A stretch of DNA of 64,000 nucleotides from Prorocentrum cordatum (Eukaryota). The position numbers were made by a program, and so were the translations under genes. Below, one piece after another: positions 1 through 64,000 of the stretch (positions are counted from its first letter, which is position 1; the number at the start of each line of letters is the position of its first letter). The notes under the pieces are model-generated. The model made no database searches and was not told the DNA's origin. It saw only the letters and a program-made list of their open reading frames with translations. The stretch is taken from NCBI GenBank assembly GCA_963575745.1, contig CAUYUJ010000025.1, forward strand, positions 1 through 64,000. The letters are read 5' to 3'.

Positions 1-44
1 CCCCCCCCCCCCCTCCCCCCCCCCCTCCCCCTCCCCCTCCCCCT

Positions 45-3000
45 GCTGGCGTGCTCAGGAGAGGCGACCTGCATCACGGCGACGTCGGCGCGGGAGCTCG
101 ACTACTTCTGCGTGGACGCGGACACGCCCGTCCAGAGCGTCAGCAAGTGCGACTGCTTCGACGTCAGGACGCACCGCGCGGTCCTCCTGCAGCTGGCGCT
201 GCCCAAACCTGGCGGGCTGGTGGCGCGGGTGCACAAGGCCCGCGCTTTCCATGCCCAGGCCTTGACTGGGCCTCAGCTGCCTGGGCCAGAATGGGCTGAC
301 GTTCGTGCCGACCTGGACTCAGTTACCACGCCCGCGGGCCTCGAGGCCGCCTGTGCGAAGGTCCTGGACAGGTACGAGGACGAGCTGCTGGGGCACTTCG
401 ACCTGGAGGGCACGTGTGAGGCCAGCAGGTGCAACGGCAGGAGCGAGGGCGTGAAGCTGGTCCAGACGCAGCTGGAACGCCACCGCTCCAGCAGTTGGCA
501 GCCCACCGAGCGGCCAGACCCAGCCGATGCGCACTGGGGTTGGCTGGCTGACAGGGTGCAGGAGTGGCGGCTGCTGCGGGCAGGGGGCAAGCGGTGCGGG
601 CTCATGCGAGGAGCCTGCAGGTGAAGCTGCTGCACTTCAAGCCACCCGCCCCTGGCTGCGAGCAGACGGTGTGGCGAACCTGGCGGCGGCTGGCGCGGCG
701 CCTGCATCGCCTCCCCGATGTCGAATGCGACGAGCTGCTGGCCCTCCTGAGCCGTCAGGCGGTGGCTGCAGCAGGGAGGGCGTCGCACAGGCGCTACAGG
801 GCCTGGCTCGACTGGACGCGCGACGCCACCGCAGCGGATGGCATGCGCAAGGCGTTTCGCTGGATCCGCGAGCCTGCCCCGTGGGCGGCGGGGCGGCACG
901 GCGGTCGCCAGCTGCGGGGCTGCAGACGGCGCAGGAGGCGGCGGATGCGGCCACCAGCCCGCGACATGCCCTGCGGAGCCAGGGCGAGGGGCTGGAGGCG
1001 ATCCGCTGGCCCAGGGAGCTTGGCGACGCCCCCCCTCTGCCGACGCCCGATGAGCTGCGGAAGGTGGGCCACTCCTTCCCGCGCATCACGGGCCTTGGGG
1101 GCGACCCCTTTCACCCGCGGCACGTCGCCTTCCGGTCGGACGGCGCGCTGGTGGCCCTGACGGCGGTCTGGCGGCGCATGCTGGCCCTCGATCGCGTGCC
1201 GAAGGCGCTGGCCTTGCTGCAGATGGCGCTCATCCCGAAGGCCGAGTCGGGGTTCCGCACCATCAGGCTCTTCGCGGGCTCCCTGAGGCCCTTCGCGCGC
1301 TGGACGCGCGGCACTCTCGGCGCCCGCTGGGCCAGCGACCACCAGAGGGACTACGTCTACGGCACGGCTGGCCAGAGCTGTGAGACGCGCGTGTGGATCC
1401 AGGCGGCCAATGCAGAGGTGGCGACGCACCGCAGGCAGGCGTCCTGCACGGTGCTCATGGACCTTTCCAAGGCCTACGAGCACATCCCGTGGGCGCTGCT
1501 GGCCCTGCGCGCCCGCGCCATGGGCTTCAACATGATGCTGATGAGGATGATCGTCAGGTTGCACGCCCTGCCGAGGCTGGTCACCGCGGACGGCGTCGCC
1601 ATGGGCTGGTGCAGCCCGCAGCGAGGAGTGGTGGCAGGCTGCAGCTTCGCCGACCTCTGCATGGGCATCTTCCTCGTCCCGCGGCTGGATGAGATCGCGG
1701 CGCTCGGCGCGGTGGACGTGGGCAACGCAGTCGACGACGCTCAGCTCAGCAAGGTCGGGCTGCCCAGAGTCGCAGCGGCCAACGTCAGCGCAGCCTACAA
1801 GAGAATTCGAGACGACCTCTCGGCGGGCGGGCTCGTCGTCAACGCCGGCAAGGGCGTGGCGCTGTCCAACTCGCCCGCCTGCGGTCGCGAGGTCGCGCGA
1901 CGCTGCCGCCCCCTGCGCGGCAAGCTCAAGAGCTCGGCGAGGAACCTGGGCGTCGACTTCGCCAGCGGGCGCCGTGCGGGAGTGAGCGCGCGGACCAAGC
2001 GCACTGCCACTGTCCTGCGCCGTGCGGCACGCATTCGTGTGCTCCGCGCGGCTCGAGGGAGAAAACGGCGGCTGGTCAGCCTTGGGCTGACCCCAGCTGG
2101 ATGTTGGCGAGCGGGGGTGACTGGGAGGGCGTGGGGCGGGATCGAGCCGATGAGGCGTGCGGCGCACTCGGCTCTGTATGTGCGCGCAGTTCGTCGCTCC
2201 CTCGATGTCGACCTCCACCTCGCCCCTGCCTCCCCGTGGTCGGCGGGCCCCGCCTATGCGTGCGCGGCAGGACCCATTTTCATGCTGACTCGGGCGATTT
2301 GGTCCTCGTGGATTCCTCGGGGCTCGGTTGCCAGGCTGATGTTTGCTTCTGAGTCCGCTTTCTTGGCCGACCCGTCCAAAAGCGACCGGCCCTTTGTCAA
2401 GGGCCCGATCTCTGCCGCCGTCGCCAGCTGCCGTCGGATCGGGCGGAGGCTCGGCCCAGGGGTGTGCATGCTTTTTAACCCACGAGGGGGATAAGATCGA
2501 CCTCGCTCGCACGTGCCCCCGTTCAGTGTTGCGCGTAGTCCGATTTGCTATCGAGGATTGGCTGTTGGACCGTGCTCACAGGTGTTGCGAGTACTTGTCG
2601 AGCCTCTCTCACCGTCCCTATTTGCCCCCCCTTCGCAAGCTCTGCAACGGATCGCGCGGCTCCGATTGGGCTCCTCGACGCCAGGCCAGTCTCCGTGCGA
2701 TTGCTGCGAACGGGATCTGGGACCAGGCTCGGAAGTTTCGGCGTGGTCTGACGACCGATCCGTCGCGCCCCCTGCGCGGCTGCTGCCCAGGCACCTTCGC
2801 CGCGTGGATCGCGGGCGAGTGCCTGGCCACATGGCAGTTCGTGCGAGAGTGCGACCTTCCCCACTCCGTCAGATCGGGGATCCGCGAGCACCCAGGCTGG
2901 GCCCTCTGGAGGCATGGCTTGGTCCCCGATCCTCGGCCTTGGGTGCTCGGCCCGTCCCTCTCCCTCCTCGTCCGCTGGCTCAAGCGTCCGCTGGGCGGTC

Positions 3001-4185
3001 ATTTCGAAGGCGAGGCCTTCGGCGACGGCTCGCGCGCGTCGCTGGCACAGGGCGACCAGCGCCTCAGCCGTGCGGGCTGGTGCGTAGTGCAGGTGGACGC
3101 CCGAGGGGAACTCGTGGCCTCCTTGCGCGGCTTGCTGCCTGGATTACACCAGGCGTCGGACTTGGCCGAGGCGCACGGCCTGCCCATGTATATCACGCAT
3201 GTTTCGCTCGGCCCCTTGCGCTACCGCACGGACTGCGCATGGGTGGTCACGAGCTTCCAGCGTGGCCGCCTCGAGACCACGGGCGCCATGTGTGAGGGCG
3301 CTGACGCGTGGTCTCAGATATGGGATCGGGTGGGCGACCTTGGGGGGGGGGGGAGGTGCTGAAAGTCAAGGGCCGCGCCCGCCGCCGCCGCGGCGACGAG
3401 CAGGAGCTGCGCGCGGTCGCGCGGTGGGGAAACCACCGCGCAGATACTGGCGCTCGCGTGGGCGCTGCTCTGCATCCGTCGGATGCCGAGGCGAGCGCGC
3501 GCGTGCAGCGCTCATTTAAGCTGGTCGCGTTCGTGGCCAAGTTCCTGGCCAGGACTTTGCAGGCTGTCGGCCCCGAGTCGCAGTCGGCACCTCGCCACGG
3601 ACAGCTGCGGCGGGCGCAGAGACGGGGGCCGACGCCCGCCCTCGCGGCGGACACGGAGCCGCCCCCAGGCGCGCATGTGCCTGTGCCCGCGCCCACGGGC
3701 GGCGTCAGGTGCGCGAGGTGCTTACGCGTGGCTCGGCACCGTGAGGCCTTCGACCCTCCCGCGTGTGCCCCTGGTGGGGGTCACCGCGTGTGGCATGTAG
3801 GCCAGTTCATCTTCTGTGCCCGCTGCGGTGCGCATTCGGGCGAGAATGCGCAGCTGCTGGCGCAACCTTGCCACGGCGGAGTGGCCCCCGAGACGCGCGC
3901 GCGTTTGGACCGTCTTTGGGAGGGTCTCCACCCTCGCACTGGGCGGCCGCTGCTGCCGACTGACAAGGGTCAGCTGAGGCCGCGCCCATTCGGCGAGGTC
4001 GTCATCGACGCCACCTTCGGGGGCTTGGCCGTGGTCGATGACGATAGCGCCGAGTAGGGGTGGCCTCCTGACCCGTCCTCGTGTGGCACGCCTTCTGGAG
4101 GTGCCCGAGGAATTTCCTTCTTGTCAGGCGTCTGCCTGAGTCTGCTTGCGTCGCCTGCGCACGCTTGTGGCCCCGTCTGGATAAA
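45..4185 (+). mobile_element. 5'-truncated, decayed non-LTR (LINE-like) retrotransposon: APE endonuclease end, RT, RNase H, C-terminal Cys motifs
   Basis: Domains in LINE order across shifting frames: APE C-terminus (ELDYF...RTHRAV, ~95-185); RT motifs (LIPK, DLSKAYEHI, GVVAGCSFAD, AVDDA in ORF 527-2494); RNase H (FGDGS, LAEA, YRTDC in ORF 2343-3362; KVKG and GNHRAD in ORF 3308-4057); CARC...CARC. Ends are approximate. Confidence 0.85.
61..4057 (+). pseudogene. Frameshifted LINE ORF2 (EN-RT-RNase H)
   Basis: Coding signal split over ORFs 112-624, 564-1160, 527-2494, 2343-3362 and 3308-4057; at least four frame changes (some may be homopolymer errors, e.g. the G-run near 3345). Confidence 0.8.
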
Positions 4186-4460
4186 ACCCCTCCCCCTCCC
4201 CTTCCTCCTCGTCCTCTTCCTCCTCCCCCACCACCTCCACCTCCTCCTCCTCCTCCTCCCCCTCCTTCTCGTCCTCCTCCTCCTCCTTTTCCTCCTCCTC
4301 CTCCTCCTCCCCTCCCCCTCCTGCGCGTCCTCCTCCTCCTCCTCTTCCTTTCCCTCCTGCTCCTCCTCCTCCTCCTCTTTCCCCTCCTCCACCTGTTCCT
4401 TCCTCCTCCCCTTCCTCCTCCTCACTCTTACCTCCGTTTCCCTTTCCCACCCTCCCCGCC
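4186..4460. repeat. (CCT)n low-complexity tract
   Basis: Direct reading. Confidence 0.9.
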
Positions 4461-5339
4461 GCCCTGTTTGATGCGCTCCCGCTTTCCAGCCCCCCCGTGG
4501 CCACTCAGCGCGGAGGGCGCCCAGGTCCCGATTTGCTTCTACAGGCTGGACAGGAAGAGCATCCGGGCCCACGAGGGAGGCCACGAGGGGGCGGGGGGGC
4601 ACTGCGGTCTCGGTGTGGACACGTACAACATCCAGGCCCATGAGGCAAGCCACGAGGAGGCGGGGGGCAGCGCGGTTTCGGTGGAGACCCTTGAATCCAG
4701 GCGACGCCAAGAACGGCACAACTATTTCTCTCCACGCGCGCGGCCCCTGGAGGTCGCTTCCAGGCCCCATGACCGCCAGACAACGTAATGGAATTGTGGC
4801 CCCGGGGTCGACGTCAAGAAATTCATGTCACGTCGGGGAGGAGGATGAGGGGAGGAGGAGGTGGACGAGGAACAGAAAAAACGATGAGGACGATGCGAGG
4901 GGAGGAAAGGGGAGGAGGGAGGGGGGAGGAGGAGAGGAGGAGCGGAGGAGCGAGGAGGAGGATGAGGCGCACAGCCTTGAGCTTGCTCGTGGCAGACTCG
5001 GCATTTCGACCTGCGACCTGCTGAAAGGACTTAGAGATCCGAAGCTTCGGTCGGAGACCTCGGGGTCCCCAGGTCGCCTTGGAGCCCCTGTCGGGCCCCG
5101 GGGCCCCTGCGGACCACAGGGCCTCGATCTGCGGTACTCGCTCGTCCCCAGGCCTCCGCTCGCTGCGGGCAAGACACGACGGTCGGCATTTTTGCCCCTG
5201 GTCGGCCTCCACGGGCCCCCGTCGTGTGTTGGCCACCTCGTGGGCCGTTTTGCTGTTCGTTCGGTTTTGCATGCAAGACAAAGCGAAGGCAACACGAGGA
5301 AGAACGAACCGCACAACGACAACGAGAAACACCGTTAGG

Positions 5340-5945
5340 AAGAGGAGGAGGAGGAGGAGGAGGAGCAGGAGGAGGAGGAGGAGGAGGAGCAGGAGGAGGA
5401 GCAGGATGAGGCGGAGCAGGAGGAGCAGGAGGAGCAGGAGGAGCAGGAGGAGCAGGAGAAACAGGAGAAACAGGAGGAGCAGGATGAGATTGGGGAGGAG
5501 GAGGAGGAGGAGGAGGAGGAGGAGGAGGAGGAGGAGAATGGGGAGGAGGAGGAGGAGGAGGAGGGAGGAGGAGGAGGAGGAGGGGGAGGAGAAAAAGGCA
5601 ACACGATCACGAACAACGCAGTTTAGGCTCAGCCCCGCTGGGCCCTCCCCAGGGCTGCCGGGGCACGCCGGGAGAAGCCGCCCGTCGCTCGGGGAACGGC
5701 CCCCCGGGCCTCCAGGGGTGCACGAGGTGATGAAGTCACGCCGTCGGACGTCTGGGGCCTCGGTCGTCCAGTCGGCCGAAGCTGAAGCCCAGATTCGTGC
5801 TCCCCCCCCTCGTCCTTTCGTCTTCCTTCTTTTTCCTCCTCCTCCTCCTCCTCCTCCTCCTCCTCCTCCTCCTCCTCTTGTCCTCCTCCTTTTTTCCTCC
5901 TCATTCTCCTCCTCCTCCTCTTTTCCTCATGCTTTCTCTTCCTCC
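5340..5945. repeat. (GAG)n/(GGAGCAGGA)n tract 5340-5590 and (CCT)n tract 5820-5945
   Basis: Direct reading. Confidence 0.9.
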
Positions 5946-6319
5946 CCCTCCCCGCTTCGGGGCCAGCCGTCCGAAGCTCCCCCACCCCTCACCCCTCACC
6001 CCTTAGCTTGGAAGCTCTCCCCCCCTCCACCCTTTTCGGAGGCCGGGGTCAGCCCGGGCTCCCCTTTCGGAGGGGGAGGGGGGCTTCCGAAGCTACCCAC
6101 CCCCGCCCCTTCCTTCTGTGTGGATGTTGTAGCTGGGGGGGTCCCTGGCTTAGGGGGGGAGGGCGTTTGGAAGCTATCCCCCCCTCCTTTTCGGGGCCTG
6201 GGGTAAGCCCGGGCTCCTCTTTCCAGAGGGGCTGGAGATTTTTCCGAAGCTTCCCCCCCCCTCCCCTCCTGTCGGCTTTTCCAGCCGGAGGGCCCTGGCA
6301 GAGGGGGGTTCGAAGCATT

Positions 6320-6960
6320 TTTTTTCCTGCGGGTTTCGGCGCCCTGTGTTTTGCGGCGCACGTTGGTTTTCGAGGTGTCTTTCGTTTTCGGCCCCCTCTT
6401 TGGTTTTCGGCGCGTTTGGCGCCTTTGGCGCTTCCTTGGTTTTCGGCGCTCCTTTTGTTTTCGGCGCTCCTTTGGTTTTCGGCGCTCCTTTGGTTTCGGC
6501 ATTCCTTTGGTTGTCGACGCTTTTTTTTGTTTTCTGTGCACCTTTCCTGTTTTCGGCGCATCGTTGGTTTTCGGTGCCCTCTTAGGTTCCCGCGTTCCTT
6601 TGGTTTTCGGCGCCCCTTTAATTTTCGGCGCCGTTTTGGTTTTTTCGGCGCTCTCTGGTTTTCGGCGCCCTCTTGCTTTTTGGGCTCCCCTCGGCTATCT
6701 GCGCGGCTTTCGTAAGTGGCGCACTTTGGTTTTTAACGCCCTTTTGGCTACCGGCGAATATTTGGTTATTCGGTGCCTTTTGGCTTTCGGCGCATCGTCG
6801 GTCTTCGGCTCTCATGTAGTTTTCGGCGATTATTTGGTTTTCGGCGCCCCTTTGGTTTCCGGCGTTCCTGCGGTTTTTAGCGCCCCATTAGTTATAGTTT
6901 TTTGTTTGTTTTCGGCGCCCCGTCCTTCTTCGGAGATTATGTTGTTTTCGGCGCCCCTGT
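6320..6960 (+). repeat. Degenerate ~19-20 bp minisatellite, GGTTTTCGGCGCYCCTTT
   Basis: Tandem TTTTCGGCG units; a second array lies at 10230-10990. Confidence 0.9.
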
Positions 6961-7489
6961 CGTGTTTGGCCCCCCTGTAGATATCGCTGCCACCTTGGCT
7001 CCCCACCCGACAGGCTGGGGTTGTTAGGTTTCAATCGCAGGCCCCCCTGCCAACCCCACCCTGCATACCTCATGGGCAACGATAGGGGGCGATATGCATA
7101 TGGGGGGATCATCGACCCCCCATCGCCCATTGATCGCCGATAGGGGTCCGATAGCACCAACCTGCACAGGAAGGGTCGGATTCACTATCGGGGGCCTATC
7201 GCCGTTCTATCGGCGATGTATCGCCGATTCCAGGTCGATCCACCCCCCCCTATGCCAGTTCACCCCTATCGTTGCCCCCCAACATCGCGGCCGCTGGACT
7301 CCAAGTATTCCCCGTGATCCCGGGTATCACGCCTCTCGCCCGGCCAACCCCACCCTGCACACCGCGGCCGCCAAACCCCCAAGTTGTCCCGTTGAACTCA
7401 GGCATCCCGCCTCGCCGCCAGCCAGCCCCTCCGCACACTACCGCGACCGCCAGTCTCCGAGAGTCCCGGGTGTCCCGCCTGGCGCCCTC

Positions 7490-9030
7490 GACGAACACGA
7501 CCGAACACAACATGACAGAACAGAACATGACATAACGGAACAGAGCATGATAGAACATGACAGAACGTAGCATATCAGTGTCATGACAAAGACCATACCA
7601 TATTCTCACATAACATACCATAGCAAAACATACCATAACAAAAGACGACATACCACAACACAACACAGCATAACCGAGCATGACATGACACACTTTGACA
7701 GATCACATTAAATCCTGACACAGCATCACATACCATATCAGAACACGGCAGCAGAGCAAGCAACGACGAACACGACAGAATACAGCATGACACTACATAG
7801 CATGACATACCATAACACGAGCATGACAGATCATGACATAACAGATCATAGCAATGCCATGACACAGCAGAACATACTATGCCATCACATAGCATGCCGT
7901 ACCATAACATACCATAACAGAAGTCGGCATAACACGACACACATGACATCGCCGATCATAACAGACCACACCGTGACATAACATTTCATACCCAGACACA
8001 GCATATCGCATACCATATCGTAACAAGACAACAGAGCATAGCGACGACGAACACGACAGACCGCAACATGACAAAACATAACATGACCGCACTGAACAGA
8101 ACATGACAGAACATGACAGAACATATCATATCAATCCCATGACAAAACAGATCATAACAGAGCATCCCAGAACATTCCAGAGCAGAACATGTCATAACCG
8201 AAAACGACATAACACACCATACCACAACATAACCGAGCATAACATAACGCACTTTGACAGAACACAACTCATCATGACACATCATCACATACCATACCAT
8301 ACCACGACAGCAGAGCATAGCGACGACGAACACACCATAGCACAACTCGAGACACGATAACATGACAGCACAGAACACGAGCATGACATAACCTGCCATA
8401 ACCTAGCATATCAATGTCAGGGTAGAAAACGACAGAGCAGAACACGACATAACAGAAGACGACATAACACAACATAGCATAACAGAACCGAGCATAGCAT
8501 AACACACATTGACGGGACATGTCATACCATGGCACAGCAATCACAGAACATACAAGAGCACGACAGCAGAGCACAGCAGCGACACATACTAGCAGGACGT
8601 ACCAGCACATATTATACAGCGCCGAGCCGTCAACAACCATACTATCACATAACATGCCAAATCAGAGCATGACATACCAGAAGGCGACATACCACACCAT
8701 AACAGATCGTCATTGATTACATACAATATTGTAATGCGTCGATCTGCCAACATCATCACGGAACAGAGCATGCTATACTTTATGTTGACATACCACTTCA
8801 TGTCAGAGCATAGTGGCACATATCAGATCACAGCATACGATCTCGCAGCATTTGGTGACAGAGATGAGCATACCATAGCATGTTCAATCAGAGGAGAAAC
8901 GTAAAGGTGAATCTGAACATAACAGGCAACGCATTTAAAGTCACAGGCGTCACGCCGGCCCGTCGAGAACGGAACAGGACATGATAGAGTTTAACATGAA
9001 AGAACGTGACTACGTAGAGCACGGTTGACA
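7490..9030. repeat. Degenerate pentamer tract (CATGA/CATAA/CAGAA)
   Basis: 5-bp periodic, A/C-rich sequence. Confidence 0.85.
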
Positions 9031-9239
9031 CGTTCTTGAAGCCAGATTCGGCATTTGTCGACCGATTAGGCGATCGCGCGGTGTCGGGAGCAAGCGCTGG
9101 AGGTTTCGGTGTGGATCGCTCGAAGCAACATCAGAGTGAGGGGGCCGAACGGTCATTCATTGTCCCTGGGTGCGTGGCTCTAGTGGGGATCCGTGGTGAG
9201 GATTCTGCTTGTTGCTTTGTTGTTGCTTGTTGTCGTCGT

Positions 9240-10080
9240 CCCCCCCGCGACCCACCCGCGACCCACCCCGCGACCCACCCAGCGACCCACCCCGCGACCC
9301 ACCCCGCGATCCACCCCGCGACCCACCCCGCGACCCACCCGCAAGCCACCCCGTGACCCGCCCGCGACCTTTTTTTTTGCGCCCGGACAGAACGCCTGGG
9401 CGACACAACCCGAAGGGAGGTGCCCAAGGTGCCTGCATGAATTCACATGCAGTCGGACCTCGCAACACGAACGGCGGCACGGACCCGCCCCATGCGTTAT
9501 CCGCGCCGCCGTTGCGAGGTGCCTCGACATGCCACCCGGACACCCGGCCACCGGCACCACCCCCACTTGGCCGCCGGCCTCAAGCAGTGGAGGCCCCGCT
9601 GAAGGAGTGAAGTTCCGGCGCCCCCCACGTCGGGGGACCCCTTCGAGTAACCTCATCGGGCCTCTCAGGGGTGGTACGGCGGGCTCGCACCTACTGTGGC
9701 TGGCCAACCACAGGGCAAGAGTCTCTCCCACAGCCCCGTCGAGCTGTGGTGACGATCGGGCTGCCAACCCGCCTGTTCTCCTGGGACGCCACGAGGGCAC
9801 CCAGCGGCACAGGTGCCACCCGCCCGCGACCCACCCGCGACCCCCCCCGCGACCCACTCCGCGACTCACCCGCGACCCACCCCGCGAACCACCCTGCGAC
9901 CCACCCCGCGACCAACCCCGCGACCCACCCGCGACCCACTTGCGACCGACTCCGTGACCCATCCGCGACCCACCCGCGACCCATCTTGCGACCGACCCCG
10001 CGACCCACCCGCGACCTACCCCGCGGCCCACTCCACGGCCCACCCCGCGACCCTTCCGCGACCCACCCCGCGATCCACCC
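9240..10080 (+). repeat. Two arrays of a 12-bp CCCGCGACCCAC unit (9240-9370 and 9815-10080)
   Basis: Direct reading. Confidence 0.85.
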
Positions 10081-10229
10081 ACATTGCTTTAACGAGAAAA
10101 TCGGCGCCTGCGGCGTGCTCAATGCGAATTTGTAAAGTTAGGCGCCTGCGGCGGGCTTCTTCAGAGCCTCGCAGACTGACGACGTCCTCGCCGCCCCCTC
10201 ACTCTTATCCTCAACTGCGGGGGGCTACG

Positions 10230-10990
10230 TATTTTTCCGGCGCCTTTTTAGATTTTCGGCGCATCGTTGGTTGTCGGCCCTTCTTGGATGTTCGGTGCTT
10301 ATTTGGGTTTCGGTGCCCCTTGGGTGTTCGGCGCCCCTTTGGTTTTCGGCGCCGTCTTGGTTTTCGGTGCTCCTTCGGTTTTCGATGTCCTTTTGGTTTT
10401 TGGGTGTCCTTTTGGTTTCCTGCGCATCTTTGGTTTTCGGCGCACTTGTTTGCATTCGGCGGGTTGTAGGTTTTCGTCCTCCTTTTGGTTTCTGCGTCCC
10501 CTTTGTTTTCTGCGTTCCGTTGGTTTTCGGCGCCCTTTCTGCGTTGGGCGCTCCTTTGGTTCTCGGCGCCCTTGTGGTTTTCGGCGCCCATTTTGTTTTG
10601 GACGCTCCTTTGATTTTTCGCCGCCGTTTTGGTCTTCGGTACACTTTTGGTTTTCGGCGCTCCTCTGGTCTTCGGCAGTGTTTTGGTTTTCGGTGCCCAC
10701 TTGGTGTTTGGCGACCCTTTTAATGTCGGCTCCCTATTGCTGCTCGGTGCACCTTGGTTTTCGGCGCCCTTTGAGGTTCGACGTTCCTTTGGTTTGCGGC
10801 GTTCTTGTTAGGGTTTTGTTGATCCTTTTGGTTTTCGGGGCATCTTCGGTTTTCGGCGCTGTTGTGGTTTTCGGTGCCCTTTCGGTTTTCTGCGTTTCTT
10901 TGGTTTTCGGCGCTCTTTGGTTTTCGTATTATTTTGGTTTTCGGTGGTTCTTGGGTTTTCGGCGCTCTGTTGGTTTTCGGCGCTCTTTCC
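10230..10990 (+). repeat. Second TTTTCGGCG minisatellite array
   Basis: Same unit and orientation as 6320-6960. Confidence 0.9.
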
Positions 10991-11659
10991 TTGAGCCCGG
11001 CGGGGGGCTTCCAAGCCCCCCTCCGTTTAGCCCAAAGGGGGGGGGGTTCTGGCAGGAGAGGTTCAAACTGGGTGGGGAGCTAAGTAAGCCCCTCCCCCTT
11101 TGGAAAGGGACGGGGGGGGATAGCTTCCAAAGCGCGAAAGGAGGGGAGGGGGAGGGTAGCTTCCGATGGGCAGAGAAACATGGAGGGGGGGGGCTTCTGG
11201 CAGGGGAGGTTCAAGGGGAGGGGGCACATGAGCCCCCCTCCCTTTGGACAGGCAAAGGAAAGGGGGTAGCTTCCGTTGCGCGACAGGGATGGAGGGGGGG
11301 TAGAGCTTCCGAAAGACGGAATAAAAAGGGGGGGGGGGCTTCTGGCAGGGCAGGTCCAAGGGGGGTGAGGGTGCTGAGGGGGGACGGGGGGCCCCCCACC
11401 CCTTTTTGGGAATGCGCCACGGGTTCGCTCTCTCTTAGGTCCTTCCATGGTTACTCATTCCTAGAGCGGTCCCCGTGCACTTGGGTGTTTCGGGGTGCCA
11501 AACAGGTGACTGCGTTCCTTGTGCGCTTCTCCTGCTGGCAACAGCTTGCTCGCGTGAATGTCTAGAGGCGCCCTCAGAGGAAAGTGGCCTTCGGCAGGTG
11601 CCGCCGATTCGGGTCGCTCGGGGTGCCCCCCAGACTGGGCGGCGACACTTCGCCGACAG

Positions 11660-11719
11660 ACACGCGCGCACACGCTCCTAGACATTACGCGCACACGCGC
11701 ACACACACTACACACACAC

Positions 11720-11765
<46 letters not shown>

Positions 11766-11781
11766 CACACACACACACACA

Positions 11782-11833
<52 letters not shown>

Positions 11834-11980
11834 CACGACACACAGACACACACACACACACACACCACATTCACACATGCGCGCCACCTTCGCAGGCACA
11901 TGCATACGTACACGCCGGCAACACACACGCATAAGCACACCACGCACACAGCGCAAACACCCACACACACCACACAACAG
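11660..11980. repeat. (CA)n/(CACG)n microsatellite
   Basis: Direct reading. Confidence 0.95.
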
Positions 11981-13844
11981 TCACGCATTTCACCGCTACT
12001 TTCGTTTTCCCCCCTTTTGTTCCCCGTTTTCCGCTCTTGTCCCGTTCCACCTCTCTCTCTCTCTCTTTCCCCGATCCCCTTCTCGCGTACGCAGACAAAC
12101 ATTACCCCGCGCACGCGCGCACCCCCCCCCTCTCTTCCTTCCCCGGCAGAGCCATCCCCGCAACCCCACCAGAGGCTGAAGATCAGCCTCGAGGCTGTAG
12201 CTGAGGCGCGTTCGAACTCACACGCCACAGCACACCTCCTTCCCCTCCCCCACGCCATCGCATCCTCCGCCACCGGACCCTTCCCCCCCCCTCTTCCCCC
12301 TGTCCACAGGCGGGAAAGGGGACCAAGCCGCCGGAACCCGCGCCACCAGAACCCCCCGCACCTCCTTGCCTGCCCATGGGAGGGGGTGGAAGGTTTCTTT
12401 CGGGGGTATCCGTTGTCGGTTTTCGAGAGGGCGCCGCGGCCGTGATTTTCCAGGTTTGTGCTCGCCAGGTTTGGGCCCGAGGTCGTTTTCACGAAACCCC
12501 GTTTTGCGAAAGGGGGGCTTTATCCATCCCCGATTCCTCGCGCGGGCGGATGCGCCCCCCCCCGCCCGCCCAGGCAGGAGGGGCCTCCTGGAGTTGCACT
12601 TCACCGAGGCGCGCCCCCCAAGGGTGCTGCTGTGGGCGTGGGCTCTTGCTCTGGGAGCGTTTTTGAGTATGTGTGGCTATGAATGTCTCTTCCCAAGGCC
12701 GCCTGTAGGAGGGCATGCCCGGCCTAGGCCGTGGAGCCAGCTGGGGGGCTGAGGTGGCCCAGCTTTGCTCCCACGGGGCAGCCCGCGGGTGGCATCGGGC
12801 AGCAATTTTGCGACACCTCGGCAATCCCACCATGGGCAGGGTTTGTTCATGGAGCGACCGCGGGTGGCAACGGGCGGCAACGATGCGAAGGCTCGACGGA
12901 GCCATCGAAGCCACGGTACGTACACGGGCGGCAACGTGTCGTTCAGTGGCGAAACCTCTACAGACCCATCCAATGTTCTACAATTCGAGCGGCAAAGAGC
13001 TTCGAGTGCAAGCATCGTTTGGGTAGCATGCCTTCGGATAAATGCTCCCTCTGGGCCCATATCGATCTGGTCGACCCGATTCCATATCGACGTCGGCCAG
13101 CCCGATCCGAGTCGATTTGATATATCGGAGTTCCGACGCTGGCAGATGTTTGCGCGGCGTTGCCGTGCATCGTGGCGCGGCCGATCCGGCCCGATCTGGA
13201 TGCCGTGCTGGCGCAAACCGATCCGACGCACGCGTCGATTCGATTCGATGTTCCGATGTGATGCCGATTGATCATGCAGTGTTGTTATCGGGCCATGTCT
13301 CCCCCACCTGGCAGCCGCGAGAAATATGCAGTCTTGATGCTTCGCGTCATTATCCCCGCCAGCCCATCTAGATACGATGCCCATGAGCTGTTTGGGTGAG
13401 CATGTTCGAAGGTGGAGGTGAGGAGGACAACGAGTAGGAGGAGGAGGGGGGAGGAGGACAAGGAGGATGAGTGGGGGGAGGAGGGGGAGAGGATGGGCAG
13501 GAGGCAGAAGGGAAGAGAGCAGGAGGCACGAACGGGGAGAACGGGGAGGAGCGGAGAGGGGCAGGAGGCAGAGGCGGGGGGAGGAGGTGCGGGGAAGCCC
13601 AGGGAGGGCGGGGAGGCAGCGGTGGTGGGGGCGCACCTGGCACGGTCCGTGCCGCCGCCGTGCCCGTGCGCAAGCCTTTGGCCTCTAGGCCGACGCGCGG
13701 GCGCCTCGCGGGGGGCTCCGCCCCGCCACCCCGCCCTCGCGCCGCCCTCACGCCGCCGCGGCGGCGCCACCGCGGCGACGCGATGCCCCAGCCGCGTGCC
13801 GCGCGGGCGCCCTCGGGCGGCCGGCGGCCGCTGGTCGTCGAGGG

Positions 13845-14022
13845 GGAGGAGGAGGAGGAGGAGGAGGAGGAGGAGCAGGAGGAGGAGGAGGAGGAGGAAG
13901 AGGAGGGGGAGGAGGAGGAGGAGGAGGAGGAGGAGGAGCAGGAGGAGGAGGAGGAGGGAGGAGGAGGAGGAGGAGGAGGAAGAGGAGGAGGAGGAGGAGG
14001 AGGAGGAGGAGGAGGAGGAGAG
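13845..14022. repeat. (GAG)n microsatellite
   Basis: Direct reading. Confidence 0.95.
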
Positions 14023-14472
14023 GAAAGGGCCACACGTAGGAGTGACCCTTCGCCGGAGTGGCCCTCGGTGCTGGCCTACGCGCAGATTCCCTGGATCGTC
14101 GCTGGACCCTCCCGCCGCCCCCTGGCGCGAGAAGCGCGCCATGGGCGGCGGCGAGGGCGCCGCCAGGAGGGCCCATCGCCGGTCCAAGAAATCCCCGCGA
14201 TCCTGGGGCTCCCCGATCGCCGACTGCGATGCGATATGGCAGCGGCCTGCGCGCCTGAGTCTGGCCCCCTTCGCGCCCCCTGCGAAGCCGCGCGGGGCGC
14301 TCCTGCGTGCAGCCGAGGTCGGCGGCGCCCGCGGGCCGCCGCGCCGCTGGGCGGCGGCCGCGGTGGCTGCGGGCTGCCTGCGGCCGGGCGGGTGCAGGCC
14401 GATGGCGCTGCAGGCGCACGTCAGGGAGGAGCTGCGGGCGAGCCTGTCTCGGGGCGGGCGAGAGGGGCCAGT

Positions 14473-14661
14473 CTTATGTCGGGCCTGTCCCCCTACAGGT
14501 GGATTTTCGACGAAAAATCAAAAATGCTCAAAACTGATTTTTTAAAGATAGTCCAAACATAGTCTGGGGATTATTTTTTTAGTATGTTTTGACCTTTTGG
14601 ATTTTTTGTTTAGTATTTTTTCGTCGAAAATCACCCTGTAGGGGGACACGCCCGACATAAG
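14473..14661. mobile_element. MITE-like element with ~45 bp terminal inverted repeats and an AT-rich core
   Basis: CTTATGTCGGGCCTGTCCCCCTACAGGTGGATTTTCGACGAAAAA ... TTTTTCGTCGAAAATCACCCTGTAGGGGGACACGCCCGACATAAG; related ends at ~12700, 62891-63062 and 63311-63474. Confidence 0.7.
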
Positions 14662-15611
14662 GCTAGTCAGATGAGGAGACCCCGAGGTCCTGGCGCCGCA
14701 ATTTGTTTCGAGCCGGGCGTGGTTTCGCCGGGTTCCGGGCCCTGGGAGCCTCACGGATCGATGCGGCTCGAGACATGCCGCAGAAAGATGGGGCCCGGGG
14801 CTCCAGCGGTGATTTTCTGCGATGTTGCAGTTTGGGGGCAACGTCAGATCTCGGGGCAGGGTGTATCGACACCGCGACCCTTCCAGCGTGGCCACGGTCG
14901 AGGTTGCCCTGAAATCCAGAAAAGGTCCGTGGATTGGCGGTACTGGTGCACGGTTTGCTCCTCGGAGCTCAAGTGACGGGGGTCAATGAAAATTTGAGTC
15001 AGTCAGAGTGCTTATCTTGCAGGATCCTGCAGGGCCAGGGGCGCATTGACCCGGGCGTGGGAGCAGGATCCTGCAGGATCCTGCAGGATCCTGCAAGGCC
15101 TGACCGACCCTGGTCTGGATTGACCCGGGTCAGTAGATCCCCGAGCTCCCCCAGTCGAGGGCGGCTTGGCCGACCCCTGGTAGGCCAGCCCCTGCCGTGA
15201 CGAGCCCTCCCCCCCCGCCTCGCTCCGAGTCGTGGGCAGGCGAGTGCGGGCGTAGAGGGGCCTCCTCGATGGCGAGGGGCTCGTCACGGGAGGGATGATC
15301 AGGCCGCAACAGAGTGGGGGGGTGGATCGGGAAGGCAGGGCTCGCTTCGACTCCTCCGATTCGATTCGGTTCGACTTCGAGGGCTTCCGATTCGATTCGG
15401 CTCTGGATTCTGATTGGGGCTCCGATGTCTCATTGGAGGCATACCAGCCTGCCGATGTCCGCCGATTCGACTTTTCCCGACTTGGCTGCCGATTTCCGCC
15501 GATCCGATGAATTTCGATCGCCGACTCGACTGATCGATTCGATTCTGGGCTCTCCTGCAGAGTGGGGGGGGATCGGGGAAGGGAGGGTGGGGGGGGCACG
15601 AAACGCAGTGC

Positions 15612-17036
15612 GTGGAGCCGGTCTCGGCCCCGCCGCCGGGCCCCCTTTCTGGCGCCAGGAGGAGCAGCTGCACATATGCAGCCGGCTCGCTCGCCCGTCC
15701 CCTCTTGCTGCCCCCCCGCTTTCGTCCGCCCCAGCGGTCGGACTCCCTCGACGCGGCCGCGACGCACTTGCTGTGGTTCATGGGCATGGAGGCGGACGGC
15801 GGCGGCAAGGCGTTCCCGGACCTGTTCCGGAGGTACGAGCTGAACCTCACGGGCGGGTCCTGGGCGGCGGGGGACTGCGCCGCGGGCGCCGCTGGCAGCG
15901 CCGGGGCCCTGGAGGCCTGCGTCTGCCGCAAGCTGGAGGGCCTCCGGGCCCTCTGCTCGGTGCCCCGCACGCTGCCTCGCGAGGGGGCGGCGCCGAAGGC
16001 GCAGGGCCGCTACGGCCGCCGGGCCCTGCGGGCCGCGCTGCGGGCGCTGGGGCGGCGGCAGGAGGGCGTCCCCGGCCTCGGGCTGCGGCGGGGCGCCCTG
16101 CCGAGCCCTGCGGGAGGAGGCGCGCCGGGCGGGGCCGAGGCCTTCCTCCTCGCGGGCGCGGCGGGGTCGGGCCGCGGCGAGGCCCTCAGCCCGGCCGTGC
16201 ACGCCACCGCCATGGCCACCGTGGCTCGCTGCGAGCTGGCGCTGGGGTCCCAGGTGGAGTGGTCGGCCGTTGCCCAGTGGTTCGCGGCCGCCGAGCACGC
16301 CGTGGCGCAGGCGTTGCCCCAGCAGGCGCTCACGAGCCACACGCTGGGCATCGTGTGGGAGGCGCTGAGCTTCGCCGCGGCGCAGCTGCCTGACGATCGC
16401 CGCGAGGAGAAGGGGGCCGCCGAAAAGGTCGTGACAACAGTCGGGAAAGCCGTTCGCCAGCAGCTCAAGAGTGCGAAGGAGGACAACATGTGGTCATACT
16501 CTGTGGCGTCGGCCACGGCCGTCCGCTTGAACACCTCGAGGGCGCCCCGGAGACAGCTCGAGTCCCTGGAGAAGCTGGCGAGGGCCCATGCCGAGCGGTA
16601 CCGGGACGAGGTTCTCCCAGGCATCAACGTCAGCGAGCAGTGCACCTGCGGCCCCGTGGTCGGCCTTGCGCCCCTGGCGACGCTGCTGCAGGACTCGAGC
16701 CTCGCGCAGCTGGTGATCGAATTGGTGGACAAGGACATCCGACTCTTCCAGGTGCCGCAGGACTTCGCCTCGGAGGAGGGCGCCCAGCTCGGCGCCCTGG
16801 CCGAGCCCTGGCGCCTGCGCGGCGCCTTCGTGCGCCACCCCGCGCAGCTGCAGAGGGAGGGCCGGCCCCAGAGCTTGCGCGTGGACGACACGGCCACCTG
16901 CCTGGCGGCCGTTTCCGCGGCGCTGGGCATGGTGGAGTCCATGCTCGGCGTCGACGACGCGGACCTGCGGCAGCAGCACCCCGGCCGCCCTGCCGGGCCC
17001 GGGCGGCCAGGGGCGCCCGCGGGGGGCGAGCTCTGA
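15612..17036 (+). CDS. Probable host coding exon (3' part of a gene), hypothetical protein
   Basis: 474-aa open frame with strong GC3 bias and non-repetitive protein-like sequence (e.g. DKDIRLFQ...GAF...LRVDDTATCL). No ATG start; candidate acceptor CAG at 15732-15734. Confidence 0.55.
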   Translation: MEPVSAPPPGPLSGARRSSCTYAAGSLARPLLLPPRFRPPQRSDSLDAAATHLLWFMGMEADGGGKAFPDLFRRYELNLTGGSWAAGDCAAGAAGSAGALEACVCRKLEGLRALCSVPRTLPREGAAPKAQGRYGRRALRAALRALGRRQEGVPGLGLRRGALPSPAGGGAPGGAEAFLLAGAAGSGRGEALSPAVHATAMATVARCELALGSQVEWSAVAQWFAAAEHAVAQALPQQALTSHTLGIVWEALSFAAAQLPDDRREEKGAAEKVVTTVGKAVRQQLKSAKEDNMWSYSVASATAVRLNTSRAPRRQLESLEKLARAHAERYRDEVLPGINVSEQCTCGPVVGLAPLATLLQDSSLAQLVIELVDKDIRLFQVPQDFASEEGAQLGALAEPWRLRGAFVRHPAQLQREGRPQSLRVDDTATCLAAVSAALGMVESMLGVDDADLRQQHPGRPAGPGRPGAPAGGEL

Positions 17037-18999
17037 CGCGTGCGCCTGGCCGCGTGTGGCTGGCCAGCCCGCCGGCAGTCGGCGCCGACGGCGCGGGCCT
17101 GCTCCAATCCGCCCGGGGCCCCGCGGGGCCCGCCCAGGGGGAGAAGAAAACGCCGCGCAGGGCGGGCTCCTGTCAAGCAGTGGCGAGGCGTCCTGGCTTG
17201 CCTGTAGGCTCACCCCAGGAATTCGGGGGCCCCCCAACGGGGTGGTGACCACACCGTGCGGTGAGTCGGTGGGGATTCGGGGTCACCGCACGGTTTTGGG
17301 ACTCGGGTCGTTCTCCGAGGATGTCTCGGGCAACAGGGGCCTCCGGGGTCCCAAGACCGTGCGGTGACGGACCGTGCGGTGAGATCTCTTGGGGTTCCGA
17401 GGTCACCGCAGGCAGGGTCTGTCACCGCACCGTCTCGGGACTCCAAAAGAGCTCCAAGAGCCGCTCGTGGTTTCCATTACACGTTCTCAGAACATGTACG
17501 GCTCGGACCGTCTAGGTATGACCAATAGGAGTTATGTCCTAAGAACACGGGTCTGAAGTACTGGAATAGCCTTGCGTTCTAAGAGCGTTTCGTGGTTGCG
17601 TAGGCCTACAGGAATGTCGGGCCGATCGGTCCTTGGTAGGCTTTGACGCGTATTCGGGCCGCCCGCGGGCTGGCTTGCCGTCCCTGGCTTGCCTCTTCCG
17701 CCGCTGTCGCCACCGCACGGGAGGAGCAGGATCGGCTTCCCAGCCTGGAGCACATCCCTATCCAGATAATTTGTATAACCTGATTGTGATGCCGATCTCG
17801 AGCATTTCCTCAGCGTCTGAGGGCGCATCCCTGAGACTGTCATCGCAGTTGGGCCTATCAATCTTAGGGATAGGGATAGGATCGCGGCTTCTTCCCATCA
17901 TTTTTGACTGCCCTCGGCCCACCCTGCCCCCGTCTTCGCAACTGCTGGCCGCGTATCGAGTAGTCTGCCAGAACATAGGCTCCTTGATGGGTCTGGGGCC
18001 GCGTTCTTGGCCCGAGTTTGCCTGGTGGTGGCGCGAAGGTGGCGCCCTCCGCAGGCATACGAGGCAGGGAAGCCCCCCAGAGGCCCCCGTGCCTTCTCAG
18101 AAGGCCGCCCTTCTCGTCCCACGCCTCCGTGCGCGCCGCCAAGCAGAAGCGGCGAGGCACAGAAAGGGCCTCCGAGCGTCGCCTCCGGCCGCGGGCTCGA
18201 GGGGGGGCTGGCCTTCCCTGGCAGGCTGCCGTCGGAGAGCTCCTCGGGAGTCGGCGCGCTCGAGCCGCCCCCACCGGCCTCGGTGATGCAGGCGCGGTGC
18301 ACGCCGCCGAGGCCGTCGAACTCCCCGTCGAGGCCGTCGCCGCCCGGCGGCGGCCGAGGCCCGCCGAGGCCGTCGATCTCCCCATCGAGCTTCTCGCGGG
18401 CCGGCCTCCACCAGCGGGACGTGGAGCCCGCCCCCGCTCCCCGGGCCTCCGCGCAGGGAGCCGCGGCCTCCGCACCGCCTCCGGTCGGCGAGCGGGGCAC
18501 CGCGGACCGCCGACCGCTCGGGGGTTCACGGGGGCCGCAGCGCCGGGCAGCCGCAGTCGAGCTGCCTGTGGGCTGAAACCGCGCACCCGTCTGCGAGCAG
18601 AAGTCTTGGAGCGTGAATTACCTACCCCGCTTTCGCTTCCAAGCAAAACCAAGCCATACCACGCGCCTCCTCGTCAAGCGACCAGTACAGGCCGTAGTTT
18701 GGCATCGCATGGTATCTCTTGGAAGCGAGGGTGGTCAAAAGCGAGGTAGGTTTGTTTGCCCCCTAAGTTTGGGGGGTCAACAGTTGGAATCATGATTCGT
18801 CGCGGGGGTCCCCACGTGTGCAGCTCAGTTCCTGGCACTGACGCCTGTGAGCGTCTGGGTGAGCGGACCTTGGCGGCTCCCCCCAGGAGTGCCCAAAAAC
18901 AACGCCTGCTACATCAGCATGGTCTTGGGATTCTGAGAGGAGAGGGGTCGGGGGTGCCTAATCAAACTAGCGTTTCGCCTGAGAGGTCCCACGATCTGA

Positions 19000-19800
19000 G
19001 CATGATCTGGCAAGTGTAGCACCTAGTATTCCATGCCTTCTACGTATGGGGCTCTCAGGGAGCCTGGGGGGACAAGAACGAGCAAGCCACCCGAGACCTC
19101 CACACAATGTGGCCTGGCATCGCTCGGACGTGTGCATTTGTTCTCGGCGAGAACTATCAAGGATCATCCTGGACCATCGAGCACAAAAAAACGCACGACA
19201 CCGAAAAATGCACGGGAAATAGACGTCCGAGCGACGGCAAGGTGGGCGCGATCGCACCAGTGCCCCCCTCCCTGGCGGCTCCCCCGTGGGGTGCCCAAGT
19301 GCCACGCCTGCTGTCGCGGTGATCATGGGGCTTCCAAGCCGAGGGGGTGGGGGGCAACCATAAGGCCAACCGCCTGAGACATCCCCGCGACCTGGGCACG
19401 AACGAGCGAGTGTCACGCCCCCTCGCGGCATCCCACTTGGCATGCCCAAGTGCCACGCCGTCGATGTCACGGTGATCACCGGGCTACCAAAAGAAGCGAG
19501 TCTCGGGGGCAACAACGAGCAAACCGCGTGAGACGTCTCCACAAATTCATTTGAGCGAGAACGGGCGAGTGTTACGCCACTCTGCGGCACCCCAGTTGGG
19601 AGGCCCAAGTTCCACGCCTGGGATGTCGGGCTCTCGAAAGAAGGAAGCCTGGGGGGCAACAGAAAGCCAATCGCCTGAGACATCCCGCAATCTTGGCGAG
19701 AATGGGCCAGTGTTACGCCCCTGGCAACCACCCCCACCCCTTTGGGGTGCCCAAGCGCCACGCCTGCTATGTCGCGGTGATCGTAGGGCTCTCAACAGAG
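19000..19800 (+). repeat. Degenerate ~120 bp tandem repeat (GAGACATCCC...GCCCAAGTGCCACGCC...GTCGCGGTGATC), resuming at 22250-22520
   Basis: Recurrent sub-motifs with ~120 bp spacing on both sides of the 19.9-22.2 kb insertion. Confidence 0.75.
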
Positions 19801-20286
19801 AGTTGTCTGGGGGGCAAAACTATCAGGAGGGGAAAAAACACACAGACACAAGTAATCGTCGATTCCCATGAAAATATGGGAACATATGGGGAATGGGGGG
19901 GAAGACAAAAACCCGGAAAATATGGGAAAATCGGAGGTGAGGGGGTGAGATCGAAGTGGAACGGAGAGCTTCCCTACCAGGAAATCGATTTCGGTTTCGT
20001 GTTCGTGCGTGCCGTGCGTGCGGGCGAGGCGAAGCTGCGTGGGCGGGCGAGAGGAAAGTCTCCTGTGGCTGAGGCGCGGCCGGACCAAATGATTCTTCAC
20101 CGGGCGGCCGGTGGCGCGCGGTGTCCCGCCGGTGTCCCGGTGGTGTCCTTTGTGGCTGAGGCGCGGTCGGACCAAATGATTCTCCACCGGGCGGCCGGTG
20201 GCGCGCGGTGTCTCGCCGGTGTCCCGCCGGTGTCCCGTCGGTGTCCCGTCGGTGTCCCGATCATGATGTTGATGATTATGATGGAA

Positions 20287-21401
20287 AGAGCGTGTTCTAC
20301 CGCTGCTGGCGGAAAACCGGGGGGGGTCACTACCGGTTCGAACCCCTCCCCCCCCCCCCCCCCCCCCCCCCTCATCATGAAAAGGGGGGGGGGTCACTAC
20401 CGGTTCGAACCCCCCCCCCCCCCCTCGAAAACCGAGTGGGGGTGCGGACAGTGGTGGGGACGGTGTTGGTGGGGACAGTGGTGAGGGGACAGCGGGACAG
20501 TGGTGGGGACAGTGGGGGGACAGTGGGACAGCGGTGGGGACGGTAGTGGTGGGGACAGTGGTGGGGACAATGGTGGGAACAGGGGGGACAGTGGACAGTG
20601 GTGGGAACGGTGGTGGTGGGGACAGTGGTGTGGGGACAGTGGGAATGAGGTGGAAACACTGGGACAGTGGAGGGTACAATGGTGGTGGGGACACTGGTAA
20701 AGGCGTCGGCGAGGACGGCGGTGGGACAATGGGACAGAGGTACAGTGGGGACAGTGGTGGGGACAGTGGGGACAGTGGTGGGAACAGTGGGACAGCTCAG
20801 TGGGACAGCGGAGGAGTCAGTGGGACAGTGGGGACAGTGGGGATAGGCAGTGGTTGGGTCCGTGGAGACAGTGGGGAGAGTGGAACCGTGGTGGGAACAG
20901 TTGTGGGAACAGTGGGGACAGTGCGACAGTGGTGGGGGCACTGGTGGGGACAATAGGGACGGTGGTGGAACCAGCGGGGGCAGTGGTGGTGAGGACAGTG
21001 GTGCTGGGAACAACAGTGGGGGATGTCATGCGAGCGGTGGTAGGGACCGGGAGTCGTTTGCTGGCGGTGCGTGGGGGGGAGGGGGTCGAACCGGTAGTGA
21101 CCCCCCTCCGGTTTTCGAGGGGGGGGGGGGGGGGTTCCAACCGGTAGTGACCCCCCCCCGGTTTTTCCGGATCCGGAGGGGGGGGGGGGGGAGGGGTTCG
21201 AACCGGTAGTGACCCCCCCGGTTTTCGAGGGGGAGGGGGGGGGGGGGGGAGGGGTTAGGGGAGGGGGGGGGTTTTGCCGGGGGGGGGGGGGGGGTTCCAG
21301 CAGGGGGTGGGGGATTTTCGGAGGGGGGGGGGGGAGACCCCCGGGTTCCGGAGGAAAAGGTTGGCAATTTTCCACAGTAAAGCGGCGGTGGATCACGCTC
21401 T
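20287..21401. mobile_element. Foldback-like element inside a (GAT)n tract
   Basis: TIR AGAGCGTGTTCTACCGCTGC / GCGGCGGTGGATCACGCTCT; inverted subterminal GGTCACTACCGGTTCGAACCC units; central GGGACAGTG minisatellite. Confidence 0.65.
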
Positions 21402-21404
21402 CTC

Positions 21405-21471
21405 TTATGATGATGTTGATGGTGATGATGATGATGATGGTAACGATGATGATGATGATGTTGATGATGGC

Positions 21472-21553
<82 letters not shown>

Positions 21554-21579
21554 TGATGATTGTGGTGGTGATGGTGATG

Positions 21580-21661
<82 letters not shown>

Positions 21662-21917
21662 CGTCGATTGCGAGATCGATTGTGATATCGGTTGTGAGAC
21701 CGAATGTGAGATCGATTGTGAGATCGATAGTGAGATGAATTGTGAGATCGATAGTCAGATCGATTGTGAGATGATGATGGTGATGATGGTGATGATGGTG
21801 ATGATGATGATGGTGGTGATGATGATGATGACGTTGATGATGTTGATGAAGATGGTGTCCCGATGACGAGGATGTTGATGATGATGTTGATGATGGTGAT
21901 GATGATGATGGTGTCCC

Positions 21918-21958
<41 letters not shown>

Positions 21959-21961
21959 CGT

Positions 21962-21998
<37 letters not shown>

Positions 21999-22050
21999 AA
22001 TGATGATGATGATGATGATGATGTCGATGATGATGATGATGGTGTCCCGA
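21405..22050. repeat. (GAT)n microsatellite with interspersed GAGATCGATTGT units
   Basis: Direct reading. Confidence 0.95.
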
Positions 22051-22829
22051 TGTGAGACCGAATGTGAAACCGAATGTGAGACCGAATGTGAGACCGAATG
22101 TGAGATCGATAGCGAGATCGATTGAGTGAGACGTTGGTTCCCCCTCCCCCCTCACCTCCTTATCACCCGCAGGGTGGTCGTATAGGTATTGGGAATATGT
22201 TTATTCGTGTGTATTTATTTGTGTGTTTGTGGGCCCCTTCAAACTAGCAAACCGCCGGAGACATCCCCGCGACCTGGGCACTAACGGGCGAGTGTTACGC
22301 CCCCTCGCGGCACCCCACTGGGCATGCCCCAGTGCCACGCCTGCCATGTCGCGGTGATCAGGCGGCTCTCAGCAGAAGCGAGTCTGGTGGGCAACCGCGA
22401 GCAGACCGCGCGAGACATCCCCACAAATTTGGGCGCGAACGGGCGAGTGCCACGCCCCCTTGCGGCCACCCTCTTTGGGGTGCCCAAGTGCCGCGCCGGC
22501 GTCTGTCGCGGCGATCATGGTTCATAGTGCGAGCGTGAATGGTCATTCTGTGAGTGGTTTATGAGTGAGAGTATTGGTGTGACTTGGCTGAGTATAAATG
22601 GGTATGCGTGCGAGTGAGTCTGAGTCTGGTTGAGCCAGAGTCTTGCGAAATCAGAGTGTGAGCTGAGTGTTCTGACTGTGAGCGAGTCTTGCCAGGTGCA
22701 AATTCTGACCAGGTGGCGCATGGGTGAGTGGTGGTGGGGGCGTGCTGCCTGAAACGACGGGCGTCACATTCCCGCCAGGGCCGCGCGCGCTCACGAACCG
22801 CACCTAACGAGGCGCTCGCCCTTGACATC

Positions 22830-23920
22830 GACCAGTTCCTTCACCCGCCCGGGGAAGCATCGGCTCAAGCTGTCGACGTCTTAGGTTTTGTTAAGGTGGT
22901 CTGCGCAGTCTGACAATGTGCTCACGAGTTGCTTCCTGTCCTTGAGGTATATCCCGCCTTTCAGTGCGTTCTGGTAGTCCTGCGTGACGTGGTCAGTGCT
23001 AGTCTGCAAGAAACCAGGTCCGCCATCCGTGGCAACGACGCGAGGGAGTCGGCCGTCGCGCCCCACCAACTCCTGAATGGTGCCATCGAGGTGGGACACC
23101 ATGGTGGCCATGCCTTCACCGTTCTGCTTGCCACCACCCATTCTCCATGACCTTGAAGTGGACGGAGCCTCTGGCCGCGACGACGAACCACCAGACTCGC
23201 GTGTCGTCGTTGCGGCATTGCTTGGTAGCGCACGGCGATGGCTTCAGGTTGCGCGAAGGCACCCTCGTATGGAAGGAGATCCACCGCTTACCCCTGGTGT
23301 ATGTTGCCTGGTGCTCGTCAAACGACGTCTTCGGCGCCTCGGACAGGACCGAGCTGCATGGGTCCATCCAGATCACGTTTCGGAAGTACCAGGACGCATC
23401 GCGCCCTTGCGTTGGTCGGTATTCCTCCACGCCAGTCTCAACTGTACTTGTTCTGGAGGTAGCGCCGCCTTCATGTAGGTGGGGATGTGGCTCCAAGGCT
23501 GCTCGGCGCCGTCGTCAAAGCACTGAGTCCTGAAAACGTTCTGGATCAGATTCTTGTCGAGCGGCGCGTTCGTCTTTGTTTTCTTCGTGGCGGCAGGGCA
23601 ACTCTCGATGACAGCGGCTCAGAAGGCTCGACACCGTCGAGCTTAAGTGACTCCGCCGCCCGCGAGATAGCCTGCTGCTCCTGGCCAGTCAACATTGGCC
23701 CGCGCTTAGCAGCTTTGTCGTAACTCTTCCCAGGGTGCCAGGACTCGTCCAGGAACTCCGCCTGCAAGGTTCTGATGATCTGTTGGTTTGGGTGGCCACC
23801 GCCACCACGGATTGGGCAATGCCTGTCTGCGTGAGTTTCACCTCCTTCTGATTCGCAAGCTTGCTCAGGGCCCAAATTTTCGTCTGGGCCCACGGGGACA
23901 AGGCGCCCGTCTTCCCTGAG
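22830..23920 (-). pseudogene. Frameshifted IS630/Tc1-mariner-like transposase remnant
   Basis: Minus-strand fragments in order: SPWAQTKIWAL / GGGHP..WHPGK..KRGP (HTH-like N-terminus), then NVIWMD, VWWFVVAARG and VVATDGGPG, resembling the Tc1 motifs VIWSD, MVWG and QDNAP. Confidence 0.5.
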
Positions 23921-24149
23921 ACCCATTAGTCAGGCCCACGCAGCAAGGCCATCTAGGACGGAATGAAACTGCGGGAATGTGCCAATGCAGTGAGAAGCAC
24001 AGCGCTCGGCGATTCGCAAGGTTTGTCCTGTCGCGGCTACAGAGAAGCACAGCGCAGACGCGATCGCAAGTCTGCCGCGCTCACCACGGGGCATCCGTTG
24101 TTGGACGCCCCGCCAGCCATGTCGCAGGCTGCTGGAAAACCCGCGCTCA

Positions 24150-24350
24150 GTGAAATGCACTGCTGGAAACCACGCTGTTGGTGCTGGAGCCCGCGCCGCG
24201 CGCTGCTGGAACCACTGTCTGAACAAATGTTCCTCGTAAGACATGGGTGTTGTAACCCACGCCGTGGCCTGCTGGAACCACCGTCCCTCGTAAGAGTTGG
24301 GCGCTGCAGCCCATCTGTTTTGAGGGCATGAGGCGCCGGAACCAGTTTCC
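24150..24350 (+). repeat. GCGCTGGAACC...CCCTCGTAA repeat family, copy 1
   Basis: Shares motifs, including GGCATGAGGCGC(C/T)GGAACCA, with 45960-46320. Confidence 0.7.
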
Positions 24351-24469
24351 TTTTTCTGACTGGTCCACCACGGGCTGCCCATCACATTAAGGTGTCTTGT
24401 TGTGGTGGGTAGTTCTGCTGCCACTCAACCAGGACAACTAGCTAGAGCAAGTTGTCCCGTTGTGTCTTT

Positions 24470-24890
24470 GCTATGCTACGCTAAGCGATGCTGTGCGGTG
24501 CTGTGCAATCCAATATTATGCAATTTTATGATATGATATGCAATGCTGTGCTATGATATGCTGTGCGATCATGTGCAATAGTGTGCTGCACCATGCCATG
24601 TTATGCTATGCGATGCGACCCGATAATGTGCGATACTATGCCACGGTATGCTATGCGAAGCTATGCTGTTATATGCAATGCCTCGCAATCCTGTACTCTG
24701 TTTTGATATGCTGTGCGATGCTCTGCTATGATGAATCACGCCATGGTACGACATGAAATGCCCTTTTTGTGCTGTGTTGTGCTATTTGATCCCACACGAT
24801 GATATGTTATGCAATGCAATGGTATGCTATGTTATGTTTTGTCATGCTACGCGATGCTAAACGATGCGATGCTACGCGATGGTGCGATAT
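24470..24890. repeat. Degenerate (ATGCT)n pentamer tract
   Basis: 5-bp periodicity. Confidence 0.85.
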
Positions 24891-25020
24891 AGTTCCAGTT
24901 TGTCCCTCCCGCAACCTCCCTATCACCCGAAGTGTGGTCGTGTAGGTAGGCCGCTCCCCGGAAATTCAAACCGCCCTTATCCCCCGTTTCACGCGTTTTT
25001 CTGGCTTGAATTTCGCGCGA

Positions 25021-25037
25021 GTAGCCGTTTGGCTCAA
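25021..25037 (+). other. Dinoflagellate spliced-leader-like relic upstream of the transposase
   Basis: GTAGCCGTTTGGCTCAA versus dinoSL DCCGTAGCCATTTTGGCTCAAG (one substitution, one gap). Confidence 0.6.
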
Positions 25038-25093
25038 AAAGGGCGGCTCAACACACTTGGGGAAAGCAGTGTCAGGGGGATCTACTGCACGGG

Positions 25094-28000
25094 ATGGTGT
25101 TGCTTGCGCCGCCGCTTCGTTTCGGGCCCCAGCCCTTGGCGGGAAAGAGGGTGAAACCCGTGCGCGCTGAGGGGGGGCAGAAACCGACTGCCGCGAGGGC
25201 GACTCGGAGGAAGGCCGAGGCACAGAAGACATCGCATTCGATCATGCCAAGCTACAGGAGGCACACATTTCAAAGTGTTGGGCGCTCCTCGCTGCGAAAG
25301 CTGAGTCCATTGAGGAAGTCGTCGCAGCCTCTGGCGCGGAGGCCACGGTCATGCGCGGCGGTCAAAGCGGCGAAGAGGTCACAAGCTCCGGCTCTGATTT
25401 CCCCGCCGTTGGCACGGAAGGTTCCCAAAAGTGGAAAGGGTTCGCAGACTCTGTCGCGAAAGCGCCCCATTTCGGATGACATGCTCCAGGTGTTTGACGG
25501 GTCCCTTTCCGAGGCGCAGCATCTGGAACGCCATGCGGCTTGCAAGGGTTTCTGCATTCGGTGCGATTTGCAGAAGCGCCCCAAGGTTTACGAGGCGTGT
25601 ACCCTCTACGAGGGCCGTTCTTGGTTGTCGCGAGGCGTTAACCGTGGCATATGGGGCCTCGGGTGCAGGATATGCGCTGAGTTTGCGGCTTCTGGCAACA
25701 AGTGTGACGGCGCCAGGTTTTCAAAGTTTGCCAAGTTCCAGATTCGCCCGAAGACGGGTTTTCACGCCAGGATGCTTTTAGAACGACATAGCACTTCCGA
25801 TTCGCACCGCGTGGCCTGTGGGATAAAAAAGAGAAAGGGTTCCGACATGTTTGCTCAGCCGACTGTACCACAGCCTCTGGCGTGCCCGACCGTTTGGCCA
25901 ACTGAGAAGCCATGCGAGCTTCTGGTGACCGAGTCTGATACTGGCTTGATAAAGGGAAACGCACCGTCCCCATCGGAGTGGAAAGACGCGTTGGCGGTGC
26001 TATCAGAAGGAGTCTCTCACCGGAAGGACGCTCGCATCTGCGATAAGAAAGGGCACGCGCCTGGCTCGGTGGCGAACAGAAGACGGAAACGCCATCGCCG
26101 ACAAGTCCAAGTGATGGCGGAGGTCTTGAGGAAGAATATCCGCAAAGTGCTGCACCAGGCGACTTCCATATCTTTGGCTATCGATGAGTCGAAGTATCGG
26201 AAAATCGTCCGGTTTCGCGCCGACCTTCCTGCTGTACAACATAGCGGTCAGGGCTTCCACTTGGGCAACGTTGGTGCGTCAGGATATTGCCTCTCGGGCG
26301 TGTTAGGCCTTCTCGACTGCTCGAAGAAACACGCGTCCGACTTCGAGGAGGACCACGCTGTCACTGCGGTTAAGCAGCTTGATGCATTTCTGACAAACTT
26401 TTGCACGCCGCTCGGCAGAATTAAGGGCCGCAGGGGGGCGCAGCCCCTGGCGTGCGATGAGGAACTGAAAGCACACGTGCTGCGAACAGTCACCAGTTTC
26501 TCTGCTGATGGCGCGTCCAAGGAGCGGCGTTCAGTCTTCCTCGCTGCTCGCGAACTGTTCCCCAACTTGTTAATCGCGATTCGCGATCCAGCACACGCCA
26601 TACGCATTGCCGTCAAGTCGATGCATTGCGACGACGTGTTTGGGGAGGTCTGGAGGGAGCTGTTCAATGATCGGCATGCGTTGGTTCCTGACCTAATGCA
26701 CTCTAACAAGCTGCACAACCTTCTGGTGGCAATCCAGGAGGACAACGTGCACGCAGTGGCAGTGCCTGGGTTGCCTGGAGGACCCCAGCCCCTGGCGGGA
26801 ATCGTGCGGAATTTGGCGTTCGCCAAGCAACGCTTCGACTCGACGGCGGACCCAGTGTTGAAAATCGCCCTCTTGCTCGTGCCGGTGGCAACTTTGCTAG
26901 CGCACATCGCGTCGGACCGTCGCCACGACCGGGAGCAGCGCCATCGGGCGGGCGCCTTGTTGCGGAAATTCGATACTAAGTTCTGTATGGCCGTTGGTGT
27001 GGCCGCGGACTGGGGGATCATATGCAATTGGTTCTTGCGACTCTTCGACGTCGCCAGCCACGACATTGCAAAGTCGCGTTCCGAGATCGATTGCATGGTC
27101 GAGACGCTGGATGCTGTCTTCATGGAAGGGCGGGTCTTCCAGTCGGCCCTCCAGGTACCTCCCGTCGCAGCCGCAGCCTCTGGCGCGACCGCCCCGGCTT
27201 CCGAGGAGCCGCTACCGCGGCTCCGTGTCCGAGCGGAAGGACACGAGGCTGGCTTCGTCACAGAGACGGTCATGCGCGATCTTCGCCGCAGGTATGTGTT
27301 CTACGCAGACGGAGACCCCGTGATGCCATGGGGGGAACCAGCAGCAGCGCACAAGGAGGAGCTCCTCCACCGATTGCAGAACGTGGCGAGCTTGACAAAA
27401 GAGCGCTTGCTCGCGGACTTCCCGCGGACTGACGTCCGCTCGGCGCTGGCCATGTTTGACCGGCGTCTCGTGCAGAAAGGCTTCGGCCCAGTGCCCGATG
27501 TGGAAGTGCGGCGTTTCCTTCTGCGGGGCGTTCGCCAGCTGGCGGGCCTCCTCGGCTGCGACGAGCAGGCGGCGGTATTGCAGTACAACGGCGTGCTTCC
27601 CTACATGATGCAACAGATGGGGCCATCCCAGCCACTGGCGGGGGCAACTAACCAGCAAGCGTGGGCTCGCATTCTCGACGATGTCTTTTGGGAGGCGGCT
27701 TGCCCGAACCGGCTCCGTGGGGCCTCTCGCATGCTCTGCCGCCTCGTGCGTTTCTACATTTCGATTGAAGACGGGGAGTGCACCGTCGAGCGCGACTTAG
27801 CCCGATATCGGGATCAACGGGTAGAGCACCGCACTGATGATATTGCTTTTCACGACGACTGCTTGATCCTGAAGTTGAACGGGCCGAAGACGGCATCAGA
27901 ATTCGACGAAGGCGCGGCTCGCCCTGGACTAGGCTTGACGTCCTTCTCCAGGGAATGCGCCAGCCTCTGGCGGGAACTGCTCGGCCAACGGCGTGGGCAT

Positions 28001-28885
28001 TACAACCCTCAAGCTACTGCGGCGGCCACGTTAAAAAGGAAGAGCGCGCCCGGGCTGGTTCGCGGACGTTCTCGGGCCGTCCTTGGGGCCGCCCGCCTGG
28101 CCGTGACTGTTGCCCGCATTCGACGGGCGCGGGGCCCGTCGACCGCGGTGCATTCCGGCGCCGGCACTGAGGGGGGCGCTTTGTGGAGCGACGACATGGG
28201 TAAGTTCCAAGCGCGCAGCCGCAACAATATACCAGGCGTCCAGCAGACGCGGGCGCGTCCAGGGGCGCCTTTCGTGAACCCGCCCGGCGTCAACCTGGCC
28301 CCGAGACTAGGTTCGACGACGCAGCCTCTGGCGCGGCCCTCGCCGTACAGCAAGGTAGCAAGCCTCGGCGGTGCGACCGACATGTGCCCTGCGAGAGGTT
28401 GCGCTACTGCCACTGGCAGTCACCGTTGCGCAGAAGCAGACCTCGTCGTCGTTCCAGACTTGGCGTTTCTCCACGACGTGGACGCGCTGGCAGCAAGTGT
28501 GGATCTGGCCGTCTCTTTCTTTTACATCGCCTCGCTTGGCCTGGGCGTCGTTACGCAGACGCTCCTGGTCGCAGCCCAGGGCCACCCAGACAGAATTCCA
28601 CTCGACCATCGCACGCGCCACGTCCCAGCAAACGAGCGCCAGGAGGTTATTCATCTCGGGCCAGGCCTCGTCACGGTGCATCCAGATGCGCGGGCGGCGG
28701 TGCGGCGCGTGGCCCGCAGAGCGGGGTCGAACCTCGCAGTGTCGGAAGCGGCACCCCCAGCCTCTGGCGGGACGCTTTTCTCGACTCTGCGCGACGTCGT
28801 CGCATGGGCGTCTGCAGCGAGGCAGGTGAGGGATTATATAGGGCCCAAAGCAGTGACTGTGGACGGAATTCCAATGCGCGCCTGA
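25094..28885 (+). CDS. hAT-superfamily-like DDE transposase with N-terminal zinc finger (a downstream ATG at 25244 is an alternative start)
   Basis: Intact 1263-aa ORF. Zinc finger: W..GLGCRIC...LERHSTSDSH (TTF-like). Catalytic/core motifs: SLAIDES (D at 26183), FSADGAS (D at 26507), RDPAH (CxxH equivalent), QRFDS (RW equivalent), CTVERDL (E at 27788), in hAT order. Confidence 0.75.
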   Translation: MVLLAPPLRFGPQPLAGKRVKPVRAEGGQKPTAARATRRKAEAQKTSHSIMPSYRRHTFQSVGRSSLRKLSPLRKSSQPLARRPRSCAAVKAAKRSQAPALISPPLARKVPKSGKGSQTLSRKRPISDDMLQVFDGSLSEAQHLERHAACKGFCIRCDLQKRPKVYEACTLYEGRSWLSRGVNRGIWGLGCRICAEFAASGNKCDGARFSKFAKFQIRPKTGFHARMLLERHSTSDSHRVACGIKKRKGSDMFAQPTVPQPLACPTVWPTEKPCELLVTESDTGLIKGNAPSPSEWKDALAVLSEGVSHRKDARICDKKGHAPGSVANRRRKRHRRQVQVMAEVLRKNIRKVLHQATSISLAIDESKYRKIVRFRADLPAVQHSGQGFHLGNVGASGYCLSGVLGLLDCSKKHASDFEEDHAVTAVKQLDAFLTNFCTPLGRIKGRRGAQPLACDEELKAHVLRTVTSFSADGASKERRSVFLAARELFPNLLIAIRDPAHAIRIAVKSMHCDDVFGEVWRELFNDRHALVPDLMHSNKLHNLLVAIQEDNVHAVAVPGLPGGPQPLAGIVRNLAFAKQRFDSTADPVLKIALLLVPVATLLAHIASDRRHDREQRHRAGALLRKFDTKFCMAVGVAADWGIICNWFLRLFDVASHDIAKSRSEIDCMVETLDAVFMEGRVFQSALQVPPVAAAASGATAPASEEPLPRLRVRAEGHEAGFVTETVMRDLRRRYVFYADGDPVMPWGEPAAAHKEELLHRLQNVASLTKERLLADFPRTDVRSALAMFDRRLVQKGFGPVPDVEVRRFLLRGVRQLAGLLGCDEQAAVLQYNGVLPYMMQQMGPSQPLAGATNQQAWARILDDVFWEAACPNRLRGASRMLCRLVRFYISIEDGECTVERDLARYRDQRVEHRTDDIAFHDDCLILKLNGPKTASEFDEGAARPGLGLTSFSRECASLWRELLGQRRGHYNPQATAAATLKRKSAPGLVRGRSRAVLGAARLAVTVARIRRARGPSTAVHSGAGTEGGALWSDDMGKFQARSRNNIPGVQQTRARPGAPFVNPPGVNLAPRLGSTTQPLARPSPYSKVASLGGATDMCPARGCATATGSHRCAEADLVVVPDLAFLHDVDALAASVDLAVSFFYIASLGLGVVTQTLLVAAQGHPDRIPLDHRTRHVPANERQEVIHLGPGLVTVHPDARAAVRRVARRAGSNLAVSEAAPPASGGTLFSTLRDVVAWASAARQVRDYIGPKAVTVDGIPMRA

Positions 28886-28889
28886 GGAT

Positions 28890-30560
28890 CTTACCCGAAC
28901 AAAAAAGGAGACCCCGCCCGCAAGCAGGCAAGATCACCCAGACGTAGGCCGCACCTCGCCAAACAGTGAACCAGACCACCCAGAAGTAGATCAGACACCG
29001 CCCATATTATAATCAGACCGCCCAGAAAGTAGACTTCCCTCCCCCCCCAGAAAAAAGTAAGCCGGAACGCCCGCAAGTAGACCAGACCCCGTCAAAGAGG
29101 TAACCAGACCACCCAAAAGTGAGGCAGGCCACCCAGGTAGCAGGCCAGACCCAGCCACGAAGTAAAGCAGACCCCGCCAAAAAAGTCATCCAGACCGCCC
29201 AAAAGTAGACCACCTCCGACCCAGAGTAGACCAGACCCCGCCCACAAGTAGACCAGACCACCCAAAAGTAGACCAGACCCCGTCCACAAGTAGAGCAGGC
29301 ACCACCCAAAATTATACCAGGCCGCGCAAGCACACCCGAGCCCGGACAACAGTAGACCAGACCCCGTCAAAAAGTACACCAGACCCCGCAAAAGTAGACC
29401 AGGCCCAGCCCGCAAGTAGACCAGACCCGCCCAACAACTAGACCAGACCGCCCCAAAGTAGACCAGACCCCGCCCAAAAGTAGACCAGACCACCCAGAAA
29501 GTAGTCAAGACCCCGTCCAAAATATACCAGACAACCCCAAACTAGACCAGACCCCGCCAACAAGTAATCCAGACCACCTAAAGGTAGACCAGACCGCGAC
29601 CCAGAGCACGCCAGGCCAGCCGCAAGTAGACCAGACCCCAGACAAAAATAGACCAGACCGCGTCAAAAAGTAGACCAGACCCCGCCCAACAGTAGACCAG
29701 ACCCCCCAAAAAAGAAATAACACATATATATATATATATATATCCAGACTGCCCCAAAGTAGACCAGAGCCCGCCAACAGGTCATCCATGCCACCCAAAA
29801 GTAGACCAGACCCCAACCCAGAGTAGACCAGACCAACGGCAACTAGACCAGACCCAAGACAAAAGTAGACCAGACCCCGACCAGAAGTAGATCAGACCCC
29901 GCCCAAAAGTAGATCAGACCACCCACACGGAGACCAGACCCCGTCCAAAAGTAGACCAGACCCGCCCAACAGTAGATCAGACCACCCGCAAGGAGACCAG
30001 ACCCCGCCCAAAAGTAGACCAGACCCGCCCAAAAGTAGATCAGACCACCCGCGAGGAGACCAGACCCCGCCCAAAAGTAGATCAGACCCCGCCCAAAAGT
30101 AGATGAGACCACCCATAAGGAGACCAGACCCCGCCCATAAGTAAACAAGACCCGCCCAACAGTAGACCTGACCAACCACGAGTAAACCAGACCCCGCCCA
30201 AAAGTAGACCAGACCCCGCCCAAAAGTAGATCAGACCACCCACAAGCAGTCCAGGCCCCGCCAAAAGTAGACCAGACCCCGCCCAAAAGAAGATCAGACC
30301 ACCCACAAGGAGACCAGACCCTGCCCACAAGTAGATCAGACCCCGCCCGCAAGTAGATCAGACAACCCATAAGCAGACCAGGCCCCGTCCAACAGTAGAC
30401 CAGACCCGCCCAAAAGTAACCAGATCACCCACAAGGACACCAGACCCCGCCCCAAAGTACATCAGACCCCGTCCAAAAGTAGATCAGACCACCCACAAGG
30501 AGACGAGACCCCGTCCAAACGTAGAGCAGACCACGCCCGAAAGAATGAATAAGACATCCA
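28890..30560 (+). repeat. 21-22 bp minisatellite, AAAAGTAGA(C/T)CAGACCCCGCCC
   Basis: Tandem array starting just after the ORF1 stop. Confidence 0.92.
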
Positions 30561-30651
30561 CCCAGCGCAGCTGATCGGTTCAAGGACCAAGTGCTGGCAA
30601 CGAGGCGCGCGCCCGACTCTTCTTGCGTCTCTTCGTGTGCTCGCGCCGCCC

Positions 30652-33588
30652 ATGGCGCCTCATCAGGAAGCTCTTCCCGCGCCGAAGAGGCCGCGCACGG
30701 CACAGCAGCCTGCAGCGCCGCCTGCACCGGCGCCTGCGGCGCCGTCTGCAGCGGCGCCCTCACCGCCTGCGCCATTGGCCGTCGAGGAGCTGCTCGAGAT
30801 GGATTCGGTGCAGAGCCAGGCGGGGCATCTGATCAATTGGGCCAAGGGGGCCAAGGAGTACGTCGACAATGCCCTCCTGAAGTTCCTGTCTGAGAAGCAA
30901 GCACTGGTGGCCTTCAAAGTGCCCGCCTCCGTCATGCTCATCCCTCCTCTGAAAATTTCTTCCGCAGCCTCTGGCGCGCACCTGACATCGTTTCGGGAGG
31001 TCATGCAGTACGACAACTTGCAGTTGAGCTTCTCTACGACGGGGCAGTACGAGGCTGCAGGGACGGTGTGGATGCTTGACCCGCTCGCCGCCGACACGTC
31101 CGACATCGTCTCTATCAGCCAGCTCGATGCCGCCATGGCGAACTGGACTGAGGAGAGGCTCTTGCTGTCTTCCGACCACCCGCCGTCGCGGCGCTACTCG
31201 TTCGACGTGCCGCTCCCAGCGCGAGTTGTCAACACCAAGGTTGCCCAGCGCATGACCGAGGGCGAATCCACTGTTCTCATGGCAACGGGAGTGCCCATGC
31301 TGGCGGGGCACCCGCTTGTGTTGGCGTGGTATGGCGCCATGGCAGAGGCATTGTCCGCCGGCAACAGTGATCGCACATTCAAGCTGTTTGAGGCAGCTTT
31401 GTCTGTGCCGATCAGGCTGCGTCTCAGCCCCGACCCTGACGCCTGCCTGCTAGCGTCGCTGCTGTTCTCTGAGACCGTATTCTCTACTTCCGCAGCCTCT
31501 GGCGCGGATGCCTTTTGGAAGCTGGCTGAAAAGGTGAGTCGCCTGACAAAGTACCAGAAGGCTGTGGCCGAGAACATATCTCTTCCGAAATTGACCAAAG
31601 TCCTCACGACCTACGGGATCACGTTCAAGGGCAACGCGCTCACCGAGGCACACGCCAAGGCTTTGAAAAGCTTGACGCCTTTCGTCGGGAATCACGCTTG
31701 CGCCGTGGCTTACTCTTTGGCGGAGGCTTTCTGCCCCGAGCTCCGCGAACCCACGCTGTTGATGCGGCTGGCGCAGCTCTGCAAAGCAAGGACGGCGCCC
31801 TCCCAGGCAGACAAGGACGCGGCTGCCTGCGACTCGATGGCGTTCGTCCTGGACTGCTTGCGCGTTGCCCGGCTGACAGGCGACGCCCCCAGGGGGGGGG
31901 GGCTTTCTGTGGGACGGGTCACGGGGCAAGAGAAAAAGACCCCCGCGCTGACGCACGTGCTGTTCAAGAAACATGATGTCATCGAGTACATTATGCACGA
32001 GGCGGCGATGATCGACAAAGACATGGTGCCTACAGTATCCATGTTTCGCTCGCCGCTTGCCATCGTGAAGCACTTCTCAGCCTCTGGCGAGAAAGGCTTA
32101 GCTGCTGCATTTCGGCGAGAGGAGAGCTCCGATAACACAGGGTTGGAAAACATGTTCGCTGTCCCCGTGGCCGAATACCGCGACCAGCAAGGCCGAGAAG
32201 CGAAGACGCAGGCGTTGATCGACTTCGCGTGGGCCGTTTGGGCTGGCCACTTCGACGAGGAGCTCCAGGAGCTGGCCGCCAAAGACCTGCAGGGAGGTGC
32301 AGCCGCCTTCCTGTGGCACCGGTATTTCACCGATAGCACCAAGGAGATGGGCGTCAAGTACCGCGCGCTGACCGCTGCTTGCGCGGCGGGTCCCATTTCG
32401 ACTGGCACTGCCGAGGGCGGGGCCTCTGGCGTGGTCATGGGGGCGTCCGAGCTCGCGGAGGCCGACCAGGAGGACCTCAAGAAAACCAAGGACTTGCTCC
32501 TCTCTCTTCGCAGGAAGTCCGTTTCGTTCGTGGCGCTGCCGTCGGTTGGCGGAGCCACTGGCGCGGAACACAGCACCGCCCAGTTGCAGAAACTCTGGGA
32601 AGAGATGCGTCTCGGACATAGGTACGCCAGGAAAAAGCAAGACGTCCGAGCATTCGTTGTGTCGGCCGACCTGTTCGCCCCAAACGTGAGCAAGAGCGGG
32701 GCGGCGGCGAGCTTGGGCGACCACGTCGCTGTGGATGCGGAGCGTTTCGGGCGGGTGCTTGATTTCGTCTCGCAGAAGCGTTCGGTTCACGATATCGTCA
32801 TTTTCCTCGACGGGCGGAGCCGGTCGTGCCGCAAACTGCTCGAGGACAAAGAGGAGGGTCTCGCAGCCTCTGGCGCGCACGCTGTGACTGAGTGTTGGTG
32901 TGTGTATGTGCAGCCGGGCAAGGCACAGGACCCCAGAGTCCCGGGAAGAGTGACTTGTTTTGCGTGCAACAACAAGGAAGTCGTCATCTGCTCCATCCCG
33001 AAAAGAGGCGCCATGAAGGTAGTGCAGCGCGCGGAGTTCAACTTGTGCGGCGAGACCACGAGTTCGTACACGACGTACACGGGCGTGCCTATGCGGCAGT
33101 ACCGCGAGCTGCCGCGGATGACCCACGACACGAAGGCCTCGATCTTGGGAAACGCAGCCGCTGGCCCGGTGAGAGGGAGGCGCGCGCAGAAAGACATCGA
33201 GGCGAACGGGCACCCCTTCTCGCACTTGGAGGTCAAGCCATTGAGCTTTTGGCAGCGGATTTGCGAGCACCATCACATCACGCACATCGTTGACTTCACG
33301 GCGGGGTCTGGCGCGTTGGCAATCGCAGCCTCTGGCGCGATGGAGTACGAGGGCGTGGCGGTCAACGAGGTGCACCGGGAGTGGCTCGACGCGACCTTGG
33401 ACCGATGCGCACTGTACATGGCGGGGCATGACAAGAATTTCGCCCAGAAGCTCGGCGGCGACGACGGTTTCGCTGAGAAAGTAGAGAAGTACTTCGCGGG
33501 AACGATGATGGAGGTGCGGCGCTTGCTCGAGCCAATCGCGGACGAGGTGGACGGGGATGGGGGGAGCTCGGACTCAGCGGAGGAGTAG
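30652..33588 (+). CDS. Large protein with C-terminal N6/N4 DNA methyltransferase-like (SAM-binding) domain
   Basis: Intact ~978-aa ORF. C-terminal HPF..KP..W..I...IVDFTAGSGALAIAA..YEGVAVNE matches the beta-class amino-MTase pattern HPT.KP...VLDPFxGSG..A..A...GIE. No DPPY motif found. Confidence 0.6.
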   Translation: MAPHQEALPAPKRPRTAQQPAAPPAPAPAAPSAAAPSPPAPLAVEELLEMDSVQSQAGHLINWAKGAKEYVDNALLKFLSEKQALVAFKVPASVMLIPPLKISSAASGAHLTSFREVMQYDNLQLSFSTTGQYEAAGTVWMLDPLAADTSDIVSISQLDAAMANWTEERLLLSSDHPPSRRYSFDVPLPARVVNTKVAQRMTEGESTVLMATGVPMLAGHPLVLAWYGAMAEALSAGNSDRTFKLFEAALSVPIRLRLSPDPDACLLASLLFSETVFSTSAASGADAFWKLAEKVSRLTKYQKAVAENISLPKLTKVLTTYGITFKGNALTEAHAKALKSLTPFVGNHACAVAYSLAEAFCPELREPTLLMRLAQLCKARTAPSQADKDAAACDSMAFVLDCLRVARLTGDAPRGGGLSVGRVTGQEKKTPALTHVLFKKHDVIEYIMHEAAMIDKDMVPTVSMFRSPLAIVKHFSASGEKGLAAAFRREESSDNTGLENMFAVPVAEYRDQQGREAKTQALIDFAWAVWAGHFDEELQELAAKDLQGGAAAFLWHRYFTDSTKEMGVKYRALTAACAAGPISTGTAEGGASGVVMGASELAEADQEDLKKTKDLLLSLRRKSVSFVALPSVGGATGAEHSTAQLQKLWEEMRLGHRYARKKQDVRAFVVSADLFAPNVSKSGAAASLGDHVAVDAERFGRVLDFVSQKRSVHDIVIFLDGRSRSCRKLLEDKEEGLAASGAHAVTECWCVYVQPGKAQDPRVPGRVTCFACNNKEVVICSIPKRGAMKVVQRAEFNLCGETTSSYTTYTGVPMRQYRELPRMTHDTKASILGNAAAGPVRGRRAQKDIEANGHPFSHLEVKPLSFWQRICEHHHITHIVDFTAGSGALAIAASGAMEYEGVAVNEVHREWLDATLDRCALYMAGHDKNFAQKLGGDDGFAEKVEKYFAGTMMEVRRLLEPIADEVDGDGGSSDSAEE

Positions 33589-33899
33589 ATCGCAGGCGCG
33601 CGATCGCGGGTGGGAAAACGACGCAGCCTCTGGCGCGCCACTGACGCGGCCTGGCCCTGACTCAGGTGTCGAAATTTTGCGCGCGTCGCGACTCCAGTGC
33701 GTGAGCAGTTCCGGGGTGACGCCTCTGGCGCGCGAGGAAGCGTGCAAGACCTTCCAGCGCGGCCAAGTTTTGATGGGTAGACCAGTCTCTTGCCCGGAGG
33801 CGCAGCTTCATACGCGCCCTTGGACGCGCGCGGCGCTGTTACGCAACAGAGGAAATGTTCCGACCCCGCACAGACGCAAGCCAATCCATTCAGCGCAGA

Positions 33900-34600
33900 A
33901 GGCCAGGCCGCCCGTCAAACCAGGCCAAACCACCCATAAGTAGACCAGACCCTGTCCACAAGTAGAGCAAAACCCGCCCAAAAGTAGACCATACCACCCA
34001 TAAGTAGACCAGACCCCGCCCAAAAGTAGATCAGACCACGCCCAAAAGTAGATCAGACCACACACAAGGAGACCAGACCCCGCCCAAAAGGAGATCACAC
34101 CCCGCCCAAAAGTAGATCAGACCACCCGCAAAGAGACCGGACCCCGTCCAAAAGTAGACCAGACTCGCCAGACAGTAGACCAGACCACCCTTGAGTAGAC
34201 CAGACCCCGCCTTAAAGTAGGTCAGACCCCGCCCAAAAGTAGATCAGACCACCGACAAGGAGACCCGGCCCCGTCCAAAAGTAAACCAGACCCGCCCAAC
34301 AGTAGACCAGACCACCCTTGAGTAGACCAGACCCCGCCTTAAAGTAGGTCAGACCACGCCCAGAAGTGCATCAGACCACCCACAAGGACGCCAGACCTCG
34401 CCCAAAAGTAGATCAGACCCCGCCCAATAGTAGATCAGACCACCCACAAGGAGACCAGACCCCGTGCGCAAGTAGAGCAGACCCCGCCCAAAAGTAGATC
34501 AGACCACCCACTAGTAGACCAAACCCTGTGCCCCAGTAGAGCAGGCCCGCCCAAAAGTACACCAGACCACACGCAAGTAGAGCAGACTCCGCCCAAAGTG
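33900..34600 (+). repeat. AAAAGTAGACCAGACCCCGCCC array
   Basis: Same unit as 28890-30560. Confidence 0.92.
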
Positions 34601-34604
34601 CGTC

Positions 34605-35110
34605 ACACCCCGTCCAGAAAGAAAAAGGGCCCGCTTCTGGAAACCAGGGAAGACAGCCCGGGCAGTTTCTGGAAACGAAAAAAGAAAACCAGGCCGTTTA
34701 TGAAACCGAGAGAAGAAAACCGGGCCGTTTCTGGAAACGAGGAAAGGAAAAGGGCCGTTTCTGAAACCGAGGGGAGAAAACCGGGCCGTTTCTGGAAACG
34801 AGAAAACAAAACCGGCCCGTTTCTGGAAACGAGGAAAGAAAAAGGGCCGTTTCTGAAACCGAGGGAAGAAAACCGGGCCGTTTCTGGAAACGAGGAAAGA
34901 AAACCGGGCCGTTTCTGGAAACGAGGAAAGAAAAAGGGCCGTTTCTGAAACCGATGGAAGAAAACCGGGCCGTTTCTGGAAACGAAGCAAGAAAACCGGC
35001 CCGTTTCTGAAACCGAGGGAAGAAAACCAGACTGCTTCTGGAAACGAAGGAGGAAAGTAGCCCACTAGGCATGCTTTCATTTTCTCATCTCGGTTCTGAA
35101 ACCGAGGGAA
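34605..35110 (+). repeat. ~30 bp GGGCCGTTTCTGGAAACGAGGAAAGAAAA array
   Basis: Tandem units with an internal CGTTTC-TG-GAAACG palindrome. Confidence 0.9.
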
Positions 35111-35229
35111 GAAAACATGTTCGGATTTGGCATGTTGGCGAGCATGTTGTGGGCCCTATATGACATGTAGTATAGAGCCCACAACATTCTCGCCAACATG
35201 CTAGACCCGAACATATTTTCTTCGCTCGG
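35102..35229. repeat. Long hairpin (~59 bp arms, 10 nt loop) near the centre of a large palindrome
   Basis: 35102-35160 is the reverse complement of 35171-35229, with about 7 mismatches. Confidence 0.9.
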
Positions 35230-35309
35230 TTTTGCAACCGAGCGAAGAAAACATGTTCGGATTTCCGACATGTTTTCTTTCTTTGTGTGGGGGGGGGGGG
35301 GACCACAAG

Positions 35310-35740
35310 TTTTCTTCTGTCGTTTCCAGAAACGGTAGGGTTTTCTTCCCTCGGTTTCAGAAACGGCCCTTTTTCTTTCCTCGTTTCCAGAAACGGCCCG
35401 GTTTTCTTTCCTCGTTTCCAGAAACGGCCCGGTTTTCTTCTCTCGGTTTCAGAAACGGCCCTTTTTCTTTCCTCGTTTCCAGAAACGGGCCGGTTTTGTT
35501 TTCTCGTTTCCAGAAACGGCCCGGTTTTCTTCCCTCGGTTTCAGAAACGGCCCTTTTTCTTTCCTCGTTTCCAGAAACGGGCCGGTTTTGTTTTCTCGTT
35601 TCCAGAAACGGCCCGGTTTTCTCCCCTCGGTTTCAGAAACGGCCTTTTTTCTTTCCTCGTTTCCAGAAACGGCCCGGTTTTCTTTCCTCGTTTCCAGAAA
35701 CGGCCCGGTTTTCCTTCCTCGTTTCCAGAAACGGCCCGGT
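35310..35740 (-). repeat. Inverted copy of the ~30 bp array
   Basis: TTTTCTTTCCTCGTTTCCAGAAACGGCCC units. Confidence 0.9.
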
Positions 35741-35749
35741 TATATTTTA

Positions 35750-36730
35750 TGGTCGGGGTCTGATTTACTTTTGGGAGGGGTCTGGTCAACTTATGTGTGG
35801 TCTGGTCTACTTTTGTGCGGGCCTGCTCTACTTGTGGACAAGGTCTGGTCTACTAGTGCGTGGTCTGATCCGCTTCTTGGGCGGGGTCTGATCTACTTTT
35901 GGGTGGGGCATGATCTCCTTGCGGGTGGTCCGATCTACTTTTGGGCGGGGTCTGATCTAGTTTTGGGCGGGGTCTGGTCTACATGTGGGTGGTATGATAT
36001 GCGTCTGGGCGGGTCTGCCCTATTTGTGGACCAGGTCTGGTCTACGTTTGGGTGGTCTGATCTACTTTTGGGCAGGTCTGGTCTACTTTTAGGCGGGGTC
36101 TGGTCTCCTTGCGGGTGGTCTGATCCACTTTTGGGCGGTGTCTGATCTACTTGCGGGCGGGATCTTGTCTCCATGTGGGTGGTCTGATCTACTTTTGGGC
36201 GAGGTCCCTTCTACTTTTTGGGGGGGTCTGGTCTACGTATGGGTGGTCGGGTCTGCTGTTGGGCGGGTCTGCTCTACTTTAGGGCGGGATCTGGTCTCCT
36301 TGTGGGTGGTCTGATGTACTTTTGGGCGGGGTCTGATCTACTTTTGGGTGGGGTCTGATCTCCTTGCGGGTGGTTTGATCTGCAATTGGGCGGGTCTGCT
36401 CTACTTGTGGACGGGGTCTGGTCTCCTTGTGGGTGGTCTGATGTACTTTTGGGCGGGGTCTGGTCTCCGAGTGGGTGGTCTGATCTACTTTCGGGCGGGG
36501 TCTGATCTACTTTTGGGCGGGGTGTGGTCTATTTGCGGGTGGTCTGCTCTGCTTTTGGGCGGGTGTGCTGTACTTGTGGGCAGGGTCTGGTCTACGTATG
36601 GGTGGTCGGATTTATTTTTGGACGGGGTCTGGCCTACTTTGACGCGGGGTCTGGTCTCCTTGTGGGTTGTCTGATGTACTTTTGGGCGTGGTCTGATCTA
36701 CTTTTTTGGGCGGGGTGTGATCTACTTTAG
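35750..36730 (-). repeat. Inverted AAAAGTAGACCAGACCCCGCCC array
   Basis: GGGCGGGGTCTGATCTACTTTT units. Confidence 0.92.
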
Positions 36731-37863
36731 ACCATGAATTTCCATGGCGTGTGTTTGTTACATCTTCTTAACTTGTTTGCTTTGCTACGACATGCTATCC
36801 CAAACCGTGCTCCGTGATCGTTTGAACGCTGTCCATATGTACGCATTCCCGTGGTACGCCATGCGTTGTTAAGCAATGCTGTGCCACGCCGTGCGCTGCT
36901 CTCCGGTGTGGTGCGATGCTATGCTATAGTATGCGACGCCATCCGACGGGATACCATGCTGTAGCTCTGGTGTTCCCACCCAACAACCTCTCTGTGAGAC
37001 ACATGGTGGTCGTGTGTGAATGTTGTACACAGTACGGCTCTGGCGTACTTCTGGGCAGTGTCTGGACTTGGTGCGAGTGTGCTCTGTGCATTGCATTGCA
37101 ACGCCTTGCGAACACATGGAACCTTGTGCGATGCGATGATATGCCGTGCTAGGCCACGCGATGCAGTGCTATGCGATCCCATGCTATGGCTCCTGTCGGG
37201 CCCTCCCCCCCGGGGTGGCTGGTCGCGTGGGAATGTCGGCGCGGAATCTCAGAGACTTCATAGAGCTGCGCGTGCCAGCCATGCAAGTTTGCGCGCGCCT
37301 GGCACGCGGAGGGACGGGGGCAGGGGTGGGGCGGAAAGTGGGAGGAGGAGGAGGTTTTGGACGAGGACGAGGACGAGGACGAAGAGGAGGGAGTGGAAGT
37401 GGGAGGAGGAGGAAGGAGTAGTAGAGCAGGAGGGAGTAGAAGACGAGAGGAAGTGGGACGAGGAGGAAGGAGTACAAGAGGTGGGAGAGAACAACCATGG
37501 AATATGGGGAGGCGGACCAATCGTCGCCACGGCTGGAGCATGCTGGAGCCACGGAGGCATCGTCGCCACGGCTGCCTTCGCCTCGAAACTCTGGCCAGAG
37601 CGTCGCCACGTCGCCAACGTCTCTAGGAGAGCAGTGCGCCCCCGGAGGGCCGTTCGTCGCCACGGCTGGACGCACCTCTGAAAATCGAGGCGGTTGGATC
37701 CTGGGAGGGCTCCAGGGAGCGGTTGTGAGTAAGACGGGGAGGAGGAAAAAGAGGCAGGGGGCAGCTGCTCTCCACAGCCGTCTCGGCCCAAGCCGCTCGT
37801 GCTGCAAGCGCCTCCAAGCCCTCTCGGCCCAGTCCACAGCCGCTCCAAGCCCTCTCGGCCGGG

Positions 37864-40484
37864 ATGTCGGAGCATCCACTCGCTGGGCCCCAACCTTTGG
37901 CGGGAGACTTGACTGAACCCCAGCCTCTGGCGGGAAACTTGCGGGATTGGCGCCGCGGCAATCCTCTCCGAACCAGCGAGACCATTGCCTTTGGCAATAC
38001 CAGCGCCAAGCCGACCCCCGGCGCACAACGGCCGTGGCACTACTACTCAGTCCAAATGCCTACCGGGGGAAGCCACAAGTGGCTCTTCGTTCCTTTCCTC
38101 GTGAGGGCCCCAGCCTCTGGCGGGGCACCCCTTCCAATGGGAGCGCCGCAGGAGGCGCAGTTGGAAACCAGAGTGAGGGAGGGCGTTTTGATGGAGCACT
38201 ACACCAACATCCACCGCCTACGCGCCCTCTTGCTGAGCCACCCGCTCGTCTCCACCGCCGCGCCGCACAAGGTGGACAAGGCGCTCGACCCCAAGTGTTT
38301 CGACGAGGACGGTTGGGCCTATAAATATCACCAGTCCCCTTGGGACTTGTCAGTGACGCTCGCAGCCTCTGGCGCGAAGTTCACCCTCGGATGGACCACA
38401 AACCATATCAAGAAGCCGCTCGCGGCGATGTGGTGGTTGATGCAAGGGAAGGCCGCGACGGCGGATAACCTCGCCCACGCGGAGGCGATATTCTTGGATG
38501 TCGCCGAGGCCGCCCGCTCGTGGCCGCTCGGCTTCCCCCCTGAGGAGGGGGGGGCCGGGGCCAGTGCGAGCTCTTCCTCTGCCGGCGTCGCGCCCCAGCC
38601 TCCGGCGGCCACTGCGGCGCCGCCGCCGGCCAGGCCCCTGCCTCCGGCGGCAATTGCGGCGCCGCCGCCGGCCAGGCCCGCGCCTCCGGCGGCAACTGCG
38701 GCGCCGCCGACGGCCGGGCCCCAGCCTCTGGCGGGAGACGCGGCGCGGGCGCCGGCCCGCGCCAGCGAGCCCGCGCCGGAGAGGCCGCCGGCCCCCGGCG
38801 AGCCCGCGCCGCAGAGCCCGCCAGCCCCCAGCCAGCCCGCGCCGCAGAGCCCTCCGGCCCCGGACACCGCCTGTCCGGTGGAGCCTTTGGCGGGGGCGCC
38901 CGCCGCCGCGCCGGGGGCGTCCGCCGACGCCACCAGCGCGGCCTCCGCGCTGCTGCCAGCGGCGAGCGTCGATGCCGGTGCTGCCGCCTGCGACAAGCCT
39001 GCGGACAGCGCCCCAGGCGGCGCCGAGCGCCGCGACCACCTCGAGGATTTCCAGCTGGACGAGGCGATGAGGATGTCCGAGCAGGAATCGGCTGAAGTCC
39101 GCGATCTCGATTACAGCCCAGATCAGAAGTCGGACCCTCCGTCGGACGAGGAGGAGGAGGGCGTCGAGGCCGACCCAGCGGAGCCGCAGAGCAGGGTGCG
39201 TCGCCGCTCGAGGTCGCGAGCGGGGCCCGCGCGCCCGCGCGACCCAGCCTCTGGCGGGGCGGACGGCGAGATCGACCTCACCATGCACGTGTCCGCCAAG
39301 AGGCTGCAGCGGCTGACCGAGGACCAGAAGGAGCGGCTTCGCCAGATTGTGCGCACCAGCGATAGGCAGCTGCACTTCGGCGATTACTGGCAGAGCAGGC
39401 CGCGGGCGGGGGGTCCTCCTCGGGAGCCAGCGGCGACGGCCAGGGCTCGCGATCAGCATCGGGCGCTGCTCCTCCAGCACCTGCGGGCGCACGCGGACCC
39501 GATCCCAGACGCCGCAGAGTTCATCGCGGGAATCCCTTCCAAGAACGCCGGGCGCTGGGGCGTCAACGAGGATGTCGTGAAGGCCATCGCCAGCAGGAAG
39601 GTCCACTACATGCATTTGCTGACCCACCAGATGGGGGAGCACGACCGTCTGCTCTTCTGCGAGGAGTGGCCGGACCTCAGCCCAGCCTCTGGCGGGTGGT
39701 GGGTGCTCCAGGAAGAGGACTGGCTGCAGCTCAAGCAGGAATGGCGGGGGTTGTCTCCAGCGATGCGAAAGCCCAGTCCACCCCCAGCAACGTCCTCTCC
39801 GCCCATCCCCGCTTCCCCCCGCGCGGGAGGGGGGGGGGTCGGCGAACGAGGAGGGAGAGGACGAGGAGGGGGGAGGGGAGGGGAGAGGGGGCGAGGGCGA
39901 GGAGGGGGATTGGGGAGAGGGCGGCACCGACGGAGACACCCGTCGCCTCGATTGAGGACTTCCCCGGCGTGCGCGACACGCGCGACTACGTCAAGCACAT
40001 TTTGACGCTGCACGATGGCGAGGCCAGGCTTGTGCGCACAGAGTGGAAGCCCTTCCCAGCCTCTGGCGGGAGCATCCTTCAACCTGCCTACTGGCATTAC
40101 CAATTCGCGCGCAGCTGGGCGACTTATTCGTGGCTCTCCTCACGCAAAGGGCACTTGACCAACGAAGACTTGGAGTTGATCATGACACAGGACGGCGGCG
40201 AGACTGGCTTGATGAGGTGGAACCCAGCCTCTGGCGGGAACTGGCAGATCCGCACTGGCCAATTCATCGCGCTGGCCGAACTCTTCTGGTTCGGGAAAGA
40301 CTGGTGCTCATGCTACGATATCTACCGCGCTTACCTGAGCCTGCCTGTCTGGATCCAGAAGCGCAAGCATCCTGTCTCGCAGAATGCGCCGGGAACCATG
40401 AGGCGCAACGCGAAAGCGTTTCACTACCAGGAGACCGGTATGTACGGTTTGCCCACGGCGCCTTGGAAACGCGGGCGGCGGTGA
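37864..40484 (+). CDS. Hypothetical protein with Pro/Ala-rich linker; apparent frameshift near 39830-39920
   Basis: ORF 37864-40005 is protein-like up to a G-rich tract. Protein-like sequence (SIEDFPGVRDTRDYVKH...WKRGRR) continues in ORF 39666-40484. Confidence 0.6.
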
Positions 40485-41139
40485 GCACGTGCCCTTGGCG
40501 CCTTCGGTGCCGATCCCAGCCTCTGGCGGGAATAGTCTCGCGCCCAGCTCTGGTGCCCGTGTCAGTTTTGGCGGAAGTGCAGATTCCGCGCCCAGCTCTG
40601 GTGCCCGTGTCAGTTTTGGCGAGAGTGCAGATTCCGCGCCCGAGCGACGCCGAAAAACGTTTGAAATGAGCTTCCCTCGTCGTCGTCGTCGTCGTCTCCC
40701 CTCCGCCTCCCTGCTGCATTATTCCTCAGTCCCCCCCCCCTGCTCCCGATGCTTACTTATCTTTCTCCCTCGTGAGGGCCAGGGCGCAGCGAAACCCAGC
40801 CTCTGGCGAGATGGAGGCTCGACGTCCGGGGAATGCCCCGCGCAACCAGAACAGGACTGCCTGCCCCGTCCTCCGGGGGACTTCGCTCCTGCGTCGCTAT
40901 CCCGTCCTCTGCCTGCCCCCGGCTCTACTTGTCCCCCTGGAGCCTCTTGGGGGTTCCTGGGGCCTCCTGGGGCTTCCTGAGGCTTCCCAGGAACTCCAGG
41001 GGCCTCCTGCGGCCTCCTGGGGCCGCCCGGGACCTCCTGCGCCCTCCTGCGGCCTCCTGCGGCCTCCGGGGCTTTCCTGGTCAGAACAACGCAGGACACG
41101 TGACAAAACAAGGTATACCGAACCAAAAAAAACAAACTC

Positions 41140-41830
41140 AAAGTAGATCACACCCGCCCAAAAGTAGATGAGACCCGCCCAAAAGTAGGTCAGACCACAC
41201 GCAAGGAGACCATACCCCGTGGAAAAGTAGATCAGACCCCGCCCAAATGTAGATCAGACCACCCGCAAGGAGACCGCACCCCGTCCAAAAGTACACCAGA
41301 CCCGCCCAAAAGTAGACCAGACCACCCAAAAGTAGACCAGACCCCGTGGAAAAGTAGATCAGACCCCGCCCAAAAGTAGACCAGACCCCGCCCAAAAGTA
41401 GATCAGACCCCGCCCAAAAGTAGATCAGACCGCCCGCAAGGAGACGTGACCCCACCCACAAGTAGATCATACCCCGCCCAGAAGTAGATCAGACCTCCCA
41501 CAAGGAGACCAGACCCCGCCCAAAAGTAGATCAACCCCCAGCCAAAAGAAGATCGGCCCCTGTCCCCAAGTAGCGCAGACCCGCCCAAATGTAGACCAGA
41601 CCCCACCCCAAAGTAGATCCAGCCCCGCCCACAAGTAGATCAGACCAGCCGCAAGGAGACCAGACCCCGTCCCAAAGGAGACCAGACCCCGCCCAAAAAT
41701 AAATCAGACCTCCCACATGTGCACCAGACGCCGCCCAGAAGTGTACCAGCCCCACCCCAGAGGAAATCATACCGCCCATTATGAGGCCAGATATCGTCCC
41801 AAAGTAGACCAGTTACCGCCCAGTAGGGCA
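41140..41830 (+). repeat. AAAAGTAGACCAGACCCCGCCC array
   Basis: Same unit; lies between ORF3 and ORF4. Confidence 0.92.
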
Positions 41831-42046
41831 GATTAAATACACCCAAAGAAAGCACCTGCCCCCGCCCATAATTGTACTACACTGCTCTTCGCAGCATGCA
41901 ACAAACGCTTGACGCCCCTCTCACTATCCGATTGTGCGTAGCTGCGTGGGCTCGAGCGCGCACTGGTCCAGCCCGCGCTCTTCGTGCGGGCTATCGGCCG
42001 CGCGGGGTGACGGAGCGCTCCGCGCGCTCTCGCAGCCTCTGGCGCG

Positions 42047-44282
42047 ATGGGGCTCCGTTGCAAGACGTGCCTTGAGCGCGCCAGAGATGATGGGAGCTGC
42101 AAAAACCCGAAGTGCACAGCATACCGCGCTCCAGTGCCGAGAGGGCAGCACTGGAAAATTGCCCGGTTGAGTGGTGCCTTGGGCAAAGCGGCCGACAAAG
42201 TAGGCGCATGCGTCGCCGGCGGGTTCATCCTCACTTTGCTACACAGACATGACATACGTGTCGGCGTAGCGAGCGGCGAGTATCTTCGGGCCGCAGCCTC
42301 TGGCGCGACTGCAGTGCGCTTGGAGCTTTTAGCGGTGGTCTATCTGTGCTACTGGCGGTGGTCGACGAGCTCACTTCTTGGACACTTGTCAAAGGCATTA
42401 TCCCGTTTTCAGCACGCGGAGTCCACAGAGCGAGCTGAAATGTTACAGGTCGCGTGGACTTCGATGGAAGCGGACGCGAAGGGGCGCCAGGTTCTCGGAT
42501 ACCGTGACGAGCACAAGGTTGAGTTAATACGCCGCGATGAGAGGAGCAAGCTCGGGAACGCAGCCTCTGGCGCGACTTTTGCGTATCATCCATTCGTGAA
42601 CCCGGCAAGTCGCCGCACTGGTGGACAGGAGTTCGCGCTGTTGCTGCCTGATGTGCGGGATGGCAACCTCCGGGCAGCTTGCGAGGACCTCGCCAAGGTG
42701 TTCCACGTGAAACCCACGTTCAGGGACGCGGAGAGCGCCCTGAGGAAGCACGAGATAAAGCTTTGGGCCGGGGCCCACGCCAAATACAATCGAATCAGGT
42801 GGTACGGGTGCTGCAAATGCACCCCGCCAGCGGGCTCCCGACCGCGCGTCGGGCCCAAGTGGAGCCCGGCAAGATTTTCCTTTGTCCCTCTTCTGCGTCG
42901 TGCCCCCCCCGCCCCATGTGGCCCCTCCCCCTCCCCCTCGCGTGTCCTCTTCCTCCTCGTTCGCTGCCCGCGTTGACCCTCCCCCCTCCTCCCTCTCCCT
43001 CGGTCAAAAGGATCACGCAGGGCCGCCGCCCGCCCGCGCGCGGCACCTGCAGCTGCTTCCGGAACAGGGCTTCGTTTTTGATTCTCTTCTGGGAACCGTA
43101 GCGGAACATAGCCACCCGAACAGATGCACCCGCGGCCCCGCGTCAGACGCGGGCCGCGCGGGCAGGTCGGCCCAATCCTTAGGGGGGGCGCCAGATATGA
43201 GATATTTGGGCGCGCTTGGCCCCGTCTTCCGTCTGCTGCGTGCCCCCGACGCAGTAATCCGGTAATCCTGTAGTCCCCCCCTCGCCCTCCCCCGCAAAGC
43301 GGATTGTTGTATTCCTGTCGTGTTCCCAAGGTTCATGCGGTGGTTGTTCAAGGCGGAGGGCCTGGGCGCGCCCGTCGACGAGGAAGATTGGCCCCTGCTC
43401 GCTGGCATGGGGTCCGGGGCCGAAGAGGGTTTGGACGACGCGGGAATTGATTCCTACGAATCGGCTGAGGTGGCCCGCGCAGCCTTGGCCGCTGTACTCG
43501 CAGCCCCTGGCGCGACGTCTCCGCAAGATGGCGTTGGTGCACCTCCCGAGTATATTTACGGACTCGACGACTTGGTTTGCTTCCTGTGCTTGTCCACAAA
43601 CAAAGAAGCTGTTGCCCGCAAGGTGTTACCGCCGCCAGCGCTCCCGGTGTCCGTCGTTGAGGATTTGGGGATGGCTGCCCCCGTCGCAGCCTCTGGCGCG
43701 ACAGCGTGCCCTGGCGAGACTCGTTGTTATGCGAGAATCACAACGAAAGCCACCGCGAAGCCAGCCATCGTCTCCATCTTGGCGTGGGTGTTCCAAGACA
43801 TTTTGCGATGGGTGCGCGCGCCCGCCGCGGGGGCACTGTGTCAATGTTGCCGAGCTTGGCACGCTGGAGGCTTATTTCTGGCTTGCGCGCTGTCTGAGAG
43901 GAGGCGGTGCGTCGCAGACTCTGTCGCGAGCATCTTGTCCTTCGATGCGAAACCCGCCCAGGCATTGCTTCAAGCAGGGGCTTCGAGGAGTGATATTCTC
44001 CGCGCCTGGGCGCGCGCGTGGGACTTGCTCGACGGGCTCCCCCCGCGTGCCTGTTTGGGCTTCGACGAACGATTGTTGTCCATGGCACTAGTCCGCATGG
44101 GCGTCAAGGAACACCTTCGGGGTGACGCGAAGGACGCGGTTGCCCAGATGTTCTTGGACGCAGGCGGGGAGCATTCGCTTGCGAGGGAAGCGTCGTTCGC
44201 AGAGGTGGAGAAAGGGCAGCTTGCAGAGATCGAGTGCCATGTGTTGATGTTGGCGCACAGCGATTCTGGCCTCTGGCGATAA
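42047..44282 (+). CDS. Two-exon hypothetical protein (exons 42047-42798 and 43331-44282) with N-terminal CxxC...CxxxxC and a possible HhH-type DNA-modification domain
   Basis: AG|GT donor at 42799 and CCAAG|G acceptor at 43330 join ORFs 42047 and 43320 in frame (KYNRI-R-FMRWLF). Confidence 0.6.
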
Positions 44283-44739
44283 TTCGCAGCCTCTGGCGCG
44301 AACCAGCATGGGGGGCGGCCGTTGGGGCGGCTGCTGGGGGGCGATCAGCATTGCCTGATCATGTCTGCTGCAATTGCGCGGGCTCGAGCAGCGGCGGCAT
44401 GTGTAGGGCCGCTTTCAAGAGCTGGGCGTCGGCAAACGCAGCGCATGCTCGAACCTGCCAGGGAAAACTGAACCCGGTCAGTTTCTCACAGTGCTTGTTT
44501 CTTGCGTCGCACTTCTGCTGGATACGTTTATCGGAGACGGAGCGAGAAGCCATTTCTGCTATTATTATTACAACTATCACCACCACAATTACTACTAGTA
44601 GTACAATTGTTTCCGCTTCGCGAATCCCCGCCAGTCCATTCAGAAGCCCTTCCCATGAGAGCTGACGGGCAATGGAAAAAAGAAACACATATAGTGAAAC
44701 AGAGCGGACAAGGAGAGGAGGGGGAGGAGGGTGTCGAGC

Positions 44740-45550
44740 CATCTTGGAGGCTATCTTGGAACACAGGAGGCTTTCTTGGAGCTATGGGGCACTTTTGGGG
44801 GTCTCAGGGATCTCTCGGCCCTCTTTTGGGGCATCTTGGGGCCCCCTTGGGGCTCTATGGGTCCTCTTGGGGCTCTTTTGGGGCATCTTGGGGCCCTCTT
44901 GGGTTTTTTTTTTTTGGGGGGGGGGGGGTCTTGGGGTCCTCTCGGGGCTCTTTTGGGGCATCTTGGGGCCCTCTTGGGGCTCTTTAGGGGTCTTGGGGCC
45001 CTCTTGGGGCTCTTTTGGGGCGTCTTGGGGCGGCGCTCCTGGGGCCTCCTTGGGGCTCTCTTGGGCCTCTCTTGGGGCCTTCTTGGGGGCTATGGAGCGC
45101 CTCCTGGGGCCATCTTGGAGGCCATCGATCAAAAAGGAGGGGGGTCCCCGATTTGTCTCCCCCCTTGGGGGGCCACCGGAATCGCATCTTGGGGCGCTCT
45201 TGGGGCCCTCTTGGGCCGCTCTTGGGCGCTCTTGGGGCCGTCTGAGGGCCTCTTGGGCCGCTCTTGGAGCTCTCTTGGGCCATATTGGCGCCATCTTGAG
45301 GCCTCAGAAGCGCAGCGGAGGCGACAGGGCGAGAAGGCAAACATCATTGATTTTCTTCAGGTGTTTGAAGGAAATTGCTTTCTCGGGGAGGTCCTGACGG
45401 GTCTCCAAAAGCACCTGGGACCGTCTTGTGGTCCTCTTGGGGCCTCTTGGAGGCATGTTGTTAGCTATCTTGGGCCATGTTGGGCTGTCTCGACCGATAT
45501 TGAAGGCCATCTTGGGCTCTCTGAGGCCCTCTTGGGGCCATCTTGGGCCG
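44740..45550. repeat. ~10-11 bp TCTTGGGGCC minisatellite
   Basis: Direct reading. Confidence 0.85.
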
Positions 45551-45959
45551 AAAAGGACCCCCTGACACATCGCGACCGCCCCCGTCCAAGTCCAGGGGAG
45601 GAGGTATGGGGGAGGGGTAAACCCCTCCCGAAGGGGAAAAGGGGGTTTTGGAAGAGGGAATACAGATCTCGTTAGACCGCCTGTCGCCCAAAGGGATGGC
45701 GGGATTTCGAGTCCCAGCATTACTATCATGATTATTGTTTCTGCTATCAAATTTCACTGATCAAATGGTGACGCTATTGGCGTTTATACGATCACAAATG
45801 CATCCCCTACACCTCTATCATCCGCGCCGCTACTGCGATTGCAGCTACTACAATTATTACGGCGGCGACGGCGACGGTGACGGCGACGACGACGGCGGCG
45901 CCGATGCTTATTGTGATGATCTTGGCCTTGGTGGACCGGTCAGTTTTGTAAGTACTGCG

Positions 45960-46320
45960 AACTGGAACCGACGTTGTTGGGCGCTGTAACCACCGCCCCT
46001 CGTAAAACATCTGCGCTGGAACCCAGGTTTCGAAGGCTCTGGGACAATTCTCCTCCGAAGGTATTGGGCGCTGGAACCGACGCTACGGGGCACTGGAATC
46101 TCCGCCCCTCGTAAAACATGTGCGAAGGAAACCATATGCTTCGAAGGCATGAGGTGCTGGAACTATTATCTCTTGTAAATACCGGGCGCTGGACACGCTG
46201 TGGGGCGCTGACACCATCGCCCCTCGTAAAGATTTAGCGCTGGAACCCATTTGTCTTGAAGGCATGAGGCGCTGGAACCATTATCCCTCGTAGATATTGG
46301 GTGGTGGAAGCACACCCCAT
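45960..46320 (+). repeat. GCGCTGGAACC...CCCTCGTAA repeat family, copy 2
   Basis: Matches 24150-24350. Confidence 0.7.
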
Positions 46321-46454
46321 TTAGGTTTAGAAACTACAAATAGGGCGGGGGGAGGGATGGGAGACGGGCCCTGGGGCGGGTGCGGGTCCTTTCATTGTAG
46401 TCACACCTCGATCCCAAACGGGGCCTTTTCGCACGCGCTGGTGCGCGTGCGATG

Positions 46455-47075
46455 TCTCGGTCGGTCGGTCCGGTCGTCGGTCCGTCGTTCGGTCGGTCCG
46501 TCCTGTCGGTCGTTGGTCGGTCGGTCGGTCGGTCGGTCGGTCGTCGTTCGTCGTCGTTTCGGTCGGTCGGTCGGTCGGTTGGTCGGTCCCGTCGTGGGTC
46601 GTCGGTGTGTCGGTCAGTCCGTCGGTCGTCGTCGTCGTCTCGGTCGGTCGTTCGGTCGGTCGGGTCGTCGGTCCGTCGGTCCGTGTGGTCGTCGGTCGTC
46701 GGTCGGTCGGTCCTTCGTCGTCGTTCGTCGTCGTAGTGTCGGTCGGTCGGTCGGTCGGTTCGGTCGTGGGTTGTCGGTCAGTCGGTCGGTCCGTCGCTCG
46801 CCGTCGTCGGTCGTCGTCGTCTCGGTTAGTCCGTCCGTCGGTCGGTTGCTCGGTCGATCGGTCGTCGTCGGTCGTCGGTCCTCGATTTGTCGGTTGGTCC
46901 GTCGTCGTCGCCGTCGGTCGTCAGTGGTGTCAGTCGGTCGTCGTCGGTCGTCGTCGTTATTGTTGTCGGTCGTCGATCGGGCGGTCGATCCGTCGGCTTG
47001 TCGGTCGGCTGATTGTCGCGGTCCGTTTGTCGGTGGGTTGTCGTCGCGGTCGACGGTCGGTCGGTCGGTCGGCCT
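46455..47075. repeat. (GTCG)n/(GTC)n microsatellite
   Basis: Direct reading. Confidence 0.95.
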
Positions 47076-47199
47076 CGTAAGAGATGGTTCCTTTTAGGCT
47101 CAATCCTGGCTCCCTCTCGGCTCCCTCTCGGCTCCCTCTTGGCTCCCTCTTGGTTCCCTCCTGGCTCCCTTTGGCTCTCTTCTGACCGCGAGGATGACA

Positions 47200-47630
47200 G
47201 TGGGTAGGATCAGGAGGATGGGAAGTGAGAAGACTGAGGACATGTAGGATGAGGATACATATAAGGATGGATATGAGGATGGTGCTAAGCATGCTGAGGA
47301 CGAGGACGAAGGGGGGATGAGGAGGACGAGGCTGGGGAAGATGATTATGGAGGATGAGGAAGATGAACATGTGATTGAGAAGGGTCAGGATGATGATGAT
47401 GAGGGCGATGCACAGCATGGTGACGGTGAACATTCGGAGGGGGCTGAAGAGGCGAAACGTTGTGATTGTGACGCTGCGGAATATGAGGAAGATGGAGGAG
47501 GATGGGGCATGACGAGGATGAGTATGTTGAGGATGAGGGTGATAATGACGAGGGTGATACAGAGCACGACGACGCTGACGATGAGGGAACATATTAACGG
47601 GGGATGATGAGGATGATGATGCTGATGCTT

Positions 47631-47662
<32 letters not shown>

Positions 47663-47750
47663 GATGATGATGGCGTTGTTGATGATGATGCTGATGCTGA
47701 TGCTGATGACGATGACGATGATGATGATGATGTTTATGATGATGATGATT

Positions 47751-47783
<33 letters not shown>

Positions 47784-47790
47784 GCGTTGT

Positions 47791-47828
<38 letters not shown>

Positions 47829-48390
47829 GTGATGGTGATGGTGATGATGATGATGATGCTGGTGCTAATGCTGATGATGATGATGATGACGACGACGGGG
47901 ATGAGGATGATAATGAGTACCAAATTCCAAGAGGATGATGAGGGTAAGGACGATGAGGTAAGGAGAATGTGAGGATAAATATTACGAGGAGGATGGCAAT
48001 GGACATCAGGAGGACGTTGGTGAGAGGACAGGAACTATGGAGCATTAGGAGGACGAGATCAAGGAGGGCCAACACGATGAGGGTGAGGACGTTGAGGGTG
48101 GAGTGTGATGACGCGTGAGGGCAATGAGGAGGGTGAGGATGAGCATGCGGATGTGGATGAACATACATGACGATTAGGACGAGGAGGACGACGGCGAGGA
48201 TGATGAGGAGGACGAGGAAGATGCAGATCGTGATGACGGTGAGGTTGATTCGAAGACTAGAAAGGGACAGGAAGAGGTTGAGGATGAGGGTGACGACGAC
48301 GAGAATGGAGGATGATGGTGACGACAATGATGATGCGGATGCGAGTGAGGAGGACGAGGGTAAGGAGGACGGAACATTGAGGATGAGATG
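47200..48390. repeat. (GAT)n/(GAG)n degenerate trinucleotide tract
   Basis: Direct reading. Confidence 0.9.
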
Positions 48391-51300
48391 CCCCAACTAG
48401 CCCTCCAACCAGCCCCTGAGAGTCATCCAAGGAGACCCTCATGTGCATCCGAGAGGCGCCTGACCCACAGCCCAGGTCACTAGATAGCGAGCGAGCGAGC
48501 GGGCTGCGTGCCGGCTCCCGGGGGAGCGGTCCCCAAAGGGCAGGCGGCCCAGGGAAAGATGACGGCAAAGGGCTAAAGCCGGCACTGTGCAACGGAAGAG
48601 CCTGACGACCGCAACGATCGCCGCAAGGTCTCACTCGTGTTTGGGGTCGGCGGAATGGCGCAAGCCACTTGAATATGGAGGATGAGGGAGATGAGGATGA
48701 GTATCGTATGAGGAAGTGGGCTCGCGGGGAAGATGCGGTCGAAACATGGCCACTAGAACGGGGAGCACTGCAGCAAACCCTTCTGTTCAGAATCGCGCAC
48801 GCCAGTGGGGAAAGGGATACCGGAACGACGGAATGACACCGCAAGGCCTTCAGCGTTGCAGCAGGAAGTTCTGATCATAATTTTAATCATCGTGGGAGAG
48901 ACGGACTACCGCCAGAGCGAGCTCACAGGTATGGCACAGCAAGCACGGCATCACGGACACGTAATTTTGAAGAAGACGCGGGCCTGCGATCTCGAATTCT
49001 GCGTGGCCTCCTCCGTCTCCGTCCTGCTCCGTGTCACGTGTCCTCCTCCTCCTCCTCCTCCTCCTCCTCCTCCTCCTCCTCCTCCTCTCGGCCACCGCGA
49101 GAGGCCGCGCATCTTCCCAGGTTGCGCAGCGCTGGCGGCAACGTCACGGCGAGAATATCAGACGAGCACAAGCATAGAATCGTCTCGCACATGTTTAAAG
49201 CTCCGGACGAGTACGCGCAATCCTTGCGAGTGCCTCCAAATGAAGCATCAAATGTGGCAACCGACGGCTCATCCCCGCCGCCGCGCTTGCGCGGCACCAC
49301 CGTGTAAGTACGCCTAGCAACTGTCTGGCAGGTTTCTGCGCGCTCGGGTCATGGACCGCGGGAGCGCCGTCCCCGCCGCCCGTGGGCCGCACCGGCTGCT
49401 CATTGCGGAAGTCTTCCGCCTCTGAGTGCTCGCCCTCACCCCCCTCCCGCGGCTGCCCTGTCCTTTCTCCTCTTTCCTCCTACATGCCGGCCACTTCGCT
49501 TTTCAGTGCCCCTGCATCGCTGCCACGCTGGAGCGGATTGCCCCGCCTCGCCGCCGACGGACAAAAGTGTCATGGACAGCTCGATGTTTCCCAAATGCGT
49601 TTAGGGTCTTGGCGAGCGCTCCACAGGAACCCATTCGAATGGTGTGGATGATGAGAGTAATTGATGACGGTGATGATGCTGATGATGATGGCGAGGACGA
49701 TGTTGATGATGATGTTGATGATGATGTTGATGATGATGTTGGTGATGATGATCACGGTTGTGATGAGGGTGAATATTTTGGTGATGTCCAGGTGGTGGAG
49801 CTCACCCTCCAGCCAGCGCGGTCCCTGCAACACTACTTCAAAACAGTTCTCGACGATCCAGGGCTTTGCATAATCCCATATTCCCGACATCTCCACCGTG
49901 GCAACCGTGGTTTGCTTTCCCGTCCATGTGTGCACATCGTTACTGGCGTAAAACAATCCTCTGACCCTGCACAAATCTCCTAACATCCACACTTTCACAT
50001 ACGATGAATGAGTTCACGTCGGGCATATACGCGCGAAGAGTTGGATCTTCCGCGCTCTGGGGCGTCCGCACGAAAGAGCTGCCGCCGAAACCCAGAGCGG
50101 CTCCGAGGGACCGGGCCAGGGTGCTCTCACCAGTCCTCGATGCGCCGCGCAACACGAGAAATTTGTTCCGCGGCTGAATGCGCGTTCAGTCCCCGCGCCC
50201 GCGAGGGCGATGCGTTTGGCAATCCATCGTGGTCCTGTCTGGTGCTGCCTTGAACTCGATGAAGGCATGGAGATGCAGGCGCCCATTTCCTTGGACTTCA
50301 CGGACTTCTCTGCCGTGGCCGTCCACAGCTTGACAAATGTGAGGGAATGCGCCCAGGACATGAATTCATCCTACAGCTGGTCGAAGGGCATCTGTCCGAA
50401 AGCGCGGTTGTTATACGTCAAGAGGCACGACGAGGACCTCAAGCGGAAAGCCCGGTTGGCCCCGTCGTCGTCATCGTCGCCGTCGACCGGGTCTGCGGTC
50501 GTGGTCCCGGGATTCGCGTTACAGGCTGTGGTCTCGGCCTCGGCCGCGGCTGCCCCGGCGGGCCACAAGGGCGGCAGCCGGCCGCAGGGGCGGCAGCCGC
50601 GTTACCGCAGACCCAGGCGCCTCCTCTCCTTGATACATCGCGACGGCAGCATCCAGTCTCTGCCGCTGATCAGGTGTTATCGCACTCTCCGCGACGCTCA
50701 CGTGCAGGGCGTCCAAGTCCGTCGCGGGCAGATCCGCCACTCTCCACCCGCCTTCGCCGACCCCAGGTCCGAGTCCGACCTCGTCCGCAAAGCTCCGAAG
50801 ATTCCCGGCGGCATCGCGTTGGCGTTGGCGTTGCTTCGCAGTCGCCGGACCCGACGCCATGGCATTCCCTCAAGTCGCGCCTCTTGGGCCAAACAGTCTA
50901 CGGATGCAATGATGATGAAGTCGTGACGCATGCCCCCCTGACGTCCCCGATACGTGCGTACGACCTCTTACACTTCACGACCAACGATATCCACCTGACT
51001 GTAGTGTGACTGAATCCTGGCGTGAGTGAGTGTGATTATGAGTGCTCCGAGTGTGATGAGAGGGAGAAGGAGGCGGGCGTGAGTGAGGAGGTGGAGGCGT
51101 CCCAGTAATACTGACAACCCTGTGTTTCGGACGTAGTAAGCTATTCAGTTGCCCCGCTGCACGAGGAATAGGACGAGGGGGAGGGAGGGCGGAATGAAGC
51201 GATGAGGGAGAAGGAGGAGGAACATGAGGAGGAGGAGGAGGAGGAGGAGGAGGAGGAGGAGGAGGGGCAGGATGATGAGAAGGAGGGAGTACCTCATCTT

Positions 51301-51889
51301 CCCCCATTCATCCTCATCCCAGTCCTTCCCTCCTCCTACCCCCCCATGCACCTCCCTTCTCATGGCTCCATGCGGGCCGCAGAGGAGGAGAAGACGGAGT
51401 TGGGAACATGGAAAAGGAGGAGGACCAGGAGGAAAGGAGGAGAAGGAGGAGCAGGAGGAGGGAGGGGGAGGTGTACGACGACGACGATGACCCACGATGC
51501 CGCCATCGACGCCCCACGATGCCGCCATCGACGCCCGACTGACGGCCCGCGATAGCGACGACGCCTCGCGCAGGTCCACGACCACGACGTGGCCACCCCG
51601 AGGGGCAGGGCCGTGGCGCTCGACCGGCCCTTCGAGGCGGCGGCGGCCAATGCGAGGGGGGAGGCGGGAGGAGGGCGATGGAAAATAGGGGAAGAGGAAG
51701 GAGGGCGGAGGAGGGGGAGGAGGAGGGAGAGGGAGCATGAGGCGCAGGAGGAGGAGGAGGAGGTGGAGGGGGATGCGGAGAGGAGGACAGGGAGGATGAG
51801 GATGGATGTTGCATATTCCCCGGAGAGTGCTTGCCCACAGGGGTTCCTATTTCTCCTCAGGAACTGAGTCAGATTGTCGATGTGGCGGA

Positions 51890-52135
51890 TATTTTGTCGC
51901 CGTTGCCGCCTCGTCGCCGCCCGTCGTCTGGGCTTGTTTGTCGGTCAGGAAGCTATGTTGTCGCCGTCGCCCCCCCGTCGCCGCCTCGTCGCCGCCCGTC
52001 GTCTGGGGGTGAATGTCGGTCTGGTGCCCATGTTGTCGCCGTCGCCGCTCCGCCGCTGTTCCGTTGCCGCCCGTCGTCTGGGGCTGAATGTCGATCTGGC
52101 AGCCATATTGTCGCCGTCGCCGCCCCGTCGTCACC
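51890..52135 (+). repeat. ~65-75 bp degenerate tandem repeat (TGTCGCCGTCGCC...GCCGCCCGTCGTCTGGG)
   Basis: Three to four units. Confidence 0.75.
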
Positions 52136-52995
52136 GAAATTGCAGAAGCACACTGCGCCACATAGATTTTGGATTCTCTCTTTCACGTTCAATTCTATTG
52201 CTTCTCCCACCAGGGTCAATCAGTACCCCCTGGGATACTACAGCTTCTTATTGACATACGATTCTGCCCCTGCCCCAGCGCTCAAGTTGAACACGAGTCC
52301 GTACCATCCCAGCCAGACCCCTTTTTTATCGATTCCCCTTCATCTTCGCCAGCGAATGCCATGCGCACAGTCGTCTTTCAAACTCATTGTCAACATTCCC
52401 TTGCGAAAAGATATGGCGAAGTAGACACGCGCGCGCTGTCGCGCGCGAGTGCCGGAATTCTTCGAACACCATTGGTTCCGTACGGATTTCAAGGTTCACG
52501 ACAACGTGCAAAACACATAGTTCTGCAAAATTATCTTGCAAAACGGTCCTTTCACGATGCACCCAAACCTTACGCAACGCGTAGCCTAAATAGTTGGGTA
52601 GACTTGGTAGGGGGTGATTGTGTTGCAAAGAGGTATACGTTCTGCTAGCGTTACTTGTGGGCTCGCGAGCTGCACGATTCCCAAGACACTGATCGATGGA
52701 CAAGGGCCCGATGGAGGTGATGAGTTAGTTTCCTGGGTCGAAGGGACAGAAAGGCAAGTACCAATGGGGAGGCGGATAGGGAAGCTTCATTTGTTCGGTG
52801 GGAGGGGGCAGCAACCGTTGAAAGTGGCGGCAGTCTCGCGGATCGCAGCCCTCCACGGGCGGCGAGGTCTCATCCGAATCTGGGCAGGGCTCCCCCCCAA
52901 ACTGTGCCGGGCCCCCCCCGCCCAGGCTCGCCGCCGGGAGGGGATGAAAGGGGTGCGGGATCGGGGCGGTGGAAGAGGGACGGGTAGGGGGCCAT

Positions 52996-53127
52996 ATGCG
53001 AACCCTACCCCTACCCCCCACGATTTCTGAGGGGCAGGGTGGGGTTCACTTCGCTCGGGAGCTCCAGAACGAAGTGAGCCCCACCCTCCCCCTCAGAAAT
53101 CGTGGGGGGTAGGGGTAGGGTTCGCAT
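52996..53127. mobile_element. ~130 bp palindromic MITE-like element, copy 1
   Basis: ATGCGAACCCTACCCCTACCCCCCACGATTTCTGAGGGG ... CCCCTCAGAAATCGTGGGGGGTAGGGGTAGGGTTCGCAT; second copy at 58672-58801. Confidence 0.8.
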
Positions 53128-54564
53128 CTGGCTGCCTAACGGGGGGGGACCGTGGATTGTGGCTTACAGACGTTCTCGTGTCTTTTTGGGCCTCTGGGGT
53201 CTCAAGAGCTCTGGCGACTCGAGAGTGTGCGCCGGATGATGTTCGCAACGTTCGGCGTCTGGAGGCTGTTTCTTGGCCATGGGGCCATGACTTGACCCGA
53301 GATGAGACAGTCGAGAGTTCCAGAGGCTGGCGAATAGCACACATTTTGTCGTGAGAGGTCTGGGAGGAGGGGCTGCGGGGACGGAGTGGCGAGGTGACGA
53401 AGAGCACAATCTGGCCGAAGTCTGTGCGACATTTTTGGGATCATTATCTTGCCAAGGAGCTGGCGGGAGGCATTCGGTAGCAAATCATGGGAGCTTCGCG
53501 TAACTTCGCACTTCCGTTCTTAGAATGCACTGGCGTCGATTAGCGTGTGGATGAGATAGTGCCGATGTAGCGTCGACTACGCTCGATTAGCGTTGGTTTA
53601 GCGTCGATTTGGGTATATCAGCGTCGATTCGCAAGAGTGAGCGAGGTGGTATGGGAGGCTCCCATGCGTTGCCGCAGACGAGGGGGTGGATGTGAGCGGG
53701 AAGGCGAGGGAGGGAGAGAGGGCAGGGCCGTTTCCATAGATCATGATTTTCAAAGCTGGAGGCGCTTCGTCCGCCGCTCTCTTGACCGACGTGAGTTCCT
53801 CGGTTGGGCACCCGTCTGTGTTACGTCTTCCGGTCCGGGATCGGCCCGTGGCCCACCTCCCCGCATCCGTGTCGTTGCCCACGACGTGTCCGAAACGTCC
53901 TCAGATGCCAGACGATGCAACGCCAGGAGGAGGAGGAGGACCAGGAGGAGGAGGAGGACGAGGAGGACGAGGAGGACGAGGAGGAGGAGGAGGAGAACGA
54001 GGAGGAGGACGAGGAGGACGAGGAGAGAGGATGATGGAGGGATCGACGAGGGATGTCGGGCCCTCCGCATCCGCGTGGGCTTCTGGTAGCGCCCCGCTCG
54101 CCCTACCTTTTTCCGGTCCTGCCTTGGGCCGTGGCGTGCTCTTCCAGATGCTCCCGGCACGTTGCGCACTCGCCCATACAGTCGGACCGAGGTACACGGC
54201 CGAGGTCGGTTCGGGGAGGGTACACGAATTCGAAGAAGAAAACACGGCATAAACACACATATTTGGCGTTCTGCGCGGATTTCTTGGATCCGCGCTGGGG
54301 CCCCCCTGGCGGCGCCTCTCGCGCCGCCCCTGGCGCGCTCCGCGCGCCAGGGAGGGGGGTCCAGTTCAAATCCAAGAAATTCGCGCGGACCGTCAAAAGT
54401 GTATGTGTATGCCATTCTTTGTTACTCCGCTGATGTTCTTCCTGTTTGTTGGACGTTCTTGTGTATCCTGGGGAGGGCACCCTCGAATATTCTTCAGTTT
54501 GGGCCGGCGGAGGGTCTCAAATTCTCCAGGGATGTTCTTTGGCCCCAGTCCGACTGTATCTAAT

Positions 54565-54732
54565 TACCTATACGACCACCCTGCGGGTAATAAGGAGGTT
54601 GGGGGGGAGAGGGGGCCAACAATGGGCAACAGTGGTGATTGTTGTTCTGACGATGCCTGCGGGGCGGAGTCCAGCGAGGAGTGTAATTGTGATTGAGCAA
54701 CATCACCGTCATCATCATCAACATCACCCTCC

Positions 54733-54768
<36 letters not shown>

Positions 54769-54790
54769 CCATCATCTCCACCATCATCAC

Positions 54791-54857
<67 letters not shown>

Positions 54858-55150
54858 GGGACACCGGCGGGACACCGCGGGCCACCGGACGCCCGGGGCA
54901 CAATCATTTGGTCCGGCCGCGCCTCAGCCACAGGAGACTTTCCTGACACCGGCGGGACACCGCGGGCCACCGGACGCCCGGGGCACAATCATTTGGTCCG
55001 GCCGCGCCTCAGCCACAGGAGACTTTCCTCTCGCCCGCCCACGCAGCTTCGCCTCGCCCGCACGCACGGCACGCACGAACACGAAACCGAAATCGATTTC
55101 CCGGTAGGGGGGCTCTCCGTTCCACTTCGATCTCTCCCCCTGACCTCCGA
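54565..55150 (-). mobile_element. Non-autonomous dispersed element, copy B, with internal (CAT)n
   Basis: Reverse complement of the ends of 19931-22188, including the duplicated GAGGCGCGGCCGGACCAAATGATT unit. Confidence 0.7.
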
Positions 55151-56021
55151 TCGGAGGTTATGGACGAGGTCGAGACTATGGATGGAGTTACGTTTCTGAA
55201 GCTGGCCCACAAGGACAGGCGACGCGAATAATGCTTGACCCGGGCTTGATCAGTTCAGGTGTTTGTTCACGTTCTAGTTTTGATGTTCTGGACGTGCAGA
55301 TCGTCAGCAGTCAGTTTTCCCTTGACGACATGGCGCGTCGGCATTGGTGGCCTTCCGGTCAGCGTTGTCCAGCGACTTGCGCTCGCTGCTCGCTTAGGGG
55401 TTTACTCGACTTCATCTGGCGGAGTGTCGTATCGGTTGAAGTTCGATATCGAAGATACGGTGGGAAGAGAGGCGCCTTGCATTAGACTACAGTTCAGCCT
55501 ACTGCGGTTACTCTTGGTGAGCGCATCAGTCAAAAGTAGATCTGAGTCGCCGCTTGATACACAAAGATCATAGAACACACTTCGTGCGAACATGAGGTGT
55601 TGGTAGATGTGGAAATCACATGTTGAATGTAATCTCGAAGCCATTTTGGTTGTAAAATGATTTGCACGTCGCTTGGCATTTTGACTTGTGGAATTGCATC
55701 TCGATTGCTGTTCGATTTCATTTCGAGTTTCATTCCGATAGTAACTGCTTTGTGCGTTTTGACGTTCAATGTGCATTTCGATCTGCATGCCGATCTGCAT
55801 TCCGGTGTGCATTTCGAAGTAATTCCGCAGTGCATTCTTAGATCGAGTTCGATGTACATCTTGATTCGCAGCGTTATTGATATGATTTTGAGTTACAGTT
55901 CGATGTGCATTTTGATGTGCAGTTCCGCTTGCATATCGTTTGCAATGGGATCCGTTCCCCAAATAATGCTGGCACTTGGACTATCTTTATTCTATATGTA
56001 TGTATGTATCTCTCTCTAAAC

Positions 56022-56082
<61 letters not shown>
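56022..56082. repeat. (TA)n microsatellite
   Basis: Direct reading. Confidence 0.95.
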
Positions 56083-56085
<3 letters not shown>

Positions 56086-57469
56086 GGCGTGGCGAGGTGC
56101 CGCCTGCCACACGCCCGTGGGCGCCTCGTGCGCTGGGTGGGTGTGGCGAGGTTCCGCCGCCTGGTGCCTGCCCGTGGGCGCCCCGTGCGCTGGGTGGGTG
56201 TATGGCGAGGTCTCGCCCGGTGCCCGCCCGTGGAGGCCCGTGGGCGCCTCGTGGGCGCCTCGTGCGACCGCACAGTTTTTTTTTTGATCCGCGGGTCGAG
56301 AGCGAGCCTCTTCCGGTCGGAGCCGAGCGGGCCGCGCACAGCTTTAGTTAAGAGAGGAAGGGAAACAGAAGGAGGGGCCTCACGTCAAGGCCACGAGAGG
56401 GCAAAGCCCCGGGATCAGGCGGTGCCGAGAGCGAAGTGCATGCAAAGCAGCCGCGCAGCCTGTCTTGCAGCGCCAGTGACAGTGACCAGACTCCTTGGCG
56501 GGGCGCGTGGCCGTCGACCTCCACCGAAGTCGCATCGCGCCCGCAGCCCTGACCGTGGCCCTGCAGCAGCAGAAGTGGCGCCCCGCCCTGCAGCGTGTGC
56601 CACGTTTGTGCCACGAGGCTACCATCCAACGGAGCTGCGCTCTCGCCGAGGCGCTGCCCGCTACTCGCTTCCACATGTGTATTCTGCCTCCCAGGCAGTG
56701 GTTCTTGAGTGCCGCGATTGGTTGTGTGTACGAAATCGGGTGGCGGAACATATTTTGAGGACCCAGGATTTCCCCGGCACCCGACTGCGCGAATAGCAAA
56801 GGTGGCCTCAACGCAGTGGAACGTGACGGGCGGGATGGTAGTGCAGCCTGGCCCACCCTTCCTCGGCTTTCCCCCCTCCTGCTCCACCCCTCCTCGTGTG
56901 TGTGAGCCGAATGAGAAGGAGCCGTTGTGTGGGGGAGGAGGCAATGGCGCGCGCGCGCCCCGTCTGTGATGATCCGTGCCTGTGGGCCGCATGTGAAGGA
57001 GTCGCTCTGTGGGGGAGGAGGCATGCGCGCGCGCGCCCCGGCTGGCCCCGGGCGAGGGCGGGAGCTCCGAGCTGCCCTCCGGCCGGTGCCCGCGGCCTCA
57101 GGGGGGGGCCCCGGGGAGCCGCGAGGACCTCTTCGCCAAGAAGGCGGAGTGCCAGCAGGCCGGCCCTCGCCGTGCTCAGAGAGCCGGCGCCTCGAGCGGG
57201 AGCGGGGCGGCCAGCGTGCCGTCGTTTCGGTCGGGGGCGGCAAAGGGGGGGGGTGGTGACTAGAGGGGGGGTGGGTACATCATGGCGTGGGCCATGATGT
57301 GTCCCCAGATCTCATGGTGCCTCTTCTTGTTTTGTTACGTCCCTGGCCACCCCCCCCCTGGGCCGCGCACATGCCGCCGGCCATGATTTGCAACCCCCCC
57401 TTGGACGCCCCCCTCTTGGCCGCTCTTCATGTTGTAGGGGTCAAGCGCAGTGGCGAAGCGTCATGGCTT

Positions 57470-57860
57470 GCCTATAGGCCTACCAAACAATGTCCTAAGA
57501 GCCCTTGTGTGGTTTCCACGGAATGCTCTCAGAACATTTCTGGCCGGGGCTGTCGTGTTTTTAACACATCGGGCTTATGTTATGAGAGCAGTGTTTTTGT
57601 TATTGGAACATTGTTGTGTTCTAAGAACATTTCGCGGTAGGCCTATAGGAGTGCCGGGACGGTCGGTCCCTGCTCAAAGGGGGGTTTCCCGGGGGCGTGC
57701 AGTGGAGACCCATGTCAAGAAGCACCTTGCTTGCCTCCAGGGTTTCGATGGTCTTGCCATGGAGAGCGTGGCGCTCCCCACCAAAAAGCAAGGGACGCCC
57801 GGGGCGTTCCAGGTTCGAGCTTCTCGCGGAAGGTTTCTTGTGGTCGGGCTCCAGCTGCAT
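57470..57860 (+). repeat. Dispersed repeat; left part matches ~17520-17640, right part matches ~61140-61310
   Basis: Shared TTCTAAGA..TTTCG..GTAGGCCTA.AGGA and CAGTGGA.ACCCATG.CAAGAA...GAGAGCGTG.CGCTCCC. Confidence 0.65.
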
Positions 57861-58671
57861 GGTTTGATTATTGTCTTCCATCGTTTGTCAGACTCGGAGG
57901 TGCGTGCCAAGTCTGTGTGGACTTTTCAGCGTTCGCTGCAACGTCTGGCCAAGGGTACCGTCGTGGCTGGCAGTCATGAGCGGTGTTAGATTTCCAGGCT
58001 GAGTGCCGCCGAGGGAACTCGTGAGTCGTGCGCGCGTCGATTCATTGATGGCTCCGCTGCCGTCCAAGATGGGTAGGCGGCGCGCACGAGGGGCAGCGCG
58101 GGGGGGCAGTGGCCTTCGGAGACGGCGGGAGAGGGCTTCTTAGAAGGCGTGGGCGTTCTGTTCCCATAGGGGGGGGAATGGCTCCTGAAGGAAACGGGCC
58201 CTGAGGTTTTTCACCGTTTCCGGGTTCTCAGGGCCATCCACGTTCCAGGGGACCGTCAGAAAACGATTCAGGATCAACAAGTGGTCTTGGGGGAAGGCCA
58301 CGGGGCCCAGAACCCGTTTCCCTCAGCACCCGTTTTCCCCATGCTAATCTTTGGAAGGGTCCAGAATCTTCTGAGAAGGCTTCTCGGAATCGCGCTCAGA
58401 AGCCTTCTCTTCCCAGAAGCGGGGGGGTGCTGTTTCAGAAGCCCCCCGCCTTCGCAGAAGCCCCCCCGCCTTCTCACAGGGCCAGCCTGTTCGCGCCACC
58501 TCCGCCTGCGCGCCGCCAAAGACAGATCTGAGACGAGAAGCCTGGCCCCAGGGAAGGCTCGAGAAGTCCGGGGGCCCGTGCACGGAACCAGCAGGTGAAG
58601 GGCTGGACATCAAGGGGGGGAGGGCCCAACCCCGAGCAGAGTTTCGAGGACGAGAGGGAGTAGGGGGCCAC

Positions 58672-58801
58672 ATGCGAACCCTACCCCTACCCCCCACGAT
58701 TTCTGAGGGGGAGGTGGTGCTCACTTCGTTCGGGAGCTCCCGAGCGAAGTGGACCCCACCCTCCCCCTCAGAAATCGTGGGGGGCAGAGGTAGGGCTCGC
58801 A
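58672..58801. mobile_element. ~130 bp palindromic MITE-like element, copy 2
   Basis: Homologous to 52996-53127; both are preceded by GTAGGGGGCCA. Confidence 0.8.
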
Positions 58802-59939
58802 GGGCTCGCAACAAGATGCTGACGCCCCCGCCGTCCTTGTCAACAAAAACAGAGCGAAGTGCTCGCGGGCCTCGCGAACATGACTCAAGATTTTTGGCCC
58901 CAACATGCACTCTGCACTGATTTGTGAGGCCGCATCGGGTTGGCCGCCCATGCTCCACATGTAGATGTGGAGGCAGAGTGTCCCGAAGGAGGTCCGAGGT
59001 TCGCGGTCTGAGCTTCTTGCTGCGGCTGTCCCTGGGAGGCTCCTCGTCGCCGCGGGCGGAGGGTCTCTTCGCGGCGCTGGCCACGGCGCGCCCTGGAGCA
59101 GTCGGGACCGTGGACTCGAGAGGAGGGCGGGTACAGTCAACAACGATAGGAACGATTGGCAGCCTTCCCCAGGGTACCTTTGCATCCTTGCCTCCTCAGA
59201 CCATCCGTCGCCGCTTTCGCTGGCCGCGCCCCGCTCGAAGAGCTTCGAAATGGGCGTCCAAGGCCCTTGCATCCTTATCGCGCGTCCCTGCTATACTGGT
59301 TGACTATAGTAGAAGGAGGATCCAGGTCCCCCACATGGAAACCACACCAGCGCCACCCCAACATACTAGTGCTAAGTGTGCGTCGCCCCCCCCCCCCCCC
59401 TCCCCTGGGGCGACGCGCGCACCGAGAAGCCTTACAGTATATGCGTCGTGGCGGGCGTTTTCTGGGCACACCGCGCGGGAAACGGTAGACTACAAGATGG
59501 GTGTACTATAAGTCCGGGTGGGACGCACGCCTCTCAGGAGGACGCATAGCACTAGTACGCCCTTGTGCGCCCCACCAGCACGAAGTCGGGACGACTCGAT
59601 CGCCGTCTTCGGCCTCCCGAGGGGGTTCTCCGAGCCCTGGGACTGTCCGAGCCGACCTCGAGCGATGCACCTGCCCACGGGAGGGCCCGCACTGCGGCGC
59701 CGAGGACGTCGGGAGCTTGTTCGGGGGCATCCCTCCCCCGCGGGGCCCCCGCGGTGGCCTCCACGGGCGTCCGGGGGCCTCCCCGGGAGGCCTCTCGGAC
59801 GCAGGCGGCCCGGCTCGGCCACGCAGCAGAGCCAGACGTGGACAATTGCGACGAGCGGCTCCTTCTCTTTTAATCCAAAATAGAACAAACTTATCACAGT
59901 GCGACCCTGCCTAGGAGTTGGAGCATCTAGGAAAGCAGC

Positions 59940-60575
59940 AACTACATCTACACCGACAGCTACATTCACATCTGCACCTGCATCTACATCTACATCAACA
60001 TCAAGAGCGAGACTCACATCTACATCTACATCCACACCTACATCTACACCTACATCTACATCTACACCTACATGTACATCTACATCTACAATGTCGCAAT
60101 GACTTTTCTTTTGCGTTGCATGCTATGCTATGCTATGATATGTTTGGCTATGCTATGCTATGCTGTGCTAATGCTGCGCTGCGCTATGCTGAGCTGCGCT
60201 AAACTAAGCTAAGGCAAGCTAAGCGATGCTTCGCTATGCTGTGTTGCGCTGTGCTGTGCTGTGCTATGCTATGCTATGTGATGCTGCGCTGTGCTATGCT
60301 AAGCAATGTTATGCTATGTTATGCGATGCGATGCTGCGCTATGATATGCTGTGCTATGATATACTGAGCTATGCTATGATATGATCGGCTATGCTATACT
60401 ATGCTACGCTGTGCTAATGCTGCGCTGCGCTATGCTGCGCTAAGCTAAGCTAAGGTAAGCTTGGCTATGCGAAGCTAGGCTAGACTAAGCTAAGCTAAGC
60501 GAAGCCAAGCCAAGCTAAGCTAAACTAAGCCTAGCTAAGCTACGCTAAGCTAAGCTAAGCTAAGCTAAGCTAAGC
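59940..60575. repeat. (ACATCT)n followed by (ATGCT)n and (CTAAG)n
   Basis: Direct reading. Confidence 0.92.
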
Positions 60576-62890
60576 TTGGCAAAGCGGGGGATCCTGGGGG
60601 AACCGCGGGGCGGATGCCGGGGGAACCGCCCGGGGCGTGCCCCACTGCCCGGCCCCTTTAAGCCTCAGAGTAAGAACCTTTCTAGGCAGAGCCTAGGTAG
60701 GGAACAAAACAACACATTAACCAACTGCGACGAGTGGCTCTTGAAGTGTTGGGGCCCTGGTCGCAGGCTTCCTCCTCGAGGCCAGGGCGCCAAGTCCGTG
60801 GATAGAGAAGGCACGGCCGACGCCGTGCACGCCAGAGGTGTCTTGGCAGGGTGGTTCAAAAATAGTCTGTGGCCACCGTCAGTCCGCCAGTGGTTCTGTG
60901 GTTCTGCCACGAAGCAGTCAAGTGCCAAGCTCAAACATAGCACAACGACGACACCAATACCGACAGCGACGACGATGGCGGTAGGTTGAGGGAAATCGAA
61001 GTTCACGCACTCATTCTGGATTATGTTCTTTTCTCGGGGTAGGGGCAGGAAGTCATGATCACGAGACGCTCCAGAGCATCATGTTTCTACCGTCGATCTG
61101 GGCGGACTCCAGAGACGAGGACCGCTGGCAGGAACGTACAGTGGAAACCCATGCCAAGAACTACCCGGCTTGCCTCTAGGGTGCCCCGTTTTTGTTCGGG
61201 GGTCGATGGTTTTGCTATAGAGAGCGTGACGCTCCCAAACCAGAATTCATTGGACGTCCTGGGGTCTCGGGGTTGGGTTTCTTGTGGCAGGTCCTTGTGG
61301 TTGAGCTCCTACTGTTTTGCCAGCCCGGTACATCGATCTGCCATGTAGGCGAGCAGGGGCCCCGGGACCAAACCCACATGCCAGCGCATTCCGACCTTGC
61401 AGGTGGGCCAATAGATGATTCGAGTGCCTCGAAATTGACAAGTTGGTCGAGTTGTTTAATCGGCCCAGGCGGGTCCGTAGGCATGAGGGTTGTTGCAGCA
61501 TTCTGGAAAGTCAGGGTCTCTACCCCAACCCTCTCGTCCTGGTCCCTCGTTGTCCTCGTCCTTCGTCCTCCTTGCTCGATCCCCTCTTCCCTTCCGCCCC
61601 CCGGCCTCCTCGTGCCTTCTTCCTCTTCCCTCTACCTCTTCCCTCTTCCTCCTCCCTCTTCCCCCTCCCTCTCCCTCCTCCCTCCTTCTCCTCCCGCTTC
61701 CTTTCCCCTCCTCCTCGTCCCGCCTCCTCCTCCCTCCTCCGTGCCCCTCCTGGAGCGCCTTTCCGCACGGGAGCCCGAGCCGCATCGGGCCGCGTCGACG
61801 AGGCCCGAAGAGGCAACGGAGGGCAGCGGCAGCCTCCCCCACGTGCAGAGCGTGCGCACGCAACCGGACGCTTCTCCGCGGCCCGAGGACCCACCCCTCG
61901 GGGGTGGACAGACCTCCTGCCCCGACACGTCGATCCAGGAAATTGGCCGTTTTCGGTTCGCGAGAGGGCGTCGCGGCCGTCATTTTTGCGGGTCCAGGCC
62001 CGTCGGTTTCGGTCCCAGGCCGTTTTCACTAAAGGGAGGTTTTTAAAGGGAGGTTTGTCCACCGCCGACTCACGGGTAAACGGAATCGCGGCCCCACCTC
62101 ACTTGCTAACATAGGTCATGGCAACGAATGAGCGCGCATTTTTGAAACAAATGATTGGAAAGAAACGATGATTGATTGAAGCGGGAAGCGGATCTACTAA
62201 ATTACGCCGCCGAATCAAAACAACACACACACACACACATCACTAAGTAAACGCAGGAACCGGCTTACCAAATTCACAAACGGACTTTCTAAATCCGGGG
62301 CCGTTTGTTCTACATCCCAGATCCTATCACCACCATGACCTAAGTGGCTCTGTCACCACCTCGCTTTTCCTCGTCCCCCTCCCCTCCCTTCCCCTCACGC
62401 CCAACCCGTTGTACGGTAGGTTCCTGTCGTGCCGACCGGCGGCGACCCCGCCGCCGGCGCTCAGCGTGGAGCGCTGGCGGCGGCCCAGAATCGTTCGATG
62501 TGGAACGATTTGGGCGTTCCAGGGACGGCCGATCGTTCAAGGTTGAACGATCCCCGCGGTGTCAGGAACCAGCGCCGGGGTCGACGCGACGCGAACCTGC
62601 CGCACCCTCGGAGGCGACGATCAGGGCGGATAGCTCAGGGGGGAGCAAGAGATGTATCCAGGGGCGCCTATGATCTATGTTTTCGGCGAGGCTCCCCGAA
62701 TACGTGTAATGCCCGCCCCTGGGCTATTCGCCCCTATCGTCGCCCCCGAGACCCGTTGCCAAGCGTCAGCATCGTTGAGCCTACCCCTGGTCCCCCCTCC
62801 CCGGCGGGGCCTTTGGCAGCCTGTGGCCTCGCCGAGCTGCCCCCGCAGTCGGGGATCGGCCCCGCGAAATCCGAAGGGGCCGGTGCGCTT

Positions 62891-63474
62891 GAGTCGGGTC
62901 TTTCCTTCTACAGGAGCTTCTTTTTTTTCCGTTTTTTTGGTTTCTTGTTTTTTTGATTTCTTAGGTTTATTTCTGTTCAAGCAAATCTCAGTAGTTGTTA
63001 GTATTTGTTGGGCGTTTGGTACATTTCCTCCAGAATCCGCCTGTAGGAGGACACGCCCGACCTGCGGGTACGCACCCCCACCATGGGGGACACATCGGTC
63101 AGTGGGGCCAAGACCGCGCCGGTGGGGATGGGGATCGGTCCAAAAGTGCCCACAGAGGAGGCACGGCACCACCCCCCAGCCCGACGAGCGAGCGAACGGA
63201 CGAACGAACACGCTGCACGCGTTGGAGCGCGGCCCGACTGAGCGCGGGTGGGAGGGGCCGTGGCCCCGAAGGCTCGGAGGTTGATGCCATCTCTGTCGGA
63301 CGGGGCTAGGATTAAGTCGGGCATGTCCTCCTTCCTACAGGAGGAAAAGTGCAAACTAGTCAAAGAATCGTCGGGGACAAATGTTTCACTGCTTTTGTTT
63401 TGTTTTGAATATGTGTTTGACTATTCTTTATGTTTCGTCCAAAGTCCGCCTGTAGGAGGCCATGCCCGACCTAA
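62891..63474. mobile_element. Two diverged MITE-like units (62891-63062 and 63311-63474) of the 14473-14661 family
   Basis: GTCGGG..TCC..CTACAGG ... CCTGTAGGAGG..A.GCCCGAC ends around T-rich cores. Confidence 0.55.
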
Positions 63475-64000
63475 CCGACGGTTCAGAGGTTGATGCCATC
63501 TCTGTTCGGACGGGGCAAGGACGAGGATCAGTCCGCTGCATCGCGTTCCGGGAGCGCTCTGAGAAGGCCGCGGTGCCGAGTCATTTTCCAGAGCCGCGGG
63601 AGCTCAGAAGTTCTCGATTTATATTCTCACCCGGTGTTATCCTCGTCCTGGCCTCGTCTTGCTTGTAGAATCGATCAATCTTGAGTTTCGTGGGGTCGTT
63701 CCACAGCAGGGCTGGACATAAACGTTGTGCTGCTGGTCTTCGTCTGTGCCTTGCTTTTCGTTTTGGCAGGGAGGAGGTACAGGAAGGCAGGCAGAGCAAG
63801 ACGAACCGCAACACGAAGCCAGACCGAAAAAACACGTTTAGGTACAGCCCTTTTCCACGGGGTTCCTTCGACTCGCAGCCCCCAGCCCGCCTAGCCCCCC
63901 CCGGGCGCCGCCCCGCGGCCGCCAGCACATGGACATCCTCGAGCCGGGCTCAGGCGCCGCGCCGCGCCGGCTCCGCGCTGGGCGGGGGGGGCAGCGGCGG

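What the first reader, a model, noticed from the sequence alone, without database searches (positions are those of the whole stretch)
25021..41956. A degenerate spliced-leader-like sequence precedes each of the four genes
Seen, compared with dinoSL DCCGTAGCCATTTTGGCTCAAG. ORF1: GTAGCCGTTTGGCTCAA (25021-25037). ORF2: CGCAGCTGATCGGTTCAAG (30566-30584, weak). ORF3: TCCACAGCCGTCTCGGCCCAAG (37771-37792, 16/22, all six mismatches are transitions, followed by two further AAGCCCTCTCGGCC echoes). ORF4: TGCGTAGCTGCGTGGGCTCGAG (41935-41956, 15/22). Each lies about 55-210 nt before the start codon. Established: SL relics mark genes recycled from trans-spliced mRNA in dinoflagellates. Inference: the element's genes, including the transposase, were assembled by retroposition, or the relics are retained as 5' regulatory signals.
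Basis: partly seen in the sequence, partly recalled or inferred. Interest (0 to 1): 0.7.

Follow-up and report, generated by a model that had tools for sequence, protein, structure and literature searches.

The report
Worn spliced-leader copies before transposon genes
A large jumping-gene cluster in a dinoflagellate genome carries worn copies of the host's universal mRNA leader just ahead of its genes, a known dinoflagellate signature that here sits inside a cut-and-paste transposon family and seems to be kept by selection.

Summary
Partly confirmed. All four quoted strings are at the stated coordinates, 56-90 nt before the start codons.

**Strength of each site**
- ORF1 (25021-25037) stands on its own: gapped score 13; sites scoring 13 or more, 2 seen against 0.16 expected.
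- ORF3 (16/22) and ORF4 (15/22) are at chance by window-wide count. They are unlikely by position (P 0.003 and 0.013), and all six ORF3 mismatches are transitions (P 0.003).
- ORF2 is at chance level in this copy.

**Evidence from relatives**
- Of 9 ORF1-family genes (8 from environmental contigs), 4 carry a leader-like block scoring 11 or more, 55-94 nt before the ATG (P about 1e-5).
- An ORF2 homolog and another downstream gene carry one too.

**Source and element**
- The source is a Prorocentrum-like dinoflagellate (81-91% identical annotated homologs).
- ORF1 folds like the Hermes hAT transposase. ORF2 ends in a beta-class N6/N4 methyltransferase fold.

**Reading**
- These are old DinoSL relicts at the canonical -50 to -100 position. 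They are inherited with the genes and probably kept as 5' signals.
- This copy was not assembled by recent retroposition.

DinoSL relicts are a known kind; this is a new setting for them. The scan has reported leaders in retroelements, giant hAT-like transposons and one-strand hairpins elsewhere in this genome.

The parts
25021..25037 (+). Leader-like block before ORF1 (GTAGCCGTTTGGCTCAA). A second GGCTCAA lies at 25045-25051.
   Evidence: local score 13; P 0.002 per 300 nt; 56 nt before the ATG. The same block is found before ORF1 homologs in L017, L009 and L003.
30566..30584 (+). Weak leader-like block before ORF2
   Evidence: chance-level score in this copy. The ORF2 homolog on L016 has GTCGCAGTTTTGGCTCGAG ending about 28 nt before its ATG.
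37771..37863 (+). Leader-like 22-mer (37771-37792) followed by repeated pieces ending in CAAG or CCAG, up to the ORF3 ATG
   Evidence: 16/22, all 6 mismatches are transitions, positional P 0.003. Reading the echoes as truncated relicts is my own inspection.
41935..41956 (+). Leader-like block before ORF4
   Evidence: 15/22, positional P 0.013. It shares TGTGCGT...GGCTCGAG with the L016 block; that alignment is not significant on its own (P 0.3).
40556..40625 (+). Two further leader-like copies inside a 48-bp tandem repeat, about 190-250 nt before a possible small ORF starting at 40811
Evidence: 15/22 and 14/22.
50883..50904 (-). Independent, better-preserved leader relict before an unrelated minus-strand ORF (50519-50860)
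   Evidence: 18/22; 0.007 expected per window; 22 nt before the ATG.
25094..28885 (+). ORF1, hAT-type transposase-like protein, 1263 aa
   Evidence: 45 homologs. The AlphaFold model of residues 330-1000 has mean pLDDT 74. The top 10 Foldseek hits are all Hermes (E 1.4e-5 to 8e-4).
30653..33588 (+). ORF2, large protein ending in a beta-class N6/N4 methyltransferase-like domain
   Evidence: 43 homologs. The fold matches M.RsrI, M1.HpyAVI and CcrM. The usual catalytic tetrapeptide position reads DGRS.
37864..40005 (+). ORF3, conserved protein of unknown function
   Evidence: 227 library proteins at E <= 0.001.
42047..42976 (+). ORF4, conserved small protein (homologs are about 259 aa)
   Evidence: 54 homologs, including one from P. 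cordatum at 71% identity.
43335..44282 (+). ORF5, a fifth open frame that carries the same hairpin motif
   Evidence: Its homology was not searched.
25325..44298 (+). Span of 27 exact copies of the sense-strand hairpin motif CAGCCTCTGGCG
   Evidence: 27 on +, 0 on -. The motif is read in all three frames. At one stem pair the counts are GC 30, CG 19, AU 5, UA 2, other 6.
28900..30543 (+). 22-bp tandem array between ORF1 and ORF2. Sister arrays lie at 33925-34597, 35750-36728 (inverted) and 41140-41812.
   Evidence: Every unit holds AAAAG.
24356..24392 (+). Candidate left terminal inverted repeat; its partner is 45907-45943
   Evidence: 29 of 37 columns match; no 8-bp target duplication was found. 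Tentative.

Best explanation
The blocks are decayed copies of the 22-nt dinoflagellate spliced leader (DinoSL relicts). They sit at the usual relict position, about 50-100 nt before the start codon, ahead of the genes of a multi-gene hAT-type transposon-like cluster in a Prorocentrum-like genome.

Inferred origin: at some ancient point, reverse-transcribed, trans-spliced mRNAs of these genes were written back into DNA. This happened by retroposition or by recombination of cDNA with the genes' own loci. That route would also explain why all the genes are uninterrupted open frames.

Shown here: since then the blocks have been inherited at DNA level together with the genes and their spacer arrays, and they have stayed recognisable across deep divergence.

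Inferred function: they are kept by selection as 5' signals. The most likely roles are the AG at leader positions 6-7 serving as trans-splice acceptor, and the T-run plus GG serving as the promoter-like or Sm-like core. In this copy the ORF1 block is well kept, ORF3 and ORF4 are strongly worn, and ORF2 is almost erased.
For: Source organism:
- Homologs at 81-91% identity are annotated in P. cordatum.
- The window holds an independent 18/22 relict on the other strand.

ORF1 block:
- Local score 13; sites scoring 13 or more, 2 seen against 0.16 expected. P 0.002 per 300 nt.

Relatives:
- Of 9 ORF1-family 5' regions examined (the window plus 8 loci), 6 score 9 or more and 4 score 11 or more, with the block ending 51-94 nt before the ATG. 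P is 4e-5 and 1e-5. After collapsing close relatives, 3 of 6 groups score 11 or more, P 1e-4.
- The best local alignment between the 200-nt upstream regions of the window and L017 is exactly this block, at -82..-56 and -88..-59.
- Of 8 loci with at least 350 nt after the ORF1 stop, 3 have a block scoring 11 or more before the next gene (L004 12, L007 17, L016 11). L012, L013 and L014 are near-duplicates of each other and score 7.

ORF3 and ORF4:
- Positional P is 0.003 and 0.013.
- ORF3 has 6 of 6 transitions, P 0.0026.
- Pooled over my alignments of the four sites, 15 of 19 mismatches are transitions, against 37% in chance hits.

Published pattern:
- Relicts at -50 to -100 are described as better conserved, with TTT(G) the best-kept part (PMC6050394, passages read).
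- Leader-like sequences before start codons in genomic copies were noted in Amphidinium (PMC2488372, passages read).

DNA-level inheritance:
- ORF2 follows ORF1 on L016 and lies beside it on L031.
- L009 has 22-bp units like the window's arrays upstream of its block.

Acceptor role (my inspection):
- 11 of 12 blocks keep AG at leader positions 6-7.
- The sequence before the AG is mostly pyrimidine-rich.
Against: - By window-wide counts, the ORF2, ORF3 and ORF4 sites are no better than chance. Ungapped 15/22 or better: 9 seen, 5.6 expected. 16/22 or better: 2 seen, 0.82 expected. Local score 10 or more: 12 seen, 8.7 expected.
- No window site passes the published near-full-length BLASTn-short criterion. 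Among the loci only L017 does.
- The positional and transition tests were chosen after seeing the data.
- In 3 of the 9 ORF1-family 5' regions (L008, L011, L021) no block scores above 7.
- The antisense strands of the loci also gave 4 hits scoring 12 or more.
- No transcript evidence could be obtained, so neither trans-splicing at the relict AG nor any promoter role is shown.
- A second copy in the probable source run shares sequence from 24995. That is about 25 nt before the block, so the block is not the edge of the duplicated unit.
- The well-preserved minus-strand relict has 1 transition and 3 transversions, so transition bias is not general.
Confidence: 0.55

Rival explanations
1. Only the ORF1 block is leader-derived. 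The ORF2, ORF3 and ORF4 matches are chance resemblances in GC-rich 5' regions, partly produced by the element's own GCC-loop-GGC hairpin vocabulary.
For: - Window-wide counts at these score levels equal the shuffle expectation.
- None passes the BLASTn-short criterion.
- The ORF3 region is locally repetitive (period about 31) and resembles the dispersed hairpin core.
- No DNA of ORF3 or ORF4 homologs could be fetched for comparison (no hits in the 62 loci).
Against: - The positional P values are 0.003 and 0.013.
- ORF3 has 6 of 6 transitions.
- All four blocks fall 56-90 nt before their ATG, as in relatives.
- The ORF2 homolog on L016 has a clearer block.
Confidence: 0.25
2. The blocks are a cis-element of the transposon family itself, such as a promoter, a start-site element or a protein-binding stem-loop. 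It either mimics or merely resembles the host leader and never passed through cDNA. Several blocks share a G where the leader has A at position 10, which fits a family-specific consensus.
For: - In ungapped alignment, G at leader position 10 is seen in ORF3, ORF4, L017 and L009, and in ORF1 under the simplest alignment (my inspection).
- The blocks lie downstream of conserved spacer arrays.
- The family uses other strand-specific structured motifs.
- Scan notes report leader-like pieces built into other elements of this genome (unchecked).
Against: - The best members are too close to the leader over too long a stretch for convergence: L007 has 18 of 19 bases identical, and L017 has 17 of 20.
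- Several relatives keep the leader's first bases as well.
- Tandem truncated pieces after the block in L007 and before ORF3 look like the published recycling signature.
Confidence: 0.15
3. Each gene of this copy is a recent, independent retrocopy, and the cluster was assembled by retroposition.
For: - All five genes are uninterrupted open frames.
- Each is preceded by a leader-like block.
- A-rich arrays start directly after the ORF1 stop.
Against: - The blocks are strongly decayed while the frames are intact.
- The ORF1-ORF2 neighbourhood and the array units recur in relatives at 58-62% protein identity.
- Paralog homology starts about 25 nt before the ORF1 block.
- The same hairpin motif runs through the genes and some spacers alike.
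Confidence: 0.05

Closest known systems
[quoted passage not shown]
   Same: - Leader-derived sequence on the sense strand.
- It lies 50-100 nt before the start codon.
- The T-run plus G is the best-kept part.
- Truncated pieces follow the block in places.
- The genes lack introns.
   Different: - The copies are far more decayed than the published detection criteria accept.
- They sit before several different genes of one conserved multi-gene cluster that includes a DNA-transposase gene.
- They are shared by relatives at 53-60% protein identity.
Leader-like sequences before start codons in tandem gene arrays of Amphidinium carterae (Bachvaroff and Place 2008, PMC2488372, passages read)
   Same: - A genomic leader-like motif lies in the spacer just before the start codon.
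- Short spacers carry an AAAAG/C poly(A)-site motif.
- The paper suggests an RNA intermediate.
   Different: - Those are arrays of copies of one gene. Here different genes are separated by long 22-bp tandem arrays in which every unit holds AAAAG.
hAT superfamily DNA transposons (Hermes; solved structures 4d1q, 2bw3, 6dwz)
   Same: - The ORF1 core folds like the Hermes transposase over about 620 aligned columns.
- Acidic residues are invariant across 20 family members.
   Different: - No Pfam match.
- About 21-kb span with four extra genes.
- Only a tentative 37-bp inverted repeat and no 8-bp target duplication.
- Mobility is not shown.
Leader-bearing retroelements and giant hAT-like transposons noted elsewhere in this genome by this scan (AI notes, unchecked)
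   Same: - Same genome.
- The host leader is found inside mobile elements.
- Giant hAT-like elements carry cargo genes, and one-strand hairpin tags occur.
   Different: - Those leader cases are LINE, copia and DIRS elements, which copy through RNA. Here the carrier is a cut-and-paste-type element, and the leader copies precede internal genes, not the element's end.

Membership tests
DinoSL relict / recycled-mRNA gene | The host is a dinoflagellate that trans-splices DinoSL | tested here: met
   Homologs at 81-91% identity are annotated in Prorocentrum cordatum. An 18/22 relict lies elsewhere in the window. The P. cordatum paper reports dinoSL on its transcripts (PMC10666404, passages).
DinoSL relict / recycled-mRNA gene | Sense-strand similarity to the 22-nt leader beyond chance | tested here: inconclusive
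   Met for ORF1. ORF3 and ORF4 are met only by position and mismatch type. Not met for ORF2 in this copy.
DinoSL relict / recycled-mRNA gene | Published operational criterion: a BLASTn-short hit that starts within 5 nt of the query's 5' end and ends within 2 nt of its 3' end (method text of PMC9651163) | tested here: not met
   0 of 55 window hits pass. Among the loci, 1 of 520 hits passes (L017).
DinoSL relict / recycled-mRNA gene | Position about 50-100 nt before the start codon (PMC6050394 passage) | tested here: met
   56, 68, 71 and 90 nt in the window. 51-94 nt in ORF1 relatives.
DinoSL relict / recycled-mRNA gene | Tandem truncated relicts joined at the leader's internal AG | tested here: inconclusive
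   L007 has a second truncated copy 12 nt after the first. The pieces before ORF3 end in CAAG or CCAG but also fit a local 31-nt duplication. ORF1 has a second GGCTCAA.
DinoSL relict / recycled-mRNA gene | Transcripts that carry an added leader upstream of the relict | not testable with these tools
   No RNA holder was listed, and only contigs could be laid.
hAT superfamily transposon | Transposase with a Hermes-type RNase H-like core and inserted helical domain | tested here: met
   Model mean pLDDT 74. The top 10 Foldseek PDB hits are all Hermes, probability 1.0. The language-model neighbours carry hAT-related families (a lead only).
hAT superfamily transposon | Sequence membership in curated hAT families | tested here: not met
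   No Pfam family at E <= 0.1 for ORF1 or at E <= 1 for 3 homologs. The PDB profile search gave only weak HMG hits.
hAT superfamily transposon | Terminal inverted repeats with an 8-bp target-site duplication | tested here: inconclusive
   Candidate 37-bp repeats at 24356 and 45943 match in 29 of 37 columns. The flanking 8-mers agree at only 3 of 8 positions.
Beta-class N6/N4 DNA methyltransferase (ORF2 C-terminus) | Fold and SAM-binding motif; catalytic DPPY-type tetrapeptide (motif recalled, not from a call) | tested here: inconclusive
   Fold met: M.RsrI, M1.HpyAVI and CcrM, E 3e-4 to 1e-3. Pfam gives no hit. The expected tetrapeptide position reads DGRS, with D and G invariant in 26 sequences; I placed this position by eye.

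The most novel reading that the evidence does not exclude
The leader-derived block is one part of a portable expression kit carried by a family of giant hAT-like DNA transposons. Each gene brings its own host-leader-derived acceptor or promoter. It also carries a row of covarying sense-strand hairpins and is followed by an array of poly(A)-site motifs. With this kit a cut-and-paste element could express a multi-gene cargo wherever it lands, in a genome that lacks conventional promoters.
Probability: 0.25. Interest if true: 0.7.

Novelty: new member of a known kind. Interest (0 to 1): 0.45.

Why it matters
Leader relicts are the standard mark of genes that passed through mRNA in dinoflagellates. 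Their possible role as promoters or acceptors is an open question in a group where promoters are barely known.

This is a case where the relict has been carried for a long time by the genes of a DNA transposon family, including its transposase gene. It is also found in many environmental relatives. That gives a natural series of copies in which conservation of the block can be measured against its flanks, and a compact set of genes on which 5' RACE or reporter tests could decide what relicts do.

It also shows that published relict detection criteria miss old but still positioned relicts.

Tried and rejected
- **Whole genome:** none is held for this window.
- **Rfam and tRNA scans of the window:** no hits.
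- **Pfam:** nothing for the four ORFs or for 15 homologs beyond two sub-threshold chance hits.
- **PDB profile search with the ORF1 family:** only weak HMG hits, E 0.25 or worse.
- **Viral contig scans with ORF2 and the ORF1 family:** no relatives.
- **Sequencing runs:** no RNA holder was listed.
- **Laying the two listed runs:**
  - Only contigs were available, so there is no evidence on transcript ends or added leaders.
  - One contig of run X1 starts at 25014, 7 nt before the ORF1 block. A unitig end proves nothing.
  - A joint skipping 24667-28696 rests on a 30-nt side in a repeat and was not used.
- **ORF3 and ORF4 homologs:** none in the 62 loci, so their 5' regions could not be compared.
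- **Target-site duplication search:** no convincing 8-bp duplication.
- **22-bp array unit as a leader derivative:** considered, then rejected on inspection. Apart from GTAG-CCA it matches about 8 of 22 positions (my own comparison, no call).
- **RNA folding:** folding energies of single hairpins and of the ORF1 and ORF3 5' regions are not distinctive (z -0.7 to -1.5 and +0.15). Only the covariation test is informative.
- **The table:** it hides insertions and inflates identities. It is not used.
- **Paper searches:** searches for the hairpin core as text found only unrelated human and bacterial primer sequences. The search 'dinoflagellate, hAT, transposase, spliced leader' returned one paper, which does not describe this.


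Full report
**What the window is**

The window averages about 60% G+C. Between about 25 and 44 kb, five long open frames lie on the + strand:
- ORF1, 25094-28885
- ORF2, first ATG at 30653, ending at 33588
- ORF3, 37864-40005
- ORF4, 42047-42976
- ORF5, 43335-44282

None matches a Pfam family. All those searched have many homologs:
- ORF1: 45 homologs, among them four Prorocentrum cordatum proteins at 62-82% identity.
- ORF2: 43 homologs, with P. cordatum proteins at up to 91% identity. UniRef names one of them as having a DNA methylase N-4/N-6 domain.
- ORF3: 227 library proteins at E <= 0.001.
- ORF4: 54 homologs, with P. cordatum at 71% identity.

Most other homologs sit on contigs of about one gene's length.

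**What the genes are**

- An AlphaFold model of ORF1 residues 330-1000, built on a 25-sequence alignment, has mean pLDDT 74. Its ten best Foldseek matches in the PDB are all the Hermes hAT transposase (E 1.4e-5 to 8e-4, about 620 aligned columns).
- A language-model look-up gave the same lead.
- The family alignment keeps acidic residues invariant, among them D364, D472 and the block E892-D893-G-E895-C-x-V-E899. Assigning these to a catalytic triad is my inference.
- The last 344 residues of ORF2 fold like beta-class N6-adenine/N4-cytosine DNA methyltransferases (M.RsrI, M1.HpyAVI, CcrM). Where such enzymes have their catalytic tetrapeptide, the family reads DGRS (I placed this by eye), so activity is doubtful.

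**How the region is organised**

- The genes are separated by 22-bp tandem arrays. Two of these, together with a 31-bp array, form a large inverted repeat around 35.2 kb.
- A candidate pair of 37-bp terminal inverted repeats lies at 24356 and 45943 (29 of 37 columns match), just inside satellite-like direct repeats. I found no 8-bp target duplication.
- I therefore call the region a hAT-type transposon-like cluster. Mobility is not shown.
- Earlier notes of this scan describe other giant hAT-like transposons with cargo genes in the same genome (unchecked).

**Checking the observation**

I scored the leader across both strands in two ways. One was ungapped identity. The other was a gapped local score (+1 match, -1 mismatch, -2 gap). 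I compared both with dinucleotide-preserving shuffles done in 1-kb blocks.

- **ORF1.** The block is the leader's positions 4-21 with one mismatch and one missing T, giving a local score of 13.
  - Sites scoring 13 or more number 2 in the window against 0.16 expected (P 0.018).
  - On real control sequence, the chance of 13 or more in a 300-nt stretch is 0.002.
- **ORF3.** 16/22 is confirmed. Sites at this level occur twice against 0.82 expected.
- **ORF4.** 15/22 is confirmed. Sites at this level occur 9 times against 5.6 expected.
- **ORF2.** The site scores below both.

Taken as a window-wide frequency test, the last three sites are at chance. None of the four passes the near-full-length BLASTn-short rule used in published relict surveys.

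**Why ORF3 and ORF4 may still be real**

Two further tests speak for these sites. Both were chosen after seeing the data.

- **Position.** The chance of a 16/22 match within the 229 positions before a given start is 0.003, and of 15/22 it is 0.013. All four blocks end 56-90 nt before their ATG.
- **Type of mismatch.** In 31 chance hits of the same window only 37% of mismatches are transitions, giving P 0.0026. Pooled over my alignments of the four sites, 15 of 19 mismatches are transitions (P 0.0002).

They also fit a local 31-nt duplication (my inspection).

- A tandem pair of leader-like copies at 40556 and 40604.
- The best relict of the window, 18/22 on the minus strand at 50883-50904, 22 nt before the ATG of an unrelated ORF (0.007 expected).

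**Relatives settle the main point**

A scan of metagenome contigs with the ORF1 family returned 62 loci.

For ORF1, eight loci plus the window give nine 5' regions with an identifiable start codon. I identified the starts through the shared N-terminal P-L-R-F motif.
- Six have a leader-like block scoring 9 or more, ending 51-94 nt before the ATG: the window 13, L017 14, L003 12, L009 11, L001 9 and L005 9.
- L008, L011 and L021 have nothing above 7.
- Against a control rate of 0.094 (score 9 or more) and 0.018 (score 11 or more) per 300 nt, this gives P 4e-5 and 1e-5. After collapsing close relatives it gives P 1e-4.
- The best local alignment between the upstream 200 nt of the window and of L017 is exactly this block, at matching distances from the ATG. 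In a five-way alignment it is the most conserved patch.

The same holds for other genes:
- On L007, a block with 18 of 19 bases identical to the leader ends 61 nt before a different gene downstream of ORF1. A second truncated copy follows it.
- On L016, a block ends about 28 nt before the ATG of the ORF2 homolog.
- On L002 and L004, a block follows ORF1 by about 170-190 nt.
- In total, 3 of 8 loci with enough downstream sequence score 11 or more.
- The antisense strands of the loci gave 4 hits scoring 12 or more, so the background in such contigs is not zero.

**What this says about origin and function**

The similarity of the best members to the leader is too long to be convergent, so the blocks derive from the leader.

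They are not fresh retrocopy ends, for four reasons:
- They are worn while the frames are intact.
- ORF2 lies next to ORF1 also on L016 and L031.
- L009 carries units like the window's 22-bp arrays upstream of its block.
- A second copy in the probable source run shares sequence from about 25 nt before the block.

So the blocks were inherited at DNA level with the cluster. They have stayed recognisable at 53-60% protein identity, where neutral sequence should be randomised. That points to selection.

This agrees with what is in print:
- Relicts between -50 and -100 are described as more conserved regardless of age, with TTT(G) best kept, and a promoter role has been proposed (PMC6050394, passages read).
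- Leader-like sequences before start codons in genomic copies were taken as a sign of an RNA intermediate (PMC2488372, passages read).

By my inspection of the blocks, 11 of 12 keep the AG of leader positions 6-7, and the preceding sequence is mostly pyrimidine-rich. This fits reuse as a trans-splice acceptor.

An origin by recombination of cDNA with the genes' own loci would explain relicts before every gene, the lack of introns and the preserved gene order at once. This is inference.

No transcript data could be had.

**Seen in passing: sense-strand hairpins**

- The 12-mer CAGCCTCTGGCG occurs 27 times, always on the + strand, between 25325 and 44298.
- It lies in all three reading frames, giving QPLA, ASG or SLWR in the proteins. 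It also lies in some spacers and directly before two ATGs.
- Its 10-nt core occurs 49 times in sense and twice in antisense in the 62 loci.
- On 69 instances (62 distinct) chosen by the core alone, the flanking pair covaries: GC 30, CG 19, AU 5, UA 2, other 6. None of 500 shuffles reaches the covariation score, and all shifted registers score far lower.
- The motif is therefore a selected hairpin with a bulged A and a UCU loop.
- A text search of papers for the core found nothing relevant.
- Earlier notes of this scan report differently spelled one-strand hairpins in other mobile elements of this genome (unchecked). This part is not new to the scan.

**Verdict**

- Comparative evidence shows that leader-derived blocks are a true and old feature of this gene family.
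- The phenomenon is a known one (DinoSL relicts). What is new is the setting, the genes of a hAT-type DNA-transposon-like cluster, and the depth of retention.

Noticed in passing
window 25325-44298 (+), for example 25321-25340, 37917-37936, 42029-42048: There are 27 exact copies of CAGCCTCTGGCG, all on the + strand and in all three reading frames. They form a hairpin with a bulged A and a UCU loop. The closing pair covaries (GC 30, CG 19, AU 5, UA 2, other 6 of 62 distinct). The same core occurs 49 times in sense and 2 times in antisense in 62 related loci.
   Followed up: yes
window 28900-30543, 33925-34597, 35750-36728 (inverted), 41140-41812: A 22-bp tandem array follows each gene. Its unit is CCCAAAAGTAGACCAGACCCCG, and every unit holds AAAAG, the published dinoflagellate poly(A)-site motif (PMC2488372). 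L009 has similar units upstream of its ORF1 homolog. The arrays may act as reiterated poly(A) or termination signals.
   Followed up: partly
window 34617-35047 and 35309-35741: Arrays of a 31-bp unit lie in inverted orientation around a spacer of about 260 bp. Each unit holds the perfect small palindrome CGTTTC-TG-GAAACG. Together with the flanking 22-bp arrays they make a large inverted repeat centred near 35.2 kb.
   Followed up: no
window 32554-33585 (ORF2 C-terminus): This region has a beta-class N6/N4 DNA methyltransferase fold with a clear glycine-rich SAM-type motif. However, the family-wide invariant reads DGRS where the catalytic tetrapeptide is expected. It may be an inactive or re-purposed methyltransferase.
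   Followed up: partly
window 25066-25090; L001, L008, L009, L011, L017 and L021 just before the ORF1-homolog ATG: A conserved short palindrome lies 10-45 nt before the start codon of ORF1-family genes, downstream of the leader-like block. In relatives it is of the type GCACAGCG...CGCTGTGC; in the window it is GCAGT...ACTGC.
   Followed up: no
window 50883-50904 (-): This is the best leader relict of the window (18/22). It lies 22 nt before the ATG of an unrelated 113-codon minus-strand ORF (50519-50860), which looks like an ordinary retrogene signature.
   Followed up: partly
window 24258-24350 and 45946-46309: Satellite-like direct repeats of about 93-110 bp (77% identity) lie just outside the candidate inverted ends at 24356 and 45943, as if the cluster sits inside a short satellite.
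   Followed up: partly
window 39666-40484: An open frame in another phase continues past the ORF3 stop at 40005 and carries two more hairpins. ORF3 may be interrupted by a frameshift or a short intron near its end.
   Followed up: no

What the first reader, a model, noticed from the sequence alone, without database searches (positions are those of the whole stretch)
25128..44300. Covarying bulged-A hairpin repeated through the coding sequence of all four genes, sense strand only
Seen: 27 exact CAGCCTCTGGCG copies counted by eye, at 25325, 25871, 27174, 27961, 28322, 28758, 30965, 31493, 32078, 32864, 33326, 33624, 37921, 38111, 38363, 38722, 39245, 39683, 40057, 40225, 40517, 40797, 42033, 42294, 42561, 43687 and 44287. 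All are on the + strand, and I noticed none outside 25-44.3 kb or in the spacer arrays. The full unit is C-N-C-A-GCC-TCT-GGC-G-N'-G, with N/N' complementary in all four combinations: CGC..GCG and CCC..GGG (many), CAC..GTG (25871), TTCTC..GAGAA (32078). Exceptions are 40797 (N/N' mismatch) and 27961 (outer pair broken). Near-copies vary mainly in the 3-nt loop (CTT 25130; CCT 26441, 26786, 43501; ACT 27629). The motif is read as QPLA, AASG/PASG and SLWR, so the constraint is on nucleic acid rather than protein. Inference: a single-stranded structural tag (outer stem, bulged A, GCC/GGC stem, triloop) marking the element's RNA or ssDNA. It is architecturally like the bulged-A coat-binding hairpins of MS2/Qbeta phages, and could be a self-recognition, packaging or anti-silencing signal. 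I know no described equivalent in a eukaryotic DNA transposon.
Basis: partly seen in the sequence, partly recalled or inferred. Interest (0 to 1): 0.95.

Follow-up and report, generated by a model that had tools for sequence, protein, structure and literature searches.

The report
Reiterated bulged hairpin tag in transposon genes
All four genes of a dinoflagellate hAT-like mobile element carry, about every 400 bases and only on the coding strand, the same 16-base bulged hairpin, which relatives keep at the same places even at the cost of changing the protein; no equivalent was found in print.

Summary
There are 27 exact CAGCCTCTGGCG copies, all on the + strand and all in 25.1-44.3 kb (0.03 expected). 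Six loop variants bring the total to 33.

The unit is a 16-nt hairpin: a 3-bp variable outer stem, a 1-nt 5' bulge, a GCC/GGC stem and a triloop. Synonymous-codon shuffles expect 0.26 exact copies against 20 seen.

In 45 metagenome relatives of ORF1, a covariance model finds 177 of 178 hits on the sense strand. 119 distinct copies show significant covariation, with all four Watson-Crick pairs at N/N'.

Hairpin sites are conserved in position down to about 35% protein identity. The "flavour" (bulge base and loop) is lineage-specific and overrides the protein: QPLA, LPLA, RPLA or QPAA at the same sites. A deep lineage has a second hairpin class with the same architecture.

ORF1 folds like the Hermes hAT transposase (Z 18.5). 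The C-terminus of ORF2 folds like beta-class DNA amino-methyltransferases (Z 13.5).

Function is not shown. My best guess (0.42) is that these are cis tags on the element's mRNAs, read by a co-evolving protein that the element probably encodes. The main rival (0.30) is a sense-strand ssDNA hairpin read by the element's methyltransferase or transposase. No RNA data could be obtained. I found no described equivalent.

The parts
25128..25143 (+). hairpin unit, loop CTT, CC..GG (ORF1, read QPLA)
   Evidence: 20.8 bits
25323..25338 (+). hairpin unit, exact 12-mer, CG..CG (ORF1, QPLA)
25443..25458 (+). variant hairpin CGCA-GAC-TCT-GTC-GCG: compensatory inner-stem pair (read QTLS where relatives read QPLA)
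   Evidence: alignment A1
25869..25884 (+). hairpin unit, exact, CA..TG (ORF1, QPLA)
26439..26454 (+). hairpin unit, loop CCT, CG..TG (G.T wobble). Other copies read A at 26440, which gives A-T.
26784..26799 (+). hairpin unit, loop CCT, CC..GG (ORF1, QPLA)
27172..27187 (+). hairpin unit, exact, CG..CG (ORF1, AASGA)
   Evidence: 28 bits
27627..27642 (+). hairpin unit, loop ACT, CC..GG (ORF1, QPLA)
27959..27974 (+). hairpin unit, exact, outermost pair broken (GC..GG) (ORF1, SLWR)
28320..28335 (+). hairpin unit, exact, CG..CG (ORF1, QPLA)
28756..28771 (+). hairpin unit, exact, CC..GG (ORF1, PASGG)
30963..30978 (+). hairpin unit, exact, CG..CG (ORF2, AASGA)
31491..31506 (+). hairpin unit, exact, CG..CG (ORF2, AASGA)
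32076..32091 (+). hairpin unit, exact, CT..AG; outer stem extends to 5 bp, TTCTC/GAGAA (ORF2, SASGE)
32550..32565 (+). weaker copy CGGA-GCC-ACT-GGC-GCG (innermost outer pair G/G)
   Evidence: (20.4 bits)
32862..32877 (+). hairpin unit, exact, CG..CG (ORF2, AASGA)
33324..33339 (+). hairpin unit, exact, CG..CG (ORF2, AASGA, next to methyltransferase motif I)
33622..33637 (+). hairpin unit, exact, CG..CG, 34 nt after the ORF2 stop codon
37919..37934 (+). hairpin unit, exact, CC..GG (ORF3, QPLAG). A decayed copy at 37889-37904 still reads QPLAG.
38109..38124 (+). hairpin unit, exact, CC..GG (ORF3)
38361..38376 (+). hairpin unit, exact, CG..CG (ORF3)
38594..38609 (+). near copy, loop TCC, CC..GC, inside a 42-nt tandem repeat
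   Evidence: 17.9 bits
38720..38735 (+). hairpin unit, exact, CC..GG (ORF3)
39243..39258 (+). hairpin unit, exact, CC..GG (ORF3)
39681..39696 (+). hairpin unit, exact, CC..GG (ORF3)
40055..40070 (+). hairpin unit, exact, CC..GG (ORF3 region, other frame)
40223..40238 (+). hairpin unit, exact, CC..GG (ORF3 region)
40515..40530 (+). hairpin unit, exact, CC..GG (ORF3 region)
40795..40810 (+). hairpin unit, exact 12-mer, N/N' mismatch CC..AG
42031..42046 (+). hairpin unit, exact, CG..CG, ending at the base before the ORF4 ATG
42292..42307 (+). hairpin unit, exact, CG..CG (ORF4, AASGA)
42559..42574 (+). hairpin unit, exact, CG..CG (ORF4, AASGA)
43499..43514 (+). hairpin unit, loop CCT, CG..CG (ORF4 second part)
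43685..43700 (+). hairpin unit, exact, CG..CG (ORF4 second part)
43913..43928 (+). variant hairpin CGCA-GAC-TCT-GTC-GCG (compensatory inner-stem pair)
44285..44300 (+). hairpin unit, exact, CG..CG, 3 nt after the ORF4 stop codon
25094..28885 (+). ORF1, 1263 aa: hAT-like (Hermes-fold) transposase with an N-terminal CxxC...H...H finger
30637..33588 (+). ORF2, 983 aa: the C-terminal ~380 aa have a beta-class amino-methyltransferase fold; the N-terminal ~600 aa are unassigned
37864..40669 (+). ORF3 region: an open frame 37864-40005 followed by overlapping frames (39366-40484, 39956-40669). It holds Pro/Ala-rich and Arg/Gly-rich stretches. No family was found.
42047..44282 (+). ORF4 in two open pieces (42047-42976, 43266/43320-44282). 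No family was found.
25021..25038 (+). Spliced-leader-like stretch 56 nt upstream of the ORF1 ATG. Similar stretches stand before ORF1 or ORF2 in relatives.
   Evidence: compared with the spliced leader as I recall it
29074..30543 (+). intergenic array of ~22-nt units (no hairpin copies)
33925..36728 (.). 22-nt and 31-nt arrays arranged as one large inverted repeat around ~35,180 (no hairpin copies)
41140..41812 (+). intergenic array of ~22-nt units (no hairpin copies)

Best explanation
The 16-nt unit is a cis-acting structural tag that folds on the sense strand, most likely in the element's mRNAs. It has a short variable outer stem, one bulged base, a G:C clamp and a small loop. This presents the bulge and loop to a sequence-specific binding protein.

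Every gene of the element carries 6-11 tags, about one per 300-450 nt, reaching into the untranslated flanks. Each transcript is therefore marked many times over as belonging to the element.

The reader of the tag co-evolves with it. When bulge and loop change in a lineage, they change at all sites together. Candidates are the unassigned N-terminal 600 aa plus methyltransferase-fold domain of ORF2, the Arg/Gly-rich ORF3, and ORF4.

Binding would give the element's transcripts a privileged fate: export, stability, translation, modification, or protection from silencing.

Shown: the hairpin, its strand, its conservation, its dominance over the protein sequence, the lineage-specific flavours, and the transposase and methyltransferase folds.

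For: Structure is real:
- 119 non-window copies were chosen by the inner core only. 92.3% of cells are paired against 79.6% in shuffles. The covariation score is 0.291 against 0.078, reached by 0 of 500 shuffles. All slid controls score 0.086 or less.
- The register needs a 1-nt bulge, and pairing ends after 3 outer pairs.
- The inner stem has compensatory variants.
- No information lies outside the 16 nt.
- A second hairpin class in distant relatives (25-30% identity) has the same architecture: a 4-5-bp covarying stem, a 1-nt 5' bulge, GG/CC and the loop CGTGT. It stands on the sense strand in 33 of 33 copies. 89.4% of cells are paired against 65.8%, and the score is 0.635 against 0.197, reached by 0 of 500 shuffles.

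Sense strand only: 34 of 34 window hits of 20 bits or more, and 177 of 178 hits in the 45 relatives.

Selection on nucleic acid overrides the protein. Sites are conserved at ORF1 residues 262, 452, 555/567, 690-700, 848, 958, 1079 and 1224 across flavours. The same holds for ORF2.

Points that favour RNA:
- Each of the four genes separately carries the tags.
- Tags reach to within 0-130 nt of ORF ends (33622, 40795, 42031, 44285). None lies in about 6 kb of intergenic arrays or in the 1.1 kb upstream of ORF3.
- Spliced-leader-like stretches before the genes indicate sense transcripts.
- Among single inner-stem mismatches, 5 sites are of G.T type and 0 of A.C type (small numbers).

Points that favour an element-encoded reader:
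- Flavours are uniform within a lineage and differ between lineages.
- Prorocentrum cordatum proteins of both the QPLA type (P0009, P0028) and the LPLA/PAPGG type (P0034, P0036) are on record. This suggests that two flavours share one genome.
Against: - No RNA data. No listed run is on record as RNA, and the runs that were laid are contigs. Transcription, retention of the hairpin in mRNA and folding are therefore unobserved.
- In the outer stem, G.T-type pairs (30) and A/C-type pairs (31) are equally common. There is thus no clear RNA signature.
- DNA energy parameters predict the same fold as RNA parameters.
- The two genes that could be assigned act on DNA: a hAT-like transposase and a methyltransferase fold closest to bacterial DNA enzymes. 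No RNA-binding domain was recognised in any ORF.
- All genes share one orientation. The sense RNA, the non-template DNA strand and one replication strand therefore cannot be told apart from sequence.
- The co-existence of flavours in one genome rests on a few partial gene models.
Confidence: 0.42

Rival explanations
1. The hairpin is a DNA-level signal. It forms on the sense (non-template, or one replication) strand when that strand is single-stranded. One of the element's DNA enzymes then reads it: the beta-class amino-methyltransferase-like ORF2 (a bulged or loop base is already flipped out) or the hAT-like transposase.

Marks or binding on one strand along the whole element could tell the two sister copies apart after replication and so time transposition. 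Alternatively, the hairpins could prime or organise second-strand synthesis.
For: - The C-terminus of ORF2 is closest to bacterial DNA N6-adenine/N4-cytosine methyltransferases: CcrM Z 13.5, EcoP15I Mod 13.1, M.BceJIV 13.0. The RNA enzymes METTL3/14 score about 9.5.
- Motif I (DFxxGSG) is invariant.
- The methyltransferase-like gene is linked to the transposase gene in L068 and even in the deep lineage L080.
- ORF1 has a Hermes-like DNA transposase fold.
- The hairpin folds with DNA parameters.
- There is no wobble excess in the outer stem.
- Spacing is fairly even at about 400 nt.
- From my own knowledge, not tested here: one-strand methylation controls Tn10 and Ac/Ds transposition after replication, and CcrM reads one strand.
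Against: - Hairpins are confined to genic segments and are missing from about 6 kb of arrays inside the same element. A signal acting on the whole element would not need that pattern, nor would it need every gene to carry its own set.
- The bulge base is A, T, G or C depending on lineage, and no base of bulge or loop is universal. A fixed target base for an N6-A or N4-C enzyme is therefore not evident.
- The place of catalytic motif IV holds a conserved F-P-P-N (FAPN in the window) instead of (D/N/S)PP(Y/F/W).
- A 6-bp bulged hairpin is only marginally stable as DNA, at -3.4 to -8.4 kcal/mol.
Confidence: 0.3
2. The hairpins are RNA elements read by a host factor rather than an element protein. 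One example would be an export, stability or translation signal that intronless element genes need in a dinoflagellate. The lineage-specific flavours would then be drift within what the host factor tolerates.
For: - The architecture is conserved over both hairpin classes while bulge and loop letters vary. That is what a reader of shape would allow.
- Loops are mixed within some loci. In the L055 group the counts are GCT 23, TCT 7, ACT 5 and CCT 4.
- No RNA-binding gene was recognised in the element.
Against: - There are 0 exact copies in the other ~45 kb of the window, which includes a reverse-transcriptase-like ORF of another element. The tag is therefore not general to this genome's genes as far as the window shows.
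- Bulge and loop are nearly uniform within a lineage, even where that costs amino-acid changes: Q to L or R, S to A or V. This points to a letter-specific reader that changed with the lineage.
Confidence: 0.15
3. The motif is a double-stranded DNA binding site, for example a reiterated transposase or repressor site like the subterminal repeats of hAT elements. Alternatively it is a by-product of mutation or repair (quasi-palindrome correction) with no function of its own.
For: - hAT transposases bind short reiterated subterminal motifs (my own knowledge).
- The unit is a near-palindrome.
Against: - A duplex site gives no reason for N and N' to be complementary in 109 of 119 copies with all four pair types, or for compensatory inner-stem changes.
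- All copies point the same way over 19 kb instead of being inverted at the two ends.
- Palindrome correction would remove the bulge, yet the bulge is kept in every lineage.
- Sites are conserved down to about 35% protein identity and override the protein, so they are under selection.
Confidence: 0.05

Closest known systems
Coat-protein operator hairpins (MS2, Qbeta, PP7) and the dispersed packaging signals of ssRNA viruses. For PMC3662417, PMC4751978 and PMC4836477 I saw the search listing and abstract starts only. Operator details are from my own knowledge.
   Same: - A small hairpin whose stem letters are free and whose bulged base and loop carry the identity.
- Many copies dispersed through coding sequence on the sense strand.
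- Cognate pairs differ between related lineages.
   Different: - Here the carrier is a multi-gene element of a eukaryotic nuclear genome with a hAT-like DNA transposase.
- No coat-like or replicase gene was recognised, and no particle is known.
- Copies are near-identical rather than degenerate.
- RNA as the folded strand is not shown.
Integron attC sites and IS200/IS605 or REP hairpins: single-stranded DNA hairpins with extrahelical bases (my own knowledge)
   Same: - Recognition of a folded single strand.
- Strand choice set by bulged bases.
- Stem letters free to covary.
   Different: - Those are extragenic, longer, sit at element or cassette borders, and are read by tyrosine or HUH enzymes.
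- Here the units are 16 nt, lie inside ORFs at conserved codons, and come as 6-11 per gene. No such enzyme gene was found.
The reiterated MAT2A 3'-UTR hairpins read by the methyltransferase METTL16 (my own knowledge)
   Same: - Several copies of one small hairpin in one transcript.
- Read by a methyltransferase-fold protein.
- The element encodes a methyltransferase-fold protein.
   Different: - No base of bulge or loop is universal across lineages.
- ORF2 is closest to DNA enzymes of another class.
- The copies lie in coding sequence of all genes of a mobile element.
Arginine-rich-motif/hairpin pairs: lambda N-boxB, HIV Tat-TAR and Rev-RRE (my own knowledge)
   Same: - A bulged, G:C-flanked hairpin on a nascent or nuclear transcript.
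- An element-encoded protein binds it and changes the fate of the element's own RNA.
- ORF3 has an Arg/Gly-rich stretch.
   Different: - Those systems use one or a few sites in untranslated or defined regions, not about 35 sites through the ORFs.
- The Arg/Gly stretch of ORF3 lies in low-complexity sequence with broken frames and was not shown to be conserved (one search found 2 relatives only).
hAT-superfamily DNA transposons (Hermes, Ac)
   Same: The ORF1 core superposes on Hermes over 386 residues at Z 18.5. It has invariant acidic residues and a D-x-x-H motif.
   Different: - No Pfam hAT domain is detected.
- The element has several genes, including a methyltransferase-like one, separated by tandem arrays.
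- Terminal inverted repeats and target duplications were not identified.
- No hAT element is known to me to carry reiterated in-ORF hairpins.

Membership tests
ssRNA-phage/virus coat-protein operator or packaging-signal hairpins | Small hairpin with a bulged base and an identity-bearing loop, with free stem letters | tested here: met
   a 1-nt 5' bulge, a constant loop and clamp, and covarying stems.
ssRNA-phage/virus coat-protein operator or packaging-signal hairpins | The carrier is an RNA genome that encodes a coat protein and is encapsidated | tested here: not met
   The carrier is nuclear-type DNA with a hAT-like transposase and a DNA-methyltransferase-like gene. No ORF hits Pfam, PHROGs or NCBIfam as a coat or replicase protein. 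ORF3 and ORF4 remain unassigned.
ssRNA-phage/virus coat-protein operator or packaging-signal hairpins | Specific binding of the hairpin by the cognate protein | not testable with these tools
   Needs EMSA or CLIP.
hAT-superfamily transposon | RNase-H-like DDE transposase with a large all-helical insertion domain (Hermes fold) | tested here: met
   AF2 model of ORF1 residues 330-960: pLDDT 81.3, pTM 0.81. Foldseek E 2e-5, probability 1.00 to 4d1q/2bw3/6dwz. VIA Z 18.5, rmsd 4.0, 386 aligned; the next unrelated rows score Z about 8.
hAT-superfamily transposon | Catalytic D, D, E plus a C/DxxH motif | tested here: inconclusive
   D364, D472, D498-x-x-H501 and E899 are invariant in 17 sequences, and their order and spacing fit. 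I did not check residue by residue that they superpose on the Hermes active site.
hAT-superfamily transposon | Short terminal inverted repeats and an 8-bp target-site duplication | not tested
   The ends of the element could not be defined. Only array-level inverted repeats were seen, and no whole genome is held.
hAT-superfamily transposon | Sequence-profile membership (Pfam hAT dimerisation or related domains) | tested here: not met
   0 Pfam families at E <= 0.01 for ORF1 and at E <= 0.1 for the relatives P0002 and P0034. No PDB sequence hit for the profile.
beta-class amino-methyltransferases (N6_N4_Mtase / MT-A70 fold) | Fold | tested here: met
   AF2 model of ORF2 residues 600-983: pLDDT 82.2. 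CcrM Z 13.5 (218 aligned), EcoP15I Mod 13.1, M.BceJIV 13.0, RsrI 11.6, PvuII N4C 11.1, MTA1 about 10, METTL3/14 about 9.5. Foldseek probability 1.00.
beta-class amino-methyltransferases (N6_N4_Mtase / MT-A70 fold) | SAM-binding motif I (FxGxG-type) at the C-terminal end | tested here: met
   THIVDFxxGSG, with D287, G291 and S292 invariant in 37 sequences (seen). Weak HemK-family hit there (E 0.031, far below the cutoff).
beta-class amino-methyltransferases (N6_N4_Mtase / MT-A70 fold) | Catalytic motif IV (D/N/S)PP(Y/F/W) | tested here: not met
   After the strand AFV(L/V)SA, the conserved letters are D-L-F-P-P-N (FAPN in the window). F81 and P83 are invariant and N84 is at 90% or more. That this is the motif IV position was judged from strand order in the model, not from a residue-level superposition.
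beta-class amino-methyltransferases (N6_N4_Mtase / MT-A70 fold) | Pfam PF01555 or PF05063 above threshold | tested here: not met
   0 families for ORF2 and for P0057 and P0058. UniRef's name for P0057 and an Atlas cluster at 0.83 are leads only.
Any Rfam family | Match to a curated covariance model | tested here: not met
   over 24,000-45,500 on both strands, only 4 miRNA-model hits at 23-31 bits against gathering scores of 70-100. None lies at a hairpin.
REP / attC / IS200-type ssDNA hairpins | Extragenic position with an associated HUH or tyrosine enzyme | tested here: not met
   Of the 33 CAGCC-NNN-GGCG units, 29 lie inside ORFs and 4 lie 130 nt or less from an ORF end. No such enzyme family was found.

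The most novel reading that the evidence does not exclude
Each lineage of this dinoflagellate hAT-like element runs its own private "operator code". A lineage-specific bulged hairpin is written about every 400 nt into all of the element's transcripts, even at the cost of its own protein sequences. It is read by a co-evolving protein that the element encodes, perhaps the methyltransferase-fold ORF2 using the bulged base as a pre-flipped handle.

Co-resident lineages would then recognise only their own RNAs. This would be self/non-self discrimination at the RNA level by a DNA transposon, and a natural set of orthogonal RNA-tag/protein pairs.
Probability: 0.25. Interest if true: 0.92.

Novelty: categorically new. 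Interest (0 to 1): 0.86.

Why it matters
A short nucleic-acid structure here outranks protein sequence at about ten conserved sites per gene, in every gene of a mobile element, over a long evolutionary span. That implies a strong, unknown requirement in the life of a eukaryotic DNA-transposon-like element.

If the tags act on RNA, a cut-and-paste element would have a virus-like system for recognising its own transcripts. This bears on how transposons escape or exploit host control in dinoflagellates, where gene regulation is largely post-transcriptional.

If the tags act on single-stranded DNA together with the linked methyltransferase, this would be a new strand-marking device for transposition control.

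Either way the system is directly testable with defined 16-nt oligonucleotides and four candidate proteins. The natural flavours (A/TCT, A/GCT, T/TCT, G/GTT, A/AGC and the CGTGT class) offer ready-made specificity swaps and possibly orthogonal tag/reader pairs as tools.

Tried and rejected
**Protein motif.** Rejected. The motif is used in three frames, and the peptides follow the nucleotide flavour.

**Insertion or excision footprints.** Rejected. Distant homologues have residues, not gaps, at the sites, and flavours change in concert.

**Chance or composition.** Rejected.

**Tiny introns or splice-linked motif.** The ORFs read through the units, and relatives' predicted proteins keep the peptides. 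This was not pursued further.

**Mimicry of the dinoflagellate spliced leader by the hairpin.** I noted a likeness between the A/TCT flavour and the leader as I recall it. The T- and G-bulge flavours and the CGTGT class lose it, so I dropped the idea.

**Conserved flanking motif** (for example a methylation consensus next to the hairpin). None: there is no information outside the 16 nt.

**Viral origin.** A scan of viral contigs with the 16-mer gave 52 single matches on either strand, consistent with chance. No PHROGs hits.

**RNA evidence.** No RNA holder is listed. The four runs laid are contigs, one of them only guessed to be RNA, and they show a multi-copy family but no transcript ends.

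**Profile searches against PDB sequences.** Nothing for ORF1 or ORF2.

**ORF3.** The homologue search returned only 2 close relatives, swamped by low complexity.

**Atlas look-up.** The look-up of ORF2 itself was not possible. The stored homologue P0057 gave leads only.

**Cluster-member look-up** to learn whether the ENA relatives are transcripts: the service was off.

**Earlier findings of this scan.** Nothing on this genome or sequence. The word search gave only unrelated plastid-minicircle and bacterial hairpins.

**Literature.** Seven full-text searches found no paper on this motif or on reiterated in-ORF hairpins in a DNA transposon. The 12-mer itself occurs in 4 unrelated papers.

**Outer-stem wobble test for RNA against DNA.** Uninformative: 30 against 31.

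**First codon-shuffle script.** It timed out and was rerun with 300 shuffles.

Full report
**1. The observation**

All copies are on the + strand and all lie between 25,325 and 44,298. 100 dinucleotide-preserving shuffles give a mean of 0.03 and at most 1.

Relaxing the loop (CAGCC-NNN-GGCG) gives 33 + strand copies, all inside 25,130-44,298. It gives 2 - strand copies, both outside that range.

The flanks are as described. Most copies are CG..CG or CC..GG. Copy 25871 is CA..TG. Copy 32078 is CT..AG, and its outer stem extends to 5 bp. Copy 40797 is a C/A mismatch, 27961 has a broken outermost pair, and 26441 is a G.T wobble.

The unit is read as QPLA, as (A/P)ASG(A/G) and as SLWR.

I permuted synonymous codons within each ORF, which keeps the protein and the codon usage. 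This predicts 0.12, 0.03, 0.09, 0.01 and 0.01 exact copies in five ORF pieces. The observed counts are 6, 5, 6, 2 and 1 (300 shuffles; a first script timed out). The motif is therefore real, strand-specific, local to this gene cluster, and not explained by the encoded peptides.

**2. Where the window comes from and what the genes are**

The closest named relatives of ORF1 and ORF2 are unnamed protein products of the dinoflagellate Prorocentrum cordatum, at 81-92% identity. Dozens of further relatives from public assemblies go down to 24% identity. No Pfam family is detected in any ORF.

*ORF1.* An AlphaFold2 model of ORF1 residues 330-960 has pLDDT 81.3 and pTM 0.81. It matches the Hermes hAT transposase over about 630 alignment columns at Foldseek E 2e-5 and probability 1.00. 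A second look gives Z 18.5, rmsd 4.0 Å and 386 aligned residues. The next, unrelated RNase-H-fold rows score Z about 8. D364, D472, D498-x-x-H501 and E899 are invariant in the family alignment. That is the order expected of a hAT-type DDE enzyme with a C/DxxH motif. This assignment rests on my own knowledge and was not checked by residue-level superposition.

*ORF2.* The model of the C-terminal 384 residues has pLDDT 82.2. It matches beta-class amino-methyltransferases: CcrM Z 13.5, EcoP15I Mod 13.1, M.BceJIV 13.0, RsrI 11.6, PvuII N4C 11.1, ciliate MTA1 about 10 and METTL3/14 about 9.5. The SAM-binding motif DFxxGSG is invariant. At the place of the catalytic (D/N/S)PP(Y/F/W) motif, however, the family conserves F-P-P-N, which reads FAPN in the window.

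*ORF3 and ORF4.* Neither has a recognisable family. ORF3 is interrupted by frame changes and holds Pro/Ala-rich and Arg/Gly-rich stretches.

*Gene linkage.* The order ORF1 then ORF2 recurs in locus L068. A methyltransferase-like ORF also lies beside the transposase-like ORF in the distant locus L080. The ends of the element (TIRs, target duplication) were not found, and no genome is held.

**3. The hairpin is real: relatives**

A scan of metagenome contigs with the ORF1 alignment returned 45 loci that encode relatives, at 63-23% identity. They carry the same kind of unit, again on the sense strand only.

I selected copies by the inner core alone: a GCC-NNN-GGC 9-mer occurring at least 3 times in a locus, with 9 low-complexity loop types dropped. 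This gave 119 distinct non-window copies. On the structure (3 outer pairs, 1-nt bulge, 3 inner pairs, triloop):
- 92.3% of cells pair, against 79.6% in shuffles.
- The covariation score is 0.291 against 0.078, reached by 0 of 500 shuffles.
- All slid controls give 0.086 or less.
- The N/N' pair reads GC 40, CG 39, AU 14, UA 9, UG 5, GU 2 and other 10.
- The outermost pair reads CG 59, GC 15, UG 8, GU 2, AU 1, UA 1 and other 33.
- The innermost outer pair reads CG 102, UA 4, GC 1 and other 12.

These copies include orthologous sites in related loci, so they are not all independent events. Pairing appears only if one base is left bulged on the 5' side, and it stops after three outer pairs. Nothing outside the 16 nt carries information.

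The inner stem, although nearly fixed, shows full compensatory variants in the right context:
- GAC/GTC at 25443 and 43913 in the window. The first reads QTLS where relatives read QPLA in the same alignment column.
- CCC/GGG at L062:688.
- GGC/GCC at L075:951.

In contigs of other runs, position 26440 reads A. This turns the G.T pair of hairpin 26441 into A-T.

A covariance model built from the 119 copies finds 34 hits of 20 bits or more in the window, all on the + strand (best - strand hit 18.7 bits). In the 45 loci it finds 177 of 178 hits at E <= 1 on the sense strand. The loci are the model's own training source, so only the strand count is informative there. No Rfam family matches.

**4. 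The hairpin outranks the protein, and its flavour is lineage-specific**

Hairpin-derived peptides sit in the same alignment columns in homologues down to about 35% identity.

I mapped the hairpins of the loci onto ORF1. Shared sites lie at residues 262, 452, 555/567, 690-700, 848, 958, 1079 and 1224. Lineage-specific sites lie at 200, 382-389, 634, 715, 878, 1094-1098 and 1162-1171. Distant homologues have ordinary residues, not gaps, at these places, so the units arose by substitution.

Lineages differ in bulge and loop, and each is nearly uniform across its sites:
- A-bulge with TCT (the window, 27 of 33 copies).
- A-bulge with GCT (the L055 group).
- T-bulge with TCT or CCT (the L053 group).
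- G-bulge with GTT (the L073 group, 38-43% identity).
- A-bulge with AGC (L093).

The encoded peptides follow the flavour:

| Flavour (bulge/loop) | Frame 1 | Frame 2 | Frame 3 |
|---|---|---|---|
| A/TCT | QPLA | AASGA | SLWR |
| A/GCT | QPLA | AAAGA | – |
| T/TCT | LPLA | AASGA | CLWR |
| G/GTT | RPLA | AVG | – |
| A/AGC | QPAA | ASG | – |

. The same signatures sort the 56 protein homologues into Q-, L-, R- and QPAA-types.

The most distant group (25-30% identity: L078-L085, L090, L095, L096) has a different unit: a covarying 4-5-bp stem, a 1-nt 5' bulge, GG, the loop CGTGT, then CC. It stands on the sense strand in 33 of 33 copies. 89.4% of cells pair against 65.8%, and the covariation score is 0.635 against 0.197, reached by 0 of 500 shuffles. 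This is the same architecture with other letters. Both RNA and DNA energy models return the bulged hairpin for both classes.

**5. Layout**

Each gene carries its own set of units of 20 bits or more: 10 in ORF1, 7 in ORF2, 10 in ORF3 and 6 in ORF4. Some lie just outside ORFs: 34 nt after the ORF2 stop, 3 nt after the ORF4 stop, and one ending at the base before the ORF4 ATG. None lies in the roughly 6 kb of intergenic tandem arrays or in the 1.1 kb before ORF3.

Spacing in the window is more even than random placement. The mean is 320-450 nt. The CV is 0.24-0.34 against 0.80-0.87 for random placement in ORF1-3 (P <= 0.004). In ORF4 the CV is 0.63, which is not significant. In 16 relatives the tendency is weaker, with CV 0.33-0.87 and a combined P of 0.0005; those loci are not independent.

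In the ORF1 model, four of the five sites that fall within it lie in coil or low-confidence segments. This is my reading of the DSSP and pLDDT lines.

Stretches resembling the dinoflagellate spliced leader (as I recall it) stand on the sense strand in several places:
- 56 nt before the ORF1 ATG in the window.
- Before ORF1 in L054 and L069.
- Between ORF1 and the next gene in L063, L064, L068 and L071.

In dinoflagellates such relics are usually taken as traces of trans-spliced mRNAs copied back into the genome (my own knowledge). They suggest sense transcription of the individual genes.

**6. What it most likely does**

I rank the sense RNA first (0.42) for these reasons:
- Every gene has its own tags.
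- The tags stop at the gene borders.
- Single inner-stem mismatches are of the G.T type at 5 sites and of the A.C type at none (small numbers).
- P. cordatum proteins of both Q-type (P0009, P0028) and L-type (P0034, P0036) exist. This hints that two flavours share a genome, and would call for element-encoded readers.

The tags would then mark the element's mRNAs for a privileged fate. Which fate cannot be told.

The main rival (0.30) is a sense-strand ssDNA hairpin read by the linked DNA-type methyltransferase or by the transposase. It could, for example, mark one strand and so time transposition after replication. In its favour:
- The only assignable genes act on DNA.
- The outer stem shows no wobble excess (30 G.T-type against 31 A/C-type).

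Against it:
- The tags are confined to genes.
- No base in bulge or loop is universal.
- Motif IV is non-canonical.

A host-factor RNA element (0.15) and a duplex site or mutational by-product (0.05) fit less well.

No RNA data could be obtained. The cluster look-up that might have shown whether the relatives are transcripts was unavailable.

**7. Comparison and novelty**

In architecture and dispersal, the nearest known things are coat-protein operator hairpins and the dispersed packaging signals of ssRNA viruses. For those papers I saw the listing and abstract starts only (PMC3662417, PMC4751978, PMC4836477). In strand-specific recognition through extrahelical bases, the nearest are integron attC and IS200/REP hairpins. 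In methyltransferase-read reiterated hairpins, the nearest are the MAT2A/METTL16 hairpins.

The unit fails defining features of each: no coat gene or RNA genome, no extragenic position with an HUH or tyrosine enzyme, and no fixed target base.

Seven full-text searches and three look-ups in this scan's earlier notes found nothing equivalent. I rate it categorically new, with function open.

Noticed in passing
L078-L085, L090, L095, L096 (e.g. L079:3839-3870, L082:3500-3531): Distant relatives of ORF1 (25-30% identity) carry a second hairpin class. It has a covarying 4-5-bp stem, a 1-nt 5' bulge, GG, the loop CGTGT and CC, and stands on the sense strand in 33 of 33 copies. One site maps to ORF1 residues 388-395, near a main-class site (382-389).
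   Followed up: yes
window 25021-25038; L054:266, L069:1320, L063:2615, L064:2311, L068:1721, L071:2466: Spliced-leader-like stretches on the sense strand before ORF1, or between ORF1 and the next gene. They may be relics of trans-spliced mRNAs copied back into DNA. The comparison is with the leader as I recall it.
   Followed up: partly
window 33925-36728: The 22-nt arrays (33925-34597, inverted at 35750-36728) and the 31-nt arrays (34617-35047, inverted at 35309-35741) form one large palindrome centred near 35,180, between ORF2 and ORF3. The arms are up to 413 nt long and 82-94% complementary.
   Followed up: partly
window 29074-30543, 33925-34597, 41140-41812; L053, L064-L066, L069, L072: Related ~20-22-nt tandem arrays flank the genes both in the window and in relatives, where the unit contains GTGGTCCTGTTTACTTT-like words on the + strand. 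They are in either orientation and carry no hairpin units. They may be transposase-binding or regulatory repeats.
   Followed up: no
window 527-2494 (+): An ORF of 655 aa has a weak reverse-transcriptase match (RVT_1, E 3e-5, 24.2 bits, below the cutoff of 29.6). It belongs to another, unrelated element and has no copy of the hairpin motif.
   Followed up: partly
window 54280-54380: A single hairpin-like unit (CGCC-GCC-CCT-GGC-GCG, C bulge, 21.5 bits) lies inside a GC-rich palindromic ~100-nt stretch bounded by inverted TTTCTTGGAT / ATCCAAGAAA ends. It may be a small inverted-repeat element or chance.
   Followed up: partly
window 32650-32680 (ORF2 residues ~672-686); alignments A2 and A5: At the place of catalytic motif IV, the methyltransferase-fold domain keeps a conserved D-L-F-P-P-N (FAPN in the window) instead of (D/N/S)PP(Y/F/W). 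Motif I is intact. Either the chemistry is unusual or the domain is a binding module.
   Followed up: partly
window 37864-37934: ORF3 begins with three PLAG-type peptides (EHPLAG, PQPLAG, PQPLAG). Only the third is an intact hairpin. The second keeps the peptide through synonymous codons (CAA, TTG) while breaking the stem.
   Followed up: partly
window 39366-40980: The ORF3 region changes frame at least twice (open frames 37729-40005, 39366-40484, 39956-40669, 40402-40980). This could mean introns, frameshift mutations in this copy, or separate small ORFs. ORF4 is likewise in two pieces with a gap at 42977-43265.
   Followed up: no
window 24500-29050, runs X1, X2, X8, X13: Hundreds of contig pieces at 85-95% identity lie on ORF1 (770 in X2, 205 in X13), so the family is multi-copy in those samples. 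Position 26440 reads A in most of them.
   Followed up: partly
window 21407-22041, 47603-47916, 46457-47072: Long simple repeats flank the cluster: ATG x213, GAT x105 and TCGG x161. G-rich and C-rich arrays lie at 20.0-21.3 kb and 44.8-45.3 kb.
   Followed up: no
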